A stretch of DNA of 64,000 nucleotides from contig CAVYTU010000015.1 in assembly GCA_963771465.1 (NCBI GenBank), forward strand, positions 1,088,001 to 1,152,000, in the 5' to 3' direction. The translations under genes were made by a program, and so were the position numbers. The notes beneath the pieces were generated by a model. That model had not been told where the DNA came from, did not search any database, and saw only the letters and a program-made list of their open reading frames with translations. How positions within the stretch are numbered: position 1 is the stretch's first letter; every line of letters begins with the position of its first letter. Shown here piece by piece: positions 1 to 64,000 of the stretch. This DNA comes from an uncultured delta proteobacterium. GTDB taxonomy: Bacteria; Desulfobacterota; Binatia; UBA9968.

Positions 1-892
1 ACGTCATGAACAAAGTTGCGCCTTCCCGATTGCCCAATAGCCTCACCTCATCGACGAGAGTTTTGGACAATGTGAAGAATTGTTTAGCGCCGCGATTACT
101 CGATAATGAACTCCGTGGCCGGTCCGTTGGCAGTTCGAGAACCGGAAGATTTTGCAATTGCGCTGACCAGTAGCGAAGCTGCTTTTCCAATTCTTCGCCT
201 TGCAGCCGTCCTCGCTGCCACACGGCGTAGTCGGCGTACTGAATTGGCAATTCGGGGAGCGGGCTTGGCAGACCCTGAACAAACGAGTTGTAAAGCGCAG
301 TCAGCTCGCGCAAAAAAACCCCGCCTGACCATCCGTCGGAAGCGATATGATGCTGCACTTCGACTAGAACATGGGAATGGAGACTCAATCGGACCAGCAT
401 TACGCGTAGCGGCAGGTCCCTGCTAAGATCGAATGGCCTTTCTCTGAGCTCAGCAGCGATTCGCTGCACTTCATCGTGCCGTCGACTTTCAATAACGTCA
501 CTGATGTCGAAGACGAGCAAGTCAACATTCTCGACTGTGCCGATCCGTTGCACGGGTTCTCCACCCTCGATCAGACTGTAGGTGGTACGCAGCACCTCAT
601 GCCTATCGATGATGGCATGGACTGCACTGCGCAGCGCATCAATATCAAGCGGTCCGTCCAAACGAAGCGCCGATCTCTCGTTATAAGCACAACTTTCAGG
701 ATCCAATTGGTTGAGAAACCACAATCGCTGCTGCGCGAACGATAGTGGTGCTGAGTCTCCACGAGCTCGACGCGGGATGGTCAAGTTCTCACCTCGACTG
801 CCACGGCCTTGCTGTAATTTGAGCTCAAGGAGCGCTCGCTTCGCCGGCGAAAGACCCGCAAGACGCTCTGTCAACTTGTCGGTTTCCATCAT
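1..892 (-). CDS. NRPS, N-terminal docking peptide plus condensation domain (partial, runs off left edge)
   Basis: Not in the ORF track. Manual translation from ATG 892 is open to the edge: MMETDKLTERLAGLSPAKRALLELKL...PLSFAQQRLWFLNQL...RHEVLRT...HHIASDGWS...QYADYAVWQR...GATLFMT. ATGA overlap with the upstream gene stop at 889-891. Confidence 0.93.
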   Translation of the reverse strand, partial: MMETDKLTERLAGLSPAKRALLELKLQQGRGSRGENLTIPRRARGDSAPLSFAQQRLWFLNQLDPESCAYNERSALRLDGPLDIDALRSAVHAIIDRHEVLRTTYSLIEGGEPVQRIGTVENVDLLVFDISDVIESRRHDEVQRIAAELRERPFDLSRDLPLRVMLVRLSLHSHVLVEVQHHIASDGWSGGVFLRELTALYNSFVQGLPSPLPELPIQYADYAVWQRGRLQGEELEKQLRYWSAQLQNLPVLELPTDRPRSSLSSNRGAKQFFTLSKTLVDEVRLLGNREGATLFMT

Positions 893-3800
893 TGCTCCGT
901 CTTCGTTAGCCGGTCTTTGTAGCCTTGCTCAGCATCGTCATTAGACATCGATTCTAGCTCCTCCAGAATTCGTTCCATTTCCGTTTCATTCATTTGTCCA
1001 GTCTGCTGCCGGGTTATGACCGTCGCTAAATCTCCTACCGTCGGCGCTTCGAACAGGCTGCGCAATGGAATATCCAATTTGAGAATAGCTCGCATTCGTG
1101 ACACCACCTGCGTAGCAAGTAACGAATGCCCGCCCAACTCAAAAAAGTTGTCGTCCATCCCAACCCTATCCACGCGCAATACTTCCGCCCATATCTCCGC
1201 TATCTTTTCTTCCACCGGCGTTCGCGGCGCAATAAATTCACTGCGTTGAACTGATCCCGGCGCCGGCAATAATCCGCGGTCTACTTTGCCACTCGGAGTT
1301 AACGGCAATTCATCCAACCGCACTAGGGCGGAAGGAATCATATACTCGGGAAGTCTTTGCTTGAGATATTTCCTCACATCCGAAGCGTCGAACGACTGTT
1401 CCCGCCGCGCTACCAAATAAGCCACGAGCCGCTTGTCCCCAGAATGGTCCTCCCGAACCATTGCAATTGCTTCTCGTATCGCCAGATGTTGAGCGAGCGT
1501 CGTCTCGATCTCGCCCAACTCAACCCGATAACCGCGTATCTTTATCTGATGATCTATTCGTCCCAAAAACTCGATGTTCCCATCCGCTAGGTAACGAGCG
1601 TGATCGCCGGTCCGGTACAAGCGCCTGGGCGGCTCCCCGCCCAAGGAGTGATAGATGAATTTCTCCGCCGTCAGCTCGGGCTGGTTTAAGTAACCTCGCG
1701 CCAAACCGTCTCCGCCGATGTGGATCTCACCAACTACACCGATTGGAACCGGTGCTAAATATTGATCGAGAATGTAGATTTGCGTATTCGCAATCGGCCG
1801 GCCTATCGGCACCCAACCTGGTGAATCATTTTCACGACATTCGTAATAGGTTGCGTCAATCGCGGCTTCCGTCGGACCGTACAGATTGATTAACGGCACG
1901 TTTAGCTGCCGACGAAACCGAGTGTTCAGCTCCGCCGATAAAGGCTCGCCACCGCAAAAAACACGGCGCAAACTGCCACACTTCGCCATGTTTTCCTGCA
2001 GCATCATTTTGAGCAATGTGGGCCCTACTTGTAGAATAGTAATTCGTTCGTTCAGCAAAAACTTGGCCAGATATTCAGCGTCCCTATAGCCTTCGGGCCT
2101 CGCCAACACCAATTGTGCGCCGGAGATCAATGGAGCGAAAAACTCCCACACCGAGGCATCAAAACTGAGCGGCGTTCTCTGTGCCACACGATCATCCTGA
2201 GCCAGTGGAAACGCTTCGAGCATCCACATCATGTGATTACAGATCGAGCTATGGGGTATCGCTACCCCCTTCGGGTTTCCAGTTGAACCCGAGGTGTAGA
2301 TCACGTAGGCGATATTGCCATTGTCGGCTTCGCTGGGAAGGTTCGCCGTGCTTTCGCCAGCGACTTTTTGCCATTCCTGGTCTAGGTAAACCGTCTGTCC
2401 GTCATACTTCGGCAGTCGTCGCGACAGCGCTTGGAAGGTCAATAGCACCGCGACCCCGCTATCGTTCAACATGTATCCCAGTCGTGCTTCTGGATAGGTT
2501 GGATCCAACGGCAGGTAGGCTCCACCACTCTTGAGCACTCCCAACAAAGCGATGACCATCTCAAGGGATCGCTCTAGGCACATGCCCACCACAATGTCTG
2601 GTCCAACGCCGAGCTTGCGTAGGTAACGCCCCAGTTGGTTGGCGCGATCGTTCAGTTCTCGGTATGTGAACTGCTGGTCTTCAAAAACAATAGCCACGGC
2701 TCCAGGCGTTCGCTCGACCTGCTCTTCAAACAATTGATGAATACATTTGTTCGAAGGATAATCCCGCTTGGTGTCGTTCCACTCCTCCAAAAGCTGATGC
2801 TTCTCCGGTTCGGTGAGCAACGGTAAGTCACTTATCCGCTGGTTCGGATTGGTCACTATCCCTTCAAGCAAGGTTTGAAAATGGCCAAGCATGCGACACA
2901 CCGTGGTTGAATCAAAAAGCTCCGTGGAGTATTCAAGCTGCCCCTCGAACCCTTCCGTGGTTTCAGTCAAAGCCAAAGTGAGATCAATTTTCGCAGCGCT
3001 TTGGTGAATATTTATCGGGCTAACCACTAACTCCGGCACCGTAAAATCATTTCTAGGATAATTCTGTAATGCGAACATTACTTGAAACAATGGTGACACG
3101 CTCAGAATGCGCTCCGGCCGAAGTTCCTCCACCAGTTTTTCAAACGGCAAGTCCTGATGTGCATAGCTCTGCAGCGCTGTCCGCTTTACCTTGGACAGTA
3201 ACTCGCGAACAGTTGGTTTGCCGGAGAGATCGCTGCGCAATACCAGCGTATTCGCGAAAAATCCAATCAAACCTTCCAATTCCACGTAATTTCGGTTAGC
3301 TATCGGTGATCCAATACAAATGTCCTCCTGGCCACTGTAGCGAGACAGCAATGTTTGAAAAGCCGCTAACAATGTCATGAACAGCGTGACGCCCTCATTG
3401 CGACTCAATCGCTTAATTCCTTGGGTTAGCTCCCTGGAAAGCTTAAATGCGCGTCGGGCTCCTCGATAACTTCGTATTGCGGGCCTAGGCCGATCCGTGG
3501 GTAGCTGTAGCGTGGGCAGATCTTGGAGCTGTTTTTTCCAGTAATCTAACTGGCTCGCTACAATCGTTCCGCTCAACCATTCGCGCTGCCATGCGGCGTA
3601 GTCAGCGTACTGAATCGGTAATTCAGGAAGTGAAACTGATTTTCTTTCCAAAAATGCTTTGTAGAAAACCGCCAACTCGCGCCACAAGATGCCGGAGGAC
3701 CAGCCGTCCGATGCAACGTGGTGCATGACGACGACGAGAACATGGTGATTCAATTCTAAACGCAGTAACCCGGCGCGCAGCATTTGATCTCGCCTCAGAT

Positions 3801-4164
3801 CGAATAGACGCTCCGTCAAATCAGCGATCATTCGCTGCACTCGCCCGTCTCGTTCGCTCTGGGGGCATGCAGATAGGTCGATGATGGCAAGTTCAACAGC
3901 TTGCGGCGGGCCAATCTGCTGAATCGGATTACGGCCTTCGTCCACGATATAGGTTGTTCTTAATACTTCGTGCCGCTCAACGATTGCATCCAGGGCACTC
4001 CTCAGCGCACCCACATCTAATGTTCCATCGAGGCGAAGCGCCCTCGCCATATTGTACGCGCAATTTTCTGGCTCCAGTTGATTTAAGAACCACAGTCGCT
4101 CCTGCGCGAACGATAACGGAACGAACTGTCGATCTGTTTTCCTCGGAATGAATTGTTTCTGCAT
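889..4164 (-). CDS. NRPS module C-A-T, predicted Gln-activating
   Basis: HHVASDGWS; A3 YTSGSTGNPKG; A4 FDASVWE; A5 NLYGPTE; T GGHSL. Pocket read by eye as DAWQFGLIDK, the established Gln signature. ORF is open to 4221, but ATG 4164 avoids overlap with the upstream gene. Confidence 0.92.
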   Translation of the reverse strand: MQKQFIPRKTDRQFVPLSFAQERLWFLNQLEPENCAYNMARALRLDGTLDVGALRSALDAIVERHEVLRTTYIVDEGRNPIQQIGPPQAVELAIIDLSACPQSERDGRVQRMIADLTERLFDLRRDQMLRAGLLRLELNHHVLVVVMHHVASDGWSSGILWRELAVFYKAFLERKSVSLPELPIQYADYAAWQREWLSGTIVASQLDYWKKQLQDLPTLQLPTDRPRPAIRSYRGARRAFKLSRELTQGIKRLSRNEGVTLFMTLLAAFQTLLSRYSGQEDICIGSPIANRNYVELEGLIGFFANTLVLRSDLSGKPTVRELLSKVKRTALQSYAHQDLPFEKLVEELRPERILSVSPLFQVMFALQNYPRNDFTVPELVVSPINIHQSAAKIDLTLALTETTEGFEGQLEYSTELFDSTTVCRMLGHFQTLLEGIVTNPNQRISDLPLLTEPEKHQLLEEWNDTKRDYPSNKCIHQLFEEQVERTPGAVAIVFEDQQFTYRELNDRANQLGRYLRKLGVGPDIVVGMCLERSLEMVIALLGVLKSGGAYLPLDPTYPEARLGYMLNDSGVAVLLTFQALSRRLPKYDGQTVYLDQEWQKVAGESTANLPSEADNGNIAYVIYTSGSTGNPKGVAIPHSSICNHMMWMLEAFPLAQDDRVAQRTPLSFDASVWEFFAPLISGAQLVLARPEGYRDAEYLAKFLLNERITILQVGPTLLKMMLQENMAKCGSLRRVFCGGEPLSAELNTRFRRQLNVPLINLYGPTEAAIDATYYECRENDSPGWVPIGRPIANTQIYILDQYLAPVPIGVVGEIHIGGDGLARGYLNQPELTAEKFIYHSLGGEPPRRLYRTGDHARYLADGNIEFLGRIDHQIKIRGYRVELGEIETTLAQHLAIREAIAMVREDHSGDKRLVAYLVARREQSFDASDVRKYLKQRLPEYMIPSALVRLDELPLTPSGKVDRGLLPAPGSVQRSEFIAPRTPVEEKIAEIWAEVLRVDRVGMDDNFFELGGHSLLATQVVSRMRAILKLDIPLRSLFEAPTVGDLATVITRQQTGQMNETEMERILEELESMSNDDAEQGYKDRLTKTEQ

Positions 4165-4189
4165 AAAGTCTCGCCCCGCAACGGTTTCC

Positions 4190-5824
4190 CTATTCGGTCG
4201 GATAAGCGGCAAAGGGATCAACCGTCACATTGATGCAGGCCGCGCTACCCGAAGCCAAAGATCGTTCCAACGCTGGTTTTAATTGTTCGGGACGCACTAC
4301 ATGTTCGGCATGACCGCCGAAGGCACGCATAATGTTCTCGTAGTGAATGTCGGGTTGAAACATGGTGATCCGCTCCTGGCAATTTGGGAAGAAGGATTTC
4401 TCCATGATCGCACCCGTATTGCCCTCATTGTTGACCACGACGACAATGACGGGAATTCGATGGCGGACGGCCGTCTCCATATCCATAGCGCTCAACGCGA
4501 AACCCATATCGCCGCACACCGCGACAACCATCCGATCTGGCTGAGCGAGTTTCGCGCCGATTGCAAAGGGAACTCCGACTCCCATACAGCCATTACTCCC
4601 CGCGGTAAATCGGGACGCTGGCAAGTAAGCGGGTAAGACCTGCTGTCCAGCAGCCATGGAAACGTTGCCGTCGAGTACACAGATCGCGTCGCGCGGCAGA
4701 AACTCTTTGATCTCCTTGAACATGCGATGTGGTGACATGGGCAGCGCGGCACAACTCATATGCGCGTCCCGTTTGCGTTGTCTACGTTCTCGCTCCGCTT
4801 CGAGTTCTGTGAACCACGGCTGCAAATTCCCTTTCGGCGCGGCATTCATTTTATGCGTCAGACGAGCCAAGATTTTCTGCAGAGCCAACTTTACATCGCC
4901 AACGATTCCGATCGTCGGAGCGCGATTCGCCCCAATCTCACGCTCATGAATATCGATCTGTATCAATTTCGCATCCCGCGCGATCTGTGTACCGAAGCGA
5001 AAAGTCCAATCCAGCCGGGCGCCCAATAACAAAACCACGTCCGCCTTTTGCTGGAGGAGCCCCCGCGCATCGTTAAGACATCGCAGGTGATCGTCCGGCA
5101 AATAGCCCCGGCCCATGGGGGATGTGATAAATGGAATATCAAACTCATCGGCCATCCGTCTTAGTTCCGCGTACGGCTCGGACCAACGAACTCCCTTGCC
5201 GACAATCATGGCTGGCCGCTGCGCGTGCAAGAAAAGCTCGGCCGCCGCCTCTATCTTGCTCTCGTCGAGTTGTGGCATGTCGGCGGATACGACCGCGGAA
5301 TCGTCGGACGACTCACCCATAGCCGTCAAAACGTCCTCAGGCATATCAAGGTACACCGGTCCAGGCCGTCCGCTCATGGCGATTCGGAAGGCCTCTTGGA
5401 TGTGATCTTGAATTTGCGAAGTTTTTTCGACTACTGCGGCCCATTTCGTTATCGAATGAAAAATCGACACTGCGTCTAGCTCTTGAAATGAACCCATGCC
5501 GCGCATACTCAACGGCCGTCTGCCACCCAAGACCACCAACGGCCAACAGTTATCCTTGGCAACAAGAATGCCCGTCGCAGCGTTAGTGATCGCCGGTCCC
5601 GCCGAGAATAGCGCCACCGCGGCGATGCGTCCGATGACGTAGTTCTGGGCGAGCGCCATCAACACGCCAGCTTGTTGATTCCGTACGCCGATCGGACGAA
5701 TACCCAGCTCAGCGCAATTCGAAAAAGTTTCTCTGACGGGTGTGCCCGCTACGCAGTACACATGGGTGACGCCTAAGCCCTTCAAGCTATGCGCCACCAA
5801 TGTATGACCATTGATTCTGGTCAA
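4190..5824 (-). CDS. ThDP-dependent enzyme, oxalyl-CoA decarboxylase / 2-hydroxyacyl-CoA lyase family
   Basis: GSFQELD, SGRPGPVYLDMP, PMGRG, LGARLDW, GSNGCMGVGVPFA and the ThDP motif GDMGF...VNN. Confidence 0.85.
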   Translation of the reverse strand: MTRINGHTLVAHSLKGLGVTHVYCVAGTPVRETFSNCAELGIRPIGVRNQQAGVLMALAQNYVIGRIAAVALFSAGPAITNAATGILVAKDNCWPLVVLGGRRPLSMRGMGSFQELDAVSIFHSITKWAAVVEKTSQIQDHIQEAFRIAMSGRPGPVYLDMPEDVLTAMGESSDDSAVVSADMPQLDESKIEAAAELFLHAQRPAMIVGKGVRWSEPYAELRRMADEFDIPFITSPMGRGYLPDDHLRCLNDARGLLQQKADVVLLLGARLDWTFRFGTQIARDAKLIQIDIHEREIGANRAPTIGIVGDVKLALQKILARLTHKMNAAPKGNLQPWFTELEAERERRQRKRDAHMSCAALPMSPHRMFKEIKEFLPRDAICVLDGNVSMAAGQQVLPAYLPASRFTAGSNGCMGVGVPFAIGAKLAQPDRMVVAVCGDMGFALSAMDMETAVRHRIPVIVVVVNNEGNTGAIMEKSFFPNCQERITMFQPDIHYENIMRAFGGHAEHVVRPEQLKPALERSLASGSAACINVTVDPFAAYPTE

Positions 5825-7701
5825 ACCGGCATTCTCCTTCCTTGGTGAATAATACGGCTCGGCACATCCGTGAGACTCGTGGTCTTTTCATGCGTATTCA
5901 CCGAATCAGCGTCCGTGGCCGCTATAGCGCGCAAAATCTCATGGGCCAACTCTCTGACCGTCGACTGTGAAAAAATCGTCGCTATCGATAGATTTACGTC
6001 AAGCATGGCACGTATTCGCGCAATCACTTGAGTGGCGCGTAAAGAATCTCCACCGAGCGCGAAGAAATTATCCGTCGCACCGACTTGATCAACACCGAGA
6101 ACCTCGGCATAAATTTTCGCCATCGCCGCTTCGAGATCGTTCTGCAGCGTGTCGAACTGTCCTTTGAATTGATCGGCGAATTTTTCCGCCAGCCCAATGC
6201 GCTGGGTTTTGCCGGTGGCACTTTTGGGAATCTCGTCGACGAACAAGATACGGCTTGGGATTTTGTATGCGGCCAGCCGGCCGCTCAGGTATTCACGGAT
6301 TGCAGCTTCAGTTATCTGGTTTTTTTCACGCATGACGACGGCGGCTACAATATCCTCGCCTAGAGTTGAGTGAGTGACAGCAAACGCAATCGCCTGAGAA
6401 ATGTCTGGATGGTCTAAAAGGGCGTCATCGACTTCCCGTGGGGAGATTTTTTCTCCGCCCCGGTTGATGATTTCTTTGAGACGCCCAGTGATGATCAGAT
6501 AACTATCTTTGTCGAGATACCCCTGGTCGCCCGTCCGAAACCAACCCCGTACAAAGCTTTCGGTGTTGGACTCGAAACCGTTAATGTAACCTGCTGTGAC
6601 ATTAGCGCCGTGAATGACGATCTCGCCAATTTCTCCGGGGCATAGGAGGTTACCGGCTTCATCCATGATGGACACGTGCGGTCCCGCCGCCAATCCCACC
6701 GAACCGATCTTGCGCTGACCGGGCGGCAACGGATTGCTCGTCACTTGATGCGCCGCCTCAGTCATTCCGTATGACTCAATTACGGGCACCTCAAATATTT
6801 CCTCCAGACTCTGCAGGACTTGGGCGGGTAGCGCGGAAGATGAAGAGCGGATGAATCTCAGCGAATGTTTCCTAAGCGCCCTAGGATCCGCTCGTGCGCC
6901 CGAGATTACAGCGTGATGAATCGTCGGAACCGCCGTGTACCATGTCGGACGAAAAGCTTCTAACCACGGGAAAAACTGTTCGACGTCGAAGCCGGAAGTG
7001 CAGATGACGCCCGCACCGGCCATTACCGATGAAAGTAGCGCGCCCACAAGTCCATGAATGTGAAACAACGGCATCAGGTTGAGACAGCGATCTGTTTCGC
7101 TCAGCCGCAACGTAGCTGTGATGTTACCCGCTGACGCTAAAAGATTGGCATGAGTCAAGGGAACCATCTTGGGGCGGGAAGTTGTCCCAGAGGTATGTAG
7201 GATCAGCGCGATATCGTCTGCTCGGGAAAAGTCAAAATCTGAATTTTGCGGCTGCCCGATTGCTCTTAGAGCAAAGATACCTGCGGCTGCTTCAGCGTCT
7301 GGAACTAATTCGATGACCGAAATTCCGAACGTTTCAGCTATGGCGAAGGCCGCAGAATTCATGCCCGATTGAACAATCAACGCTTTTGGCTTGAGGTCGG
7401 CAAGATAAAATTCGAATTCATTGCGGCTATAAGCAGGATTCAACGGCGCACAAATCGCGCTGGCGGCGACGCCAAGAAATGCCGCCGCCATCTCTGGACC
7501 ATTGGGCAGCACGATGGCGACTCGGTCGGTCGAGCGGATTCCTTTGGCAATCAACGATCTCACAACGCTATCGACCTGACTGAGCAGGTCACGGTAAGTA
7601 AGAGAGCGTCGGCCCGGCGCGCAAACTGCTACCGCTTCCGGAGCGTGCCTAGCCCGCGCTCTGAGTAGCTCATAGATTGTATGGTATTTTTCGTCGTGCA
7701 T
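5821..7701 (-). CDS. Oxalate-CoA ligase-like (AAE3/PCS60/PanE-type) adenylating enzyme fused to a C-terminal carrier protein
   Basis: HTSGTTSRPKMVPLTHANL, PLFHIHGL, WYTAVPTIH, LRFIRSSSS, YGMTEAAHQVTSNPLPP, INRGGEKISPREVD; C-terminal NFFALGGDSL phosphopantetheine site. Confidence 0.82.
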   Translation of the reverse strand: MHDEKYHTIYELLRARARHAPEAVAVCAPGRRSLTYRDLLSQVDSVVRSLIAKGIRSTDRVAIVLPNGPEMAAAFLGVAASAICAPLNPAYSRNEFEFYLADLKPKALIVQSGMNSAAFAIAETFGISVIELVPDAEAAAGIFALRAIGQPQNSDFDFSRADDIALILHTSGTTSRPKMVPLTHANLLASAGNITATLRLSETDRCLNLMPLFHIHGLVGALLSSVMAGAGVICTSGFDVEQFFPWLEAFRPTWYTAVPTIHHAVISGARADPRALRKHSLRFIRSSSSALPAQVLQSLEEIFEVPVIESYGMTEAAHQVTSNPLPPGQRKIGSVGLAAGPHVSIMDEAGNLLCPGEIGEIVIHGANVTAGYINGFESNTESFVRGWFRTGDQGYLDKDSYLIITGRLKEIINRGGEKISPREVDDALLDHPDISQAIAFAVTHSTLGEDIVAAVVMREKNQITEAAIREYLSGRLAAYKIPSRILFVDEIPKSATGKTQRIGLAEKFADQFKGQFDTLQNDLEAAMAKIYAEVLGVDQVGATDNFFALGGDSLRATQVIARIRAMLDVNLSIATIFSQSTVRELAHEILRAIAATDADSVNTHEKTTSLTDVPSRIIHQGRRMPV

Positions 7702-7713
7702 ATTTTTTCGAAC

Positions 7714-8070
7714 TCAGGACCAACCGTAGCCGGTTGCTTGTTTGAAACCTCCGGCACAAGAAAAATCGATTGACGTCGGCAACAGATTTCTCATGGTGAT
7801 GCCTCTAACTAACCGTTTCCTTGGCGACCGACTGTTCCGCGTGTTTCTCTGCCATCGCCTCGACCTCGCGGAGCATTGCACTAGTTCTGGCCCAGACTTT
7901 CCATGGTCCGGCAAGACGTCTCGATCCAGTTTGCCAGGCGCAACAGGTCTGCTGGTCTTGAAAACTCCTAGCATTGTAGCAATGGCATCAGCCTCGTGAT
8001 CGACCAACGCAGCGACTGGTTCCTTCTTCGCTCCACTCCGGCAGAATTTTAAACGTAACTTGGTTGACAT
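7714..8070 (-). pseudogene. Collapsed remnant of an A-T didomain gene
   Basis: EPVAALVDHEADAIATMLGVFK matches the neighbours' A-domain N-terminal segment (EPIALLFDHDIEVVCAILGVLK). It is almost directly joined to GKLDRDVLPDHGKSGPEL, matching their A10/linker (GKVDRRALPAADKSRPEL). Confidence 0.65.
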
Positions 8071-10055
8071 TATTCATCTTCATCGGCCCGTCCGCTTCGC
8101 GCATTTTCCTGCGCCAGCCGTTTATTAGCTTCTTCATCCGACATCATTTCAATTTCGCTCAACATGCGTTCGAGCTCTTTCTCACCTAGCTGTTTTCCCT
8201 GATGCTCCGCAATCACGGCTGCCATCTCCGCGACCGTGGGCGAGTGAAACAAAGATTGAAGCGGTATCTCCAATTGGAATTGCTTGATGACTTGGGAAAC
8301 CACCCGCATCGCTGCGAGGGAATGACCTCCTAGGTCGAAGAAGTTGTCATGGATGCCGATTTGATCGAGTCCTAATACTTCTGCCCAAATGCTCGCCAAC
8401 AGCTGTTCGACGGGAGTTCTAGACGCGACAAACGGAGTATCGAGTTCCGGCCGACTCTTGTCGGCAGCGGGAAGCGCTCGTCGGTCTACCTTGCCGATTC
8501 CAATCACCGGCAGCTTGTCGAGAAAAACAAATGTCGACGGCACCATATACTCAGCAAGGCTTGCGGCAAGTGCAGTCCGAAGTTGGTTGGCAGTGGGCCC
8601 TGGAACGTTCCGCGCAGCGATGTAAGCCACGAGACGCTTGTCACCGGCGCCGTCCTCAACCGCAATAACCGCTGCTTCTCTCACTGTCTCAAGATTTAGC
8701 AGGGCGGTTTCTATTGCGGCCATCTCGACTTTGTTGCCTCTAATTTTGACTTGAAAATCTTTCCGCCCTAAATACGTGAGGCAGCCACCAGGACTCATCG
8801 TGCCCATGTCGCCGGTATGATAGACGCGTACTTGGTCGTTTAATGAATTTACTTGAAAGGCAGCGCGAGTCCGGTCCGGTTGCTGCCAATACCCCGGAGA
8901 CAAATGACGACTTATCACAACGATTTCGCCGAGCTGGCCAAAACTGACCGGATTGCCGCTTTCGTCGACGAGTTGAATTACTTTGCCTTTATCCGTGTAT
9001 CCCACTGGGACAATGTGATTCGAGATGACGGTCGCTTTGTCCATCAAATATTGACTAGAGTGTCCGGCTTCATTCGGACCATAGCGGTTGACGAATATGC
9101 AGTTGTCGGAGAAATGTTTTTGATAGAGCTCAAAATCGCTCTTGTGTAGCGTCTCGCCGATTACCTTTATCAGGCGCAGGCGGGGAAATTGCTCGTGAGA
9201 AGTCAGCGTGCCCGCGAAGTTGCGAAAGGCCGACGCCACGCAATTGAAAATCGTGATCTCTTCTTCCATCAGCCGACGGCCCAAGCCAGCAAAGCCTTCT
9301 TGCCGGATATCTATTGGGTAAACGACAGCACCATTGAGGAGGGCACGAAGGACATCTCTTCCGGACGAAGCGACAAACGTCAATTTATCCTCGGCACAGA
9401 TATGAAAGTTGTTGGTGTCTTTCATCGTGTGATACAGCAGATTGCGATGATTCTCGGTCACACCTTTCGGCCGACCGGTGGAACCAGAAGTGTAAAATAT
9501 GATAGCAAGCGTATCCGGCGACAGCGGGAGAGATGGACATTTGTCATTCGGGTTATTCCCTAACTCGTCGATATTGAAGCATCGATCATGCCCGGCCAAG
9601 TCATTAGCCAATACGAGACCTGAGTGATCGGTGACAAGAAGACGAGCTTGCAGGTCCTGGAACATGAGCGACAGCTGGGCCGGAGGGAGCGCCGGGTCCA
9701 ACGGCACGCAGATTTTCCCAGCCTTCAGATTCGCTAGCAATGCGGTCACAAACGCAACACCTTTGGGGAAAAGTAAACCGATCGGCTCCGGGGTCTCGCC
9801 GCACCGCACAAGAATAGCTTGAGCGATGCGATTAGCAGCGCGATTTAACTCGGCATAAGTGAGCTGTTCCGTCTTCGACTTGACCGCAATCCGATGGGGA
9901 TACCGCTGCGCAATCTTCTCGAACCGTGCCGGGATCGACTGCTCGACTTCTTCCTTCGGAAACTCCACAAACGTGCCCGACGGGTGAAAACACTTGTCCT
10001 GGATCGCCTGCTGCTCCGGCGGAAGTAAGAAACCTTGATTCGAACAGTCATTCAT
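8070..10055 (-). CDS. Stand-alone non-canonical adenylation-thiolation (A-T) didomain
   Basis: YTSGSTGRPKG, shortened A4 (FVASSGRDV), YGPNE, YHTGD, GRKDFQVKIRG, IGIGKVDR, GGHSL. ATG 10055 sits in an ATGAATGA overlap. Confidence 0.92.
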   Translation of the reverse strand: MNDCSNQGFLLPPEQQAIQDKCFHPSGTFVEFPKEEVEQSIPARFEKIAQRYPHRIAVKSKTEQLTYAELNRAANRIAQAILVRCGETPEPIGLLFPKGVAFVTALLANLKAGKICVPLDPALPPAQLSLMFQDLQARLLVTDHSGLVLANDLAGHDRCFNIDELGNNPNDKCPSLPLSPDTLAIIFYTSGSTGRPKGVTENHRNLLYHTMKDTNNFHICAEDKLTFVASSGRDVLRALLNGAVVYPIDIRQEGFAGLGRRLMEEEITIFNCVASAFRNFAGTLTSHEQFPRLRLIKVIGETLHKSDFELYQKHFSDNCIFVNRYGPNEAGHSSQYLMDKATVISNHIVPVGYTDKGKVIQLVDESGNPVSFGQLGEIVVISRHLSPGYWQQPDRTRAAFQVNSLNDQVRVYHTGDMGTMSPGGCLTYLGRKDFQVKIRGNKVEMAAIETALLNLETVREAAVIAVEDGAGDKRLVAYIAARNVPGPTANQLRTALAASLAEYMVPSTFVFLDKLPVIGIGKVDRRALPAADKSRPELDTPFVASRTPVEQLLASIWAEVLGLDQIGIHDNFFDLGGHSLAAMRVVSQVIKQFQLEIPLQSLFHSPTVAEMAAVIAEHQGKQLGEKELERMLSEIEMMSDEEANKRLAQENARSGRADEDE

Positions 10056-12039
10056 GTCGATCTCCCGTGAAGCTTGGCACGCTTCCCCGAGCAAGCTGTT
10101 TCTGCGCTTCTTCCTCCGTCATGGCTTCTACCTCGCATAGCATCCGCGTCAACTCTGCGTTACTTGCCTGCCTCAATTTGTTCTGCGTGATAATTGCTGC
10201 CATCCAGGCGACTGTAGGTGCATCGAAGAGCGCCTTAACCGGTAGCTCCAGCTGAAATGTTTGGATTACCCTAGCGATCACCCGGGAAGCTGCCAGCGAA
10301 TGACCGCCAAGATCGAAGAAGTTGTCATGGATGCCGATGGGACGGATATCCAAGATTTCTTCCCACACTGCTACTAGCTGCTGTTCAGCTGCATTAGTGG
10401 CCAAGACGTACGCATTGCCGAGGTTAGGGCGTACGCGTTCGGGCCGCGGCAGTGAGCGCCGGTCAAGCTTGCCGTTCGTTTGGGGAAGAGCATCTAGGAA
10501 TTGGAAAGTGGAGGGAATCGCGGATGCTGGGAGCTTATTTCTCAGGAAGTTTGCGATTTCACGCACGGTGAGAACGAAATGTTTTCGAGGAACAACATAG
10601 GCAATAAGTTGCTTCTCACCGTCAACTCTATCCCAGGGAACAACAGCGGTATCCATTACACCGGGATGCTCCATTAACGTCATTTCAATCTCGACGACTG
10701 AAACTCGAAAGCCGCGAATTTTGACGACGAAGTCCTTACGACCAACGTGAATCAAAAAACCGTCACGCGTCGTTCGCCCGAGATCGCCGGTAAGGTAAAT
10801 TGGGGCGCTTGTATTCTTCAAATCCTGAGTTGTCCCGGTTTGCAGTGGAAAAGGAAGGTTCAGATATCGACTCCGAACTGCGATTTCTCCAACCTGCCCC
10901 GCTTCCACTTCATTGCCAATCTCGTCGACTATAAGCACCTCTCTCCCGGGACGGGGATAGCCAACCGGAACGCCACTATCCGGAAGCCTGAAATCCCGGT
11001 CGACAATAAAAGACGAAAATGTATGTGTTTCCGTGGAGCCTATAGAAATCTCGAAGACCGTTGTGGCCGGAAAATGCGCTCTATAAAGGTCTATTTCCAA
11101 CTTGGATACGGGCGCTCCCGATAGATTGATCAAACGTAGCGTGGAAAGATCTATGTCGTCCGAGAGTGATTGCGCGAGCTGGCGAAAAACCAACGGAGTA
11201 GAATGAAAGGCAGTGATTTGCTCTTCATGTAACCATGGCGCAATCCGTATTACTCCCTCTGACTTAATGTCGAAAGGATGGATAGATGCTCCGTTCAGTA
11301 GGGACTGGTAAAGGTTTACGTGTGACGATCCAAAACCAATGCAGTGAAATAGGGTGAGCTTGTCGTCCGCGCGGATGCGATTCACATGACCGTGAACTAT
11401 ACCATTGAAAACAATATTCCTATGCGGACAAACGACACCCTTCGGTTTCCCAGTCGAACCTGATGTATACAGCAGGCATGCCAAGTCCTGTGCGGTCACC
11501 CCGAGATTGAGATTCTCGGAAGGTGTTGATTGAGCGATTTCGTCGATATTCAGCAAAGAAGTCGCATTTAGGACCGTGTCATTCGCCAGCTCCCAATTGT
11601 GGCAATTCGACACGACCATGCCCACGCCAGCGTCCTCTACCATCCGATAATTCTTATCCTGGGGAAACGATGGATCTAATCCTAAGTAGAACTTGCCTGC
11701 CTTCAAAACTCCCAAGATGGCAGGAATCATGTCGATGCCATGTTCAAACAGCAGCGCTATGGGCTCGCTTAGGGCGCCTCGCTTAGCCAAAAGGACGCGT
11801 GCGACGCGGTTGGCAGCACTGTTCAGTTGATCGTAGGTTAACGATCGGTTTTTGTCCTTGACGGCCAATCGGTCCGGATACATGCGCACGATCTTTTCAA
11901 ACCGCGTCGGAATCGATTGCTCAACGTTCTCGATCGGAAACTCGACGAATGCCTCCGACAGATGAGAATACTTGTCCCGGATCACCTGCTGCCCCGGCGA
12001 AAGTTTGAAGCTATGATTGACGGTATCGCTCATATCCAT
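10048..12039 (-). CDS. Stand-alone non-canonical A-T didomain
   Basis: YTSGSTGKPKG, A4 GFGSS (no Asp), GSTET, YLTGD, NGKLDR, GGHSL. Start at 12039 or 12033. Confidence 0.9.
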   Translation of the reverse strand: MDMSDTVNHSFKLSPGQQVIRDKYSHLSEAFVEFPIENVEQSIPTRFEKIVRMYPDRLAVKDKNRSLTYDQLNSAANRVARVLLAKRGALSEPIALLFEHGIDMIPAILGVLKAGKFYLGLDPSFPQDKNYRMVEDAGVGMVVSNCHNWELANDTVLNATSLLNIDEIAQSTPSENLNLGVTAQDLACLLYTSGSTGKPKGVVCPHRNIVFNGIVHGHVNRIRADDKLTLFHCIGFGSSHVNLYQSLLNGASIHPFDIKSEGVIRIAPWLHEEQITAFHSTPLVFRQLAQSLSDDIDLSTLRLINLSGAPVSKLEIDLYRAHFPATTVFEISIGSTETHTFSSFIVDRDFRLPDSGVPVGYPRPGREVLIVDEIGNEVEAGQVGEIAVRSRYLNLPFPLQTGTTQDLKNTSAPIYLTGDLGRTTRDGFLIHVGRKDFVVKIRGFRVSVVEIEMTLMEHPGVMDTAVVPWDRVDGEKQLIAYVVPRKHFVLTVREIANFLRNKLPASAIPSTFQFLDALPQTNGKLDRRSLPRPERVRPNLGNAYVLATNAAEQQLVAVWEEILDIRPIGIHDNFFDLGGHSLAASRVIARVIQTFQLELPVKALFDAPTVAWMAAIITQNKLRQASNAELTRMLCEVEAMTEEEAQKQLARGSVPSFTGDRHE

Positions 12040-12046
12040 CTGGCGT

Positions 12047-14035
12047 TTAGCTTCGCTCGCTTTTCCCAGCAAGCTGTTTCTGCGCTTCCTCCTCGGTCAT
12101 CGCCTCCACCTCACTTAACATGCGATTGAGCGCGTCTTCGCTTGCCTGCTTGGTTTCGTTCTGCATGATGATGGCCGCCATCTCAGCTACCGTCGGCGAT
12201 TCGAAGAGCGCTTTGATCGGCAGCTCAAATCGGAATTGTCTAATGACTTGAGAAACCACCCTTGTCGCAATCAGAGAATGTCCGCCTAGGTCGAAGAAAT
12301 TGTCGTGGATGCCCACACAATCTAGACCAAGGGCCTCCGCCCAAATCCGCTCTAACATTCGCTCATTGAGACTGCCTGGAGCGACATAGGGTTCGGCGAG
12401 CTGCGGTCGCTTCAACTCCGGCACCGGCAACCTCGCACGGTCGACCTTGCCATTCACGAGCGGTAACGAATCCAGAAAAACGTAATTTGATGGGATCATG
12501 TAGTCCGGTATTCTAGTTCTAAGGAATTTATTGATTTCATTGACGGTCGGTGACGGTGAGACATGGGGTACAAGGTACCCAACAAGGGACATCTCACCCC
12601 GCCCTAGATCCCGCGCCACCACTGCAGCATTTTTAACTTTAGCGAATTCGGCTAGTGCGCTTTCAGCTTCGCCAATATTCACACGGTATCCCCGTATCTT
12701 GACCATGTGATCTTTACGACCAAGATGAATCATGAAACCATCAGGCAATATACGGCCAAGATCGCCGGTCATATGGGTTCGCTCTGCGCCACCAGCCGGA
12801 TCAGGAAAATGCCTGTCACGCTCAGGTTGTGACCGTCTCCAGTAGCCTCGTGGCATATATCGGCTCTTAACTACGATCTCACCGACCTCGCCACGCCCTA
12901 CTTCCTTGCCAGCATCGTCGAGTAGGACAACATGTTTGTCTGGTGCTGGATACCCCAGCAAGGTGCCTTCATTGGGAAATTTGAACTTCGCATCGACAAC
13001 GGCGGTACTAATTACCAGTGTCTCGGTTGATCCCATATGTAGTCCTAAAAAACTATCGGACGCGAAAACTTGCCGGTAAAGCTCGAAGTGCTTACGAGTT
13101 ATGGGTGAACCCGATAGATGTACAATCCGAAGATCTGGAAATGAGCCATCATGGGTAAGCAGGTTTGCGAGTTCGCTAAAGACTGCCACGGATAGATGGC
13201 ATACCGTAATCTTCTCTTCTCGAAGCCAACTCGCCAACCGCTTAATCCCATCGGATCTAAGGTCGAAGGGGAATAGCGCCGCGCCGTTCAAAAGCGAGCC
13301 ATACAAATGGATCTCGCCCGATGCGAAACTAACGGAATGTACTAGACTCAATCGATCAGCAGCAGAGATATGGTTTTGACCATTCGTGAAAACCATGACG
13401 TTGTGAAGACGGCAGCGATGCGTTTCGATGACACCTTTGGGGTTACCTGTCGAACCAGAAGTGTAAGTTATCGTTGACAGATCATCAGGCGACACGGCTA
13501 TCTTCGGCTCTTCGAACGGCAATGAGTTGGGCAATTCGTCGATGTTGAGTGTTGCGCGGGTATTGCCGCGCAGTTGCCGAACTAAATATGACTTGCGCTC
13601 ATGGGTCACTATCCATCTGCATTCCGTCTCGTCAAGAATGTATGCGAGTCTTTGAAGCGGAGCCGACGGATCGAGAGCGATGTAAAATTTGCCAGCTTTC
13701 AAAACTCCGAGGATAGCGCAGACGACCTCGATGTCATGATCAAACAAGAGCGCGATGGGTTCGCTTCTCTTGCCGCAACTTTCCAGAATTGCCCACGCAA
13801 TCCGATTCGCTTCCTTGTTCAGTTGGTCATAGGTAAGCGCTCGATTCCCCTTCTTGATCGCGAGCCGATCCGGATACATTCGCACGATCTTCTCAAACCT
13901 CGCCGGGATCGACGTCTCGACGTCTTCGATCGGAAACTCGACGAACGTTCCCGAGGGATGAAAACACTTATCCCGAATCGCCTGCTGTTCGGGCGGCAGT
14001 TGGAAGCCCTGTCTTTGCGCGTCACTCATAACCAT
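12047..14035 (-). CDS. Stand-alone non-canonical A-T didomain
   Basis: YTSGSTGNPKG, A4 SFASG (no Asp), GSTET, MTGD, NGKVDR, GGHSL. Confidence 0.92.
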   Translation of the reverse strand: MVMSDAQRQGFQLPPEQQAIRDKCFHPSGTFVEFPIEDVETSIPARFEKIVRMYPDRLAIKKGNRALTYDQLNKEANRIAWAILESCGKRSEPIALLFDHDIEVVCAILGVLKAGKFYIALDPSAPLQRLAYILDETECRWIVTHERKSYLVRQLRGNTRATLNIDELPNSLPFEEPKIAVSPDDLSTITYTSGSTGNPKGVIETHRCRLHNVMVFTNGQNHISAADRLSLVHSVSFASGEIHLYGSLLNGAALFPFDLRSDGIKRLASWLREEKITVCHLSVAVFSELANLLTHDGSFPDLRIVHLSGSPITRKHFELYRQVFASDSFLGLHMGSTETLVISTAVVDAKFKFPNEGTLLGYPAPDKHVVLLDDAGKEVGRGEVGEIVVKSRYMPRGYWRRSQPERDRHFPDPAGGAERTHMTGDLGRILPDGFMIHLGRKDHMVKIRGYRVNIGEAESALAEFAKVKNAAVVARDLGRGEMSLVGYLVPHVSPSPTVNEINKFLRTRIPDYMIPSNYVFLDSLPLVNGKVDRARLPVPELKRPQLAEPYVAPGSLNERMLERIWAEALGLDCVGIHDNFFDLGGHSLIATRVVSQVIRQFRFELPIKALFESPTVAEMAAIIMQNETKQASEDALNRMLSEVEAMTEEEAQKQLAGKSERS

Positions 14036-14048
14036 CTCTGTTGCGTCA

Positions 14049-17000
14049 TCACGTCGTTAGCATTTTCTGCGCGTCTTCCTCCGTCGTCGCTTCTACCTCC
14101 CCCAGCAGCTGCGCTAGCTCGGCCTCGCTTGCCTGCTTCCATTGGCTCTGCGTGATTACATCCGCCATCTCGGCTACCGTCGGCGACTCGAACATGTGGC
14201 GGAGCGGCAGGTCGATGGAAAATGCACTGCGTATTCGCGACATGACTTGCGTGCCTAGTAACGAATGTCCTCCCACGTCGAAGAAGTTGTCGTAAATGCC
14301 GACCTTGTCGAGCTTGAGCACTTTGCCCCATATAGTAACGAGCGTTTCCTCGGTCGGTGTGCGCGGTGGCTGGTATACATTCGCCAATTGTAGTCCGTTT
14401 TGATCCGGCGCCGGTAGGGCTCGGCGGTCTACTTTGCCGCTTGGTGTCAACGGCAATTCATCCAATAACACCAAGGCGGCGGGAATCAGGTACTCAGGGA
14501 GTTTGTGCTTGAGATATTGTCTCACTTCAGCAGCGTCGAAGGTCTCTTTCAGACGCGCGACCACATAGCCCACCAGCCGCTTGTCTCCGGGCTCATCTTC
14601 TCGCACCACCACCACTGAACTCTGTACCATTGGGTGTTGAACGAGCACGGCTTCGATCTCGCCCAACTCGATACGATATCCTCGAATCTTGACCTGATCA
14701 TCCATGCGCCCGATAAACTCGATGTTGCCGTCGGGCAAGTATCGAGCGAGATCGCCGGTCTTGTATAAACGCCGAGCCGGCTCTCCTTCGAAGGAACGAT
14801 AAATGAACTTCTCTGCCATCAACTCCGGCTGGTTTAAATATCCCCGGGCTAAGCCCAATCCTCCTATGTGGATCTCTCCCACTACGCCGATGGGAACTGG
14901 CGCCAAGTACTGATCGAGTATATAAACCTGCGTGTTGGCAATCGGCCGGCCGATCGGCACGACTGTACGATCCCTATCCCCTCTGCACTTCCAGGCCGTA
15001 ACGTCGATGGAAGCCTCCGTCGGCCCATATAAATTATGAAGCGGTGCGCCGATGCGCTCAAAGAACAATTGCTGCAATTCGTAGGACAATGCCTCACCGC
15101 TACAAAACACTCGCTTCAGACTTGGGCAATTCTCGACGCCGGCTTCCTGCAAAAACACCCCGAGCATCGAGGGAACGAAATGCATCGTGGTAATCCGCTT
15201 TGACTGAATAACCTGGAGAAGATAGGCGCTATCTCGATGACCGCCCGGTCGAGCGATGACAAGAGTGGCGCCACTGATTAGCGGCCAGAAAAACTCCCAG
15301 ACCGATACGTCGAATGTGAATGGAGTCTTCTGTAAGACTCGATCCGCTGCGGTGAGCTGATAGCTCTCCTGCATCCACTGTAAACGATTGCGCAACCCGC
15401 CATGAACATTGATCACTCCCTTGGGCGTGCCAGTCGAGCCCGAGGTATAGATCGTGTAAGCAGCGGTTTCCCCGTCCACTTGGCTCTTGGGATTCTCTTG
15501 GCTCTCTCGCGAAAGTTCTTCCCAAGCGCTGTCCAAACAAATCCTTTGATCGACAAACTCTTCTAGATATGAGCTGAACCTTTCTTGGGTCAGTATCAGC
15601 GGGGTTTGCGTGTCCTGGAGCATGAACTTCAGCCGATCGGTTGGCGTGTCTGGATCGATTGGCACATAGGCGCCGCCTGCCTTCAGGACGCCGAGGATGG
15701 CGATCACCATCTCCAATGATCGCTCCATGAACACCGCAATTAGAGCTTCTGCTCTCACTCCCCGCTCGCCTAGATAGTGAGCTAATTGATTGGCTTTTTG
15801 ATTGAGCTCTCGGTAGGTCATCTGCTGGTCTTCATAAACAACCGCCACCGCTTCTGGAGTGCGCTCCACCTGCTCTTCAAATAACTCATGAATGCTCTGG
15901 TCTTTTGGATACTCTGCTCTCGTGTCGTTCCACTTCACCAAAAGCTGATGCTTCTCGGCATCATTGAGCAACGGTAGTTTGCTAATCCGCTGCTCTGGAT
16001 TGGCCACAATCCCTTCTAGCAACCTCTCAAAATGTCCGAACATCCGCTCGATCGTCGCGGCTTCGAAAAGTTCCCTTCGGTACTCGATGCGCACCGTCAT
16101 CTCGCGCTCGTGTTCGATAAATGCCGCGGCGAGATCGAATTTTGCAGTGGAAGAATTGATTTCGACAGGAGTCACTTTTAGTTCTGGTATATCGAGATTG
16201 GATTGTGGAACATTCTGAACTGCTAAACTAACTTGAAATAGCGGCGTCTGGCTCTGACTGCGCTCAGGATTGAGTTCCTCGACGAGTTTCTCAAAAGGCA
16301 AGTCTTGGTGCTCATAGGCCTGTAACGCAGTAATTCGCACGCGAGACAAAAGTTCTTTAAACGTCGGATCGCCGGAAAGTTTGGTACGCAGCACTAACGT
16401 GTTGACGAAGAATCCGATCAGTCCTTCCGTTTCCGTTCGCGTCCGCCCGGCGATCGGCGAACCAACAGCAATATCGTCTTGGCCGGTGTAGCGATGGAGC
16501 AAGACTTGGAACGCCGCGAGCAACGTCATGAACAGAGTTGCGCCCTGTTGACTGCTTAGCGCCTTTAACCGATCGATGAGAGTTTTGGGCAGCGTGAGAG
16601 TCTTTTTCGCGCCAGAATCTTTCGCCAACCCTCCACGAGGTCGGTCCGTCGGCAAGTTGAGAGTTGGAACATCTTCCAGTTGCCCTTTCCAATAGGCGAG
16701 CTGTTTCTCCAATACTTCGCCCTGCAGCCATTCCCGCTGCCACACCGCGTAGTCAGCGTATTGAACCGGCAGTCCGGAAAGCGGGTTGGGCCGACCTTGG
16801 CTAACCGAGTTGTAGAGACTGGCGAGCTCACGGGAAAAAACGCCCCTTGACCAACCATCGGACGCGATATGATGTATGACCGCAACTAGAACATGCGAAA
16901 TCGGGCTCAATCTGATCAGCGCCAACCGAAGCGGCAAATCATTGATTAGGTCGAAGGGCCGCGTTTTGAGTTCCAACGCGAGGCGTTGGACTTGGACGTC

Positions 17001-17414
17001 TTGTTGCGTTCTTGTGACTTCGCTGATGTCGAGCACAGGTACGTCGACAGCTCGTACGGCCATCAGAATCTGCACTGGAACGCCATTGTCGGCCAATGCG
17101 TATGTCGTGCGCAGCACTTCATGCCGTTCTGCGATTGTATTCAGAGCGCCTTGAAGTGCGTTGATATTTAACTCACCGTCCAGGCGTAGCGCCGAGGCTT
17201 CATTGTAGGTGCAACTTTCCGGTTCCAGTTGATTCAGAAACCAGAGCCGCTGCTGGGCGAAGGAAAGCGGTATAGCAGCATGTGTGCTGCGCCGTGGAAT
17301 CGTCACACCCGTTGTGCGTTCAGTCCGTTTCTGCTGCAACTTCAGTTCAAGCCACTCGCGTTTCGCAGGGGACAGACTGGCTAAGCGAACACTTAAATCT
17401 TCGCTATGCGTCAC
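14049..17414 (-). CDS. NRPS module C-A-T, predicted Ser-activating
   Basis: N-terminal LASLSPAKREWLELKL docking peptide; HHIASDGWS; FDVSVWE; pocket DVWHFSLIDK, the established Ser signature; GGHSL. Confidence 0.94.
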   Translation of the reverse strand: MTHSEDLSVRLASLSPAKREWLELKLQQKRTERTTGVTIPRRSTHAAIPLSFAQQRLWFLNQLEPESCTYNEASALRLDGELNINALQGALNTIAERHEVLRTTYALADNGVPVQILMAVRAVDVPVLDISEVTRTQQDVQVQRLALELKTRPFDLINDLPLRLALIRLSPISHVLVAVIHHIASDGWSRGVFSRELASLYNSVSQGRPNPLSGLPVQYADYAVWQREWLQGEVLEKQLAYWKGQLEDVPTLNLPTDRPRGGLAKDSGAKKTLTLPKTLIDRLKALSSQQGATLFMTLLAAFQVLLHRYTGQDDIAVGSPIAGRTRTETEGLIGFFVNTLVLRTKLSGDPTFKELLSRVRITALQAYEHQDLPFEKLVEELNPERSQSQTPLFQVSLAVQNVPQSNLDIPELKVTPVEINSSTAKFDLAAAFIEHEREMTVRIEYRRELFEAATIERMFGHFERLLEGIVANPEQRISKLPLLNDAEKHQLLVKWNDTRAEYPKDQSIHELFEEQVERTPEAVAVVYEDQQMTYRELNQKANQLAHYLGERGVRAEALIAVFMERSLEMVIAILGVLKAGGAYVPIDPDTPTDRLKFMLQDTQTPLILTQERFSSYLEEFVDQRICLDSAWEELSRESQENPKSQVDGETAAYTIYTSGSTGTPKGVINVHGGLRNRLQWMQESYQLTAADRVLQKTPFTFDVSVWEFFWPLISGATLVIARPGGHRDSAYLLQVIQSKRITTMHFVPSMLGVFLQEAGVENCPSLKRVFCSGEALSYELQQLFFERIGAPLHNLYGPTEASIDVTAWKCRGDRDRTVVPIGRPIANTQVYILDQYLAPVPIGVVGEIHIGGLGLARGYLNQPELMAEKFIYRSFEGEPARRLYKTGDLARYLPDGNIEFIGRMDDQVKIRGYRIELGEIEAVLVQHPMVQSSVVVVREDEPGDKRLVGYVVARLKETFDAAEVRQYLKHKLPEYLIPAALVLLDELPLTPSGKVDRRALPAPDQNGLQLANVYQPPRTPTEETLVTIWGKVLKLDKVGIYDNFFDVGGHSLLGTQVMSRIRSAFSIDLPLRHMFESPTVAEMADVITQSQWKQASEAELAQLLGEVEATTEEDAQKMLTT

Positions 17415-19387
17415 GAACTCGTCTCTCCTTTCACATTTTCAAGAACTCTTCGCGCTTCTTCCTCCGTCATCGCCTCGATACCACTCAACATCGTCGCCAG
17501 TTCTGCGTCGCTTGCCCGCTTCGCTTGATTCTGCGTGATGACGGCCGCTATTTGAGCAACCGTCGGTGAATTGAAAAGACCTATGATGGGCACGTCTAGT
17601 TTGAATGTTTGGATCACCCGTGAGATCACTCGCATCGCAGCGAGTGAATGACCGCCGAGGTCGAAAAAGTTGTCCTGGATGCCTACCTGATCGAGAGACA
17701 AAACCTCCCCCCAGATACGGCACAATGCTTCCTCTATGGGAGTTCGCGGCGGGACATAGGGATTGTCCAGTTCAGGCCGGCTGTTGGTCGGCGCGATAAG
17801 AGCATTGCGATCGATTTTGCCGATCCCGATGACCGGCATCTTATCGAGAAATACAAAAGCCGACGGCACCATGTAGTCGGGAAGTTTTACTTTTAGCGCA
17901 GCGCGCAGTGCACTCGTCGTGGGAGTAGGGGGGCTCCGCAAAACAATATAAGCGATCAGGCGCTTGTTACCAAAAACATCGTCTCGCGCCGCCACGGCCG
18001 CTTCCTTAACTGAATCGAGATCCATAAGAGCCATCTCAACTTCAGCGATTTCGACTCTATAGCCGCGGATCTTGACCTGAAAATCTTTGCGCCCTAAATG
18101 CACCAGACAGCCGTCGGCAAGCAGCTCTCCCAAGTCGCCGGTTCGGTAGAGTCGCGATATACCGTCGGGCGAAATAGGAACAAATGCCGCGCTGGTGAGG
18201 TCCGGCCGGCGCCAGTACTGTGGGGACAGATAGCGACTCCTGACAGCGATTTCGCCTGGTTGCCGGAAGCCAACGTCGTTGCCATCCTCATCGAGAACTG
18301 AGACTTCTTTGTCCTTCACAGCGTAGCCAACGGGCATGACGCTGCTCGCGATCTGCGAAGCGTGATCGACCAGATAGCGATTGAGCAGCCCAGTTTCGTT
18401 CGGTCCATACCAGTTAACGAAGATGCAGCGCTCGGGGAAATGCTTTCGGTAAAGTTCGACATCCCTTCGATAGACCGTTTCTCCCATCAATTTTATCAGT
18501 CGCACGTGAGAAAATTGCTCGACTCCGTTGAGCGTGGAGATGAAATCGCGAAAAGCCGATGCGACAGAATTATAAATGGTAATTTTCTCATCGATCAGCC
18601 AACGTGCTAGGTTATTTAGCCCTTCCTGTTTTATCTCGAGAGGATAGACGGTAGCGCCATTCAATACGGCGCGAAACATGTCGCGTCCTTGGGAAGCGAG
18701 AAATGTCAACCGATCTTCGGCACAGATGTGTAGATCGTTTGTCTCGGTCATGATGTAGTGCAAAAAGTTGCGATGATTTTCCACGATACCCTTGGGCTCG
18801 CCAGTCGAACCTGAGGTATAGAGGATAAAGGCAAAGTCATCGGGCGTGGATGAAACCGTAGGTGCCACATCATCGAGACTGGAATTCAAGTGATCGATAT
18901 TGAGGATAGAGAGTGTCGGGGCCAGCTCCGCGGCCTGCGAGCAAAATTCCTCGTCCACCACGATCAGCCCGGTTTGAGAATCGCCCAACATATAGCGTAG
19001 TCGCGCATGGGGTAGTGTTGGGTCTAAGAACACGAACATCTTTCCGGCCTTCAAGACACCGAGAATTGCGACCACAAGCGAAGCGCCTTTTGAAAATAGT
19101 AATGCAATAGGTTCCCGTCCGGCTCCTCGTCGAGCTAAAATCGCTTGGGCCACACAGTTGGCTGCGCTGTTCAATTCCAGGTAAGTGAACTGGCGGTTCC
19201 GCGTTTTCACTGCGATTCGATCCGGATACATCCGCACGATCTTTTCAAACCTCGCCGAGATCGATGTCTCGACGTCTTCGATCGGAAACTCGACGAACGT
19301 TCCCGACGGATGAAAACACTTATCCCGAATCGCCTGCTGCTCTGGCGGAAGATTGAAGCCATGATTTAAATAATCGTTCATCTCCAT
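17411..19387 (-). CDS. Stand-alone non-canonical A-T didomain
   Basis: YTSGSTGEPKG, shortened A4 (FLASQGRDM), YGPNET, YRTGD, IGIGKIDR, GGHSL. Start could be 19390, 19387 or 19381. Confidence 0.92.
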   Translation of the reverse strand: MEMNDYLNHGFNLPPEQQAIRDKCFHPSGTFVEFPIEDVETSISARFEKIVRMYPDRIAVKTRNRQFTYLELNSAANCVAQAILARRGAGREPIALLFSKGASLVVAILGVLKAGKMFVFLDPTLPHARLRYMLGDSQTGLIVVDEEFCSQAAELAPTLSILNIDHLNSSLDDVAPTVSSTPDDFAFILYTSGSTGEPKGIVENHRNFLHYIMTETNDLHICAEDRLTFLASQGRDMFRAVLNGATVYPLEIKQEGLNNLARWLIDEKITIYNSVASAFRDFISTLNGVEQFSHVRLIKLMGETVYRRDVELYRKHFPERCIFVNWYGPNETGLLNRYLVDHASQIASSVMPVGYAVKDKEVSVLDEDGNDVGFRQPGEIAVRSRYLSPQYWRRPDLTSAAFVPISPDGISRLYRTGDLGELLADGCLVHLGRKDFQVKIRGYRVEIAEVEMALMDLDSVKEAAVAARDDVFGNKRLIAYIVLRSPPTPTTSALRAALKVKLPDYMVPSAFVFLDKMPVIGIGKIDRNALIAPTNSRPELDNPYVPPRTPIEEALCRIWGEVLSLDQVGIQDNFFDLGGHSLAAMRVISRVIQTFKLDVPIIGLFNSPTVAQIAAVITQNQAKRASDAELATMLSGIEAMTEEEARRVLENVKGETSS

Positions 19388-21378
19388 CACTCTTCGAGCT
19401 TGGCGCGTTCTGGAGCAAGCCGTTTCAGGGCTTCTTCCTCCGACATCGCCTCCACTTCGCGGAGCACTATTTGCGCTAGCTCATTATCGCTCGCCCGCTT
19501 CGATTGGTGCTGTGAGATAATGGCCGCCATCTCTGCAACGGTCGGAGCCTCGAAGAGCGCTTTGACGGGTAGTTCCAGTTTGAATGTTTGAATAACCCGA
19601 GAAATCACCCGAGATGCTGCTAGCGAGTGGCCACCGAGATCGAAGAAATTGTCATGAATGCCTACTTGATCCACTGACAACACTTTCGACCAGATCGAAG
19701 TCAGTTGGTCTTCCGTTGTCGTGGCCGGTGGTGCGTAAAGACTGCTTAAGTTAGGGCGTGCGTTTCCGGGATCAGGTAGCGCCCGGCGATCAACTTTACC
19801 GTTGGGTGTCAGGGGAAGGAAATCCAAGAACACGAAGACGGAAGGAATCATGTAGTCAGGAAACACTTCTCTTAAGTGATGACGCAATTCCCTTACCCGG
19901 AGAATTTCAAACTGGATGGGAGCGAGGTAGGCGATGAGACGGTCGTCTCCATTTTCTCCTTTTGCAATCTTAACGACACTCTGTCTGACGGCTGGGTGAT
20001 TACTGAGCTGCGCTTCTATTTCCTGCAACTCAATGCGGATACCGCGTATTTTGACCTGAGAATCTTTTCGTCCGACGTATTCAAGACAGCCGTCCGGACG
20101 CATACGACCCAGATCTCCGGTAACGTAAATGCGCTCGTTTCCTCCTGTTGGATCGGGAAAGAATACAGCCCGTGTTAAGTCCGGGCGCCTCCAGTAGCCC
20201 GGCGAAAGATACCGACTCTTCACGCATATCTTACCAATTTGGTTATGGTCAACTTTGTTACCACTCTCGTCAACTAAGAACACCTCAGTGCCCGCTATCC
20301 CATAACCCACGGGCATAAACGTACCGCAAAGCTGCGTTTGCTCATCCAGAAAATACCATCGAATGTTACCCGTTTCGGTTGTGCCTAATCGATTCAGTAG
20401 TTTACACCCAGGGGTAAAATATCTCTTATACGAATCGACATCTTGTGATGAGACAGACTCGCTCCCCAGTACGATAGAACGAAGATTGGGAAATCGCTCA
20501 TTATCAGCCAAAGAGTTTACAAACATGCGAAAAAGCGACGGCACCCAGTGAAAAATTGTAATGTCTTCGTCTTGCAGCCAGCGAGTCATATTGGGCAACC
20601 CTGTTTCTCGACTCGAGAATGGATATAGCCCGGCCCCATTTAGCAGCGCGCCGAATATGTCTAATCGAGACGCGCTGAAACCATGAGAATGTAGAAATGT
20701 GAATCGATCCTCTGGGGAGATATGGAGCCCATTGGTATAGGTCATAACCTGATGGAGTATATTACGGTGATTTTGGGTCACACCTTTCGGGTTCCCGGTT
20801 GAACCTGATGTGTAAAATACGTATCCGAGCGTATCTGCGGAAATTACCAACTCGGGATTTTGATCCATCACACTTGAGTCCAGAGCATCAATATCAACGA
20901 CGCGCGACGGCGCATGGGCAATGGCATTCGCCACGGGGAGATTGATTTTGTTGGTTAAAATAAGATCAGGTTGTACGTCTTCGATGATAGCTGTTAACCG
21001 GAAACTCGGATACGTCGGATCCAATGGGAGATAGAACTTACCCGCCTTAAGCACTCCAAGTATCGCTACGATCGCCGAGATTCCTTGCTCCACGATAAAG
21101 GCAATCGGTTCTTCGCCTTCTCCCCGCTCCGCCAGAATTGCGCAGGCCACACGATTGGCGGCCTGATTCAGGGCTCTATATGTAAGTGACCGGTTCCCCG
21201 CCTTGACCGCAATCCGTTCCGGATACATCCCAGCAATCTTCTCGAACCGCGCCGGGATCGATGTCTCGACGTCTTCCATCGGAAACTCGACGAACGTCCC
21301 GGACGGATGAAAACACTTGTCCTTAATCGCCTGCTGCTCGGGAGGAAGTTGGACACCACGTTTCGGAGAATCATTCAT
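19387..21378 (-). CDS. Stand-alone non-canonical A-T didomain
   Basis: YTSGSTGNPKG, A4 GFSAS (no Asp), GTTET, YVTGD, TPNGKVDR, GGHSL. ATGAATGA overlap places the start at 21378. Confidence 0.92.
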   Translation of the reverse strand: MNDSPKRGVQLPPEQQAIKDKCFHPSGTFVEFPMEDVETSIPARFEKIAGMYPERIAVKAGNRSLTYRALNQAANRVACAILAERGEGEEPIAFIVEQGISAIVAILGVLKAGKFYLPLDPTYPSFRLTAIIEDVQPDLILTNKINLPVANAIAHAPSRVVDIDALDSSVMDQNPELVISADTLGYVFYTSGSTGNPKGVTQNHRNILHQVMTYTNGLHISPEDRFTFLHSHGFSASRLDIFGALLNGAGLYPFSSRETGLPNMTRWLQDEDITIFHWVPSLFRMFVNSLADNERFPNLRSIVLGSESVSSQDVDSYKRYFTPGCKLLNRLGTTETGNIRWYFLDEQTQLCGTFMPVGYGIAGTEVFLVDESGNKVDHNQIGKICVKSRYLSPGYWRRPDLTRAVFFPDPTGGNERIYVTGDLGRMRPDGCLEYVGRKDSQVKIRGIRIELQEIEAQLSNHPAVRQSVVKIAKGENGDDRLIAYLAPIQFEILRVRELRHHLREVFPDYMIPSVFVFLDFLPLTPNGKVDRRALPDPGNARPNLSSLYAPPATTTEDQLTSIWSKVLSVDQVGIHDNFFDLGGHSLAASRVISRVIQTFKLELPVKALFEAPTVAEMAAIISQHQSKRASDNELAQIVLREVEAMSEEEALKRLAPERAKLEE

Positions 21379-23371
21379 GCCCATTCTCCTTGGGGCTTCT
21401 TGCGCTTTCTTCAGCAAGCCACGCCTGCACTTCTGCTTCCGTGATGGATTCCGCTTCGCACAGCAATTGCGCTAAGCCGTCGTTGGTACGCTTCGTTTGG
21501 TTGCGCGTGATAATAGCCGCCATCTCTGCCACGGTCGGAGTCTCGAAGAGGGCTTTGACAGGCAGTTCCAGGTTGAACGTTTGAATAACCCGAGAGATCA
21601 CCCGCGAAGCTGCCAGTGAATGACCGCCTAGATCGAAGAAATTGTCATGGACACCGATGGGACATATTTCCAAGACTTCTTGCCAGATCCCAACGAGTTG
21701 TAGTTCGGTTGCCGAGGTCGGCTCCATGTAGCCAACCTCCAGATTGGGACGAAGGGTCGCCGGGCTCGGCAGTCGCCGGCGATCAACTTTTCCATTGGGT
21801 GTCAGGGGAATTACGTCAAGTTGAACAAACCCAGAGGGAATCATATGGTCTGGCAATCTGTCCTTTAGAAACCATCGTAAAGTTTCAACCGTAGGCCCCG
21901 GTAACAGAGCCGACACAAAGTAGCTGACGAGTTTTTCACAACCGGCTTTATCGGTGGTGCCTATGACAACGGCATCCTTTACGCCGGAATGGCTTAACAA
22001 CGTACGTTCGATCAGTTCAGGTTCAATGCGATAGCCGCGGATTTTTAGCTGAAAGTCTTTTCGGCCTAACAAGATCAATCCACACTCCGGTGTCATGCGA
22101 CCCAGATCACCGGTTAGATAGAGTCGCTCGCTGCCGCCATTCGGATCAGAACGAAATCTTTCTTTGCTAAGCTCAGGTTGATTCCAGTAACCCTGAGCCA
22201 GAAAGCGAGTCTTAAGCGCAATCTCGCCAGTCTCGCCGACCGCAACCTCTTGACCGCTTTCGTCCAACAGCAGCAGCTGTTTGCCTTCAGGCGCCCAGCC
22301 CAGAGGTATCGGACCCACGCCCATCGCTGTTGTTTGATCCATCAGTCGCCAACTAATGGTTTGCGTCTCCGTGGCACCTATTCGATGCAAAAAAATACTG
22401 TCGCGAGAAAAATATTTTCGGTAATTCTCCACGTCGTTTTGGTTCACTGGAGCGCCCGACAGGTGGACTAAGCGCACCGACGGAAATTGAAAATCGTCCG
22501 ACAGAGGTTCGATCATCCGACGAAACACCGTCGGAATGGAATGCCAGACGGTGATCTCCTCTCGCCCTAGCCAGTTGGCTAACCCAAACGATCCGTACCC
22601 GGCCACGTCAAAAGGAAATAACGTAGCGCCAGTCAGCAATGACCCGAAAAGGTGAAGCTCGGCCGCCCGAAAGCTCAAAGAGTGAAGTAACGTGAGCCGA
22701 TCGTATCGACTCAAATGAATCTGGTTAACGAAACAGCGAATTTCGTGGAGAACGTTTACTTGATTTTCAGCAACTCCCTTAAAGTTGCCAGTCGATCCTG
22801 AAGTATGCAGGACATAGGCGAGACTGTCAGCCGTAATGGTTATCCCCGGATTTTCATCGAACTCTGACCTTTCGCCGTCCCCCATGACTAGCACTTGGCA
22901 GTCTTGTCCAAACAGCCCGACAAGACTTTGGATGTTTGCTCGGTCCGTGACGATGACTTCCGTGCCGCAATCCTGAATCACAAACTCATTTCTTGCTTTT
23001 GGATAGGCTGTGTCTAAAGGTAAGAAGAACTTGCCGGCTTTGAGGATCCCAAGAAGTGCGATAATCATTGCCGCCTGATCCAGCAAATAAATCCCTATAG
23101 GCTCTGGACGGTTGCCGCGTTGGGCCAGAAGTAGGTGAGCGACCTGATTGGCAGCTTTGTTCAGCTCGTCGTAGGTCAGCGATCGATGTATCGTCTTCAC
23201 TGCTAATCGATCCGGGTAACTCCGCACGATCCTTTCAAACCGTGCCGGGATCGATGTTTCGACATCTTCGATGGGAAACTCGACGAACGTCCCTGACGGA
23301 TGAAAACATTTTTCCCGAATCACCTTCTGCTGCAGTGGAGGTGTGAAGGCATTTTTTAGAGAATCACTCAT
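21371..23371 (-). CDS. Stand-alone non-canonical A-T didomain
   Basis: HTSGSTGNFKG, A4 SFRAA (Arg in place of Asp), GATET, YLTGD, TPNGKVDR, GGHSL. Confidence 0.92.
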   Translation of the reverse strand: MSDSLKNAFTPPLQQKVIREKCFHPSGTFVEFPIEDVETSIPARFERIVRSYPDRLAVKTIHRSLTYDELNKAANQVAHLLLAQRGNRPEPIGIYLLDQAAMIIALLGILKAGKFFLPLDTAYPKARNEFVIQDCGTEVIVTDRANIQSLVGLFGQDCQVLVMGDGERSEFDENPGITITADSLAYVLHTSGSTGNFKGVAENQVNVLHEIRCFVNQIHLSRYDRLTLLHSLSFRAAELHLFGSLLTGATLFPFDVAGYGSFGLANWLGREEITVWHSIPTVFRRMIEPLSDDFQFPSVRLVHLSGAPVNQNDVENYRKYFSRDSIFLHRIGATETQTISWRLMDQTTAMGVGPIPLGWAPEGKQLLLLDESGQEVAVGETGEIALKTRFLAQGYWNQPELSKERFRSDPNGGSERLYLTGDLGRMTPECGLILLGRKDFQLKIRGYRIEPELIERTLLSHSGVKDAVVIGTTDKAGCEKLVSYFVSALLPGPTVETLRWFLKDRLPDHMIPSGFVQLDVIPLTPNGKVDRRRLPSPATLRPNLEVGYMEPTSATELQLVGIWQEVLEICPIGVHDNFFDLGGHSLAASRVISRVIQTFNLELPVKALFETPTVAEMAAIITRNQTKRTNDGLAQLLCEAESITEAEVQAWLAEESARSPKENGHE

Positions 23372-23372
23372 G

Positions 23373-25364
23373 TTATTTATTGCTCATGCTTTTCGGACTT
23401 CCTGCAGGAAGCTGTTTCTGCGCTTCTAGCTCCGTCATAGCCTCCAACTCGCGCAGGATCTGCGCGAGCTCTTCGTCGCTCGCAGGCCTCGCTTGATTCT
23501 GCTTGATGATGGCCGCCATCCCGGCTACGGTCGGCGAATCGAAGAGTGCCCTCAAAGGCAGATCAAGCTGGAATGCTTTAATGACCCGGGAAATGACACT
23601 CGATGCCACCAACGAATGGCCACCGAGTTCGAAGAAGTTGTCGTGGATACCAACCTTTTCCAGTGATAACGCCTGAGCCCAAATTTGCACCAGCTGTCGC
23701 TCAGCGTCACTGCGCGGTGCAACGTACCCCACATCCAATTCCGGCCGAACTCTTGCAACATCGGGCAACCCGGCACGATCAATCTTTCCGTTCGGGGTTA
23801 GCGGGAACTCATCCAACCTGACAAACGCCGAGGGAACCATGTAATCGGGGAGTAATCTGCTCAAAAATTCCCGCAGCTCGCTTGTGGTCGGAGCTCGCTG
23901 TGCTGCTGAGATGATATACCCGATCAGTCGAGTCTCCGACGATCCATTGTCCCGTCCAACCACCACAGCGTCTCGGATTGCTGCATGGCGACGCAGAGTA
24001 TTTTCAACCTCCCCTATCTCGACGGCGTAACCGCGGATCTTGACGCGAAAATCATTGCGCCCCTTATGGACTAGACAACCGTCAGCGAGCATCAGCCCGA
24101 AATCGCCAGTATAGTACAACCGCTCATCGGACCCCTGTGGATCGGCTTTGAATTTTGCTTCGGTAAGGTCGGGCCGACGCCAATACCCGGGCGAGAGGTA
24201 CCGGCTGCGCACTACGATTTCGCCGACTTCGTTGACCCCAACCGCTTTGCCCTTGTCGTCAAGTAACAGAATGGTTTTCCCCTCAACTGCGTAACCTACC
24301 GGCAGTTCGTTTCCGGGAAACGGTACGTCTGCATCGATGAACAATGCGCAAAGCGGGCCCGTTTCAGTGGATGACAGTCCGTTGACCAGAGTACAGCTCC
24401 GCGAAAATTGCTTGCGAAATAATTCTACGTCACTCGTGTAGGCAGGTTCGCTTCTTAACCGCAGGAAACGAAGGTCGGGAAAGGCCCACGTATCGTCGAG
24501 ATTTTGGCACAGGCTTCGGAAGAGCGTCGAGCTAATTAGACAAACTGATATTTTTTCTTCTACCAGCCAGTAGGCGAGGCGTCGTACTCCTTGTTTATTC
24601 ACGTCGAAAGGACAAAGGGTCGCGCCGGTAAGCAGTGAATTGAAAATATTGGTGATCGCATTTGAAGTATTAGCTGGTAATAGCGCCATTCGATCGTGCT
24701 CACCAACACCGTTTTCGCATGTGTGTAAGCGAACGCGGTGCTGTAAGTTGCGGTGCGTTTGAATCACTGCTTTGGGCCGACCTGTGGATCCAGACGTGTA
24801 AACCAAATATGCGTATTCACTGGGCGGTATCGCCAGGCAAAGGTTTTGAGCGTTATGCTCATTGGCGATCGAATCGAACGCAACGCACTGGGGGGTAACG
24901 CTCCATCGTGGCTGCGTCGCCACGCCTTCGGTTTTATCGGAAATCACCAACCGCGCTCCGGAATCCTCTAATATTGTATTGATTCGCGATTGTGGAAATG
25001 AGGGATCTAACAAGACAAAGAACCCGCCAGCCTTTAGGACCCCGAGCAGGGCCGCGGTTTGTTCAATGCCTTTTTCTAGGAAAATTCCAACAGGCACCGC
25101 CTCCGCTAATCGCTTGGATTGGACGGAGTGGGCAACTCGATTGGCCAAGTCATTGAGCTCTGCGTAAGTAATCGAACGATCATCGGCCTTGACCGCAACT
25201 CGATTGGGATAAAGCTGTACGACCTTCTCAAACCGCTCCGGAATTGATTGCTCAACTTCGTCGATCGGAATGCCAACGCACCGATCCGCAAGATGGCAAA
25301 GGTCATCCCCGCGTTCTTGCTTTTCCGGCAGCAGTCCGACGTTCTGTTTTAGAGAATCACTCAT
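23373..25364 (-). CDS. Stand-alone non-canonical A-T didomain
   Basis: YTSGSTGRPKA, A4 region ANTSNAI, SSTET, YYTGD, TPNGKIDR, GGHSL. ATGAGTGA overlap with a GAGGA RBS places the start at 25364. Confidence 0.92.
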   Translation of the reverse strand: MSDSLKQNVGLLPEKQERGDDLCHLADRCVGIPIDEVEQSIPERFEKVVQLYPNRVAVKADDRSITYAELNDLANRVAHSVQSKRLAEAVPVGIFLEKGIEQTAALLGVLKAGGFFVLLDPSFPQSRINTILEDSGARLVISDKTEGVATQPRWSVTPQCVAFDSIANEHNAQNLCLAIPPSEYAYLVYTSGSTGRPKAVIQTHRNLQHRVRLHTCENGVGEHDRMALLPANTSNAITNIFNSLLTGATLCPFDVNKQGVRRLAYWLVEEKISVCLISSTLFRSLCQNLDDTWAFPDLRFLRLRSEPAYTSDVELFRKQFSRSCTLVNGLSSTETGPLCALFIDADVPFPGNELPVGYAVEGKTILLLDDKGKAVGVNEVGEIVVRSRYLSPGYWRRPDLTEAKFKADPQGSDERLYYTGDFGLMLADGCLVHKGRNDFRVKIRGYAVEIGEVENTLRRHAAIRDAVVVGRDNGSSETRLIGYIISAAQRAPTTSELREFLSRLLPDYMVPSAFVRLDEFPLTPNGKIDRAGLPDVARVRPELDVGYVAPRSDAERQLVQIWAQALSLEKVGIHDNFFELGGHSLVASSVISRVIKAFQLDLPLRALFDSPTVAGMAAIIKQNQARPASDEELAQILRELEAMTELEAQKQLPAGSPKSMSNK

Positions 25365-28300
25365 GGCGATCCTCGCCTGCAGGTCGCGCGCGTTCTCCAG
25401 CAAGCCGCGTATGCACTTCTGCTTCCGTCATCAATTCCGCCTCGCCCAGCAGGTGCGCTAACTCGGCCTCGCTTACCTGCTTCCATTGGGTCTGCGTGAT
25501 GATAACGGCCATCTCGGCTACCGTCGGCGATTCGAACATGTGACGTAGCGGCAGGTCATCAATGGAAAAAGCACTGCGTATTCGCGACATGATTTGGGTA
25601 GCAAGTAACGAATGTCCTCCCAGATCGAAGAAGTTGTCGTAGATGCCGACCTTGTCGAGATTGAGCACTTTGCCCCATATAGCGACGAGCGTTTCCTCGA
25701 TCGGTGTGCGCGCTGGCTGGTAAACATTCGCCAATTGTAGTCCGTTTTGATCTGGCGCCGGTAGCGCTCGGCGGTCTACTTTGCCGCTCGGTGTCAATGG
25801 AAATTCATCCAACGGCACCAGAGCGGCGGGAATCATGTACTCAGGTAGTTTGTGCTTGAGATACTGTCTCACTTCAGAAGCGTCGAAGGACTCTTTCGCA
25901 CGCGCTACCACATAACCCACGAGCCGCTTGTCTCCGGGCGCATCTTCTCGCACCACCACCACCGAACTCTGAACCATTGGGTGTTGACCGAGCACGGCCT
26001 CGATTTCCCCAAGCTCGATACGGTAGCCGCGCACCTTGACCTGGTTATCCACGCGACCAATGAACTCGATGTTGCCATCCGGCAAGTAACGAGCGAGATC
26101 ACCGGTCTTGTACAAACGCCGGGCCGGTTCTCCGTTGAAGGAATGATAGATGAACTTCTCGGCCGTCACCTCCGGCCGGTTCAGATATCCTCGAGCCACT
26201 CCGTCACCGCCAACGTAGATCTCTCCGACGACACCAATAGGCACTGGATTGCGGTGAGCATCAAGTATGAATATCTGCGTATGCGCAATAGGTCGGCCAA
26301 TGGTTTGCGGGCCATCAACGGTCCGGCAGGTCCATGTCGAATAAGTTGTGCATTCGCTGGGCCCGTAAAGATCGTGGACTTTGCGCACCGACGTCGACTC
26401 ATAAATTCGCCGCACCAACTCGGGTCGTAATAGTTCTCCGGCAAGATTGATCACGCGTACCGTCGAAGGTATCGCTTCCAGTCTGAGCAGCTCATTTATC
26501 GCCGATGGCACGGTGTTTAACAGACTCACCTTCGATTTATTTCGGATTGTCGTTAAAGCAAGAGCATTCTCCGCCATAATGATCGTCCCACCGCAGGTCA
26601 ACGGAGCAAAAATCTCGAAGATGGATAGGTCGAAACAGATCGACGTAGAGGCCAGAACCCCGGACAGCTCTTCTTGAGTAAAGGCGGAGCGTACCCAGGA
26701 CAAAAACGCCACCGTGTTGCGGTGTCCAATGGCAACTCCCTTGGGTTGACCCGTCGATCCGGAGGTGTAAATCACATAAGCAAGATTGTCTGGCGTGATA
26801 GAACTTCCAGGATTGGCGTCGCTTTCTTTGGCGATCAACTGCCAAGCGCTGTCCAGGCATACCCGGCGCAAGTGTGGAACTAGAATAGATCGACGAGCGG
26901 TATCGTCTAGGCTCACCTCTCGATCTTCAAATGATTTTCCTCGCGTTAGCAGAAGCGCTGCCTGCGCATCGGCCAGCATGAACTCCAGACGCTCCGCGGG
27001 ATAGCTTAGATCGAGCGGTACATAAGCTCCGCCGGCTTTGAGTACACCCAATACCGCGACGATCATTTCTATCGACCGGTCAATGCAGATACCGACCAGC
27101 ACTTCGGGACCAACATTCCGTTTACGTAAGTAATGAGCGAGTTGGTTGGCGCGTCTATTCAGTTCGCGATAGGTTATCCGCTGATTTTCAAAAATCACGG
27201 CTAAGGCGTCCGGAGCACGCACCACCTGTTCTTCAAAGACTTCGTGGATGCATTTGTCCTTGGAATCCGCTCGCTTTGTGTCATTCCATTCGACTAGCAG
27301 TTGGTCGCGTTCTGGGTCGGTGAGGATGGAGAGGTCAGCGATAGGGCACTGGGGGTTTTCAACGATGCTTTTCAGAAGGGTTTGAAAATGGCCGGCCATC
27401 CGTTCGATCGTGGACGCATCGAACATGTCCGTACTATAAGCGATAAAGCCATGCAGACCGTTTTCTCTTTCCTCGAGGAACAATTCGATATCGAACCTCG
27501 TCGTGCCCGAATCGAGCTCCAGCTCCTGCACTTCCAAACCGATCAACGCAAGCGGACATGCACTTGAGTTTCTCAGCGTAAACGACACTTGGAACAGCGG
27601 GTTCTGGTTTATGTCGCGGCTGATCTGGAGCTCTTGGACCAATCTTTCAAAGGGCAAATCTTGGTGCGCATACGCCTCTAAGCATCGCTGCCGAACTCGC
27701 GCGAGCAGATCGGCAAACTTTGGATTGCCGGACAGATCGGAACGGAGGGTTAGCAAATTCAGAAAAAATCCGATCGTATGATCCAAGGCGCCATCTTGGC
27801 GAACGGCCATGGGAACACCGATACAAAAATCGTCTTGACCGCTGTAACGGGATAGTAGCGTTTGATAGGCCGCGAGCAACGCCATGAATAGCGTGACGTC
27901 GGCATCTCGGCTGATCTCTTTCAACGATTGGGTTACTGTTGGCGCAAGCGTGAACCATTGCCGTGCTCCTTTACCGTCACGCACTCGGAGGCGCGGGCGG
28001 TCCATCGGCAACCGTAGGTCCGCAATGCCGGCCAGCCGACCGCGCCAATACGCAAGCTGGAAATTGAGAGTTTCCGTCTGTAGCGAATGGCGCTGCCAGA
28101 CCGCAAAATCGGCATACTGAATCGGCACGGATTCAAACTGGAGAGGCTGCTTGTTCACCAGCAACTCGTAAGCGATGGCTAGTTCGCGGCCTAGAATATC
28201 CATCGACCAGCCGTCAAAAATTAGATGATGGACCACGAGGATAAGCACAGATCGTTCGCTACTAAATCTAACCAATTTCACCCGCAACAAGGGGCCCTGG

Positions 28301-30561
28301 CTCAGATCGAAAGCTTGCTGGGCTTGGCTAGCGCAAAAACGAGAAATTGAGCCTGCCCAATTGGTGTCAGCTATAGATGATGACATATCTACGATCGGGA
28401 CATCGATCGTTAGAGCGGCCAAAATTTCTTGATGCGGCTTTCCGTCCGTGGACCGAAAAACCGTGCGCAACGATTCATGACGTTTGATGATTTCATTAAA
28501 CGCGCATTCCAATGCCGCTGTGTCTATGCGGCCATTGACCGCAAATGCAGCGACCAGATTATGCCTGCATGCTTCCGGCTCGAGCTGCTCGAGAAACCAC
28601 AAGCGTTCCTGCCCGAAGGAGAGTGGGAGAGGAAGCGCTCGATTACTCGATGCCAGCAACGGCGCTCGTCTAATAGCATGGGCCAGCGAATATCGTGGAA
28701 CAAAGTCTGCCAAAGCGTTTATAGTCGGCGCATTGAAAAACTCGCTCAACGGGATCTCGCTCTCTAGAACTTCATTGATCCGCACGACAACGCGCATGGC
28801 GGACAACGAATCACCGCCGAGGTCGAAGAAGTTATCATGAGCACCGATACCCCCGACTCCCAATACCTTGCCCCAAATTTCAGCCAGCCGCTGCTGCAAC
28901 GACGATTCGGGCGCGACGAATCGCGTGCCGAGCCCCGGCCGCGTGCGATCCGGCGCAGGAAGCGCTCTACGGTCGACTTTGCCGTTAGCGGTAAGTGGCA
29001 ACGACTCCAGTTGTATGAAAACCGCTGGAATCATATATTCAGGAAGCCTGCTCTTCAGAAAGTTCCGCCACTCATTGCTACTGGGCGCGATATTTTCAGT
29101 GGCAACGAAGTACGCGATCAGCCGGTTCTCATCAGAGGGTTCGTGTTTTCGCGCAACCACAACCACATCGAGGATCCCTGGGAATGGCCGTAACGCGGAT
29201 TCAACTTCCGCGACTTCGACCCCATAACCGCGAATCTTGGCACGATAATCTTTGCGGCCTTTATGAATCAGGCATCCATCGGAAAGCAGGAGACCGAGAT
29301 CCCGGGTGCGGTAGAGTCGCTTCGTTCCACCCAAAGGATCGGGCTCGAAGCGCTCGTCCGTGAGATCTGCGCGGTTCCAATAACCCGGCGACAGGTAGGA
29401 GCTGCGCACGACGATTTCCCCAACTTGATTGACGCCGACACTCTTGCCCGTGTCGTCCAGCAACAGGATGTCTTTACCAGGAACCGGGTAACCGATCGGA
29501 ATCTCGTCGCTATCGATCATACTGTCATGATCCATGAGATAGCTGCTGAGCAAGCAGGTTTCAGCAGGACTGACACCGTTGCCTAATAGACAGCTTGCTG
29601 GAAAAAATTGCCGATACAGTTCGAAATCCGTTTTGCATGCAGCCTCACTCGATATGCGCAATAAGCGCAGGTCGGAAAACCGCTCGCGGCCCATCAGGCT
29701 CGCCGCAAGACTTCGAAACAGCGGCGCGCTCAACGAACAGACCGAGACTTTCTTTTGAATTAACCAGGTGATCAGAGCCTCGATCCCATGGCGCTTCACA
29801 TCAAAGGGCAAGACTACCGCGCCAACTAGAAGCGCAAGGAATGGATGGAGCACGGCCGCCGCAGTTCCGGACGTAAGGTAACTCAACCGATCTCGGTCGC
29901 CGTGATGAAATTCATTGGTGAAAAGCATGACCTGGTGCAGCATATTACGATGCGTCCAGATCACTCCTTTGGGCTCTCCGGTAGAGCCGGAAGTATAAGA
30001 AATAGAAGCCAGCGATTCGGGAGATACGAGCAACCTGGGATTGTCCGCTGCGTAAAACCGATCCGTCGTTGCAAGATCCAGCAGTCGGCAAAGTCCGTCA
30101 GCAAGCTCTCGTCCCAACAAACCAGTCTGCTGCTCAACTAGTACGCACCGGGCACGTGCATCGGCGATGATGTTGCGGGAACGAGTCTTGGGGATAGCCG
30201 GATCGAGCAATACGAAGAATTTCTCCGCCTTCATAGCCGCCAGCATTGCAACGATCAAAGCTGGCTTGCTTTCGAACAGTAGCGCTACCGGTTCCGAACC
30301 GCGGCCGAAGCGTTCGATAATCGAGCGCGCCGCGCGATTGGCGCGCGCGTTCAACTCCCAATAGGTCAATGATTGCGAGTTGGTAACAATGGCCCAGTTG
30401 TCTGGATATTGGCTAACGACTTTCTCAAACCGCGCTGGGATCGATGTCTCAACATCTTCGATGGGAAACTCGACAAACGTTCCCGACGGATGAAAACACT
30501 TATCCCGGATCGCCTGTTGTTCCGGCGGAAGTTTGAAACCGTGATTGAGAGAGTCGTTCAT
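25357..30561 (-). CDS. NRPS A*-T-C-A-T (non-canonical loading module plus predicted Ala module); first gene of the operon
   Basis: First A lacks FDxS; T GGDSL; C HHLIFDGWS; second A has FDLSIFE with pocket DLFNNALTYK, the established Ala signature; T GGHSL. Confidence 0.94.
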   Translation of the reverse strand: MNDSLNHGFKLPPEQQAIRDKCFHPSGTFVEFPIEDVETSIPARFEKVVSQYPDNWAIVTNSQSLTYWELNARANRAARSIIERFGRGSEPVALLFESKPALIVAMLAAMKAEKFFVLLDPAIPKTRSRNIIADARARCVLVEQQTGLLGRELADGLCRLLDLATTDRFYAADNPRLLVSPESLASISYTSGSTGEPKGVIWTHRNMLHQVMLFTNEFHHGDRDRLSYLTSGTAAAVLHPFLALLVGAVVLPFDVKRHGIEALITWLIQKKVSVCSLSAPLFRSLAASLMGRERFSDLRLLRISSEAACKTDFELYRQFFPASCLLGNGVSPAETCLLSSYLMDHDSMIDSDEIPIGYPVPGKDILLLDDTGKSVGVNQVGEIVVRSSYLSPGYWNRADLTDERFEPDPLGGTKRLYRTRDLGLLLSDGCLIHKGRKDYRAKIRGYGVEVAEVESALRPFPGILDVVVVARKHEPSDENRLIAYFVATENIAPSSNEWRNFLKSRLPEYMIPAVFIQLESLPLTANGKVDRRALPAPDRTRPGLGTRFVAPESSLQQRLAEIWGKVLGVGGIGAHDNFFDLGGDSLSAMRVVVRINEVLESEIPLSEFFNAPTINALADFVPRYSLAHAIRRAPLLASSNRALPLPLSFGQERLWFLEQLEPEACRHNLVAAFAVNGRIDTAALECAFNEIIKRHESLRTVFRSTDGKPHQEILAALTIDVPIVDMSSSIADTNWAGSISRFCASQAQQAFDLSQGPLLRVKLVRFSSERSVLILVVHHLIFDGWSMDILGRELAIAYELLVNKQPLQFESVPIQYADFAVWQRHSLQTETLNFQLAYWRGRLAGIADLRLPMDRPRLRVRDGKGARQWFTLAPTVTQSLKEISRDADVTLFMALLAAYQTLLSRYSGQDDFCIGVPMAVRQDGALDHTIGFFLNLLTLRSDLSGNPKFADLLARVRQRCLEAYAHQDLPFERLVQELQISRDINQNPLFQVSFTLRNSSACPLALIGLEVQELELDSGTTRFDIELFLEERENGLHGFIAYSTDMFDASTIERMAGHFQTLLKSIVENPQCPIADLSILTDPERDQLLVEWNDTKRADSKDKCIHEVFEEQVVRAPDALAVIFENQRITYRELNRRANQLAHYLRKRNVGPEVLVGICIDRSIEMIVAVLGVLKAGGAYVPLDLSYPAERLEFMLADAQAALLLTRGKSFEDREVSLDDTARRSILVPHLRRVCLDSAWQLIAKESDANPGSSITPDNLAYVIYTSGSTGQPKGVAIGHRNTVAFLSWVRSAFTQEELSGVLASTSICFDLSIFEIFAPLTCGGTIIMAENALALTTIRNKSKVSLLNTVPSAINELLRLEAIPSTVRVINLAGELLRPELVRRIYESTSVRKVHDLYGPSECTTYSTWTCRTVDGPQTIGRPIAHTQIFILDAHRNPVPIGVVGEIYVGGDGVARGYLNRPEVTAEKFIYHSFNGEPARRLYKTGDLARYLPDGNIEFIGRVDNQVKVRGYRIELGEIEAVLGQHPMVQSSVVVVREDAPGDKRLVGYVVARAKESFDASEVRQYLKHKLPEYMIPAALVPLDEFPLTPSGKVDRRALPAPDQNGLQLANVYQPARTPIEETLVAIWGKVLNLDKVGIYDNFFDLGGHSLLATQIMSRIRSAFSIDDLPLRHMFESPTVAEMAVIITQTQWKQVSEAELAHLLGEAELMTEAEVHTRLAGERARPAGEDRHE

Positions 30562-30683
30562 CTTTGATTTCGAATCTGGTTCGCGAGTTCTCCGGCCAAA
30601 GTATCGTCAATCGCACCGCTGGACCTGTCAGATCCAAACCCATGAAAAAACGATCGTACTTCAGCGGAAAGCAATAGTTCAAC

Positions 30684-30699
30684 AGCAATGGCTATGCCG
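30684..30699 (-). promoter_or_regulatory. Putative sigma-54 (-24/-12) promoter of the NRPS operon
   Basis: Minus strand CGGCATAGCCATTGCT fits GG-N10-GC (consensus TGGCACG-N4-TTGCW), about 125 bp upstream of ATG 30561. Confidence 0.5.
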
Positions 30700-31256
30700 G
30701 AGAAGACTATTTTTTCCTCGAATGAAACGGTGCGAGTTCCTGCATAACTAAGCGGACAAGTTTACGGCTAACCTGCGGCAACTGCCTCTTATAAGTACCC
30801 GCAAACTCTTGGGAATGCTCTCGGTGGAAGATCTCGGCGGGCAGTGTTGTTCGAGGATTCCGAACTGACCAAGCCTGTTTGCGAAGCGAACCCTTTGGGC
30901 CTTTATTACCGGCAGATGTTGCAAATCGGGCCGCTTCGCCTTGCGGAGGCGGTTGTCGTTAGCTGTTAAAAATGTTTGGTGATGGCGGCGCGATCGGGTC
31001 ACTGAGCGCTTCGGTTCGCCCTTCTCGGAGTGAATCGCGAAGGGCGCCGGGCCAATCAACCTTGGCGATTTCCTTTCGCCAATGCTTTCAACTTGTAATC
31101 GGGATCTTCGTCGAGCAGCAACCGTCAGTCGATGGAAAAGACTATGACTCTTCGCGCATTGTCGGATCATCATTGATCAACGCATCGAGCAATACATTGA
31201 CTCGCTTCATGCGCGTTTCGGTGTCGGATTTGCAGTCGCACAGAGCGCGCGACGGA

Positions 31257-31284
31257 TTGACTCCAAAACATCGCTATATATGAT
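31257..31284 (+). promoter_or_regulatory. Putative sigma-70 promoter for the amidohydrolase
   Basis: TTGACT-N16-TATGAT upstream of the GGAGG RBS and ATG 31309. Confidence 0.5.
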
Positions 31285-31308
31285 GACGGCCATCGGGAGG
31301 ACCGGACG

Positions 31309-32427
31309 ATGGCGAAGAATGGCTATAAGATTCTCGACAGCGACATGCACATCATGGAGCCGCCGGATCTGTGGGAACGCTACATCGATAAGCAATTCCA
31401 AGCACGCGCGCCGCGCGGTATCGTCAGCGCGAATGTCCGCGATCTGCGCATGGCTTACCCTGACGGACGTGAATGGGGCAATCAAACCAGCGAAGGCAAT
31501 CGCGTCGACCGCGGCCGCAACTTTCAAAAAAACCAAGGCATCTATCGCACTCACGCCGAGCGTGGTTGGTCGTCGGAGTGCCAGCTCGAAGCGATGGATA
31601 TCGAAGGCATCGACATCGGTGTGCTCTATCCGACCCGCGGCCTACGCGCGCTGGTCGAGCCAGGCGTCGAGCCCGAGTTTGCCGCCGCCATCGCGCGCGC
31701 TTACAACGACTGGATGTACGATTTTTGTCGGATTGATCCACGCCGCCTGATCGGCGCCGGAATGTTGTCGGTTTACGATATTGCAGACGCAGTCACTGAA
31801 GTGCGCCGCGCCAAGGAGTTGGGCTTTCGCGCGGTGTTCTTGAGATCGAACCCGCTGGTCGATCACAAGTGGCACGATCCCTATTACGAACCGCTCTGGA
31901 ACGCCATTGAAGAAAGCAATCTTTCCCTCGGCTTTCATGAATCCACCGGCACGGGGAGAAATCACATCGGTGAGCGCATGGAGCCGAATATCATGCTGCG
32001 ACGCGTCTTCGGCCAGCCGTTTGAACAGATGTTGGCTTTGGGCAGTTTCTGCGGCGGCGGTGTGTTGGCGCGCCACCCGAAGCTTCGCGTCGCGTTCTTA
32101 GAAGCCAACTGTAGTTGGCTGCCTTGGCTTTTATGGCGTTTAGATGAAGGTTGGGAGCGCGAAGGCGATGTCTGGGCTAAAGATCTGACAATGAAACCGA
32201 GCGATTATTTCAAACGTCAGTGCGTCGTGTCTGTGGAACCGGATGAAGCGACGATCAAACAGGTCATTGAATACATGGGCGGCAACAATGTGGTCTTTTC
32301 AACCGACTATCCGCACGGCGATTCGAAATATCCCGAAGCGGTCAATAGCTTTTTCAACTTGCCGATTACGGACGAGAACAAGCGCAAAATTCTTTGGGAC
32401 AACTGCGCGAACTATTACGCCATGTAA
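31309..32427 (+). CDS. Amidohydrolase_2 family metallo-hydrolase/decarboxylase
   Basis: DSDMHIMEP, AYNDW, GFHE, FLEANCSW, FSTDYPHGD motifs. Confidence 0.88.
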   Translation: MAKNGYKILDSDMHIMEPPDLWERYIDKQFQARAPRGIVSANVRDLRMAYPDGREWGNQTSEGNRVDRGRNFQKNQGIYRTHAERGWSSECQLEAMDIEGIDIGVLYPTRGLRALVEPGVEPEFAAAIARAYNDWMYDFCRIDPRRLIGAGMLSVYDIADAVTEVRRAKELGFRAVFLRSNPLVDHKWHDPYYEPLWNAIEESNLSLGFHESTGTGRNHIGERMEPNIMLRRVFGQPFEQMLALGSFCGGGVLARHPKLRVAFLEANCSWLPWLLWRLDEGWEREGDVWAKDLTMKPSDYFKRQCVVSVEPDEATIKQVIEYMGGNNVVFSTDYPHGDSKYPEAVNSFFNLPITDENKRKILWDNCANYYAM

Positions 32428-32446
32428 ATCGCTGCCACGAAATAAG

Positions 32447-32489
32447 CGCGCCACTCCGGCTTGGGGATATGGCCGGAGTGGCGTGTTTT
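32447..32489. terminator. Intrinsic terminator hairpin between convergent genes
   Basis: cgcgccactccggc-N11-gccggagtggcgtg followed by tttt. Confidence 0.7.
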
Positions 32490-32494
32490 ACGAG

Positions 32495-32605
32495 TTATCG
32501 AGAATAGTAGCCGTCTCCGTAGTTATTGCGGTGGTGCCGCCAGTGGCAGCCAGATGCCGAGACAACTGCCAATGCCAGGAGAGCCAGCAGTGCAATGGTT
32601 TTCAT
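32495..32605 (-). CDS. Small 36-aa predicted lipoprotein (not in ORF track)
   Basis: MKTIALLALLALAVVSASGC-HWRHHRNNYGDGYYSR; lipobox-like ASG-C; strong AAGGAGG RBS; upstream ECF-type promoter. Confidence 0.75.
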   Translation of the reverse strand: MKTIALLALLALAVVSASGCHWRHHRNNYGDGYYSR

Positions 32606-32685
32606 AATCCCTCCTTTCTACACAGTAATGGCTGCCGCTAAGATCGGCAGCCATCGAGTTTTAACCCGTTGATCGTTCTGTAACT

Positions 32686-32715
32686 TTAGACGCTTGCCAA
32701 GGTAGTTTGTGTCAC
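32686..32715 (-). promoter_or_regulatory. Putative ECF sigma promoter
   Basis: GTGACAC-N16-CGTCTAA; same -10 element as found upstream of the ECF sigma gene. Confidence 0.55.
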
Positions 32716-32957
32716 TTGGGATCAACAATATTTCCTCGCTCAGCGGCAGAAATTTATGTAGTGAACGGTGTGGAGAGAACCAAGTTTGGTCCACTTTCAC
32801 GTGCAAAAGTAAACGCAATGGGAGTAACGATTATTGGATTTCGGCACGCAGAACTGGGAGCGTCGGAATTCTTATCGATTTATTGATCTCGACACAGAAA
32901 CAGTGAGATTTGCACCAAGCGACACCCTACGATTTAGCAATCCATATGGTAGCTCGT

Positions 32958-33230
32958 TTAGTCGTCGCGCCGGTTATTGCGTCGCTGATCGTCGTAGCGC
33001 TGCTTGAGACGGTCGCGCCGATCCTGAGGCAAACGTTGATAGCGGTTCCACTCTTCGCGTAGATGTTCTTTGTCCTGCGGCGGGAGTTTTTCCCAGCGCT
33101 GATAATTGCGGATAACCTTGTCTTTCTCTCTTGGGCTAAGGTTACGCCAGTTATCGTTTGCGGCCATAGCCGGTGGCGTCAACCACAACAGACATCCACA
33201 GATCAGTACTGCGATTACGTTTGTCTTCAT
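32958..33230 (-). CDS. Small exported helical protein, DUF3106-like
   Basis: Signal peptide, repeated W-x-x-L-[SP]-P units, located directly after the anti-sigma gene. Confidence 0.75.
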   Translation of the reverse strand: MKTNVIAVLICGCLLWLTPPAMAANDNWRNLSPREKDKVIRNYQRWEKLPPQDKEHLREEWNRYQRLPQDRRDRLKQRYDDQRRNNRRDD

Positions 33231-33247
33231 ATCAATTCATTACGTCA

Positions 33248-33802
33248 TTACGCGCTCGCCGGCGCGTTTTGCCGGTTCATAAGTTTACTCGTCTTGGCTT
33301 CAGGTTTGTTGCTATCCTGGTCATCGAGCTTGTCGAGCGATTCAAGCATATCGAGGGATTGAAAAAACTCCAACTGATTCGAGTCTGCTAGGACGTCCTG
33401 GGGAATATTGACAGGATTCGAATCGGTAGAGATGTTGACTTTGCCCAACAGCAGTGTAACCGCCAGAACCCCCACAGCAGCCGTACCAAACGCCGGCACC
33501 ATCCATGTTTTCATCGGCGCGAGCCAGGTGCGCCACCAATGTTTCCGCTCGTCCTGCTCGGCAAGCTTAGCGACGGTTTCGCGGTAGTAATTATCCCAAA
33601 AAGTCTGCGGCAGCTTTTGCTGCTCAGCCATGGGCGGCAGCACGCGATAGAGATCGTCGACGAAGCTCTGACAGCCATGGCAAATCGACAGATGCTGCTC
33701 AACACGCCGGCGCTCGACACTGTTATTTTCCCCATAGTAGTGGAGCACGAGATCTTCTTCGAAGGTCTTACAAGCATTGTCCAACGGTAACCCATTTTTC
33801 AT
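33248..33802 (-). CDS. Zinc-binding (zf-HC2) transmembrane anti-sigma factor
   Basis: HLSICHGC (HxxxCxxC), one TM helix, directly downstream of the ECF sigma gene. Confidence 0.85.
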   Translation of the reverse strand: MKNGLPLDNACKTFEEDLVLHYYGENNSVERRRVEQHLSICHGCQSFVDDLYRVLPPMAEQQKLPQTFWDNYYRETVAKLAEQDERKHWWRTWLAPMKTWMVPAFGTAAVGVLAVTLLLGKVNISTDSNPVNIPQDVLADSNQLEFFQSLDMLESLDKLDDQDSNKPEAKTSKLMNRQNAPASA

Positions 33803-33812
33803 AATCGATCTC

Positions 33813-34388
33813 CTACACGAACTCCACCAGACTCTGACGCAGCGCGGCGACCGCCCGGTGCAAATAGACGCGCACGGTTCCTTCGGTAGTCTTCATGACC
33901 TTGGCGATATCTGCAATCGATAAGCCCTGATCGTTTCTTAGCATAAACGCCGTGCGTTGTTTATTCGGCATAGCTTCCAACGCTTCGCCAGCACGCCGGG
34001 ACGCCTCGCCGGCGATCGCTTCCTGATCCGGCTGCGATCGGGTATCGGCAAATTGCCGTTCGGCACCGGGAACTTCGCTCAGGCTGTCTAATGATTCCCA
34101 AGCCACTTTGCTGTGATGGCGTGCGTGGTCGAGACAAAGATTAACCAAGATGCGATAAAACCAAGTATAAAAACTCGACCGGCCATCAAACTGTTTAATC
34201 CGTGCGAAAGCCCGCAAAAAAGCGTCCTGAGATAAATCTTTGGCGCTCTCGGTTTCCCGTGTAAACCCGAAGGCGATATGAAACGCCTTTTGCATATATC
34301 GCTGCACCAACGGCTCAAAGTACTGACTCTGGCCGTGCTGGCAGAAACTTACCAACTCTTCGTCGCGGAGACCTTCGCTCTCAACCAT
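33813..34388 (-). CDS. ECF RNA polymerase sigma-70 factor
   Basis: DLSQDAFLRAF, SSFYTWFYRILVNLCLD (region 2); SIADIAKVMKTTEGTVRVYLHRA (region 4). Confidence 0.92.
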   Translation of the reverse strand: MVESEGLRDEELVSFCQHGQSQYFEPLVQRYMQKAFHIAFGFTRETESAKDLSQDAFLRAFARIKQFDGRSSFYTWFYRILVNLCLDHARHHSKVAWESLDSLSEVPGAERQFADTRSQPDQEAIAGEASRRAGEALEAMPNKQRTAFMLRNDQGLSIADIAKVMKTTEGTVRVYLHRAVAALRQSLVEFV

Positions 34389-34396
34389 AATGCTTG

Positions 34397-34460
34397 TTAG
34401 ACGCCAACAGCTGCGATCCGCTTTAATTGATTAGACGCCCGAAACGGGCAAAGGTTAACC
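34397..34460 (-). promoter_or_regulatory. Putative autoregulatory ECF promoter(s)
   Basis: GGTTAAC-N16-CGTCTAA (34460-34431) plus a second CGTCTAA at 34403-34397. Confidence 0.6.
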
Positions 34461-34568
34461 GCTCGGACCGGTTTTGCCGGTTCCGGCTAAGGGGTTTGAA
34501 TCTTAGGAGAATCCTGCTGCGAGAGACGATCGGCGTGGGGCCAATCGACGACGGAAATTGGCGGCTGG

Positions 34569-35000
34569 CTAACGGCCGGTCACCAAGCCAATTACGTCTT
34601 CGATGATATCGAGAATCCGATTGGTGCGCCGGTCGATGAGAACAATATCGCGCTCCAAAATGACCCGTTCGTAATATTCCGGCAAACGCGGGAGCCGACG
34701 ATCCAAGTCGACTGGCAACGGCTCCAAGCGCTTTTGTAAACCGGGTGGCAGCTTGCCGTCGCGATCGAGCTTTTTCTGCAAACCCGGCGGCAGATTGCCG
34801 CCGCGTTTCGCTAAGCCCGGCGGCAAACCTTTCTGCTTCGCTTTCTTTCCCTGGTGATAGAAATCTTCGATGATGCGACGTTCATCCGAGGAAAAGCGCT
34901 CCGGCCGCTTATTGTCCAGCGCCGCCGCAGACCCGCCATTCAAAGCCGATAGAGCGGTGCAGATCGATATTCCAAGAAAAATCCGTCGCTGTTTATTCAC
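34569..35000 (-). CDS. Exported PPGLAK-repeat (RcnB-like) protein
   Basis: Signal-like N-terminus; LPPGLAK and two LPPGLQK repeats; AGGAG RBS before GTG 35000. Confidence 0.75.
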   Translation of the reverse strand: MNKQRRIFLGISICTALSALNGGSAAALDNKRPERFSSDERRIIEDFYHQGKKAKQKGLPPGLAKRGGNLPPGLQKKLDRDGKLPPGLQKRLEPLPVDLDRRLPRLPEYYERVILERDIVLIDRRTNRILDIIEDVIGLVTGR

Positions 35001-35031
35001 TGAAATTCTCCTATCGTAAACCAACCATAGC

Positions 35032-35952
35032 TTATTTGCTGTGACCTTTGCCGTTGGTCAAGCCGTTGCTGCCGGCACCCCTGGCCGAAACAATCCCGCT
35101 GGTCGAAGCCGCGGCACCGCCGCCGCCGCTGACAATCCCGCTTTGTTGCATGCCATGGCTGTTGCCATGATCCTTGCCGGAAGCGCTGACGATTCCGTCG
35201 CCCGAGCCTTTTCCACTAGAGATTCCATGATCCGCGTTACCGTGCGATTTGCCGCTGCCGGATATAATGGCCGAACCGGATGATTTACCCGCCGAACCGC
35301 TTGTCGTTGTAACTTTGTTACCTTTAGACGACAGAGCTGCGGTCGTTATGCTCTGATTGGCGCTTTTCATGCCGCTCATGACCGGACCGAGCTTGTAGCC
35401 GAGTTTCTGCGCGATTTGGCCCCAGCCCATGTTTTGGCTGCGGAGCGTGAGTATTCCATCTAACTGGGTCGACGTCGTCACTGCGGTTGCTCCGGTGCCG
35501 GTCGTCTGTGTGATCGTGCCGCCGGTCAACGCCGCCTGTAGTTGTTGCGGCGTCGGTTGGGTAATGCCTAGACTGCTCAATTGCTGCTTGGCCAGCGCCA
35601 GCGAGATGTAGACGTTGCCGTGGCCCATATGGCCGGTCGGCGGTGTGATCACCGTTGCCGTCGTCGTAGTTGTCGGCAAGCCGCCCGGCGTAGTGCTCGG
35701 TACGGTGGTTGTGCGTGTCAATGTAATCGGAGTTCCGTTTCTGAGACCGGTGACGACCGTGGTGCTATCGGAGCCAAGAAAAGTATTGAAGTCGCCGGCG
35801 ATCTTGCCGGTGACCTTAGTTTCGCCATTGCTGGTCGCCAGGTTATTCATCGTCGTCGCCTGAGTGTTCAAGTCGCTGGTCAAATCCGCCCGCCCCAAGG
35901 CTGCCGTTCCCAAAACCATACCGACAGTCAATACCATTGCATGAGTCTTCAT
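35032..35952 (-). CDS. Exported Thr/Gly/Ser-rich hypothetical protein
   Basis: GAGGAGG RBS before ATG 35952; signal peptide; GWGQIAQKLG motif; low-complexity tail. Confidence 0.75.
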   Translation of the reverse strand: MKTHAMVLTVGMVLGTAALGRADLTSDLNTQATTMNNLATSNGETKVTGKIAGDFNTFLGSDSTTVVTGLRNGTPITLTRTTTVPSTTPGGLPTTTTTATVITPPTGHMGHGNVYISLALAKQQLSSLGITQPTPQQLQAALTGGTITQTTGTGATAVTTSTQLDGILTLRSQNMGWGQIAQKLGYKLGPVMSGMKSANQSITTAALSSKGNKVTTTSGSAGKSSGSAIISGSGKSHGNADHGISSGKGSGDGIVSASGKDHGNSHGMQQSGIVSGGGGAAASTSGIVSARGAGSNGLTNGKGHSK

Positions 35953-35978
35953 ATCGTTACCTCCTCGCAATCGAATTT

Positions 35979-36404
35979 TTAGCTTAGGCCCAAAACTTTC
36001 TCGGTCTGAATAATGATTTCCGTTGCAGTCGCCCGGTCTTTGAAAAAGATTCCTTGTTTCGCCACAGTCCGGATGCGCGTGGTTTTTGCGCTCACCATCT
36101 CCAGCTCAATCTCAATCTCGCGATCATTGGAAGTTGCCCGTATCGCTTTCCCCTGCTCGCTCTTCGCCGTGGAATCGACTTTGATACCCATGCGGTCGAG
36201 CGCAGTTCGAGTCGCGTTTTCTACCTGCGGCAGAGATGCCGTGAAGGTTCTGTAAGCAATGCCATCTAGGGTATAGGCCACTGAAGTGCCGGTGGCGACT
36301 CCCGCGCCAACACCGAAAAGCGTCATGCCCACGCCAACGCAACCGTTAAGCCACAGTGTTACGACTAGACTTAATGCGAGTAATCGAGTTTTTTGTTTCA
36401 CCAT
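35979..36404 (-). CDS. DUF3568-like lipoprotein
   Basis: Hydrophobic signal with LNGC lipobox and a Gly/Ala-rich segment; ATG 36404 chosen as start. Confidence 0.72.
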   Translation of the reverse strand: MVKQKTRLLALSLVVTLWLNGCVGVGMTLFGVGAGVATGTSVAYTLDGIAYRTFTASLPQVENATRTALDRMGIKVDSTAKSEQGKAIRATSNDREIEIELEMVSAKTTRIRTVAKQGIFFKDRATATEIIIQTEKVLGLS

Positions 36405-36420
36405 ATGGCAGGTAGCCATA

Positions 36421-36436
36421 GGCAATTAGCGAGCCA
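36421..36436 (-). promoter_or_regulatory. Putative sigma-54 promoter
   Basis: TGGCTCGCTAATTGCC, close to TGGCACG-N4-TTGC; upstream AACATTTTTGTC box at 36512-36523. Confidence 0.55.
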
Positions 36437-36573
36437 GCGAGCGCCGACGACCATTTCGCGGAACAGTACGCAGTTCTTGTCGATGGGACGGATTGCAATC
36501 CCCATCCCGCCGACAAAAATGTTGAGCTGGCGGTAATTTCTACCTGGGAAAGATCAGCTTAAGCATGGCACGA

Positions 36574-37227
36574 CTAGTGGGGGGCGATGCCGGTGATCTT
36601 GATGCTGCCATGCTTGGACTTGTATTTGCGGTTGAGCGCGATGATCACACCGGTCAAGCCTTCGATCACATAGGCATTGCTCGCCGGACCACCGTCATAG
36701 GCCGTCGCGCCAATGCGGGCGATGATCTCCATCACTTTCTGCTTCGCCTCGGCGTTGTCGCCGCATACCAGCACGTCGCCGAGCGGCGCATCGACATCGC
36801 CCAAATCGACCGCGGAAATATTATGCAAGGCGCCGATCACCGGCGCTTCGTCGCCGATAATCTGCTGCGCTTCCTGAAGCGCCGAGCCGGCGGGCGGCAC
36901 AAACGGTTTGATTTTATTCAACGGCACCACGGTGTCGATGACGATCTTGCCGGCTAGTTGGCCTTTCAAATCCTGCACCATCTGCGCTTGGCCTTCGTAG
37001 GGCACGGCGATAACGACGAAGTTGGCGTCTTTCACCGCTTCCCGGTTGGTTGTGCCGATCATCTCGCCGGCGCGAAGACTCGGTTTCAAACTCTCCACCA
37101 CCTTCTTGGCCTTTTCCGCGTCGCGCGAGCCGATGATAATTTTTACTCCTGGGGCACCGAGACGGAGCGCTAAGGCGCTGCCCAAGTTTCCCGTGCCGCC
37201 GACGATAGCTACAGCCAAGTTTTCCAT
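36574..37227 (-). CDS. npdG: NADPH-dependent F420 reductase
   Basis: GGTGNLGSALA, IGSRDAEKA, AVPY, DVLVCGD; located in the cof operon. Confidence 0.9.
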   Translation of the reverse strand: MENLAVAIVGGTGNLGSALALRLGAPGVKIIIGSRDAEKAKKVVESLKPSLRAGEMIGTTNREAVKDANFVVIAVPYEGQAQMVQDLKGQLAGKIVIDTVVPLNKIKPFVPPAGSALQEAQQIIGDEAPVIGALHNISAVDLGDVDAPLGDVLVCGDNAEAKQKVMEIIARIGATAYDGGPASNAYVIEGLTGVIIALNRKYKSKHGSIKITGIAPH

Positions 37228-37239
37228 TTCATATTCGAT

Positions 37240-37992
37240 CTAGCGAAAAAGATCTTCCGCCTCGGGGCGCAAAAGCTCTTGCACTGATCCGTCCTCCTTT
37301 TTCTCTAATTGATATCCGCGCACGATCACGACGGGAACGCCGTCGCGCTTGCCCATGACCAACTCCGCCGCGGACGCGATCTCATCGGCGACCGCCGCCA
37401 CCGCAGCTTTCAATTGGTAGCCATGGCGATCCTTCAATCCGCGCTCGTCTTTAATCGGTTTCATGCCAGCCACACCCACTGCCACGTCCGCCGTGCCCAC
37501 ACGCCACGCCCGGCCGAAGCTGTCGCTGATGATCACACCGACGGATTTTCCCGTGCGGGTTTGAATTTCGCGGCGAATTTCCCGAGCCGAATGATCGGCA
37601 TCTTTCGGCAGCAACGCGACTTGTCCGAGACCGACATTGGACTGATCGACGCCGGCATTGGCGCAAACAAAACCCTGATGAGTTTCGACAATCAATGCAC
37701 GGCCGCCGCTACGAATCACTCTACGGCTCTCGCCGAGAATCACTTCGACCAGTTCAGCTTCCTTGGCCAATTCCCGAGCTAACTGGCGCGCTCGCTCGCT
37801 CGGTTTCACTCCGGCCAGCCGCACCATTCGGCCTTCGGCTTTGGAGATCACTTTCTGCGCCACCACCAACACATCATCATCCATCAACTCCATCCCTTGA
37901 CGCGCGCAGCCATCGCAGATTAGCGCGCCGATGGAGTCGCCGCTGTCAATCTCAGCGATTCCTTCGAGGCCAAATAGCTCCAGCCGTTTCAT
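37240..37992 (-). CDS. cofE: Coenzyme F420-0:L-glutamate ligase
   Basis: VAQKVISKAEGR, GFVCANAGVDQSN, SDSFGRAWR, DEIASAAELVMGK; ATGA overlap gives start 37992. Confidence 0.93.
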   Translation of the reverse strand: MKRLELFGLEGIAEIDSGDSIGALICDGCARQGMELMDDDVLVVAQKVISKAEGRMVRLAGVKPSERARQLARELAKEAELVEVILGESRRVIRSGGRALIVETHQGFVCANAGVDQSNVGLGQVALLPKDADHSAREIRREIQTRTGKSVGVIISDSFGRAWRVGTADVAVGVAGMKPIKDERGLKDRHGYQLKAAVAAVADEIASAAELVMGKRDGVPVVIVRGYQLEKKEDGSVQELLRPEAEDLFR

Positions 37993-38678
37993 AAACCACC
38001 GGAACCGCGGCTCAACTCTGCGCCTTGTCGGCCCAAAAGCTCGCGCGCGACACGCGTCGAATCGCCGCCGGCGCAATCGTAGGAAAGGAACCGCTCAAGG
38101 TCCGCAGGCTCATCAATATCCAGCGCGATATGCTCATTTTCAAAGTAGCGCTGCGGCAGACCACTCTCGGTCACTTGCGCCGAATGAAAAGTGAAGCTGT
38201 CGTAACCGAAGCGTAGTTGAATCACATCCGGCGGCGCCAACAGCAAAGCGTTGGTTCCCAAGCGGTCATGAGAGGGCACGAGTAAAGCGAATGGCGCGCT
38301 CGCTCCGGGTGGAACTTGCGCGAGAACCTGTTCCACGTCGGTCGCGCTCGCCAACGGCATATCGCCGGGCAGAATCAGCACCGCTTCGCAACCCGCTTGC
38401 TTAAGCTCAAGCCGCGCGAAGTCGACCGCGCTGGTTTCTCCATTCTCGGCGCGCTCGCGCATCACTTCGGCACCGGCTGATGCAGCGATCGCAGCGACCC
38501 TATCGTCACCGGTGACGACAAACGTCGCGGTCAGTCCGCGCGCCAAGCGCACTTGGCGCAAAATATCGCGGAACATGGTTTCCGCCAATAACTCCCGCGC
38601 CGCGCTGCCCAACATCGGGCTAAGGCGTTGCTTGGCATTGCGAAATCCTTTTACAGGCATTAGTGCGGTGACGTTCAT
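37989..38678 (-). CDS. cofC: 2-phospho-L-lactate/PEP guanylyltransferase
   Basis: PVKGFRNAKQRLS, PGDMP, GTNALLL, FGYDSF, LDIDEPADL. Confidence 0.92.
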   Translation of the reverse strand: MNVTALMPVKGFRNAKQRLSPMLGSAARELLAETMFRDILRQVRLARGLTATFVVTGDDRVAAIAASAGAEVMRERAENGETSAVDFARLELKQAGCEAVLILPGDMPLASATDVEQVLAQVPPGASAPFALLVPSHDRLGTNALLLAPPDVIQLRFGYDSFTFHSAQVTESGLPQRYFENEHIALDIDEPADLERFLSYDCAGGDSTRVARELLGRQGAELSRGSGGL

Positions 38679-38704
38679 GGCAAACCAGAAAGAATTTTTT
38701 TAGA

Positions 38705-39631
38705 CTATTTTCGCGCCAAGGCCAAGACCTCGCGCGCCAGCCGGCGCTTGTGAGCGAGATCGGGCATGCGAATGTCGGCAGTCACGGCACGAATCTTGAG
38801 TTGTTGAATCTCCGAAATCAGCTGTCGATCTTCGTCGGCAATGATCAACGTGTCGAGAAAATCGCGGTAACACTCGGCCACACCGCGTGCAGAAGCTTTG
38901 ACACCGCTAGCACTCATCAGCTTATGTGCCGGACCCGAGATTGCCGATCCACCGATAGTTGGGCTGACGCCGACAATCGCTGCGGCACTTTTGGCTAATG
39001 CTGAGCGCATTCCGGGAACGGCGAGAATCGGACCGATACTAGTGATCGGATTGCTCGGGCAAACGACGATCGCTTGGGCGTTAAGGATCGCGGTAATCAC
39101 ACCAGGCGCCGGTTGGCTATTCTCAGCGCCGGCGAAACGAACCGCGCTCACTTCCCGCGACCAACGCTCTTTGACAAAATATTCCTGGAAAGAAATCTCT
39201 CCCTGCGCCGTCGTCACGCAGGTTTCAACGCGGTCATCGGACATGGGTAAAATTGTCGATTGAACGCCGAGCACGCGGCGCATCCGCTCGGTGATCGCGC
39301 TCAGTTTGCCACCTTCCTTCAGCAACCGCGTGCGCGTAATATGCGTCGCCAAATCTTTATCGCCGAGATTGAACCACGCCTCGTTACCCAGTCGGCGCAG
39401 TTGCTCCAGTACGGCGAACGTATCACCGGCGATGCCCCAACCTTTGCCTGGATCGCTCAAGCCGGCAAGTGTGTAAGTAATCGTGTCGATGTCCGGCGAA
39501 ACGTAAAGTCCGTGCACGATCGCGTCGTCGCCGGTGTTGCAGATCACCGTCAGTTCAGCGGGATCGATTTCGGCGGCCAATCCTTCAACCAGCTTCGCCC
39601 CGCCGGTGCCGCCGCTAAGTGCGACGATCAT
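38705..39631 (-). CDS. cofD: 2-phospho-L-lactate transferase
   Basis: LSGGTGGAKL, NTGDD, SPDIDT, WFNLGDKDLATH, PSNPITSIGPIL. Confidence 0.94.
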   Translation of the reverse strand: MIVALSGGTGGAKLVEGLAAEIDPAELTVICNTGDDAIVHGLYVSPDIDTITYTLAGLSDPGKGWGIAGDTFAVLEQLRRLGNEAWFNLGDKDLATHITRTRLLKEGGKLSAITERMRRVLGVQSTILPMSDDRVETCVTTAQGEISFQEYFVKERWSREVSAVRFAGAENSQPAPGVITAILNAQAIVVCPSNPITSIGPILAVPGMRSALAKSAAAIVGVSPTIGGSAISGPAHKLMSASGVKASARGVAECYRDFLDTLIIADEDRQLISEIQQLKIRAVTADIRMPDLAHKRRLAREVLALARK

Positions 39632-40893
39632 GAAGTGAATTCCGCGGTCAATGAAGTGTTAGCGTGATCGGGTGAAGAAAAATTGCCCAGCGGACCGTTG
39701 TGCTTGACTAGCCCATCAGCGCCGCAAAGCGATTCAACAAGTGGTAACAACGCCGGCGCCAGGAATTTGTCGCCTTGATGAACGTATTCAGGATACACCG
39801 GCAGGCGCGCCCTAAGTTCGAAACCCGCTTTGGCGCTTTTTTGTTGTAAGATTTGTAATGCCGGCCACGGCGCTTCGGGGTTGATGAAGTCGGGCGTCAG
39901 CGGCGACACGCCGCCCCAGTCGTTAATCCCCGCGTCCAAATATAATTCATAGCCGTCCGGCGTCAGATTGGGCGGCGCTTGGATATTCATCGCGCCGCCG
40001 AGAATCAAACGCGCCAATGCGATCGTCTTCACCATGTCGTCTTTGCTCGCATGCGGATGCGACCGCATGGGGATCGTCGGCTTGGCGCGAAAGTTTTGCA
40101 CGATCACTTCTTGAATATGGCCGTAGCGCTGATGTAAATCGCGAATCGTCACCAGCGAGTCGATTCTCTCCTGCCAGTTCTCACCGATACCGATAAGGAT
40201 TCCGGTGGTGAACGGAATGTGCAATTCGCCGGCCAGCTGCAACGTTCGCAGCCGCGCCGCCGGCTTTTTGTCCGGCGCGTGGTTGTGCGCAGCGCCAGGC
40301 AAAAGCAAACGTTCGCTGACGCTTTCGAGCATCAGCCCCATGCTGGGGTTGAATTCTTTCAAGCGTTGCAAGTCGCTCCGGCCCATGACGCCAGGATTGG
40401 CGTGCGGCAGGAGCGCGGTTTCTTCCACGACGACGCGGCATGCTTCGAGCAGATAATCGAGGGTGCGCTGGTGGCCGCGCTCGGCCAAGAACTGTTTCAT
40501 CTCGGGGTAAATCGCTTCCGGCTTGTCGCCGAGGCTAAAAAGCACTTCCGTACAGCCGAGCGCTTTGCCTTGGCGCACCACGCGCAAAACTTCATCGAGG
40601 GTCATCGATTTGGCGCCCGGTTCATCCGGCGCCTTACGGAAAGTGCAGTAACCGCAGAAATCGCGGCACAGATTGGTCAACGGCACGAAAATCTTGGGCG
40701 AAAACGTGACCACCCGCCCTTTGTGCCGATCGCGGACCTCAGCGGCAAGCGAAAGCAACGAACCAAGTTGGTCGCCTTCAGCGTCAACCAGCGTAAGCGC
40801 GTCGCTGCGGCTCAGCGACTTTCCCTCACGACATGCGTTGAGTATCGCGTGCATCACCCTTGATTGAATATCGGATCGGTCCTGATCGGTCAA
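39628..40893 (-). CDS. cofG: FO synthase subunit CofG (radical SAM)
   Basis: PLTNLCRDFCGYCTF (CxxxCxxC), LPHANPG, PFTTGILIGIGE, IQAPPNL, DWGGVSP, NPEAPWP. Start may be 40854. Confidence 0.92.
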   Translation of the reverse strand: MTDQDRSDIQSRVMHAILNACREGKSLSRSDALTLVDAEGDQLGSLLSLAAEVRDRHKGRVVTFSPKIFVPLTNLCRDFCGYCTFRKAPDEPGAKSMTLDEVLRVVRQGKALGCTEVLFSLGDKPEAIYPEMKQFLAERGHQRTLDYLLEACRVVVEETALLPHANPGVMGRSDLQRLKEFNPSMGLMLESVSERLLLPGAAHNHAPDKKPAARLRTLQLAGELHIPFTTGILIGIGENWQERIDSLVTIRDLHQRYGHIQEVIVQNFRAKPTIPMRSHPHASKDDMVKTIALARLILGGAMNIQAPPNLTPDGYELYLDAGINDWGGVSPLTPDFINPEAPWPALQILQQKSAKAGFELRARLPVYPEYVHQGDKFLAPALLPLVESLCGADGLVKHNGPLGNFSSPDHANTSLTAEFTS

Positions 40894-40917
40894 TCAGCGG
40901 AATGCCCGGTCTTACGC

Positions 40918-40946
40918 TTGACAGCAGCACAGCCCATACCTATGCT
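40918..40946 (+). promoter_or_regulatory. Sigma-70 promoter
   Basis: TTGACA-N17-TATGCT. Confidence 0.65.
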
Positions 40947-40986
40947 CGGCGACAATCGAGTCAAAACAGCGCCGACGATTCATTTA

Positions 40987-42654
40987 ATGTCCGCCCATCC
41001 AAGCGCCGAGAAGTCCGCTGAACCCGTCATCAGCGCCGCGCAGCTGAAAAAGCACTACGCCGCCGGCGCGCGCCATTTCGCCGGCGCTCAGTTAGCCAAC
41101 GCAGATCTATCCGGATGCGATCTCCGCAACGTCAATCTCATCGACGCCGACTTGACCGCCGTTAATCTTGAGCACACCGATCTGCGCGATGCCAATCTTC
41201 AGGGCGCAACCTTGCTACGCGGCAAGCTGCGCGATGCCAATTTGGCAAACGCCGATCTCAGCCGCGCCGTCGGGCTGCTGCCGGCGCAACTCGCCGGCGC
41301 CAATCTCGCCGGCGCTCGTTTACCCGAGAAATTTGGCGACTTCGACGGCCTACGCGTCGTCGAGGAGGAATCGAAAAACGCCCGCACGCTGTTCTTCGGC
41401 ACGCTGCTCGCCTGCGTTTACGGCTGGCTCACCATCGCCGGTACCAGCGATGTATTGTTGCTCACCAACTCCGCCTCGTCGCCCCTGCCGATCATCGGCG
41501 CGGCCATTCCAATCGTCAGCTTTTACGTCGTCGGCCCGCTGATCTTGTTGTTGCTCTATATTTATCTCCATCTCCATTTGCAGCGCTTGTGGGAACGACT
41601 CGCCGACTTGCCGGCGGTGTTTCCTGATGGCCGTTCCCTTGGCAAGCGCGCCTATCCCTGGCTGCTCACCGGCCTGGTCTATTCCTACAATCCCTATCTT
41701 AAAGACCGCCGGCCGCCGCTGTCGCGTTTACAGTCCGCCGTGTCGCTGCTGATCGCCTGGTGGTTGGTGCCGCTGACGATCGCGATGTTTTGGCTGCGCT
41801 ACTTGCGCCGTCACGACTGGGTCGGTACGACACTCCATATCGCCGTGTTAGTCGCAGCCATCGGCGCGGCTGTCATCCTTTATCAGCTCGCCGTGTCGAC
41901 GCTGCGTGGCCAGCGCCGCAACGCCGTGCCACTCAGGAGCATGTTCGCCCATCGGCCGACCTATGTTCGCGGGCTATGGATCGCACTGCTCGCCGCCGCG
42001 ATTTATATTCTTTCATTGGGCGCCATCGACGGCGTGCCGCCGGAATACGAAGCCGCCGAAGGTGAAAAATCTTTAATCAATGCCGACGTCACTCCCACCG
42101 ACGTGCGCCGTTGGGTGCCACAACTGTTGCAGGCGCTCGGCAACAAAACCTTCGCCGACCTGCGCGAAGTCGATGTCTCGACGCGGCTGCAGAATTGGAA
42201 GGGCCAAGAAGAAGACGAGCTCGATCGGGTCAAGCGCGGCCGGCTGCGCGGCGCTCATTTGCGCTTCGCCGACGCCACCCGGGCATTTCTCGTCGGCGCG
42301 GATTTGAGCCGGGCCAATCTTCAGGGCAGCTATTTATTTCACGCCAATCTACGCGGCGCCGACCTGGCCTGGGCCGATTTGAAAGAATCCTTCGCTTATG
42401 AAGCCGATCTGCAGGGCGCCAATTTGCAAAATGCCGATCTGCGCGGCGTCGATTTTAGCGGCGCGAACTTAAGCGGTTCCAACCTCAAGGGCGCGCGCCT
42501 TGATAACGCGAATCTGGAAAATAGCAATTTGAACAAGACCAACCTTAGTGGTACGTCATTGGCGACAGTGAAGGGATTGACTGCTGGGCAACTTGCCGCG
42601 GCGCTTACAGACGACAGCACGCAGTTGCCAGATACGATGACGCGGACCAAATAG
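40987..42654 (+). CDS. Pentapeptide-repeat protein with a central multi-pass membrane domain
   Basis: A(D/N)LXX repeats at both ends and several hydrophobic helices between; start placed at ATG 40987, downstream of the promoter. Confidence 0.85.
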   Translation: MSAHPSAEKSAEPVISAAQLKKHYAAGARHFAGAQLANADLSGCDLRNVNLIDADLTAVNLEHTDLRDANLQGATLLRGKLRDANLANADLSRAVGLLPAQLAGANLAGARLPEKFGDFDGLRVVEEESKNARTLFFGTLLACVYGWLTIAGTSDVLLLTNSASSPLPIIGAAIPIVSFYVVGPLILLLLYIYLHLHLQRLWERLADLPAVFPDGRSLGKRAYPWLLTGLVYSYNPYLKDRRPPLSRLQSAVSLLIAWWLVPLTIAMFWLRYLRRHDWVGTTLHIAVLVAAIGAAVILYQLAVSTLRGQRRNAVPLRSMFAHRPTYVRGLWIALLAAAIYILSLGAIDGVPPEYEAAEGEKSLINADVTPTDVRRWVPQLLQALGNKTFADLREVDVSTRLQNWKGQEEDELDRVKRGRLRGAHLRFADATRAFLVGADLSRANLQGSYLFHANLRGADLAWADLKESFAYEADLQGANLQNADLRGVDFSGANLSGSNLKGARLDNANLENSNLNKTNLSGTSLATVKGLTAGQLAAALTDDSTQLPDTMTRTK

Positions 42655-42671
42655 CATGGAGGAAACCAGCC

Positions 42672-43871
42672 ATGGACAATTTCGATAACATACTCGTCGT
42701 CGACGCCGACGGCCACGTGTACGAAGGCAACGTCGACCTACGTCCGCGCATGCCGGAAAAATGGCGCTCCCAAGCGCCAATCCGCATGAAAGACAACGAA
42801 GGTAACTCGCGCATGCTGCTCGAAGGCCGCATGTGGTCGGCCTCACAGGGACTTGGCCCCGGCGTGTCCGGACCGATGACGGACAAAGCGCGCGGCTTTC
42901 GTGACGGAATGGTCGATCCCGTGGCTCGGCTCAAAGACATGGATGCCGAAGGCATCGACGTCGCTGTGCTCTTCGGCACGCAAATCGCGCTCACCGTCAA
43001 CGGCTTGATGAGCAAGGAACTCTCCGCCGTGCTCTGTCACGCGTGTAACGACTGGCTGATGGAATACTGCTCCGCCGATCCCAAGCGTTTGCTTGGCGTC
43101 GGCTTGATCCCTTGCCAGGATCCAACCGCGGCGGTGCAAGAATTGGAATATCTCAAAAAAGCCGGCGTGGTGACGGCGATGCTGCCGACCAACGTGTATG
43201 GGATCAATAACATGGGCGACAAGATGTTCGACCCGATCTACCAATGCGCCCAATCGATTGGCATGACACTGAGCGTCCATCCGCAAACCGGCCACGACGG
43301 CGTGCCGGGAGTTTCCGGCGTCATGGGCGCCGGTAGTGAGCGCTTTCGCAAGTATGTCTACGTGCACATGACGGCGTTTCCTTTCGAATTGATGATCGCC
43401 ATGATGCACATGATCGGCGAAGGCGTGTTCGATCGATTTCCTAGGCTCAAGGTCGGCTTCATGGAAGGCGGCGCGGGCTGGTTGCCATTTTGGGCCGAGC
43501 GCTTTGACGAACACATCGAAAAACTCGCGCCGCAGATGCCCGAGCTCAAGCGCAAACCGAGCGACATCATCAAGAGCAAACAAGTCGTACTCACCTGCGA
43601 ATCCGAAGAAACCGGCCTCGATCGTGTGTTCGACGCTAATGGTGAAGACACGGTGCTTTATGCGTCGGACTACTGCCACTGGGATTGCCACTTTCCTTAC
43701 TCAGTAAAAGACGTCGTTGAGGGCACGGACTTAAGCTTCGCGCAGAAAGAAAAACTGCTCGGCAAAAATGCCGTAGAATTTTTCGAGCTTAAGCATCTGC
43801 CGAAACCTAACGCGCTTAAGCTGGCGCGCCAAAGTTGGAACGGAGGCCAAGCCAAAATCGCCATTGCGTAA
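42672..43871 (+). CDS. Amidohydrolase_2 family protein
   Basis: DADGHVYE, CNDW, SVHP, FMEGGAGW, ASDYCHWD. Confidence 0.88.
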   Translation: MDNFDNILVVDADGHVYEGNVDLRPRMPEKWRSQAPIRMKDNEGNSRMLLEGRMWSASQGLGPGVSGPMTDKARGFRDGMVDPVARLKDMDAEGIDVAVLFGTQIALTVNGLMSKELSAVLCHACNDWLMEYCSADPKRLLGVGLIPCQDPTAAVQELEYLKKAGVVTAMLPTNVYGINNMGDKMFDPIYQCAQSIGMTLSVHPQTGHDGVPGVSGVMGAGSERFRKYVYVHMTAFPFELMIAMMHMIGEGVFDRFPRLKVGFMEGGAGWLPFWAERFDEHIEKLAPQMPELKRKPSDIIKSKQVVLTCESEETGLDRVFDANGEDTVLYASDYCHWDCHFPYSVKDVVEGTDLSFAQKEKLLGKNAVEFFELKHLPKPNALKLARQSWNGGQAKIAIA

Positions 43872-43882
43872 GGAGATCCGAG

Positions 43883-44833
43883 ATGAAGCTGAGAATTTTT
43901 TTCTACGTTTTCCTGTTCGCGTTGAGTCAGCTCGTCTCGCGCAGCGCCCACGGCGCTGAAGGCTCGTATAAAATTCGCATCGGCTTTCCCTCCCTGGCGT
44001 TTTCCTACATGCCCTTCTACGTCGCCCAGGAAAAAGGCTTCTATAAAAAATACAACGTCGAGTCTGAGTACATTCAGATGACGACGACGATCCAGCCGCA
44101 AGCCGTGGTCGCGGGTAATATCAACTACTTCACCTCGGTCTCGACGGGAATATCTGCGGCGCTCGCCGGATTGCCTTTGGTCATGGTCATCAATTTTTGT
44201 GACGTTTCGCCTTGGGTGCTAGTGACCCATAAAGACATCAACAAACCGCAGGATCTGATCGGCAAGACCGTCGCGCTCTCAGGCATCCGCACCTCACCCT
44301 ATTATTTCTTTCAAGCGTTTCTGAAAAAATCGGAGATCAACGACAAGGACGTCCAGTCCATTAGCACCGGTGGCACGGCGGATAGTTTTCGCGCTTTGAC
44401 AACCAATCGCGTGGTCGGCACGGTTTTGACACCGCCGTTCGACGACAAGGCGGTTTCGCTCGGTTACAAGAAGTTCATGCAGTTGGGCGATCTCGCCGAC
44501 ATCCCATATGTCGGTTTGGTGACCTCGCAAAACGAAATCAAAAGCAATCGCGAGTCAGTGCGCCGCACGGTAACCGCCGTAATGGAATCCGTTGCGTGGC
44601 TGCGCGCCAACCGCGCCGAGAGCGCTAAGATGATCGTCGATAAATTTAAGGTGAATCAAACCGAAGCGGAAAACACCTACGCGACGCTGATCAGGATTTT
44701 GAACAAAGATGGCCGCATGAACCCCAAAGTTGCCCGCGGTTACCTCGACATCCTGCGTCAGGAGCGCCCTATCCCGGCCGACTACGATCCGATGAAGCTG
44801 ACGGACTTCTCCATGTTACCGAGTAGTCGCTGA
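43883..44833 (+). CDS. ABC transporter substrate-binding protein (NMT1/SsuA-like)
   Basis: AAGGAG RBS, signal peptide, YVAQEKGFY, DLIGKTVA. Confidence 0.85.
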   Translation: MKLRIFFYVFLFALSQLVSRSAHGAEGSYKIRIGFPSLAFSYMPFYVAQEKGFYKKYNVESEYIQMTTTIQPQAVVAGNINYFTSVSTGISAALAGLPLVMVINFCDVSPWVLVTHKDINKPQDLIGKTVALSGIRTSPYYFFQAFLKKSEINDKDVQSISTGGTADSFRALTTNRVVGTVLTPPFDDKAVSLGYKKFMQLGDLADIPYVGLVTSQNEIKSNRESVRRTVTAVMESVAWLRANRAESAKMIVDKFKVNQTEAENTYATLIRILNKDGRMNPKVARGYLDILRQERPIPADYDPMKLTDFSMLPSSR

Positions 44834-44849
44834 TTTTAGTTAGAAATCG

Positions 44850-45510
44850 ATGCCAACCCTGAAATTACGTATTGGAATCGGCTTGCTGCTGGCGTCTGGC
44901 GCCTTGATCGTCGGGCTATCAAGCGGAGAATCTCAAACGCGCCGCCACATTAAGGTCGGGCTCGATTCGCAGCAGACTGAAACCCTCAACCGCGACGCCG
45001 TCCAAGGCTCCGGCAGCGTTATCATCCGCCGAGGCACTGTGAATCCTTCAGGCCGAATCATCGCCAACGACAGTCAAAAGACTGTTAAACGCTTCAGCGG
45101 CATCTTCACTTTAGTGATGGACGGCAGCGAATCGATCCTCACTGTGGCGACCGGGGTGCCGCAAAATCAAATCGGCTACTACCATAATTACGCTCGCGGT
45201 ATCGGCTATATCGAGAGTCGGATCGTGTTCAACGACGTCGGCACGTCGCTTCGCGTCCACGCCTCGACACTTCCCGACGGACAGATCAAATTACGGCTCA
45301 CACCCCGTATCAGCTACTTTTCCGTGGAACGGCCGGGGGCCATCGACTTCACCGAAGCCGCCACTGAAGCTCATCGTCGCCAACGGCCAGCCAGTATCCC
45401 TCGGCGGCTCCGCCAGCAGCATGCACCAAGTGACGCGGCAGATTTTAGGTTACCGCGACCGCGCTAGCAGCAACGAGACCGATCTGAAGGTCACCGCCAC
45501 GATTCAGTAA
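44850..45510 (+). pseudogene. Secretin-like short exported protein with a +1 frameshift near 45369
   Basis: After IDFTEAATE the +1 frame continues LIVANGQPVSLGGS...LKVTATIQ* (stop 45508-45510), which reads as the natural continuation; the in-frame tail looks like nonsense. Confidence 0.55.
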
Positions 45511-45612
45511 CTGCAGATTGACGGCCACGCCATCTCCTGCTAACTCGGTTAAAAATCTCACACCGGCTTACCTGCATCGGGGCCGAGTGACCGCCGCCAT
45601 GGGGTAGAGCGA

Positions 45613-46686
45613 ATGAAAAAACTCGGCGCTTATTTATTCCTCAGTTTGCTTGCTTCAAGCGCTTTCGCGCAGCCGCGAGTGGAATCGCTGCGCGTCGCTA
45701 CTCGCCTAGTCAAACCTTTTGTCTTTGAAGAAAATGGCAATCTTACCGGCTTCAGCGTCGAGCTTTGGAATGAGATCGCCAAGCAGCTGAACGTCAAGTC
45801 TGAGTTCATCGTCAAGCCGACGGTTAAAGAATTATTGGACGCGGTGAAGTCCAAGGGCGTGGACCTCGGCATCGCGGCGATCTCGATCACGGCGGAACGC
45901 GAACTGGAAATGGACTTTTCCCAGCCGATGTTCGACGCCGGCTTGCAAATCGTGACGCCCGTGCAAACAAGTCGAACGGCGTTGGTCAAAACCATCCTCG
46001 CCAATTTGCTTTCAGCCGGGGTCCTCCCTTACATCTTAGGCGTAGCAATCATTCTCGTCGTCATCGCGCATTTGGTTTGGCTGCTTGAGCGGCACCATCC
46101 GACCGGTATGTTGGCTCGCCTGGAATACTATCCCGGAATCTTCGAGGCCTGTTGGTGGGCCGCGTCGACGCTCGCCACCCAAGCTGATCAGATGCCGCGC
46201 GCCGCCCTGGCTCGGTTGGTCGCGGTTGTTTGGATGTTCGCCAGCGTTGTATTTATCGCCTACTTCACCGCCGCCGTCACCTCCAATCTCACCCTGCAAC
46301 AATTGCATGGCGACATTAGCGGCCCCGCGGATCTTCCCGGCAAACGCGTCGCCAGCGTCAAGGCCAGCACTGCGAGCGAGTACCTACGCCAGCACAATGT
46401 CGAGGCGATGGAATACGCCAAGGTAGAAGACACCTATCAAGCGCTGCAACAGAGCCAGGTGGATGCGGTGGTTTATGACGCGCCCGTTTTGCTCTATTAC
46501 GCGTCGCACGATGGTAACGGCAAAGTCCAAGTCGTCGGTTCGATCTTCCGCAAAGAAAACTACGGTATTGCCTTTCCACCCAACGACGCGCTGCGCAAAC
46601 CGGTCAATGAAGCATTGCTCAAGCTCAAAGAGACCGGTGTCTACGATCAGCTTTACAAGAAATGGTTCGGCGCCAGCAGCTCGTGA
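45613..46686 (+). CDS. GluR0-like ligand-gated ion channel (S1-M1-P-M2-S2)
   Basis: GFSVELW, AAISITAERE...DFSQP (S1); WLLER, WWAASTL, IAYFTAAVTS (pore); DAVVYDAPVL, YGIAF, LYKKWFG (S2). Confidence 0.87.
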   Translation: MKKLGAYLFLSLLASSAFAQPRVESLRVATRLVKPFVFEENGNLTGFSVELWNEIAKQLNVKSEFIVKPTVKELLDAVKSKGVDLGIAAISITAERELEMDFSQPMFDAGLQIVTPVQTSRTALVKTILANLLSAGVLPYILGVAIILVVIAHLVWLLERHHPTGMLARLEYYPGIFEACWWAASTLATQADQMPRAALARLVAVVWMFASVVFIAYFTAAVTSNLTLQQLHGDISGPADLPGKRVASVKASTASEYLRQHNVEAMEYAKVEDTYQALQQSQVDAVVYDAPVLLYYASHDGNGKVQVVGSIFRKENYGIAFPPNDALRKPVNEALLKLKETGVYDQLYKKWFGASSS

Positions 46687-46809
46687 TGCGTTCGGTTTCG
46701 GGTTGGGATTTCGCGGCAACTCAGAACACGAAACTCCAAACCTAACGAAGTATTGACAAAATCTCCGCTCCTTGATGACTTAGGCGCTAACCCTCAGGGA
46801 GGATTTGCC

Positions 46810-47904
46810 ATGCCCTACAAAGGCCACACAATTATCGACGGTGATGGTCATGTGATCGAAGATACCAAAGCGATCGTCAATTACATGCCGCAATCCTATC
46901 GCGACAAGTACGAAACCCACACGTTCTTCAACCCATTTCCCCCGCTCGATCACTTGCACTCCGCCAACATGCACGATTTTCCTCCCGGCGCGTTCAACAA
47001 AGTCGGCCCCGAAGGTTGGGTCAATTTTCTCGAAGATGTCGGCATTGAAAAAACCGTGCTCTACACGACGCTCGGCTTGGCTTTCGGCAAGATCGTCAGC
47101 CGCGACTGGGCCATCGACGTCGCGCGCGGCTACAATGACTGGATTTATAACACCTACATGAAATACAATCCGCGCTTCCAAGCGATGGGCTTGTTGCCGT
47201 TGCAAGAACCGACCGCGGCCGTGGACGAACTCAGACGCATCATCAAGGATCTCGGCATGTGCGGCGCCATGCTGCCTTCCACCGGCATCCAAGCGCACCT
47301 GGGCGACCCACGCTACTGGCCGATTTACGAAGAAGCGAACAAACTCGGCTGCGCCATCGGCATTCACGGCGGCGCCCATGAGAATTTGGGACTCGACGAC
47401 CTGACCCCTTACGCGCCGGTGCACGCGCTCGGCCATCCGTTCGGCCAGATGATTTCCTTCGCTGGGATTGTCTTCAACGGCGTCTTCGACCGTTACCCCA
47501 ATGTGAAATTTGGCTTCATGGAAGGCGGCGTCGCTTGGCTGCTCATGTGTCTGGAGCGTTTCGACCGCTCCTGGGAGACCCATATTCAACATGACCCGCG
47601 CAAACGTTTTCTCGATTTGAAAGCCAAAGAAAAAGTCAGCGAGTATATTCAACGCCACGTTGAAGCCGGCCGCGTCTTTGTCGGCTGTGAAGGCGAAGAG
47701 CCCGACATCGCCCACGCGATTAAAAGAATCGGCAACAAGCCGTGGGTTTACTCGAGCGATTATCCGCATGAAGTCAACAACGAGTTCTGCAAGCATGAGA
47801 TCAACGAGATGCTCGAGAACGAAGAAATCACCGACGCGGACAAAGCCGCAGTACTGCACGGCAACGCGCGCCGCTTTTATAACCTGGGAGCGCCGGGACT
47901 ATGA
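46810..47904 (+). CDS. Amidohydrolase_2 family protein
   Basis: GGAGG RBS before ATG 46810; DGDGHVIE, YNDW, GIHGG, FMEGGVAW, SSDYPH. Confidence 0.88.
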   Translation: MPYKGHTIIDGDGHVIEDTKAIVNYMPQSYRDKYETHTFFNPFPPLDHLHSANMHDFPPGAFNKVGPEGWVNFLEDVGIEKTVLYTTLGLAFGKIVSRDWAIDVARGYNDWIYNTYMKYNPRFQAMGLLPLQEPTAAVDELRRIIKDLGMCGAMLPSTGIQAHLGDPRYWPIYEEANKLGCAIGIHGGAHENLGLDDLTPYAPVHALGHPFGQMISFAGIVFNGVFDRYPNVKFGFMEGGVAWLLMCLERFDRSWETHIQHDPRKRFLDLKAKEKVSEYIQRHVEAGRVFVGCEGEEPDIAHAIKRIGNKPWVYSSDYPHEVNNEFCKHEINEMLENEEITDADKAAVLHGNARRFYNLGAPGL

Positions 47905-48608
47905 ATCCGCCGACCAGCATCGGCCTGATCATTCCCTCCGGCAATCGCCTGACGGAGCCGCAATTTGGCCAATACCTTCCGTCAGGCGTGGGCGCCCATG
48001 TCACGCGCCTGCGCATGACCGGAAAATTTCGCAAGCCACTGGCGGATTTAAAGCGGCCGCTGATTGAAGCCGCCGAAGCGCTCTCGGACCTAAAACCGAG
48101 CGTCATTGTGTTTCACTGTACCGCCAACTCGATGGAGAGCGGTCTGGCCCATGAAAAAGCGATCGTCGATATCGTCGAGCAAGCCAGCGGCTGCCCGACG
48201 ATCACCACGGCGCAGGCGCTGACACAAGCGTTTGATCACTTCGGCATAAAGAAACTCGTGCTCATCAGTCCCTACGTGCAAGCGACCAATCAACTCGAAG
48301 TGAACTATCTGAGTGAAACCGGCTACACGGTGTTGCACGAGTTGGGCCTCGCGCTCGAACCCCATGCCTATTCGGCGGTCACGCCGGAGGAGTGGAAGAA
48401 AGTCGTCAAAGACAATCTCCGCGCCGACGCCGACGGCTATTTTTTAAGCTGCACGAATACGCGCATGATCGAAGCGATTGCAGACTTGGAAAACGATTTG
48501 GGTAAGCCGGTCGTCAATAGCAATCAAGCGACGATCTGGGCTTGTCTGAAGAAATTGGCAATCCCGCACAGCGACCCACGCCTCGGCCGATTATTTAATT
48601 CAAATTAG
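47901..48608 (+). CDS. Maleate cis-trans isomerase / Asp-Glu racemase family protein
   Basis: GLIIPSGN, FHCTANS, ISPY, LSCTN, KPVVNSNQA; both catalytic Cys present. Confidence 0.85.
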   Translation: MNPPTSIGLIIPSGNRLTEPQFGQYLPSGVGAHVTRLRMTGKFRKPLADLKRPLIEAAEALSDLKPSVIVFHCTANSMESGLAHEKAIVDIVEQASGCPTITTAQALTQAFDHFGIKKLVLISPYVQATNQLEVNYLSETGYTVLHELGLALEPHAYSAVTPEEWKKVVKDNLRADADGYFLSCTNTRMIEAIADLENDLGKPVVNSNQATIWACLKKLAIPHSDPRLGRLFNSN

Positions 48609-50855
48609 TCGCATCTCAGAGTGCGTTTGCAACGCGGCCAGCAACTTTTCTTTTAGACCGGTATTTCTGTTTTCCACCCGAACATTGCGAATCGCCATGC
48701 CGAGAGCTTTACGGCTGCCGACGACGATGACCAAACTTTTACCGCGAGTTACCGCGGTGTAAAGAATACTGCGATAAAGCATCATGTAATGCGACGTGTG
48801 CAGCGGTAGGATGACAACCGGATATTCGCTGCCTTGGCTTTTGTGAATCGAGGTGGCGTAGGCCAGACTGATCTCGTCCCATTCATCCGCTTCGTAGGCG
48901 ACGCGCTTGTCATCGAAATCGACCTGAATCTTGCCGTCGTCGCGATCGATGGAAACAATTCTACCAAGATCGCCGTTGAACACGCCCTTGTCGTAATTAT
49001 TGCGCAGCTGCATCACCTTATCGCGCACGCGTAACGTCGTGCCGCCTCGTTCCAACCCTTCGCCGATGGGGTTGAGCAGCGCTTGCAATTCGCGATTGAG
49101 CTGAATCGTGCCGAGCATGCCGCGGTGCATCGGTGTCAAGAGCTGCACCGATTGGACAATCTCATCGGGGCGAAGCCGCAGCCAGGCGGGAATGCGCTCG
49201 CGCAGTAGTTCTTTGATCGTCTCGAGGATTTCATCTTCGCTTTCCCGCGCCATGAAATCGAAATCGCGCCGCTCGCGGGCGTCGGCGAATTCTAAATTTT
49301 GCCCTTGAAGTATGCGGTGCGCGTTGACGACGATCAGGCTCTGGCGATCTTGACGAAAGATGCGCTTGAGCACCGCCACGGGCACTGCCTTGGAATCGAT
49401 AAAGTCCTTGAGCACACTGCCTGGTCCCACTGAGGGCAACTGATCGACGTCGCCGACCAGAATCAAATGCGTATGCGGTTCGACGGCGCGCAGCAAATGA
49501 TCCATCAAGGTCAAATCCACCATGGACGCCTCGTCGACGATGATCATGTCGACTTGCAGCGGATTGTCCTCGTGGCGTTGAAAGCCGCCCTCGCGCGGAT
49601 TGTATTCCAGCAAACGATGGAGTGTGAGCGCCGCTTCGCCGGTGCTCTCGGTCATGCGCTTGGCCGCTCGACCGGTGGGCGCGGCCAGGGCAAAGGTCAC
49701 CCTGGCGCGGCGCAGCACCGTCAAGATCGACATCAATAAGGTAGTCTTACCGGTCCCAGGCCCGCCGGTAATGATGAAAGCTTTTTCGTTGAGCGCGCGC
49801 CGCGCTGCGTCGATCTGCTCCTCATCGAGTTCCAGCGGCATATCGGAAAATAGCGAACCACTCAGCAAGTCAATGGCACCCCGGGCGCCGCTTTTGTCCT
49901 TTTCCCACGGGCGCAGCCGCTCACTTTGGAGAAAAGATGCGGTTGAAAGCAGCCGCGCAAGAGCGTCGGCGACGCGCTTCTCGGCTTCGAACAATTCGAC
50001 GAGATAGACCCGCGTGCCGCGCCGGTCCGGCTGGTCCTGCAAGACCACTTCGTTGCGCTCGGCAAGTTTTTCCACGGCGATATCGATCCGTTCGTCATCG
50101 ACGGCGAGCAGCTCGCAGGCGGTTTTCGCCAGACCGTTTAACGGCAGGAAACAATGACCGCGCTCGGCCGACTCACGCAGCACATGCAACACGCCGGCTT
50201 GCACGCGCAGGGGAAAATCGCCGCGGATACCGATATGATGTGCCAGTCGATCGGCTAACAGAAAGCCGATGCCGTGCACTTGGCGCGCCAGCGCGTAGGG
50301 ATTCTCGCGCACCTGGGCGATGGTATCGGCGCCGAAGACGCGGTAAATTCTCAGCGCCAGCGACGCGCCGACGCCGTGACCCTGGAGAAACACCATGACA
50401 TCCTGCATGCCGCGCTGGGCTTGCCAGGCTTCCATGATGCGACGCGCGCGCACTGCGCCGATGCCGTCGACATCGAGAATTCTCAGCGGCTGTTCAGACA
50501 ATACTCTCAAAGTCTCGACGCCAAAGGCGGCGACCAAGCGCTTGGCGTAGGTCGGGCCGATGCCCTTGATCAAACCGGAGCCAAGATATTTCTCGATACC
50601 TTCGATGGTGCTCGGATCGATTTTCTCCCAATGGCCGACTTGGAACTGCAAACCGTAGCGCGGATGGCGCTTCCACGCGCCAGTGACTTTGATCTCCTCG
50701 CCTTCCGCCACGGGGAAGATCACTCCGACGACAGTCGTGCTCGGTCCGCCGTCCTCATCGAGGCGCGCGACCGTGTAGTGGGATTCCGGGTGTTGGTAGG
50801 TGATTCGGCTGATCGTCCCTTGTATGGACGTGATCTGATTTTGCTTGTCGTCCAA
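48600..50855 (-). CDS. recD2: ATP-dependent RecD-like DNA helicase
   Basis: N-terminal OB/HhH region (YLGSGLIKGIGP), GGPGTGKT, APTGRAAKR, VDEASM, GDVDQLPSVG, YATSIHKSQGSEY, YTAVTR. Confidence 0.95.
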   Translation of the reverse strand: MDDKQNQITSIQGTISRITYQHPESHYTVARLDEDGGPSTTVVGVIFPVAEGEEIKVTGAWKRHPRYGLQFQVGHWEKIDPSTIEGIEKYLGSGLIKGIGPTYAKRLVAAFGVETLRVLSEQPLRILDVDGIGAVRARRIMEAWQAQRGMQDVMVFLQGHGVGASLALRIYRVFGADTIAQVRENPYALARQVHGIGFLLADRLAHHIGIRGDFPLRVQAGVLHVLRESAERGHCFLPLNGLAKTACELLAVDDERIDIAVEKLAERNEVVLQDQPDRRGTRVYLVELFEAEKRVADALARLLSTASFLQSERLRPWEKDKSGARGAIDLLSGSLFSDMPLELDEEQIDAARRALNEKAFIITGGPGTGKTTLLMSILTVLRRARVTFALAAPTGRAAKRMTESTGEAALTLHRLLEYNPREGGFQRHEDNPLQVDMIIVDEASMVDLTLMDHLLRAVEPHTHLILVGDVDQLPSVGPGSVLKDFIDSKAVPVAVLKRIFRQDRQSLIVVNAHRILQGQNLEFADARERRDFDFMARESEDEILETIKELLRERIPAWLRLRPDEIVQSVQLLTPMHRGMLGTIQLNRELQALLNPIGEGLERGGTTLRVRDKVMQLRNNYDKGVFNGDLGRIVSIDRDDGKIQVDFDDKRVAYEADEWDEISLAYATSIHKSQGSEYPVVILPLHTSHYMMLYRSILYTAVTRGKSLVIVVGSRKALGMAIRNVRVENRNTGLKEKLLAALQTHSEMRLI

Positions 50856-51073
50856 AGAAATCTCCCGAGCGCCATCCTACGCGAAAGCGCCAAGGGCGTA
50901 AACGTCGGCCCTTGCCTTTTCGCACTAGAAGGCTAGAATTTTCGCCATCCATGCAGTTCCATTCACTCGGGCACGGCATTGCCCCGCGCACAACACAATC
51001 GCTTGCTGAAGCTTAAACCACCGCCGTCATTTTTCCTCGGTTTGTGACCGCAGGGAACTAGGAGACGACACCC

Positions 51074-52387
51074 ATGACTCTGGACTATTTCTGGATCGAG
51101 GCAGTCTTAATTGTAATTTTGATTCTCGCCAACGGTTTTTTCGCCGCCTCGGAAATCGCCATGATCGCCATGCGCAAAAGCCGCATCGACGCCCTGCTCG
51201 AAAAAGGCGTCACCGCGGCGGCGGCCGTGGCGCGCTTAAAAAACGATCCCGACCGGTTTCTCGCCACCGTGCAGATCGGCGTAACGGTCGTGAGCTCCTT
51301 CGCCTCTGCCCTCGGCGGCGCCGCCGCCATCGGCTATCTCAAGCCGCAGATCGCCGAGATACCGATTTCGTTCGTCACCCAATGGGCGGATGCCATCGCA
51401 TTGACGATCGTGGTATTGCCGATTTCTTACCTGTCGCTGGTGTTCGGCGAGTTAGTGCCCAAGTCGCTCGCCTTGCGCTATTCCGAACAGATCGCCTGCT
51501 TCGTCGCCCGTCCGATTGAATTGCTCGCGCGCGTGAGCGCGCTCTTCGTCAAAATACTAATGGCGTCAAGCAATTTCGTCTTGAGAATCTTTGGCGGCAA
51601 GGACAACGAAAGCGCCAGCTTCATCTCGGTCGAGGAAGTAAAATCGCTGATCCGCGAGGGCACCGCCAAAGGTATTTTCAACGAGACTGAACGAGAACTC
51701 ATCCATAGCGTCTTTGAATTTACCGACACACCGGTGAAAGCGGTCATGAAACCGCGCACCGAAATCCATGCCATCGACGCCGAGTCATCCCTCGCCGAAG
51801 TCGCCAAGGATTTCGTCGACAGCGGTTTCTCGCGCATTCCGGTCTTCGAGGGCAACTTGGACAAAATTATCGGTATTCTTTACAACAAAGACGTTTTTAA
51901 AGCTCTGCAAGAGCGCAGCGACTTTCGTATTCGCGATCACTTGCATCAAGCTTTTTTCGTGCCGAGTACTTTGCCCACCAGCGAATTGCTCAAACAACTC
52001 CAACGCCGTCGCTTGGCAATGGCTTTGGTGGTCAACGAATTCGGTGAGGTCGAAGGCGTGGTTACACTGGAAGATTTGGTCGAAGAAATCGTCGGCGAGA
52101 TTCGCGATGAATACGACCGCGAAGAACGCGGCCCGGTGGATCGGCTGCCCGACGGCTCCATGGTCATCCAGGGTTCGGCGCTATTGAAAGATCTCAAAGC
52201 CGATTACGCTTTGCCGTTTGACGAATCGCCGGATTTTCACACACTAGCCGGCTTCATACTGTCGCGCCTCAAACGCATCCCGCGAGGCGGCGAATGGGTC
52301 GAGGATAACGGTTACAAACTCACCATCGTTGACATGGAAGGACGCCGTATCGTCAAGATTAAGCTAGAAAAAGTTGCCACCGCGTAA
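51074..52387 (+). CDS. CNNM/CorC-HlyC family (DUF21-CBS-CorC) membrane protein
   Basis: NGFFAASE, FLATVQIG, FGELVPK, GFSRIPV, VTLEDLVEEIVGEI, TLAGF. Confidence 0.92.
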   Translation: MTLDYFWIEAVLIVILILANGFFAASEIAMIAMRKSRIDALLEKGVTAAAAVARLKNDPDRFLATVQIGVTVVSSFASALGGAAAIGYLKPQIAEIPISFVTQWADAIALTIVVLPISYLSLVFGELVPKSLALRYSEQIACFVARPIELLARVSALFVKILMASSNFVLRIFGGKDNESASFISVEEVKSLIREGTAKGIFNETERELIHSVFEFTDTPVKAVMKPRTEIHAIDAESSLAEVAKDFVDSGFSRIPVFEGNLDKIIGILYNKDVFKALQERSDFRIRDHLHQAFFVPSTLPTSELLKQLQRRRLAMALVVNEFGEVEGVVTLEDLVEEIVGEIRDEYDREERGPVDRLPDGSMVIQGSALLKDLKADYALPFDESPDFHTLAGFILSRLKRIPRGGEWVEDNGYKLTIVDMEGRRIVKIKLEKVATA

Positions 52388-52401
52388 AGCCGAATTGCCA
52401 A

Positions 52402-52815
52402 TCAATAACAGCGTATCTCAATCTCGTTGCCGTCGGGATCGAAAAAATAAACCGAGGTCGCTCGTCCCTGGGCACCCCAGCGCGACACCGGCCCTTGGCG
52501 CACCGTGACGTGATTTTCCGCCAAGTAATCGACGATCCCGGAGAAACTGTCGGCGCCAACCACCAAGCAGAAGTGATTGAGATTTTTCACGGCCCGCTCC
52601 GAGCTGGAATCGCTGGCGCGATCTTTACTGGGAAATAAATCGATGATCGTTTGATCGGTAATGCGCACCGAGGGAAAACTGACTTTGCCCGTTCGAAATT
52701 CGTCGACCCGCTCGCCTTTCAATCCCAACACCTCGGTGTAGAATTTTAGCGAGCGATCGATGTCGCCGACGTTGAGCACGATGTGGTCCAGCTCGATGAT
52801 CTTTATTTTACCCAT
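52402..52815 (-). CDS. VOC/glyoxalase family protein
   Basis: LDHIVLNV, NHFCL, YFFDPDGNEIE. Confidence 0.88.
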   Translation of the reverse strand: MGKIKIIELDHIVLNVGDIDRSLKFYTEVLGLKGERVDEFRTGKVSFPSVRITDQTIIDLFPSKDRASDSSSERAVKNLNHFCLVVGADSFSGIVDYLAENHVTVRQGPVSRWGAQGRATSVYFFDPDGNEIEIRCY

Positions 52816-52858
52816 GGCAAAACTCCTTTCGTCCCCACGAAATAGCAGACTGCGAAAC

Positions 52859-53914
52859 CTAAGCGGCGAGCGCCGCCAACTCTTTCAACAACGCTTGCAC
52901 TTCCTTCGGAGTACCGACGGTAATGCGTAAGCAGTCGCGCAATTCCGCCGTGTCGAAATAACGCACCAAGATGTTTTTCTGCTTAAGTTCCTCATAAACC
53001 GGCTTTAAGTTCTGCTCTCGTTTGCGCGCCAAAACGAAATTGGCGTGCGATGGATAGACTTCATAGCCCAGCCGCTTGAGCCCCCGGGAAAGTATCGCGC
53101 GATTGCGTTGAATGCGCCCGGCGTTACGTTTCATCCATGCCATATCCTGCAAAGCCGCCATAGCCGCGACCATACTCAGACGATTTAAATTATAGGAATC
53201 TTTCACCTTCATCAGGCCGGCGATGATTTCCGCCGATGCGAAGGCCAAGCCGATACGCATGCCGGCAAGCGAAAAAGATTTGGAAAACGTCCGCATGACC
53301 ACCAGATTGGGAAGCTGGCGGATCAGCGGGATCGACGATGCCCCTTCGCTCGCGGCGAAGTCGACGTAGGCCTCGTCGACTACCAGGACGCCGCAAACCG
53401 CGTCAGCGAGCTTGACGATTTCCGCGAGCGTTACTAACGTCCCAGACGGCGCGTTGGGGTTACAGAGAAACGTCAGCGCGGCGTTTTGCTCGGCCAAAGT
53501 CTGTGGCAAAGAAAAATCCTCGGGGAAATCAACCCGCGCCGCCACGCCGTCTTGAATTTCTACCAAGGTATCGTAAAGCGAATAGGTTGGCACCGGAAAC
53601 GCCACTCGATCCCGCTGCCCCACAAAGCAGCGCAGCAACATCGACAAGATCTCATCCGAGCCGTTTCCGGCGATGATATTGTCCGGCTTGACTCCGTATA
53701 CGCTGCCGGCGAGCGTCCGCAAGCTATCGCTCAAAGGCTCGGGATAGAGCCGTAACGAGGGATTGATGGCTTTTCTTAAAGCCGCAAACACTTTCGGCGA
53801 GGGCGGATAGGGATTTTCATTGGTGTTGAGCTTGATGATGCCATTGTCGCGGGGCTGTTCGCCCGGCGTGTAGCCGTACATAGCATCAATGTTTGCGCGG
53901 AAGTATTTTGACAT
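52859..53914 (-). CDS. hisC: Histidinol-phosphate aminotransferase
   Basis: KLNTNENPY, GNGSDE, CNPNAPSG, VDEAY, RTFSKSFSLAGMRIG, RITVG. Confidence 0.93.
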   Translation of the reverse strand: MSKYFRANIDAMYGYTPGEQPRDNGIIKLNTNENPYPPSPKVFAALRKAINPSLRLYPEPLSDSLRTLAGSVYGVKPDNIIAGNGSDEILSMLLRCFVGQRDRVAFPVPTYSLYDTLVEIQDGVAARVDFPEDFSLPQTLAEQNAALTFLCNPNAPSGTLVTLAEIVKLADAVCGVLVVDEAYVDFAASEGASSIPLIRQLPNLVVMRTFSKSFSLAGMRIGLAFASAEIIAGLMKVKDSYNLNRLSMVAAMAALQDMAWMKRNAGRIQRNRAILSRGLKRLGYEVYPSHANFVLARKREQNLKPVYEELKQKNILVRYFDTAELRDCLRITVGTPKEVQALLKELAALAA

Positions 53915-54024
53915 GGGGCCCGGATTTTAACGACAGGCAGTTCCGTTTTCAATCAATAACGAGCTAACAACGGTACAGCCAAGCTGGCAATTAAGGAATA
54001 GTAAAGAATTTTAACCAGTATCGA

Positions 54025-54164
54025 GACATTTTTGTCCATGCTTTCCGGATATTGTCCAAAAATCCTTCTTAGAGCACACATTGGCGCGTAATGACGCATT
54101 AACTTCGTTTGTAAATAGTCGATATTGCACAGGTCCCGTTTTTTCCAGTGGCATGTTTTTGGCT
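54025..54164 (+). promoter_or_regulatory. Putative sigma-54 promoter (54149-54164) with upstream palindromic box (54025-54036)
   Basis: TGGCATGTTTTTGGCT fits GG-N10-GC; GACATTTTTGTC palindrome upstream. Confidence 0.45.
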
Positions 54165-54242
54165 AGATGCATCGCAATTGACCGAGCCGGGTACGGATCA
54201 AAGTAGCGATCCGTCCAGACCAACGCTCGGACGGGGTAAGTA

Positions 54243-57200
54243 ATGGACCAAAGCAGTTTTAGCAATAGCGATCCGTCGATTCTCTTGCTCAACGAGATTG
54301 AGATCCTGCTGGCGCAGACCCGGCTCATGGAACTCTATCTCAAACAGGCCCAAGCCACAGCGGCCAATGAAGCCGCACGGGTCACTAAACAGCACCACGC
54401 CGAACTAACTACTTTGCGTGCCGCCCTGGCGGAAAAAGAAAATGTTGCACCGATTGTCGCGCCCGATCCCGAGCTCATTCAGCGGCTAGAAACCGTTGAA
54501 TCCGAGCTCGGCGCAAATCAACTGCTGCTCAGCCAGCGCAATCACGAGCTTGCCAGCGCGCAAGCGGATGCGGCAAGACTGCATGGCGAAATCGCCGAAC
54601 TGGAGATCGCGCGCCAGCTAGCTCAAACCGCCGCGCTCGAATCCACTAGAGCGGGGGAGAGTTTACAAACCGAACTGGCAACCCTACGCCAGGAGCTTGA
54701 AACCAAGCGGCATGAGTTCGCCGAACAGCAGCGCGATGCGCGGCAAATTGAGCACGGTCTGCGCCAGCACGTGACGCAACTACAGGGGGAGCTAAACGAC
54801 AAACAGAGCTGGTCGCAGAATGCGACTAACGAACTGGCGCAGAGCCGCAACGATATCGCCGCCTTGCGCGCGCGCGTCGCGGAGCTGGAGTCGCGCCGTC
54901 AGGAAGCGCAAAGCAGCGCGGCCCAAGAGCTCGAGCAGACGCGCGCGCGCTTCGAAGCGGAACTGGGCGAGTTGCGCACGGCACTGGGCGCCCGCTCGGA
55001 GGCCGAACAACACAGCCAAGCGGCACTCGTCCAGATCGAAGGAAATCTTAAGAGCGAGATTCTCACTCTCAAGAACCAACTTGAGCAAAAACAGCAGCAG
55101 CTCGTAAGCCGAGACGCCGATTGGCGCCAGACGCAAAGCGATCTCGCTGCGCTCAATCGGCACGTCGCCGAGCTCGACGAGGCCAATCGCCAAGCTGCGG
55201 TGGACGCAGCAGCGTTCGAAAAAGCCAAGCAATCCTACGAAACTGAGCTCGCCGAGCTGCATCACGAGATCGCGGTCAAAGAACGCGAACTGACGCAGCG
55301 CTATGAGGCCGTCACGGCGGTCGAGCTGGCCTTACATGGCAAAATTCAAGCCCTGCAGCACGATTTAGCGCGGAGCCACCATGAGCGCGCTAGCCAAGAA
55401 AGCGAACTCGACCAGGCCCGCGATGAAATCGCCAAGTTAGCCGCCCATGTTCGCGAGCTCGAAAGTGCCCGCGAGCAAGCCGAGTCGGTCGGCATGCGCG
55501 TCACCGAGGAAACCCGTCAGCGCCTCGAAGCCGAGCTGAACCGCCTGCACGCTTCCCTGGCGCAAAAGGAATATGCGCTCAAAGAACGGGAAAATGGCTA
55601 CAAAGCTCTCCAAGACCGGCTCACCGAGGAATCGCAGCAGTTAAGAAACCAGCTGGAAGAACAGCAAAAAAGTTTTGCCGCCGCCCATGCCGAACTGACT
55701 CTCGCGCAAGCTAAAATCGCCGCGCTCCAAGACGAGAGCAGCGCGCGCGACCGGGAACGCCAACAGGCCGAGGAAAACTGGCAGCGCTCCGGGATAATTC
55801 AGAAGGAACTGCAAGAACGCTTGCAAGCGCGCGGCGAAGAGCTGCAAGGCGCAAAGACCGCCGCGGACCAGCTGAAAGAACAGCTCCATAGCCAGCTCAA
55901 TGAGCTGCAATTGGAGCTAGCCCACAAACAGCTGTTGGCCGACAGCCGCGGCGCTGAAGTAAGCAATCTCCAGGATAATCTAGCTCAACTGGCGGAACAG
56001 CTAGCCCAAGTGGAATCGGGCCAGCACCAATCGGCGTCACGGCTGCGCGACGCGGAAGAGAGCCGGGCCGCACACCAGAACGAACTTACGGCGCTCAACG
56101 AAACTTACCGTCAGCAATTCCAGGCTTTGGAAAACCAACTCCAACGAGAGCAGGCGAATGCCGACGAGCTGCGCCATCTCGTTCAAGCGTTAGAGCGCCT
56201 AGCGAACCAGCGTGAAACCGAGGTCAATGAGAAAAGTCAGAGCCTCGACAGCGCAAAGATAGAAACGAGCAGCCTGCAGTCCCGCCTGGTTGCATTGGAA
56301 AGCCAACTCGCCCAAGAACGGGCGAGCACAAATCATTTGCATCTGCAGATTCAAGAGGTGGAGCGCTTGGCGAGCGAGCGCGAAACCGCACTGGACGAAA
56401 AAAGTTCCAGCCTTGACAGCATGCGCGCGCAGGCGAGCGCCGACCAGACTCGCCTGCATGAGCTCGAAAGCCAACTGAAAAAGCACCAGGCCGATGCCGG
56501 AGAAATCGAGCAAGCCCATAGCGCATTGGCGAGCGAGATCGATTCCCTGCGCCAGGAACTCCAAAGAAAAACCTGGGCCCTCGCCCAGCAGCAAGCGTCC
56601 GTCGAAAACCTCGCCCTCGCCCACAGAGAACAGATTCACAAGCTTGAAGGCCAACTCCATGAACAGCGCAGCAGCGCCACGGCGCACACGGGCGAGCTTG
56701 AAAATGCCCACGCGCAAGCCGAGACTTTGCGCCGGCGCATCGAAGAACTAGAAACCGCGCTGCGCCATGCCGAGATCGCGGCGCTGAGTCGCGCTGAGGA
56801 GTTGCTGCAGGAACATGCCGCACGGGATCAAGAGTTGACAACGGCGCTGCAGCAAAAAAGCTCCGAGGTCGAAGAACGCGGCGCGGCACAGACGCGACTG
56901 GAACAATCGTTACACGCGGAAATCGAGCGTCTGGTGCGCGAAGTCCAAGAGCGAAATCAGATATTGCAAAACCGCAACGACGAGCTGGTCCGGGTCAAAG
57001 CCGAGATGGATACCCTCCATGAACGGTTCACTCAACTGGAATTGTCAGCGGCGCAGTCCGACGCCGCTGCGCAGAACGAGTCCGAGCACATGCGCACGGA
57101 ATTTCAAGCCCAGCTCGCCTTACTGCAAGCCGAGCTCAGTCAAAAAGAGTGGGCCTTGGAAGAACGCCATGCGGTGGCAAGCGGCACGGAACAGGCGCTG

Positions 57201-57437
57201 CGCCAAGAAATCGACACGCTGCGCACCCAACTCGCGTCCCAGGCGAAAGTCAGCGAACGGGATGCCGACGCGTTTGTCATCGGCGACAGGGAGCTTAACC
57301 CGACACAACGGGAACACGCGGCAAATCTACATGAGATAAGCGATGGCGTCGACACCGGCGCATCGAGCTCCATGTCCGATGCACAGCAACGCCGCTGGCG
57401 CACCGGTTTCGCTTGGAAGCGGCGGTGGAAGGCGTAG
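54243..57437 (+). CDS. Very long coiled-coil protein
   Basis: About 1000 aa rich in E/Q/L/A/R with heptad pattern; no Walker motifs, hinge or TM helix. Confidence 0.85.
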   Translation: MDQSSFSNSDPSILLLNEIEILLAQTRLMELYLKQAQATAANEAARVTKQHHAELTTLRAALAEKENVAPIVAPDPELIQRLETVESELGANQLLLSQRNHELASAQADAARLHGEIAELEIARQLAQTAALESTRAGESLQTELATLRQELETKRHEFAEQQRDARQIEHGLRQHVTQLQGELNDKQSWSQNATNELAQSRNDIAALRARVAELESRRQEAQSSAAQELEQTRARFEAELGELRTALGARSEAEQHSQAALVQIEGNLKSEILTLKNQLEQKQQQLVSRDADWRQTQSDLAALNRHVAELDEANRQAAVDAAAFEKAKQSYETELAELHHEIAVKERELTQRYEAVTAVELALHGKIQALQHDLARSHHERASQESELDQARDEIAKLAAHVRELESAREQAESVGMRVTEETRQRLEAELNRLHASLAQKEYALKERENGYKALQDRLTEESQQLRNQLEEQQKSFAAAHAELTLAQAKIAALQDESSARDRERQQAEENWQRSGIIQKELQERLQARGEELQGAKTAADQLKEQLHSQLNELQLELAHKQLLADSRGAEVSNLQDNLAQLAEQLAQVESGQHQSASRLRDAEESRAAHQNELTALNETYRQQFQALENQLQREQANADELRHLVQALERLANQRETEVNEKSQSLDSAKIETSSLQSRLVALESQLAQERASTNHLHLQIQEVERLASERETALDEKSSSLDSMRAQASADQTRLHELESQLKKHQADAGEIEQAHSALASEIDSLRQELQRKTWALAQQQASVENLALAHREQIHKLEGQLHEQRSSATAHTGELENAHAQAETLRRRIEELETALRHAEIAALSRAEELLQEHAARDQELTTALQQKSSEVEERGAAQTRLEQSLHAEIERLVREVQERNQILQNRNDELVRVKAEMDTLHERFTQLELSAAQSDAAAQNESEHMRTEFQAQLALLQAELSQKEWALEERHAVASGTEQALRQEIDTLRTQLASQAKVSERDADAFVIGDRELNPTQREHAANLHEISDGVDTGASSSMSDAQQRRWRTGFAWKRRWKA

Positions 57438-57533
57438 AACGTTTTTAATATCGGCAGCCACCACGATGGCAGTACCAACTGACGCTTCGGGAGTGCGGGT
57501 TGCAACAGGCAGTGTGTTTGAGAAGGGAAAGCG

Positions 57534-58256
57534 ATGACTAAGACAGAACGCGTATCCACGGGTATCAGCGGACTTGACCCGTTTCTCGAAGGCGGATTTC
57601 CCAAAGGCCGGTCGATACTTGTGACTGGAGACCCGGGCACGGGGAAAACGATCTTCGCGCTGCAATTTCTTTTCGAAGGACTGAAGCACGGCGAAAAAGG
57701 CATCTTCGTCACTGCCGACGAGAGTCCCATGGACATCATCGAGCAAGGCGCGTCGATCGGCTGGGATTTGGAACCCTACATCGAGAGCAAAGAGTTGGCG
57801 ATCTTGAACGCCGGCGCCTACTTGAGCTCGCTGCCGAGCAACGGCAAAGATCGCCAAGTCGACGTTCAAAAAGCGATGAGCGATCTCGCCGGTTTCGTCG
57901 AACAGATCGGCGCCGAGCGGATGGTGCTCGATCCCGCCGGACCCTTTGTTCTGCTGCGCGATTCCGCTGCCCGTATCCAAGATCAGACGCGGCTGCTGAT
58001 CAAGCTTTTGCGCTCATCGATGAAGACGACCAACATTCTGACCTCCTACGCCGTGCCGCGCACGGGCGAGCGTTCGCTGCACGGCATCGAAGAATATCTC
58101 GTCGCCGGCGCCATCGTGCTGGAAATGATCTGGAAACAAGGCGATCTGGCGCGCAGTCTGATCGTCGAAAAAATGCGCTACACCGACGTCAAGCCCAAGC
58201 AGTTGGAATTCGATATCGTCAAAGGTCAAGGCATTACGCTGACGCCCTTCGACTGA
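57534..58256 (+). CDS. Single-domain KaiC/RAD55-like ATPase
   Basis: STGISGLD, GDPGTGKT, TADES, VLDP, IEEYL, EKMR. Confidence 0.88.
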   Translation: MTKTERVSTGISGLDPFLEGGFPKGRSILVTGDPGTGKTIFALQFLFEGLKHGEKGIFVTADESPMDIIEQGASIGWDLEPYIESKELAILNAGAYLSSLPSNGKDRQVDVQKAMSDLAGFVEQIGAERMVLDPAGPFVLLRDSAARIQDQTRLLIKLLRSSMKTTNILTSYAVPRTGERSLHGIEEYLVAGAIVLEMIWKQGDLARSLIVEKMRYTDVKPKQLEFDIVKGQGITLTPFD

Positions 58257-58283
58257 TCTGGCACTACGTAAATTATTGATCGA

Positions 58284-59069
58284 ATGACAAATCAACGCAT
58301 TTCTACGGGAATTGCCGGGCTCGACTCCTTGCTTCATGGCGGCTTCGTCAGGGGGCGCACCTATATTTTTACCGGCGACACCGGCAGCGGCAAAACCATC
58401 GCCTGTTTACAAATGCTCCAAGGCGCGCTGGCCGCCGGTGAAAAGGCGGTGTACGTCACGGTCGACGAACGGCCATCGGAAATCACCGATTCGGCGGCGG
58501 CGTTCGGCTGGAACCTCCAACCCCATATCCAAGATAAGAATTTGGCGATCCTAGATGCTTCACCCTATTTCAGCGGTCGATCACCGAGTGCCGGCGAGAA
58601 GGGCATCGACCCGCAGAAGATCGTCGCCGACTTGGGCAACTATGTAAGGCGGTTGAGCGCGACCCTACTGGTCATCGACCCTGTGACGCCGTTTATTTTG
58701 CCAAACGACGCCACCAGCCCGGCGCAAGACCAAGCGCGCGCCTTGATCAATTTATTGCAAACCCAACTGACCACGACCAATTTGTTGACGGCGCACTTCT
58801 CCAGCCGCGCCGATCAAGATCAGACCTGCGGCATTGAAGAGTTTTTGGCCTCCGGAGCTTTTTATCTAAAAATCGACAACAGCGCCGGCCAAGTTCAGCG
58901 CACATTAGCGATCCGCAAAATGCGCGGCACACCGGTGATGCCGGGCGATCATCATTTCGAAATGACAACCGCCGCCGGCATCGTCATCGCCAATCAGGGT
59001 TCCGCAAAGGTCTCGCCCCAGGAGGGCGCCAACCCGGTGTTTGAGTATTTCGAGCTTCCCAAGAAATAG
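58284..59069 (+). CDS. Single-domain KaiC/RAD55-like ATPase
   Basis: STGIAGLD, GDTGSGKT, TVDER, VIDP, IEEFL, RKMRGT. Confidence 0.88.
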   Translation: MTNQRISTGIAGLDSLLHGGFVRGRTYIFTGDTGSGKTIACLQMLQGALAAGEKAVYVTVDERPSEITDSAAAFGWNLQPHIQDKNLAILDASPYFSGRSPSAGEKGIDPQKIVADLGNYVRRLSATLLVIDPVTPFILPNDATSPAQDQARALINLLQTQLTTTNLLTAHFSSRADQDQTCGIEEFLASGAFYLKIDNSAGQVQRTLAIRKMRGTPVMPGDHHFEMTTAAGIVIANQGSAKVSPQEGANPVFEYFELPKK

Positions 59070-59145
59070 GCGGACGGCGATGATCTGAATCGCCGCACGA
59101 CCCACTCGCTATTGAGCCGATTTCCCGCCCTGCGCCAGCGCTTTC

Positions 59146-59174
59146 TTGACACCTCCCATTACGATGCTTAACTT
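59146..59174 (+). promoter_or_regulatory. Putative sigma-70 promoter of clpB
   Basis: TTGACA-N17-TAACTT. Confidence 0.5.
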
Positions 59175-59198
59175 CCCTGCACAGGCGGGGGAAATGCG

Positions 59199-61826
59199 AT
59201 GCGTTTAGATAAACTTACGACCAAATCACAGGAAGCGCTGCAGCAAGCGCAAACTCTTGCCGACAAGCGCAGTCACCAAGCGGTCGACGTCGAACATCTA
59301 TTGTTCGCGCTGCTAGGACAGAAGGAAGGCGTCGTTCTCGCGCTGCTGCAAAAACTCGGCGTGCCGCTCAACCCATTGACGGATAAGCTGCAAAAAGCCC
59401 TCGACCGTCTGCCGCAAGTCACCGGCGCAACCGGCCAAAGCTACATTACGCCACGGCTGAAAAAAGTCATCGAGAGCGCGGAAGCCGAAGCCGAGGCATT
59501 GAAAGACGAATATGTGTCCACCGAGCATTTGCTTCTCGCCATGGCGCAAGAGAGCGGCGACGCCGGTAAGATGCTCAAAGAGCTCGGCGCCGGCAAAGAC
59601 AAGATTTTGAATGCCCTCGTCAGCATTCGCGGCTCCCAGCGCATTACCGATCCCAATCCGGAAGAAAAGTATCAAGCGCTCGAAAAATACGGCCGCGATC
59701 TCACCGATCTGGCGCGTAAAGGGAAACTCGATCCGGTGATCGGCCGCGACGACGAAATCCGCCGCGTCATCCAAGTGCTGTCGCGCCGGACCAAGAATAA
59801 CCCCGTGCTGATCGGCGAGCCGGGCGTCGGCAAAACCGCCATCGTCGAAGGCTTGGCGCTACGCATCGTCAACGGCGACGTACCTGAAGGATTGAAAGAT
59901 AAAAAACTCATTGCGCTGGATCTCGGCGCTCTGGTCGCCGGGGCAAAATTCCGCGGCGAATTCGAAGACCGGCTCAAAGCCGTGCTCAAGGAAGTCACCG
60001 AAGCGAGCGGCGAGATCGTTCTGTTCATCGACGAGCTGCACACCTTGGTCGGCGCCGGCGCCGCTGAAGGCGCCATGGACGCGTCGAACATGCTCAAGCC
60101 GGCGCTCGCCCGTGGCGAGCTGCGCTGTGTCGGCGCGACCACGCTCGATGAATACCGTAAAAAAGTCGAGAAAGACCCGGCGCTGGAGCGGCGCTTTCAG
60201 CAAGTCTACGTCGGCGAACCTTCGGTCGAAGACACCATCGCGATTCTCCGCGGCTTGAAAGAACGCTACGAAGTGCATCATGGCGTGCGCATCACCGACG
60301 GCGCGATCATCGGCGCCGCGACATTGTCGCAGCGCTATATCAGCGACCGTTTCTTGCCCGACAAAGCAATCGATCTGATCGACGAAGCGGCGTCGCGGCT
60401 GAGAATCGAAATCGATAGCATGCCGCTGGAAATCGACGAGGTCGAACGCAAAATCATGCAGATGGAAATCGAGCGCCAAGCGCTCAAGCGTGAAGAGGAC
60501 AAAGCGTCCCAACAGCGTCTCGCCCAGCTCGAGCGGGAAATTCAAAATCTGAAGGAAACCTCAAGGGGCCTCAAGGCGCACTGGCAAAATGAAAAGGCGT
60601 CGATCCAACAGCTGCGCGAGCTCAAAGAAAAGATCGAGGCGACCAAAGTCGAAGAGCAAAAGGCGCAGCGGGACGGCAATCTGAACCGCGCCGCCGAATT
60701 GCGCTACGGTACGCTCAACCAGCTGCAAAAAGAGCTTGAGGACGCTAATCAAAAACTCATTGAGCTGCAGAAAAATCAAAAGATGCTCAAAGAAGAAGTT
60801 GACGCCGAAGACGTCGCCGAAGTGGTCGCCAAGTGGACGGGCATCCCGGTTGCGAAAATGCTCGAAGGCGAAGTGCAGAAACTTCTGACCATGGAAGACC
60901 GACTCAAACTTCGCGTCATCGGCCAGGACAGCGCGATCCACGCCGTGTCCAATGCCGTGCGCCGCGCGCGGGCGGGATTGCAGGATAGCAATCGGCCGAT
61001 TGGCTCATTCATTTTTCTCGGGCCAACCGGCGTCGGTAAAACTGAACTTTGCCGCGCGCTAGCGGAGTTCTTGTTCGACGACGAGCAGGCGATCGTCCGC
61101 CTGGATATGTCGGAGTACATGGAGAAACACTCCGTGTCGCGCTTGCTCGGCGCGCCTCCCGGCTACGTCGGCTACGATGAAGGCGGGCAATTGACCGAAG
61201 CGGTGCGCCGCCGGCCCTACTCCGTCGTCTTGTTCGACGAGATTGAAAAGGCTCATCCGGATGTCTTCAATGCGCTTTTGCAGGTGCTCGAAGACGGGCG
61301 GATGACCGACGGCCAAGGCCGCACCGTCGATTTCAAGAACACCGTCATCATCATGACTTCCAATCTCGGCAGTCAATTTATCCAAGAGCTCGGCGCAAAA
61401 GACCGCAAGGAAATGGAGCAGCGCGTCACTGCCGCTTTGCGCGAAGCCTTCAAGCCGGAGTTTTTGAATCGCGTCGATGAAACGATTATCTTCAGCAACC
61501 TCGGCCGTGATGAGATCAAGTCGATCGTCGAAATCCAGCTGAAACGTTTGCGCCGGAATCTCGCTAATCGCAAGTTGTTATTGGAAATCACCGAGCAAGC
61601 CAAGGCGCTGCTCGCCGACAAGGGCTACGATCCGGCGTACGGCGCCCGCCCGCTCAAGCGAACCATCCAACGACTGATTCAGGATCCGCTGGCGGTTAAG
61701 ATTCTCGCCGGAGAATTCAAAGAGGGCGACCGGGTAAAAATCGATGTTGACAATGACGAGCTAAACTTCAGCCGTGGCCAAGCGGCGGCGCCGGATGAAA
61801 CTTACGAGCAAAGGACGATCCATTGA
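59199..61826 (+). CDS. clpB: Chaperone protein ClpB
   Basis: Two AAA+ domains ([16 protein letters not shown]), long middle coiled coil with [17 protein letters not shown]. Confidence 0.97.
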
Positions 61827-61834
61827 GCCCGGCG

Positions 61835-61987
61835 GTGAAAAAAATTCCCATCGGGCTGGCGCGGGTGCGCAAAGAGTTGCCGCCGCCAAGCAAAGTCTTT
61901 AAGAGCAAGCACAAAGACAGCCGCAAACGCGCCAAAGAAAAGCTTCAGCGCGAGATCGACGAAACCTTGCCGCGTCATTCTCGATAG
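61835..61987 (+). CDS. Small basic 50-aa protein (not in ORF track)
   Basis: GTG 8 nt after the clpB stop; MKKIPIGLARVRKELPPPSKVFKSKHKDSRKRAKEKLQREIDETLPRHSR; fills the gap before the terminator. Confidence 0.55.
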   Translation: MKKIPIGLARVRKELPPPSKVFKSKHKDSRKRAKEKLQREIDETLPRHSR

Positions 61988-62007
61988 TTTTCGCCCCCAT
62001 CGATTTC

Positions 62008-62047
62008 ATAGGAGGCAGCCGAGTTCGGCTGCCTCCTATATTTTTTT
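62008..62047 (+). terminator. Rho-independent terminator
   Basis: ataggaggcagccg-agtt-cggctgcctcctat followed by a T run. Confidence 0.88.
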
Positions 62048-62176
62048 ATCGCTCCAGCTTTTGTGTGAATCATTTGCTAAACTCAACCCGGCTCCAGCAC
62101 CACGAAGTTCACCAAGGACACGTGCTCTTCGTGGTGACAATTCATTCCCAGCCAATTCAAAAGTTTCATTTTCGAC

Positions 62177-63625
62177 ATGCCTGATTCACCCATTACCGAC
62201 CAAGAACGGCGCCATTCCCGGCTGGTGCTCTATCAAGTCTCGCTCGGACTGGTTCTGGTCGCGATCAACCACCGGGCGATCCAAGTGGCGCTGCCGACCC
62301 TCACCCATGTGTTTCATACCGACTTATCTTTTATCCAATGGGTACTCTTGGTCTACGACCTCGCAGTCATCGGCTTGGTGCTCACACTCGGCCGGCTCGG
62401 CGACCTGTTTGGCCGCAAATGGATTTACCTCATCGGTTTTTTAGCTTTTGTCGTGAGCTCCGCGCTCTGCGGCCTGGCGCAATCGCCGACACAGCTCATC
62501 GCGTTTCGCGCGCTGCAAGGTATCGCCGGCGCCATGATCATGGCCAACGGCCGCGCCCTGGTGACGGTCAACTCGCCGCCGTCGGAGCGCGGCAAAGCGC
62601 TCGGCTTTACGTCGATGGCGTTTCACGTCGGTTATATCACCGGTCCGACCCTCGGCGGTTTCGTTATCGATGCGGCGGGTTGGCGCTGGATTTTTTTTCT
62701 GACCACGCCGATCGGGTTGGCCTGCGCTTATTTCGGCTGGAGGGTCTTGAAAGAACGAGCGTCAAGCGACGAACCTATTAAAGTCGACTTTGCCGGCGCC
62801 GCCTACCTATTGCTCACCAATGTCTGTTTCATCTACGCGCTCAATCGGCTGCCGCACCAGGGCCCACGCGATCTCCTCGTGATTACGTTTTTCATCGTCG
62901 CAGCGGCAACTTTGTGGCTGTTCATTCGTACCGAGCAAAGAGCCGAGACGCCCATCTTAAGCCTGGCGCTGTTTGAAAATCGACTTTTTACGGCGGCCAA
63001 TCTGAGTCTATTCTTTTTAACCTCGACCCAAGCCGCCATCAGCGTACTGATTCCGTTCTACTTGCAGAATCTCATGGGCTTCACGCCGACGCAGATGGGC
63101 TGGATATTGATCGGCGGTTCCGCCGTGATCATCCTGCTTGCTCCAGTGGCAGGCCGCTTGTCCGATCGCTTCGGTTCGCGCATCCTATGCAGCGTCGGCG
63201 CCGCGATTATGGTTGTCGGTCAATATTTCATCGCGTCGCTTACGCTGCGCTCCACGGTATTTCAAATGATCTTCCCGCAGCTTCTGATCGGCCTGGGCTG
63301 GGCGCTATTCAACTCGCCGAACCAGAGCGCGATCATGAGCACCGTGCCGCGCGACAAAGTCGGCGCCGCCTCCGGCATGACCCTGACGACGGCAAGAATC
63401 GGCGGCGCCATGGGCATCGCGATTTCCGGCGCGATCATGACTTACGCGCTCGGTACCTACGGCCTCACACCCGAACAGATCGAATCGCCGGCGAGCTGGA
63501 CCGCGGCGCCGGAAATTTTCTTAAAGTCGTTCAGCTTCACCGCCCATATGATCAACGCTTTTGCGATTCTCTCAGTGGTTTTTTCCGCCATGCGCGGCTC
63601 TCAACAAGAAGACGGTAGACCCTGA
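62177..63625 (+). CDS. MFS transporter, DHA2 (14-TM) family
   Basis: GRLGDLFGRK motif A, GPTLGG, WRWIF, second GRLSDRFG. Confidence 0.9.
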   Translation: MPDSPITDQERRHSRLVLYQVSLGLVLVAINHRAIQVALPTLTHVFHTDLSFIQWVLLVYDLAVIGLVLTLGRLGDLFGRKWIYLIGFLAFVVSSALCGLAQSPTQLIAFRALQGIAGAMIMANGRALVTVNSPPSERGKALGFTSMAFHVGYITGPTLGGFVIDAAGWRWIFFLTTPIGLACAYFGWRVLKERASSDEPIKVDFAGAAYLLLTNVCFIYALNRLPHQGPRDLLVITFFIVAAATLWLFIRTEQRAETPILSLALFENRLFTAANLSLFFLTSTQAAISVLIPFYLQNLMGFTPTQMGWILIGGSAVIILLAPVAGRLSDRFGSRILCSVGAAIMVVGQYFIASLTLRSTVFQMIFPQLLIGLGWALFNSPNQSAIMSTVPRDKVGAASGMTLTTARIGGAMGIAISGAIMTYALGTYGLTPEQIESPASWTAAPEIFLKSFSFTAHMINAFAILSVVFSAMRGSQQEDGRP

Positions 63626-63639
63626 ATACCCCGTGTAAA

Positions 63640-64000
63640 GTGACCGACGATCAAACACGCACGAAGCGCGCCTCGCACCTGATCTTACTCAGCGTTTGCA
63701 TCGGCCAGGCGCTGGTCGGACTCGATCAGCGGGCGATCACAGTGGCGCTGCCGACGCTGACGAAAATTTTCGACACACCGTTCACGACGATCCAGTGGAC
63801 CATATTAATTTACGATTTGGTCTTGATCGGCCTGATCATCACCATGGGCCGGCTCGGCGATCTGTTCGGCCGGCGCCGTTTCTACACCGTCGGTTTTTTG
63901 ATCTTCGTTACCGCGTCCGCGATCTGTGGCGTGACCCAAACGACCGGCCAGCTGATTTTTTTCCGTGCGGTTCAAGCGCTCGGCGGATCGATGATCGCGG
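63640..64000 (+). CDS. Second DHA2 MFS transporter (partial, runs off right edge)
   Basis: Manual translation: LDQRAITVALPTL...GRLGDLFGRRR...FRAVQALGGSMIA; paralog of the upstream gene. Confidence 0.88.
   Translation, partial: MTDDQTRTKRASHLILLSVCIGQALVGLDQRAITVALPTLTKIFDTPFTTIQWTILIYDLVLIGLIITMGRLGDLFGRRRFYTVGFLIFVTASAICGVTQTTGQLIFFRAVQALGGSMIA

What the first reader, a model, noticed from the sequence alone, without database searches (positions are those of the whole stretch)
1..30561. NRPS operon built from an array of free-standing starter modules: candidate combinatorial assembly line
Seen: seven stand-alone A-T genes, one A-T loading module and one ligase-T fusion (nine loading units) against only four C domains in the window, interleaved with Ala, Ser and Gln elongation modules in one coupled operon. 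Established: canonical NRPSs are colinear with one loading module, and free A-T proteins normally occur singly beside tailoring enzymes; apart from the single ThDP enzyme, no tailoring enzymes lie between these genes. Inference: the A-T proteins are interchangeable acyl donors feeding shared C domains (a natural product library), or they multiply acylate a scaffold, e.g. on Ser hydroxyls.
Basis: partly seen in the sequence, partly recalled or inferred. Interest (0 to 1): 0.92.

Follow-up and report, generated by a model that had tools for sequence, protein, structure and literature searches.

The report
NRPS operon with eight starter modules
One peptide-synthetase operon of an uncultured soil bacterium carries eight different loading units of a special kind that lack the amino-acid-binding residue, plus an oxalate-activating unit, but only four peptide-bond-forming domains, so it probably makes a family of differently capped short peptides.

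Summary
On the minus strand lies one tightly coupled operon: A-T-C-A(Ala)-T, four free A-T genes, C-A(Ser)-T, three free A-T genes, ligase-T, a ThDP enzyme, C-A(Gln)-T and C-A(Val)-T-TE. The last gene ends 3.3 kb outside the window, and housekeeping genes follow it. The whole cluster therefore has 13 carrier domains, four C domains and one TE.

New here: the seven free A-T proteins and the first A-T of gene 1 are old paralogues (38-57% identity) of one distinct family ('P-type'). This family keeps the catalytic A and T motifs but lacks Asp235 in 211 of 218 members. Members without Asp235 were never found behind a C domain (0 of 87). Pocket residues are conserved within orthologues and differ between paralogues. 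The family is expanded in the genus, with fused P-P-C-A-T proteins and orphan copies.

The ligase is oxalate-CoA-ligase-like. The ThDP enzyme is like oxalyl-CoA decarboxylase / 2-hydroxyacyl-CoA lyase.

Best reading (about 0.45): parallel, alternative non-amino-acid starter units feed a few C domains. Docking, substrates and products are inferred, not shown.

The parts
25357..30561 (-). g1: P-type A-T (residues 1-~640) fused to C-A(Ala-type code)-T, with a C-terminal tail
   Evidence: Pfam. The first A-T is 38-46% identical to the free A-T proteins and 31-32% to the canonical A domains. HHLIFDG at residue 778. Its C domain lies in a clade of 12 rows, 11 of which are C domains that follow a P unit in the same protein (support 99).
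23373..25364 (-). g2: free P-type A-T with C-terminal tail
   Evidence: Pfam; alignment; pocket SNTLRRGP.
21371..23371 (-). g3: free P-type A-T with tail
   Evidence: Pfam. Pocket RALHHSRT, identical in its nearest homologue L090P.
19387..21378 (-). g4: free P-type A-T with tail
   Evidence: Pfam. Pocket SALHVGRN, identical in L122P, which is an A-T-TE protein.
17411..19381 (-). g5: free P-type A-T with tail
   Evidence: Pfam. An 80% identical orthologue lies in L112. dN/dS about 0.17. The pocket is identical in 6 of 6 members of its group. AlphaFold2 mean pLDDT 85.7.
14049..17414 (-). g6: N-terminal 'LSPAKR..LELKLQQ' segment, then C-A(Ser-type)-T and tail
   Evidence: Pfam; N-terminus; HHIASDG. 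Its C domain is 69% identical to that of g13 and is its sister in the tree.
12047..14029 (-). g7: free P-type A-T with tail
   Evidence: Pfam; alignment.
10048..12033 (-). g8: free P-type A-T with tail
   Evidence: Pfam. Its pocket differs at one position from its nearest homologue L087P.
8070..10055 (-). g9: free P-type A-T with tail
   Evidence: Pfam. Its pocket differs at one position from five close homologues.
7702..8069 (-). Collapsed relic of a ninth P-type gene in the g9-g10 gap
   Evidence: Translations of the gap match the P-family profile at positions 84-113, 523-545 (frame 1, E 4.8e-8) and 634-659 (frame 0). An M-N-N start overlaps the g9 stop. This is weak, fragmentary evidence.
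5821..7701 (-). g10: oxalate-CoA-ligase-like adenylating enzyme fused to a T domain, without the common tail
   Evidence: Pfam. Best solved relatives are 5ie0, 8aff and 6qjz (oxalate-CoA ligase / oxalyl-CoA synthetase; 406-397 bits); malonyl-CoA synthetase scores 219. Best NCBIfam match is the FadD7 family, below its cut-off.
4190..5824 (-). g11: ThDP enzyme of the oxalyl-CoA decarboxylase / 2-hydroxyacyl-CoA lyase-synthase group
   Evidence: Pfam TPP_enzyme N/M/C. Best solved relatives are 8vzc, 8vzf and 6xn8 (335-323 bits); acetolactate synthase scores 191.
889..4221 (-). g12: C-A(Gln-type)-T with tail and no N-terminal LSPAKR segment; the start may be the ATG at 4164
   Evidence: Pfam; N-terminus; HHVASDG.
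1..892 (-). g13, 5' part: N-terminal LSPAKR segment and the start of C. The whole gene is C-A(Val-type)-T-TE, 1383 aa, and ends 3259 bases outside the window.
   Evidence: Pfam, (L001:15741-19892, minus strand).

Best explanation
This is one NRPS operon for a short peptide backbone, read from the adenylation codes as Ala-Ser-Gln-Val and released by a terminal thioesterase. It is primed in parallel by many alternative non-amino-acid starter units.

Eight 'P-type' adenylation-carrier units (one fused in g1, seven free) each activate a different carboxylic acid that has no alpha-amino group and load it on their own carrier domain. Because such acyl groups have no amine to be extended, they can only start chains.

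The free units carry a common two-helix C-terminal tail. The two C-A-T proteins g6 and g13 carry a common N-terminal 'LSPAKRxLLELKLQQ' segment. I infer that the tails dock there, so several donors compete for the donor site of the same C domain. The result would be a set of differently N-capped peptides of different lengths rather than one product.

A ninth starter comes from g10 and g11. An oxalate-ligase-like enzyme loads its fused carrier, and a ThDP enzyme like oxalyl-CoA decarboxylase or 2-hydroxyacyl-CoA synthase acts on the tethered thioester. That would give a formyl, oxalyl or 2-hydroxyacyl cap for the Gln module that follows.

Shown: domain content, motif state, family relations, selection and architectures in relatives. 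Inferred: substrate class, docking, competition and products.
For: 1. The cluster is complete, with 13 T, 4 C and 1 TE. There is no A-less module and no tailoring enzyme besides g11.

2. The eight units are one family: 38-57% identical to each other and 29-39% to the four canonical A domains.

3. Catalytic state. A3, A7 and A8 are intact in the alignment. K517 is present in 218 of 218 P-type domains and E327 in 217 of 218. All 13 T domains have GGxS and all 4 C domains have HHxxxDG.

4. Asp235 is absent in 211 of 218 P-type domains but present in 248 of 256 canonical A domains from the same loci.

5. Position. 0 of 87 Asp235-less P domains have a C domain directly upstream in the same reading frame. 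3 of the 6 P domains that do have Asp235 have one.

6. The array is old. For 0 of 8 window units is the nearest tip another window unit, and their common ancestor spans 189 of 211 tips.

7. Pocket positions are conserved within orthologue groups. The g5 group is identical in 6 of 6; g3 and g4 are identical to their nearest homologues; g8 and g9 differ at one position. The pockets differ between paralogues and are rich in R, K and H.

8. Purifying selection on g5: dN 0.114, dS 0.67.

9. Relatives place several P units before one C domain. Fused P-P-C-A-T proteins are L097 (3417 aa), L099 (2346 aa), L100 (2366 aa) and L134. In L095 two free P genes precede an LSPAKR-tagged C-A-T.

10. In the fused P-P proteins the tail is replaced by a plain linker, as expected of a docking element.

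11. Gene order is not conserved. In L112 the g5 orthologue lies before the g1-like gene, not before a g6-like gene.

12. The pair recurs beside P units in L112 and L109, and a g10-like gene follows P genes at the contig end in L124.
Against: No substrate, docking event or product is shown.

The C domains of g6, g12 and g13 group with ordinary elongation-type C domains, not with the clade of C domains that follow P units. Only the C of g1 lies in that clade (FastTree only). That 7-row group does, however, also hold one C fused behind a P unit (L098) and the L095 C that follows free P genes.

Fusion of two P units in one protein suggests an ordered cooperation that simple competition does not explain.

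g12 has no N-terminal docking segment and g10 has no tail, so their hand-over is unexplained.

The A4 region of the P family aligns with gaps (88 of 218 have a gap at position 235), so single pocket assignments there are uncertain.

A relic of a ninth P gene shows that units are also lost, so some may be dispensable.

Transcription is not shown (one search had no silent control).
Confidence: 0.45

Rival explanations
1. Ordered multi-unit assembly. All or most P-loaded acids end up in one product. For example, hydroxy- or dicarboxylic acids could be joined to each other or to the peptide by repeated use of the four C domains or by the A domains themselves. The free P proteins would then form a non-covalent chain equivalent to the fused P-P-C proteins.
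For: Fused P-P-C-A-T proteins exist in four loci. Free P genes that are followed by another P gene still carry the tail. The N-terminal leader is nearly invariant in the family and is modelled as an ordered part of the domain (pLDDT above 90 for residues 11-50).
Against: No catalytic domain for the extra bonds is present. No Asp235-less P unit follows a C domain (0 of 87), as expected if these units cannot serve as acceptors. Gene order differs between related clusters. The residue after P-P-C is not always one with a side-chain nucleophile. The leader resembles the ordinary C-A linker by my reading, which needs no docking role.
Confidence: 0.15
2. Birth-and-death surplus. Only one or a few P units (for example the one fused in g1, and g5) work in this line. 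The others are redundant copies on their way out, or silent spares.
For: A collapsed relic of a ninth P gene lies between g9 and g10. The related cluster L112 manages with two P units in the part that is held; the contig ends 450 bases upstream of the match. Copy number varies from 0 to 34 among 31 genomes of the genus.
Against: All eight have intact reading frames and motifs. Pocket residues are conserved in orthologues at 52-80% overall identity. dN/dS for g5 is about 0.17. The genes are tightly coupled.
Confidence: 0.15
3. A pool with another cellular role. P-type A-T proteins are free acyl-carrier loaders for a process other than this peptide line, such as modification of lipids or the envelope, or supply to NRPS lines elsewhere. 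Their presence in the operon would be partly incidental.
For: Three full-length copies in the same genome lie among unrelated housekeeping genes (C12, C13:327540, C18). P pairs with no C domain in the 14-20 kb fetched occur in L101, L105 and L111. Cyanobacterial relatives are single A-T-TE enzymes.
Against: P units are fused to C-A-T in 15 rows of the C-domain tree besides g1. The orphans carry the same kind of tail as the operon's units. Seven free copies are translationally coupled inside an NRPS operon.
Confidence: 0.15
4. Trans-complementation or type II NRPS. The free A-T proteins replace missing or dead A domains, or they present substrates to tailoring enzymes, as in SyrB1, Alb04 and the ramoplanin and enduracidin systems.
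For: This is the usual role of stand-alone A-T modules in the literature (passages of PMC8949500).
Against: All four C-containing modules have their own A domain with a complete canonical code. There is no C-T module and no halogenase, oxygenase or other tailoring gene.
Confidence: 0.05

Closest known systems
Two alternative starter modules of anabaenopeptin synthetase (aptA1/aptA2; Rouhiainen et al. 2010, seen only as cited in passages of the review PMC8402340)
   Same: More than one loading unit with different specificity is encoded in one NRPS cluster, and each can start the same downstream line. This enlarges the set of products.
   Different: There, two complete bimodular starter proteins activate amino acids. 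Here, eight A-T didomains plus one ligase-T lack Asp235. They include free proteins with a common tail, fused P-P forms in relatives, and orphan copies elsewhere in the genome.
Alternative fatty-acyl starter units of puwainaphycin/minutissamide lipopeptides (PMC9016887, seen as search listing and abstract start only; details recalled)
   Same: Non-amino-acid starter units vary on a nearly constant peptide.
   Different: Those starters are fatty acyl-AMP ligases, and by my recall there are two of them. The P family consists of NRPS-type A domains whose nearest solved relatives are LgrA, TycA and similar proteins.
Stand-alone A-T modules that complement A-less or inactive modules (SyrB1, Alb04, ramoplanin, enduracidin; passages of PMC8949500)
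   Same: These are free-standing A-T didomain proteins encoded inside an NRPS cluster and acting in trans.
   Different: They fill a gap in the line. Here no module lacks an A domain.
NRPS-like A-T-TE enzymes
   Same: The closest relatives of the P family in named genomes are cyanobacterial A-T-TE proteins (47% identity; L003, L004). P-TE forms occur in metagenomes (L122, L135, L191). Like the alpha-keto-acid-activating NRPS-like enzymes (recalled), they lack Asp235.
   Different: The window's units have no TE or R domain and sit in a multimodular line. Whether they take keto acids was not tested.
Docking-mediated promiscuous subunit pairing in rhabdopeptide-type NRPS and SLiM/beta-hairpin docking (passages of bioRxiv 10.1101/2025.03.13.642309; rhabdopeptide library logic recalled)
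   Same: Short terminal elements decide which subunit hands over to which. Loose pairing gives product families.
   Different: The elements here (tail 'E.E.M(S/T)EEEA..L'; head 'LSPAKRALLELKL') are not shown to be of that class, and their binding is not shown.
Formyl-carrier-protein starter in lactacystin biosynthesis (PMC11730586; abstract and passages read)
   Same: A one-carbon acyl group tethered to a carrier protein starts a hybrid assembly line.
   Different: There formyl-CoA is made from 10-formyl-THF by LctF and loaded by an AT domain. Here I infer an oxalate ligase fused to T plus an oxalyl-CoA decarboxylase-like enzyme. That route did not appear among the 15 of 20 papers listed by the search.

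Membership tests
NRPS adenylation-thiolation didomain (ANL superfamily) | AMP-binding, AMP-binding_C and PP-binding domains in this order | tested here: met
   All eight P units and g10.
NRPS adenylation-thiolation didomain (ANL superfamily) | Catalytic core motifs (A3 P-loop, A5 Glu327, A7 Asp, A8, A10 Lys517) and the carrier Ser | tested here: met
   Alignment. K517 in 218 of 218 and E327 in 217 of 218. GGxS in all T domains. A5 is degenerate around the Glu.
Amino-acid-activating A domain (canonical NRPS code) | Asp235 in motif A4, which binds the alpha-amino group | tested here: not met
   Absent in all eight window P units and in 211 of 218 family members. Present in 248 of 256 canonical A domains of the same loci.
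Alternative starter modules (anabaenopeptin type) | Two or more loading units with different specificity in one cluster | tested here: met
   Eight different pocket signatures, conserved in orthologues.
Alternative starter modules (anabaenopeptin type) | Each starter feeds the same downstream module, giving product variants | not testable with these tools
   Needs reconstitution or metabolite analysis.
Trans-complementing stand-alone A-T (SyrB1/Alb04 type) | A module in the line that lacks a functional A domain | tested here: not met
   g1, g6, g12 and g13 each have C-A-T with complete codes.
Type II NRPS | Tailoring enzymes that act on the carrier-bound substrate, encoded beside the A-T | tested here: not met
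   Only g11 lies between the genes. The flanks are radA, bio genes and an amidohydrolase_2 gene on the other strand.
NRPS-like A-T-TE / A-T-R enzymes | A terminal TE or R domain on the same protein | tested here: not met
   The window P units end in a roughly 40-residue tail. Relatives L003, L004, L122, L135 and L191 do have a TE.
Oxalate-CoA ligase (AAE3/Pcs60 type), for g10 | Closest similarity to characterised oxalate-CoA ligases over the whole adenylating domain | tested here: met
   5ie0 at 406 bits over residues 8-510. The next enzyme class, malonyl-CoA synthetase, scores 219 bits.
Oxalate-CoA ligase (AAE3/Pcs60 type), for g10 | Free-standing enzyme that uses CoA as acceptor; oxalate-binding residues | tested here: not met
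   The free-standing feature is not met: g10 is fused to a T domain and so probably loads its own carrier. The second feature, the substrate-binding residues, was not examined.
Oxalyl-CoA decarboxylase / 2-hydroxyacyl-CoA lyase-synthase, for g11 | Three-domain ThDP fold and closest similarity to this group | tested here: met
   Pfam. 8vzc, 8vzf and 6xn8 score 335-323 bits against 191 for acetolactate synthase. The NCBIfam scores are below the curated cut-offs.
Oxalyl-CoA decarboxylase / 2-hydroxyacyl-CoA lyase-synthase, for g11 | Catalytic and CoA-binding residues; activity on a thioester | not tested
   No residue-level comparison was made.
NRPS docking / communication elements | A C-terminal element of the donor binds an N-terminal element of the acceptor | tested here: inconclusive
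   The tail is present on free proteins and lost in fused P-P proteins. The head motif is conserved on C-first proteins that follow P genes. Binding itself is not shown.

The most novel reading that the evidence does not exclude
P-type units form a genome-wide pool of plug-in starter modules. The pool includes the orphan copies scattered among housekeeping genes. Each unit loads a different small, possibly anionic, carboxylic acid. All of them dock by one shared tail onto the few LSPAKR-tagged C-A-T proteins. A lineage of uncultured soil bacteria would thus make combinatorial sets of capped peptides by protein-protein promiscuity rather than by colinear modules. In the same line, a carrier-tethered oxalyl thioester is decarboxylated or carboligated by an OXC/HACS-like ThDP enzyme, which would be a new way to make a C1 or 2-hydroxyacyl starter.
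Probability: 0.25. Interest if true: 0.85.

Novelty: new variant of a known kind. Interest (0 to 1): 0.62.

Why it matters
If several different starter units really compete for the same condensation domains, this operon is a natural example of combinatorial priming. It would go well beyond the two alternative starters known from cyanobacterial lines, and it could supply portable loading modules and docking tails for NRPS engineering.

The P family is a large group of adenylation domains, apparently uncharacterised, with non-amino-acid pockets. In the search, 120 of the 120 listed clusters are 46-99% identical to g5. Its substrates would extend the NRPS code.

The oxalate-ligase-T / OXC-like pair suggests carrier-bound C1 chemistry that is now only known with CoA thioesters.

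The host probably belongs to Candidatus Binatia. One paper reports only three gene clusters for that phylum and calls them the first described (passages of PMC8692599).

Tried and rejected
Docking test. I sent g6 residues 1-500 against g5 residues 545-656, each with an alignment. The verdict was 'no answer' (scores 0.19 and 0.24; the mark is 0.32; controls were not run). This is neither for nor against binding.

Transcription. Two libraries on record as metatranscriptomic hold contigs on the array: X4 in 28 of 30 bins and X19 in 15 of 30. The tool warns that DNA may be present in such libraries.

Joints in the same call. One DNA run (X1) has contigs that skip about 5.4 kb (12112 to 17505, and 12458 to 17865). 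Their short sides are 44 and 20 letters and other letters lie between. I take these as likely mis-joins through the conserved T/tail sequence, not as a variant array.

Promoter and terminator scans. Counts were no higher than in shuffles (11 against 13.2; 20 against 20.6; 5 against 9.3; 11 against 14.7). They are uninformative.

Rfam at gathering threshold on the whole window gave 0 matches.

The ESM Atlas returned only generic A-T clusters, with no lead on function or taxon.

NCBIfam has no specific model for the P family; the best hits are generic NRPS models below their cut-offs.

The first genome-contig scan used patterns too specific to g5. Only 4 of the 80 loci (L002-L005) held true family members.

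Neighbours of orphan and paired P genes showed no recurrent partner. One orphan lies behind Ldh_2 and aldo-keto-reductase genes (L093), which is anecdotal.

The roughly 480-residue N-terminal extensions of some stop-to-stop frames (L107, L124) have no Pfam domain. They are probably not coding.

The literature search was wasted on an ambiguous term ('A-T-A-T'). The searches listed no paper on arrays of free-standing A-T didomains. The library is open-access only, and supplements are closed.

Recent tandem amplification is rejected.

I considered a docking role for the N-terminal leader. It looks like an ordinary C-A linker remnant and is modelled as an ordered part of the A domain, so I left this open at low weight.

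Full report
**What is there**

The left half of the window is one minus-strand operon. In order of transcription it reads:

- g1, A-T-C-A-T (25357-30561)
- g2-g5, four A-T genes
- g6, C-A-T (14049-17414)
- g7-g9, three A-T genes
- a 368-nt gap
- g10, a different adenylating enzyme fused to a T domain (5821-7701)
- g11, a ThDP enzyme (4190-5824)
- g12, C-A-T (889-4221)
- g13, which runs off the window

I laid the genome and fetched the neighbouring 20 kb (L001). g13 is C-A-T-TE (1383 aa). radA on the other strand and bioF/bioA/bioD-like genes follow it. Upstream of g1 lie an amidohydrolase_2 gene on the other strand, an ECF sigma/anti-sigma pair and F420 biosynthesis genes.

The complete cluster therefore has 13 carrier domains, four C domains and one TE. 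It has no tailoring gene except g11. The genes overlap by 4 or 8 nt or are separated by at most about 25 nt, apart from the g9-g10 gap.

**The four canonical modules**

Their specificity positions read DLFNNALTYK, DVWHFSLIDK, DAWQFGLIDK and DAFWLGGTFK (positions 299/301 re-read by hand). I recall these as Ala, Ser, Gln and Val codes. All four C domains have HHxxxDG, and all T domains have the serine motif.

**The A-T units are a family of their own**

The first A-T of g1 is a paralogue of the seven free proteins. They are 38-57% identical among themselves but only 29-39% identical to the four canonical A domains.

The alignment shows three things:

- intact A3, A7, A8 and A10 motifs;
- no FDxS motif, and a degenerate A5 that keeps its Glu;
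- a shared N-terminal leader (…LPPEQQAIRDKCFHPSGTFVEFP…) and, on the free proteins, a shared C-terminal tail (…E.E.MTEEEAQK.L…). The tail also ends g1, g6 and g12.

I call these units P-type. In a wider set of 218 P-type and 256 canonical A domains from the same loci:

- Asp235 is absent in 211 of 218 P-type domains and present in 248 of 256 canonical ones.
- Lys517 is kept in 218 of 218, and Glu327 in 217 of 218.

The seven P-type domains that do have Asp235 form the group found behind C domains. 3 of the 6 that could be scored have a C directly upstream. 0 of 87 Asp235-less P domains do.

A domain that cannot bind an alpha-amino group and is never placed as an acceptor is best read as a loader of non-amino carboxylic acids, which can only start chains. 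This is inference from established A-domain structure knowledge. No substrate was tested.

The nearest solved structures are ordinary NRPS A domains such as LgrA, TycA and PvdL. An AlphaFold2 model of g5 is confident (mean pLDDT 85.7). It shows the leader as an ordered part of the domain. It shows the tail as two helices of falling confidence behind the T domain.

**The array is old and under selection**

In a tree of 211 P-type sequences (FastTree), the nearest tip of each of the eight window units comes from another genome or metagenome (0 of 8 are nearest to each other). Their common ancestor spans 189 of 211 tips.

The pocket positions are conserved within orthologue groups:

- identical in 6 of 6 members of the g5 group;
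- identical between g3 and L090P, and between g4 and L122P;
- one change in the g8 and g9 groups.

They differ between paralogues and are rich in Arg, Lys and His. The alignment around A4 is gapped, so those two or three positions are uncertain.

g5 against its 80% identical orthologue in L112 gives dN 0.114 and dS 0.67.

The g9-g10 gap holds fragments that match the family profile at its start, middle and tail (weak). I read this as a collapsed ninth unit, so units are also lost.

**The family elsewhere**

The window's genome has 14 full-length P-type genes: eight here and six elsewhere. Of the six:

- Two sit as free loading modules in front of C-first NRPS proteins (C8, C13).
- One lies at the downstream end of a fragmented NRPS locus (C14).
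- Three are orphans among housekeeping genes (C12, C13:327540, C18).

In the genus, 21 of 31 genomes have at least one copy at E ≤ 1e-190. Counts range from 0 to 34 and are lower bounds, because only 39 candidates per genome were scored.

Architectures seen in relatives and metagenomes:

- P-C-A-T
- fused P-P-C-A-T (L097, L099, L100, L134)
- free P followed by P-C-A-T (L112, L098)
- two free P genes followed by an LSPAKR-tagged C-A-T at the start of a cluster (L095)
- runs of P genes (three in L125; L114; L124)
- P pairs with no C domain in the stretch fetched (L101, L105, L111)
- P-TE and C-P-TE

Among the 31 genomes, the runs of four and three adjacent free P genes in the window are the longest. 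Elsewhere at most two are adjacent, by my reading of the coordinates.

Named relatives are few. They are a Candidatus Binatia MAG (65%) and cyanobacterial A-T-TE proteins (47%).

**Which C domains take P-bound donors?**

I built a FastTree of 142 C domains. The C of g1 falls in a clade of 12 rows, 11 of which are C domains fused behind a P unit (support 99). The neighbouring group holds the C domains that follow free P genes in the window's own genome.

The C domains of g6 and g13 are sisters (69% identity). Together with g12 they lie in a 7-row group (support 97) of otherwise elongation-type domains. That group also contains one C fused behind a P unit (L098) and the L095 C that follows two free P genes.

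So the phylogeny neither assigns nor excludes g6, g12 and g13 as acceptors of P-bound acyl groups. This is the main weakness of my reading.

**Docking**

Four observations are consistent with a tail-to-head docking pair shared by many donors and few acceptors:

- The tail is present on every free P unit, including the three orphans.
- It is replaced by a plain linker in the fused P-P proteins.
- The head 'L..R.A.LSPAKRALLE..L' is conserved on C-first proteins that follow P genes in other loci.
- In the window's genome my motif scan and reading of N-termini found it only on g6 and g13 (a rough regular expression).

Binding is not shown.

**The ligase and the ThDP enzyme**

The nearest solved relatives of g10 are oxalate-CoA ligases (5ie0, 406 bits; the next enzyme class scores 219). 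Those of g11 are oxalyl-CoA decarboxylases and 2-hydroxyacyl-CoA lyases/synthases (335 bits; acetolactate synthase scores 191).

The pair recurs next to P units in L112 and L109, and a g10-like gene ends the P run in L124.

Because the ligase is fused to a carrier, I infer that oxalate is loaded on the carrier and that g11 acts on the tethered thioester. That would give a formyl, oxalyl or 2-hydroxyacyl group, which the C domain of g12 joins to Gln.

A formyl-carrier starter is known from lactacystin, made by a different route (PMC11730586, abstract and passages). The search listed no paper on an oxalate route (15 of 20 papers listed).

**Mechanism proposed, and rivals**

The most economical reading is a short peptide line (Ala-Ser-Gln-Val, released by the TE) that can be started at several points by any of nine alternative acyl donors, giving a family of capped peptides.

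Fused P-P proteins and free P genes followed by further P genes leave room for an ordered, multi-unit assembly. The relic and the variable copy number leave room for partial redundancy. The orphans leave room for a role outside this line.

Trans-complementation and type II NRPS logic are contradicted by the domain inventory.

**Organism and habitat**

ClpB of the window is 88-90% identical to proteins named after organisms in public records. Those names are Candidatus Binatia or Binatota in 7 of 9 cases, Chloroflexota in one and Saccharimonadales in one. The genome is therefore probably a member of that uncultured lineage. This rests on submitters' labels only.

Near-identical DNA of the array is held by soil and rhizosphere metagenomes: 20 listed rows from 16 studies, 8 of them with half the sampled words or more. 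Two of these runs, when laid, cover 29 and 30 of 30 bins.

**Novelty**

Two alternative starter modules are known (passages of PMC8402340), and so are single stand-alone A-T modules that fill gaps (passages of PMC8949500). My searches listed no description of arrays of free-standing A-T didomains, or of this Asp235-less family. The library holds open-access papers only, and supplements were closed.

I therefore rate it a new variant of a known kind.

Noticed in passing
window 7702-8069 (minus strand): The only sizeable gap in the operon carries fragments of a P-type gene: a start overlapping the g9 stop, and pieces matching profile positions 84-113, 523-545 and 634-659. It looks like a collapsed ninth unit.
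   Followed up: partly
window 4190-7701; L112:7545-11197; L109:2447-5901; L124:6178-8130: An oxalate-CoA-ligase-like enzyme fused to a carrier domain lies next to an oxalyl-CoA decarboxylase / 2-hydroxyacyl-CoA synthase-like ThDP enzyme. The pair recurs beside P-type units in other loci. Carrier-bound chemistry of this enzyme pair did not come up in my one search.
   Followed up: partly
L093:8537-12917 (G000:C13, orphan P gene): One orphan P-type gene is preceded on the same strand by an Ldh_2 (malate/L-lactate dehydrogenase family) gene that overlaps it, and by an aldo-keto reductase gene. An MFS_3 exporter gene lies nearby. This may hint at a hydroxy- or keto-acid substrate.
   Followed up: no
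window 54243-57437 (+), 57534-59069 (+), 59199-61826 (+): A 1064-residue protein has no Pfam match. Its sequence looks like one long Glu/Gln/Ala/Leu-rich helical (coiled-coil-like) stretch, in a region of strong A-over-T skew (0.27-0.28). Two single-domain KaiC-like ATPase genes and clpB follow it.
   Followed up: no
window 36574-40893 (minus strand): A set of F420 cofactor genes: CofC-like, CofD, F420-0:gamma-glutamyl ligase, an F420-dependent NADP oxidoreductase-like gene and a radical SAM gene.
   Followed up: no
window 45613-46686 (+): A gene combines a solute-binding domain with a ligand-gated ion channel domain (Lig_chan). This is a bacterial glutamate-receptor-like channel.
   Followed up: no
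window 33248-34388 (minus strand): An ECF sigma factor and a zf-HC2 anti-sigma gene lie 2.7 kb upstream of g1, separated from it by an amidohydrolase_2 gene on the other strand. Any role in regulating the operon is untested.
   Followed up: no
window 1-32000 against the rest: The operon has a lower G+C content (0.51-0.55 in 2-kb windows) than the right half of the window (0.54-0.60) and than the contigs (0.54-0.57).
   Followed up: no
window 12112-17865, run X1: Contigs of one rhizosphere DNA run join the 3' part of g7 to the 3' part of g5, skipping about 5.4 kb. Their flanks are short and foreign letters lie between. This is probably a mis-join through the conserved T/tail sequence, but a recombined array is not excluded.
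   Followed up: no
L096:831-4307; G000:C8:227286-232148: Some C-first NRPS proteins of the genus carry a different, longer N-terminal segment (…L.ADNDHLILNGPKGAL…). By recall it resembles beta-hairpin docking domains. The lineage may therefore use at least two docking classes.
   Followed up: no

What the first reader, a model, noticed from the sequence alone, without database searches (positions are those of the whole stretch)
4190..7701. Oxalate-ligase-carrier fusion plus Oxc-like ThDP enzyme inside the NRPS: possible oxalate-derived formyl or oxalyl unit
Seen: an AAE3/PCS60-like ligase fused to a GGDSL carrier domain, overlapping (TTGA) an Oxc/HACL-family gene and directly preceding C-A(Gln)-T. 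Established: oxalate-CoA ligase plus Oxc convert oxalate to formyl-CoA and CO2, while NRPS formylation normally uses formyl-THF-dependent F domains. Inference: oxalyl-S-carrier is decarboxylated on the carrier to formyl-S-carrier, or condensed with an aldehyde to a 2-hydroxyacyl thioester, and passed to the C domain. That would be a folate-independent capping route.
Basis: partly seen in the sequence, partly recalled or inferred. Interest (0 to 1): 0.82.

Follow-up and report, generated by a model that had tools for sequence, protein, structure and literature searches.

The report
Oxalate-ligase carrier plus ThDP loading cassette
An oxalate-type ligase fused to a carrier domain, together with its own unusual thiamine enzyme, forms a widespread but undescribed starter unit for small peptide assembly lines, apparently turning oxalate into a one-carbon or 2-hydroxyacyl cap.

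Summary
On the minus strand, 5821-7701 encodes an AAE3/Pcs60-type ligase fused to a carrier (T) domain. It overlaps by TTGA with 4190-5824, an OXC/HACL-family ThDP enzyme, and C-A-T and C-A-T-TE follow.

The ligase keeps all three oxalate-contacting residues of Arabidopsis AAE3.

The ThDP enzyme is not an Oxc:
- It has the HACL-type Phe-Gln pair.
- It lacks the Oxc tyrosine loop and the C-terminal lid.
- It has lost one CoA-binding arginine.
- Its canonical cofactor-activating Glu is replaced by Gln.

Across 85 related loci these traits track context exactly. All 41 readable copies with a T domain directly upstream have Gln, and all 32 Glu-bearing copies have no T domain upstream. All 29 Gln copies with enough downstream sequence are followed by a C domain. 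Four proteins fuse ligase, T and ThDP in one chain.

This is therefore a dedicated, carrier-dependent NRPS loading cassette that occurs in many phyla. Seven literature searches found no description of it.

The most likely mechanism is that oxalyl-S-T is decarboxylated on ThDP to a C1 carbanion. That carbanion is either added to a carbonyl compound (2-hydroxyacyl cap, my pick) or protonated (formyl cap). The chemistry is inferred, not shown.

The parts
5821..7701 (-). Ligase-carrier fusion (626 aa): AAE3-type acid-adenylating ligase plus T domain
   Evidence: Pfam domains. PDB best hits are oxalate-CoA ligases, E 2e-120. At least 119 of the 120 best homologues also carry PP-binding.
6208..7662 (-). 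Ligase domain (aa 14-498) with oxalate pocket H214, I215, H216, S287, S288, G312, M313, H318, K498
   Evidence: Alignment to AtAAE3. The AtAAE3 pocket residues come from passages of PMC8905533. The signature was compared across 228 ligases.
5938..6120 (-). Carrier (T) domain, aa 528-588, GGDSL serine motif
   Evidence: PP-binding E 4.6e-15; sequence.
4190..5824 (-). ThDP enzyme (544 aa), carrier-linked subfamily of the OXC/HACL family. Key features: Q50, F113-Q114, Q394, GD..NN motif kept, 9-residue C-terminal tail.
889..4164 (-). NRPS module 1, C-A-T (HHVASDG motif present). Likely ATG at 4164; the ORF listing gives a TTG at 4221.
   Evidence: Hand-mapped A-domain code DAWQFGLIDK.
2..892 (-). 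Start of NRPS module 2, C-A-T-TE, which runs out of the window into L090:16741-19998
   Evidence: Hand-mapped code DAFWLGGTFK.
7702..8069 (.). Gap between the upstream A-T gene and the ligase gene. The 118-aa ORF called here is probably not a gene.
   Evidence: No Pfam or NCBIfam hit. No tblastn relative in the 160 loci searched apart from one 39-residue match at E 0.001. No promoter-like site found.

Best explanation
This is a dedicated NRPS loading cassette made of three parts: ligase, T domain and ThDP enzyme.

1. The ligase adenylates oxalate and places it on its own T domain as oxalyl-S-phosphopantetheine. This step is inferred from the conserved oxalate pocket.
2. The ThDP enzyme docks on that T domain instead of binding CoA. 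This is inferred from strict gene linkage, the fusion proteins, and the loss of the lid and of a CoA-binding arginine.
3. The ThDP enzyme adds ThDP to the thioester carbonyl and releases CO2. This leaves the ThDP-bound hydroxymethyl-thioester carbanion that OXC and HACL enzymes share (inferred from family chemistry).
4. The site is HACL-type and has no Oxc proton relay. My pick is therefore that the carbanion is added to an aldehyde or ketone to give a 2-hydroxyacyl-S-T, with the CO2 loss driving the reaction (inference). The acceptor is unknown.
5. The C domain of module 1 transfers the cap to the first amino acid, probably Gln. Module 2 adds a second residue, probably Val. The TE releases a capped dipeptide.

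I put steps 1-3 together at about 0.6, and the 2-hydroxyacyl outcome at about 0.35 absolute.
For: Ligase:
- E 2e-120 to AtAAE3, and S289/H319/K500 are kept as S288/H318/K498. [quoted passage not shown]
- The 9-residue pocket signature is the same in carrier-fused and free-standing ligases, whatever lies downstream.

Linkage (85 ThDP loci):
- 42 have a T domain within 700 nt upstream. 41 of these have Gln at position 50; the other is unreadable.
- 33 have upstream sequence but no T domain. 32 of these have Glu and 1 has Leu.
- All 29 Gln copies with at least 900 nt downstream have a C domain within 1800 nt.

Fusions: P0245, P0246 and P0248 (about 1145 aa) and the N-terminally truncated P0247 carry ligase, PP-binding and TPP N/M/C domains in one chain. 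P0245 is 50% identical to the ligase-carrier protein and 45% identical to the ThDP enzyme.

Loss of CoA features:
- E. coli OXC R403 (ApbHACL/S R400, a CoA-binding residue according to PMC11271303 section 8) is Gln in 36 of 42 linked copies and Arg in 32 of 32 free ones.
- The C-terminal tail has a median of 9 residues in linked copies, against 19-24 in free ones.

Active site:
- F113-Q114 is present in 120 of 120. OXC has Tyr-Glu there.
- Replacing OXC relay residues raises carboligation at the expense of formyl-CoA release (PMC8411744 and PMC7154664 passages).
- The GD..NN cofactor motif and most active-site residues are invariant. This argues for a working enzyme.

Evolution and context:
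- The linked copies form one side of a branch with SH-aLRT 100.
- Free relatives sit beside family III CoA-transferases in 2 of the 5 loci examined.
Against: - No biochemistry exists for any member.
- Human HACL1, which also has Phe-Gln, barely decarboxylates oxalyl-CoA (kcat below 1 per min; PMC7154664).
- Gln in place of the cofactor-activating Glu should slow ylide formation.
- No gene for making an aldehyde acceptor is conserved next to the cassette.
- HACL-type sites can protonate the carbanion through water (PMC13327070 passage), so a formyl cap is not excluded.
- Post-ThDP C domains do not form their own clade apart from elongation C domains (FastTree, supports not assessed).
- A gene that could supply oxalate (PEP-mutase/ICL family) lies beside the ligase in only 3 of 35 fused loci, and none lies near this window.
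- NCBIfam cut-offs are not reached for any named family.
Confidence: 0.35

Rival explanations
1. Formyl cap. The same cassette and the same decarboxylation, but the carbanion is simply protonated. Formyl-S-T is then passed to the C domain and gives an N-formyl dipeptide, a folate-independent formylation route.
For: - It needs no extra substrate, and no acceptor-supplying gene is conserved.
- HACL enzymes with Phe-Gln release formyl-CoA using a bound water (PMC13327070 passage; PMC11271303 section 8).
- A formyl group on a carrier is a competent assembly-line starter in lactacystin biosynthesis (PMC11730586 passages).
Against: - An Oxc-type enzyme would be the obvious recruit for this job, yet all four Oxc relay residues are absent.
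- Human HACL1 is a very poor oxalyl-CoA decarboxylase.
- Loss of relay residues in OXC lowers formyl-CoA release.
Confidence: 0.3
2. A different acid or different chemistry. The ligase loads another very small polar acid (glyoxylate, glycolate, formate or malonate). The ThDP enzyme then does something other than oxalyl decarboxylation, for example lyase cleavage of a tethered 2-hydroxy acid.
For: - NCBIfam cut-offs are not reached: the FadD7 family scores 425 bits against 650.
- Pocket residues differ from AtAAE3 at V215I, C288S and A313G.
- The ThDP enzyme is HACL-type.
Against: - The three residues that contact oxalate are conserved.
- The pocket signature equals that of free-standing ligases of the same family.
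- The malonyl-CoA synthetase family is far more distant, at 1e-63 against 2e-120.
Confidence: 0.15
3. The ThDP enzyme acts as a C-C-forming condensation catalyst. The C1 carbanion attacks an acyl thioester carried by one of the C-less A-T didomain proteins. This gives a 2-oxoacyl-S-T and, after the C domain acts, an alpha-ketoamide.
For: - Seven A-T genes with no C domain and no Asp235 lie upstream.
- Similar C-less, non-Asp A-T genes lie beside the cassette in L096, L097, L099, L105, L109, L117, L122, L123/L124 and L137.
- The missing lid would leave room for a second carrier (inference).
Against: - I know of no ThDP enzyme that uses a thioester as acceptor (recalled, not searched).
- Cassettes in L101, L126, L102, L011, L020, L022 and L163 have no such A-T gene within the sequence held.
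- The upstream array is separated by a gap, and in the syntenic locus L101 it is absent.
Confidence: 0.08
4. The ThDP protein is catalytically dead. It serves as a scaffold or gatekeeper, and the cap is plain oxalyl.
For: - The canonical Glu is Gln in 119 of 120.
- Many ligase-carrier loading units feed a C domain with no ThDP enzyme at all: 16 of 35 fused genome loci.
Against: - The GD..NN motif, F113, Q114 and many active-site residues are invariant over more than 100 clusters at 61-83% identity.
- Gln itself is fixed rather than drifting.
- Glyoxylate carboligase works without this Glu (recalled, not checked here).
Confidence: 0.07
5. An ordinary CoA-level oxalate-catabolic pair (oxalyl-CoA synthetase plus decarboxylase) that merely lies beside NRPS genes.
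For: Both proteins belong to the families that carry out this pathway.
Against: - The ligase is fused to a carrier domain.
- The ThDP subfamily is never seen without that carrier domain upstream.
- It is fused to it in four proteins.
- The Oxc catalytic residues are absent.
Confidence: 0.03

Closest known systems
Oxalate-CoA ligase (AtAAE3, yeast Pcs60, Lathyrus OCS, M. extorquens OXS)
   Same: Same ANL family, with E 2e-120 to AtAAE3. The oxalate-contacting Ser, His and Lys are conserved.
   Different: Here the acceptor thiol is a fused carrier domain rather than free CoA. The protein is a loading unit of an NRPS, not a catabolic enzyme. Oxalate use has not been assayed.
Oxalyl-CoA decarboxylase (O. 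formigenes, E. coli, M. extorquens OXC)
   Same: Same three-domain ThDP fold and family. The ADP-site arginines (E. coli OXC R158 and R280) and one CoA-binding arginine (R264) are kept.
   Different: Tyr-Glu is replaced by Phe-Gln. The Tyr loop is deleted. The C-terminal lid carrying Ser/Arg is missing. The canonical Glu is Gln. R403 is Gln. This enzyme is not an OXC.
2-Hydroxyacyl-CoA lyase/synthase (ApbHACL/S, TbHACL/S, RuHACL; PMC11271303)
   Same: These are the best solved matches (5e-99). It shares the Phe-Gln pair and the overall active-site floor. Its nearest free-standing relatives look like ordinary HACLs and sit beside CoA-transferases.
   Different: The lid residues that contact acyl-CoA are missing, as are the second CoA arginine and the cofactor-activating Glu. 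It is always coupled to a carrier domain and a C domain.
Engineered OXS-OXC-thioesterase cascade (Burgener et al. 2020, PMC7154664)
   Same: Same proposed logic: oxalate is activated as a thioester, decarboxylated on ThDP, and the C1 unit is added to an aldehyde to give a 2-hydroxyacyl thioester.
   Different: The cascade is man-made, runs on CoA and uses an OXC mutant. Here a natural, carrier-tethered version is inferred but not shown.
Formyl starters in assembly lines: F domains (linear gramicidin, recalled) and LctF/LctA-AT1 formyl-ACP in lactacystin (PMC11730586)
   Same: A C1 acyl group on a carrier is used as a chain starter.
   Different: Those routes take formyl from 10-formyl-tetrahydrofolate. 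Here the C1 unit would come from oxalate by a ThDP enzyme.
Glyoxylate carboligase (recalled; no call)
   Same: A ThDP carboligase of the same superfamily that lacks the canonical Glu (Val in its place).
   Different: It acts on free glyoxylate and involves no thioester or carrier. The comparison rests on memory only.

Membership tests
AAE3-type oxalate-CoA ligase | ANL fold: AMP-binding plus the C-terminal subdomain with the catalytic Lys | tested here: met
   Pfam E 4.2e-75 and 5.2e-16. K498 aligns with AtAAE3 K500.
AAE3-type oxalate-CoA ligase | Oxalate-contacting Ser289 and His319, said to be specific to oxalyl-CoA synthetases (PMC8905533 passage) | tested here: met
   S288 and H318. S288 is invariant and H318 is at least 90% conserved in 29 fused homologues.
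AAE3-type oxalate-CoA ligase | Free CoA as the thiol acceptor | tested here: not met
   A PP-binding domain is fused at aa 528-588. The same is true in 119 of the 120 best homologues. Acceptor use itself was not assayed.
AAE3-type oxalate-CoA ligase | Oxalate-dependent adenylation | not testable with these tools
   This needs an enzyme assay.
Oxalyl-CoA decarboxylase (OXC) | Proton-relay residues Tyr-Glu (Of Y120/E121), Tyr (Of Y483) and Ser (Of S553); roles taken from PMC8411744 passages | tested here: not met
   F113-Q114 replaces Tyr-Glu. A 3-residue deletion removes the Tyr. The tail ends 9 residues after D536.
Oxalyl-CoA decarboxylase (OXC) | NCBIfam equivalog score | tested here: not met
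   PRK09259 scores 342 bits against a cut-off of 557. TIGR03254 scores 314.5 against 739.4.
HACL/HACS | Phe-Gln pair, where the Gln binds the thioester carbonyl oxygen | tested here: met
   F113 and Q114 are present in 120 of 120. The role is taken from PMC13327070 and PMC11271303.
HACL/HACS | Canonical cofactor-activating Glu (E50/E54) | tested here: not met
   Q50 in 119 of 120. It is Q in 41 of 41 readable carrier-linked loci.
HACL/HACS | Acyl-CoA-binding arginines (Apb R260 and R400) and C-terminal lid residues | tested here: not met
   R254 is kept (111 of 120), but R400 is Q394 (115 of 120), and the lid is reduced to a 9-residue tail.
ThDP-dependent enzyme (POX/ALS superfamily) | Three domains and the GD..NN Mg-diphosphate motif | tested here: met
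   Pfam N, M and C domains. D439 is present in 120 of 120, N465 in 119 and N466 in 120.
NRPS loading module | An adenylating enzyme plus a carrier with the Ser motif, followed by a C domain with HHxxxDG | tested here: met
   GGDSL and HHVASDG in P0003. A C domain follows in 29 of 29 evaluable Gln-type loci.

The most novel reading that the evidence does not exclude
The Gln-type ThDP enzyme is a new in-line NRPS domain that forms carbon-carbon bonds on carrier-bound substrates. It would use oxalate as a decarboxylation-driven C1 nucleophile, making it a natural, carrier-tethered counterpart of engineered formyl-CoA elongation. In BGCs such as this one, the C-less A-T didomain proteins that lack Asp235 would supply the acyl partner. 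The cassette would then build 2-oxoacyl or 2-hydroxyacyl warheads (alpha-ketoamide-type caps) combinatorially.
Probability: 0.1. Interest if true: 0.95.

Novelty: new variant of a known kind. Interest (0 to 1): 0.8.

Why it matters
If the mechanism holds, NRPS systems have a folate-independent way to install a C1-derived cap from oxalate, using a ThDP enzyme that works on carrier-bound thioesters. No OXC/HACL-family enzyme has been reported to act on a carrier protein in the papers I could search. The cassette is compact, found in many phyla and easy to recognise, so it offers:
- a genome-mining handle for a whole class of unknown capped peptides;
- a natural template for carrier-tethered one-carbon elongation, which is currently being engineered with CoA enzymes;
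- a new case for studying how a ThDP enzyme works without its canonical glutamate.

The sister architectures point to oxalyl-capped peptides and sugars that have not been described. These are ligase-T feeding a C domain directly, ligase-T-TE, and ligase-T with a hexapeptide acyltransferase and sugar genes.

Tried and rejected
- **Complex prediction.** Complex prediction was run on the T domain (aa 515-600, alignment A1) with one copy of the ThDP enzyme (alignment A2). A ThDP dimer, where the active site lies, exceeded the size limit.
- **Earlier findings.** The search of earlier findings was not open.
- **The 118-aa ORF at 7714-8070.** It has no family hit and no relative in the loci searched, so I treat it as spurious.
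- **An oxalate source next to the cassette.** PEP-mutase/ICL-family genes are adjacent only in L003, L022 and as a fragment in L010. That is 3 of 35 fused loci. None lies near this window among the genome's 10 hits. Their best solved matches are petal death protein and methylisocitrate lyase; oxaloacetate acetylhydrolase scores 2e-25 to 6e-28. This is too weak to use.
- **C-domain subtype as a clue to the donor.** Post-ThDP, post-ligase and elongation C domains intermix by lineage (FastTree, supports not assessed). This gave no signal.
- **First-residue specificity.** The A-domain code after the cassette varies among 19 ThDP-linked loci, so there is no conserved product core.
- **Carbanion-protonating Glu.** I tried to locate a homologue of AcHACL E493 by sequence. 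The NN[E/D/Q]G stretch could not be placed with confidence without coordinates.
- **Literature.** Seven searches found no paper describing this cassette. The megapolipeptin and fusadapamide hits were unrelated. Supplements were not available.


Full report
**What is there**

All relevant genes are on the minus strand.
- 5821-7701 encodes a 626-aa protein with AMP-binding, AMP-binding_C and PP-binding domains.
- 4190-5824 encodes a 544-aa protein with the three ThDP-enzyme domains.
- 889-4221 encodes C-A-T, and 2-892 starts another C domain.
- The ligase stop codon and the TTG start of the ThDP gene share TTGA.
- The C-A-T gene most likely starts at the ATG at 4164, 25 nt after the ThDP stop.

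Fetching the genome upstream of the window (window = G000:C15:1088001-1152000) shows that the last NRPS gene is C-A-T-TE. It is followed by unrelated aminotransferase, dethiobiotin-synthase-like and RadA-like genes.

The unit is therefore ligase-T | ThDP | C-A-T | C-A-T-TE, a line that should make a capped dipeptide. Hand-mapped specificity positions give DAWQFGLIDK and DAFWLGGTFK. I recall these as Gln and Val codes, but no predictor was run.

**The ligase**

Its best solved relatives are the three oxalate-CoA ligases: AtAAE3 (2e-120), Pcs60 (1.3e-117) and Lathyrus OCS (1.5e-117). Malonyl-CoA synthetase follows at 1e-63.

Passages of PMC8905533 give the AtAAE3 oxalate pocket as V215-H216, C288-S289, A313-M314, H319 and K500. 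S289, H319 and K500 touch the substrate, and S289 and H319 are conserved only in oxalyl-CoA synthetases. In the printed alignment these map to I215-H216, S287-S288, G312-M313, H318 and K498, so all three contact residues are kept.

I compared the 9-residue signature (HIHSSGMHK here) across 228 ligases. It is the commonest form in every context:

| Context | Exact matches |
|---|---|
| ThDP-linked | 17 of 29 |
| Ligase-T followed by C | 13 of 18 |
| Ligase-T-TE | 5 of 7 |
| With hexapeptide transferase | 3 of 4 |
| Mostly free-standing ligases ('other/standalone' group) | 34 of 49 |
| Protein-search set | 89 of 120 |

Most of the remainder differ only at the Cys/Ser/Ala, Val/Ile or Gly/Ala positions. 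The acid is therefore very probably the same in all of them, and oxalate is the best candidate. No NCBIfam cut-off is reached; the best is the FadD7 family at 425 bits against 650.

**The ligase-T fusion is a large family**

- Of the 120 best homologues (55-84% identity), 119 carry PP-binding. In addition, 8 carry a thioesterase, 5 a C domain and 2 a hexapeptide-transferase domain.
- A scan of species genomes returned 80 loci from many phyla, 35 of them with the fused T domain.
- What follows the fusion in those 35 loci:

| Downstream partner | Loci |
|---|---|
| C domain (same or next protein) | 16 |
| Fused TE | 7 |
| Hexapeptide acyltransferase, with glycosyltransferase and aminotransferase genes around | 4 |
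| ThDP enzyme and then a C domain | 5 (in L004 the contig ends inside the ThDP gene) |
| Something else | 3 |

**The ThDP enzyme is HACL-like, not Oxc-like, and is a special subfamily**

Its best solved matches are ApbHACL/S entries (5e-99) and RuHACL (3e-95). E. coli and O. formigenes OXC score 1.9e-68 and 1.9e-60.

I aligned it with its 119 best homologues (61-83% identity) and with E. coli OXC fetched from K-12. The results are:
- The OXC Tyr-Glu pair is Phe-Gln in 120 of 120.
- The canonical cofactor-activating Glu (E. coli OXC E54) is Gln in 119 of 120, with one gap.
- E. coli OXC R403 is Gln in 115 of 120.
- R158, R264 and R280 are kept.
- The GD..NN motif is kept.
- Three residues that include the OXC Tyr are deleted.
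- The protein ends 9 residues after D536, with a conserved DPxAPYPxD tail. E. coli OXC has 22 residues there.

The literature gives these positions their meaning:
- Tyr-Glu, Tyr and Ser form the OXC proton relay. Replacing them trades decarboxylation and formyl-CoA release for carboligation (PMC8411744 and PMC7154664 passages).
- Phe-Gln is the HACL state.
- R260 and R400 bind acyl-CoA, and the C-terminal peptide closes over it (PMC11271303 section 8).

**The derived traits track the carrier domain exactly**

A metagenome scan with the subfamily profile gave 80 loci. I analysed these with the 5 genome loci, 85 in all.

| Context | Loci | Position 50 | Position 394 | C-terminal tail |
|---|---|---|---|---|
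| T domain within 700 nt upstream | 42 | Gln in 41, unreadable in 1 | Gln in 36, plus 1 in the unreadable row | Median 9 residues; at most 11 in 31 of 35 |
| At least 400 nt upstream, no T domain | 33 | Glu in 32, Leu in 1 (partial match) | Arg in all 32 Glu copies (no residue aligned in the partial Leu copy) | 19-24 residues |
| Too little upstream sequence | 10 | not evaluable | | |

- All 29 Gln-type loci with at least 900 nt downstream have a C domain within 1800 nt.
- Both groups have Phe-Gln.
- In a quick maximum-likelihood tree of 43 rows, the linked group is one side of a branch with SH-aLRT 100 and a stem of 0.94.
- Caveats on that tree: three partial rows were dropped; 12 rows from the protein search were assigned to the linked group by similarity rather than by context; and only 17 of the 33 free loci were used.
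- Free relatives sit beside family III CoA-transferases in 2 of the 5 loci examined, and beside an enoyl-CoA hydratase in one. That is an ordinary CoA-dependent setting.
- Caveat on the scan: it used motifs taken from the subfamily, so the free group is only the part of the family that shares those motifs.

**Fusions**

A search restricted to longer proteins found three proteins of 1142-1149 aa and one N-terminally truncated protein of 982 aa. Each has AMP-binding, PP-binding and TPP N/M/C domains in that order. P0245 is 50% identical to the ligase-T protein over 600 residues and 45% identical to the ThDP enzyme over 545 residues. It keeps Gln at the Glu position and the short tail.

**Reading**

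Linkage, fusion, and the loss of the lid and of a CoA arginine together argue that this enzyme works on the thioester held by the ligase's own T domain and hands the result to the next C domain. The ligase pocket argues that the thioester is oxalyl. By family chemistry, ThDP addition and CO2 loss would give the C1 carbanion common to OXC and HACL.

What happens next is open.
- For carboligation to a 2-hydroxyacyl cap: the site is HACL-type, the OXC proton relay is absent, and a decarboxylative donor makes the addition irreversible.
- For plain protonation to formyl: HACL sites protonate the carbanion through water, and no acceptor-supplying gene is conserved nearby.
- Against efficient turnover in either case: human HACL1 hardly decarboxylates oxalyl-CoA, and the Glu-to-Gln change should slow cofactor activation.
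- Against a dead enzyme: the fixed Gln and the invariant cofactor motif.

My estimates are 0.35 for 2-hydroxyacyl, 0.30 for formyl, 0.15 for another acid or other chemistry, 0.08 for 2-oxoacyl formation with a thioester acceptor, 0.07 for an inactive protein and 0.03 for a CoA-level catabolic pair.

**Distribution**

In the window's own genus the ThDP gene was found in 2 of 18 other genomes. One of these, G005, is unpublished, so this count rests partly on it. It was found in 0 of 12 genomes from other families of the order. This patchiness fits an accessory BGC.

Locus L101 is syntenic with the window: ECF sigma factor, anti-sigma factor, amidohydrolase, then ligase-T | ThDP | C-A-T. It has no A-T array. 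The cassette plus one module is therefore the minimal unit.

**Novelty**

Seven full-text searches found no paper describing an oxalate-type ligase-carrier fusion or an OXC/HACL enzyme inside an NRPS. Subscription journals and supplements were not covered.

The closest known cases are:
- the CoA-level oxalate pathway;
- HACL/HACS enzymes;
- the engineered OXS-OXC-thioesterase cascade;
- folate-dependent formyl starters such as LctF/LctA in lactacystin.

Noticed in passing
window 8070-25403 (-): genes 8070-10094, 10048-12072, 12047-14035, 17411-19390, 19387-21417, 21371-23371, 23373-25403: Seven tandem A-T didomain genes of about 660-676 aa with no C domain, 40-58% identical to one another. They keep the A3, A7, A8 and A10 motifs. 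However, the alpha-amino-binding Asp235 (FDxS) is replaced by Ser, Arg, Gly or Ala or lost in a gap, and YGPTE is altered in most of them, commonly to [LI]G[ST]TET. The predicted pockets are rich in His, Arg, Lys and Ser. Across all loci, 54 of 56 A domains with a C domain upstream have Asp, while 19 of 25 C-less ones lack it. Similar genes flank the cassette in about ten metagenome loci and in L009 and L023. Their substrates and their condensation partner are unknown.
   Followed up: partly
L003, L025, L046, L058; L005, L015, L018, L028, L039, L043, L074: The same ligase-T fusion occurs with a hexapeptide acyltransferase among glycosyltransferase, DegT-aminotransferase and UDP-sugar dehydrogenase genes. 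This may indicate oxalyl transfer to an amino sugar. It also occurs as a ligase-T-thioesterase tridomain protein of 839-896 aa with no NRPS nearby.
   Followed up: partly
L012:4179-8693: In a Ktedonobacteraceae MAG the ligase-T gene is followed directly by a lantibiotic-dehydratase-N-like protein (869 aa) and a gamma-glutamyltranspeptidase.
   Followed up: no
L022:3469-4470; L003:4882-5739 and 8502-9344; L010:11076-11426: PEP-mutase/isocitrate-lyase-family genes lie directly beside the ligase-T gene. The best solved matches are petal death protein and methylisocitrate lyase; oxaloacetate acetylhydrolase scores 2e-25 to 6e-28. They could supply oxalate, but they are present in only 3 of 35 fused loci.
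   Followed up: partly
L020:9369-9971; L072:9213-9812: In the two Nitrospirota loci the gene just upstream of the cassette fuses an MbtH-like domain to a region matching the eukaryotic CBF-beta family (E 1e-7 and 3e-6).
   Followed up: no
L011:13557-16666; L009:10044-12719: Two consecutive C domains follow the loading unit. In L011 the first is a stand-alone 544-aa C protein.
   Followed up: no
window 54243-57437 (+): A 1064-aa ORF with no Pfam hit lies in a stretch with very strong AT skew (0.27-0.28 over 54-58 kb). Two KaiC-like ATPase genes follow at 57534-59069.
   Followed up: no
window 36574-40893 (-): A run of genes matching the CofC, CofD, F420-0:gamma-glutamyl ligase and F420-dependent NADP oxidoreductase families, plus a radical-SAM gene. 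This suggests coenzyme F420 biosynthesis. An ECF sigma/anti-sigma pair and an amidohydrolase at 31309-34388 border the NRPS region, as they do in the syntenic locus L101.
   Followed up: no
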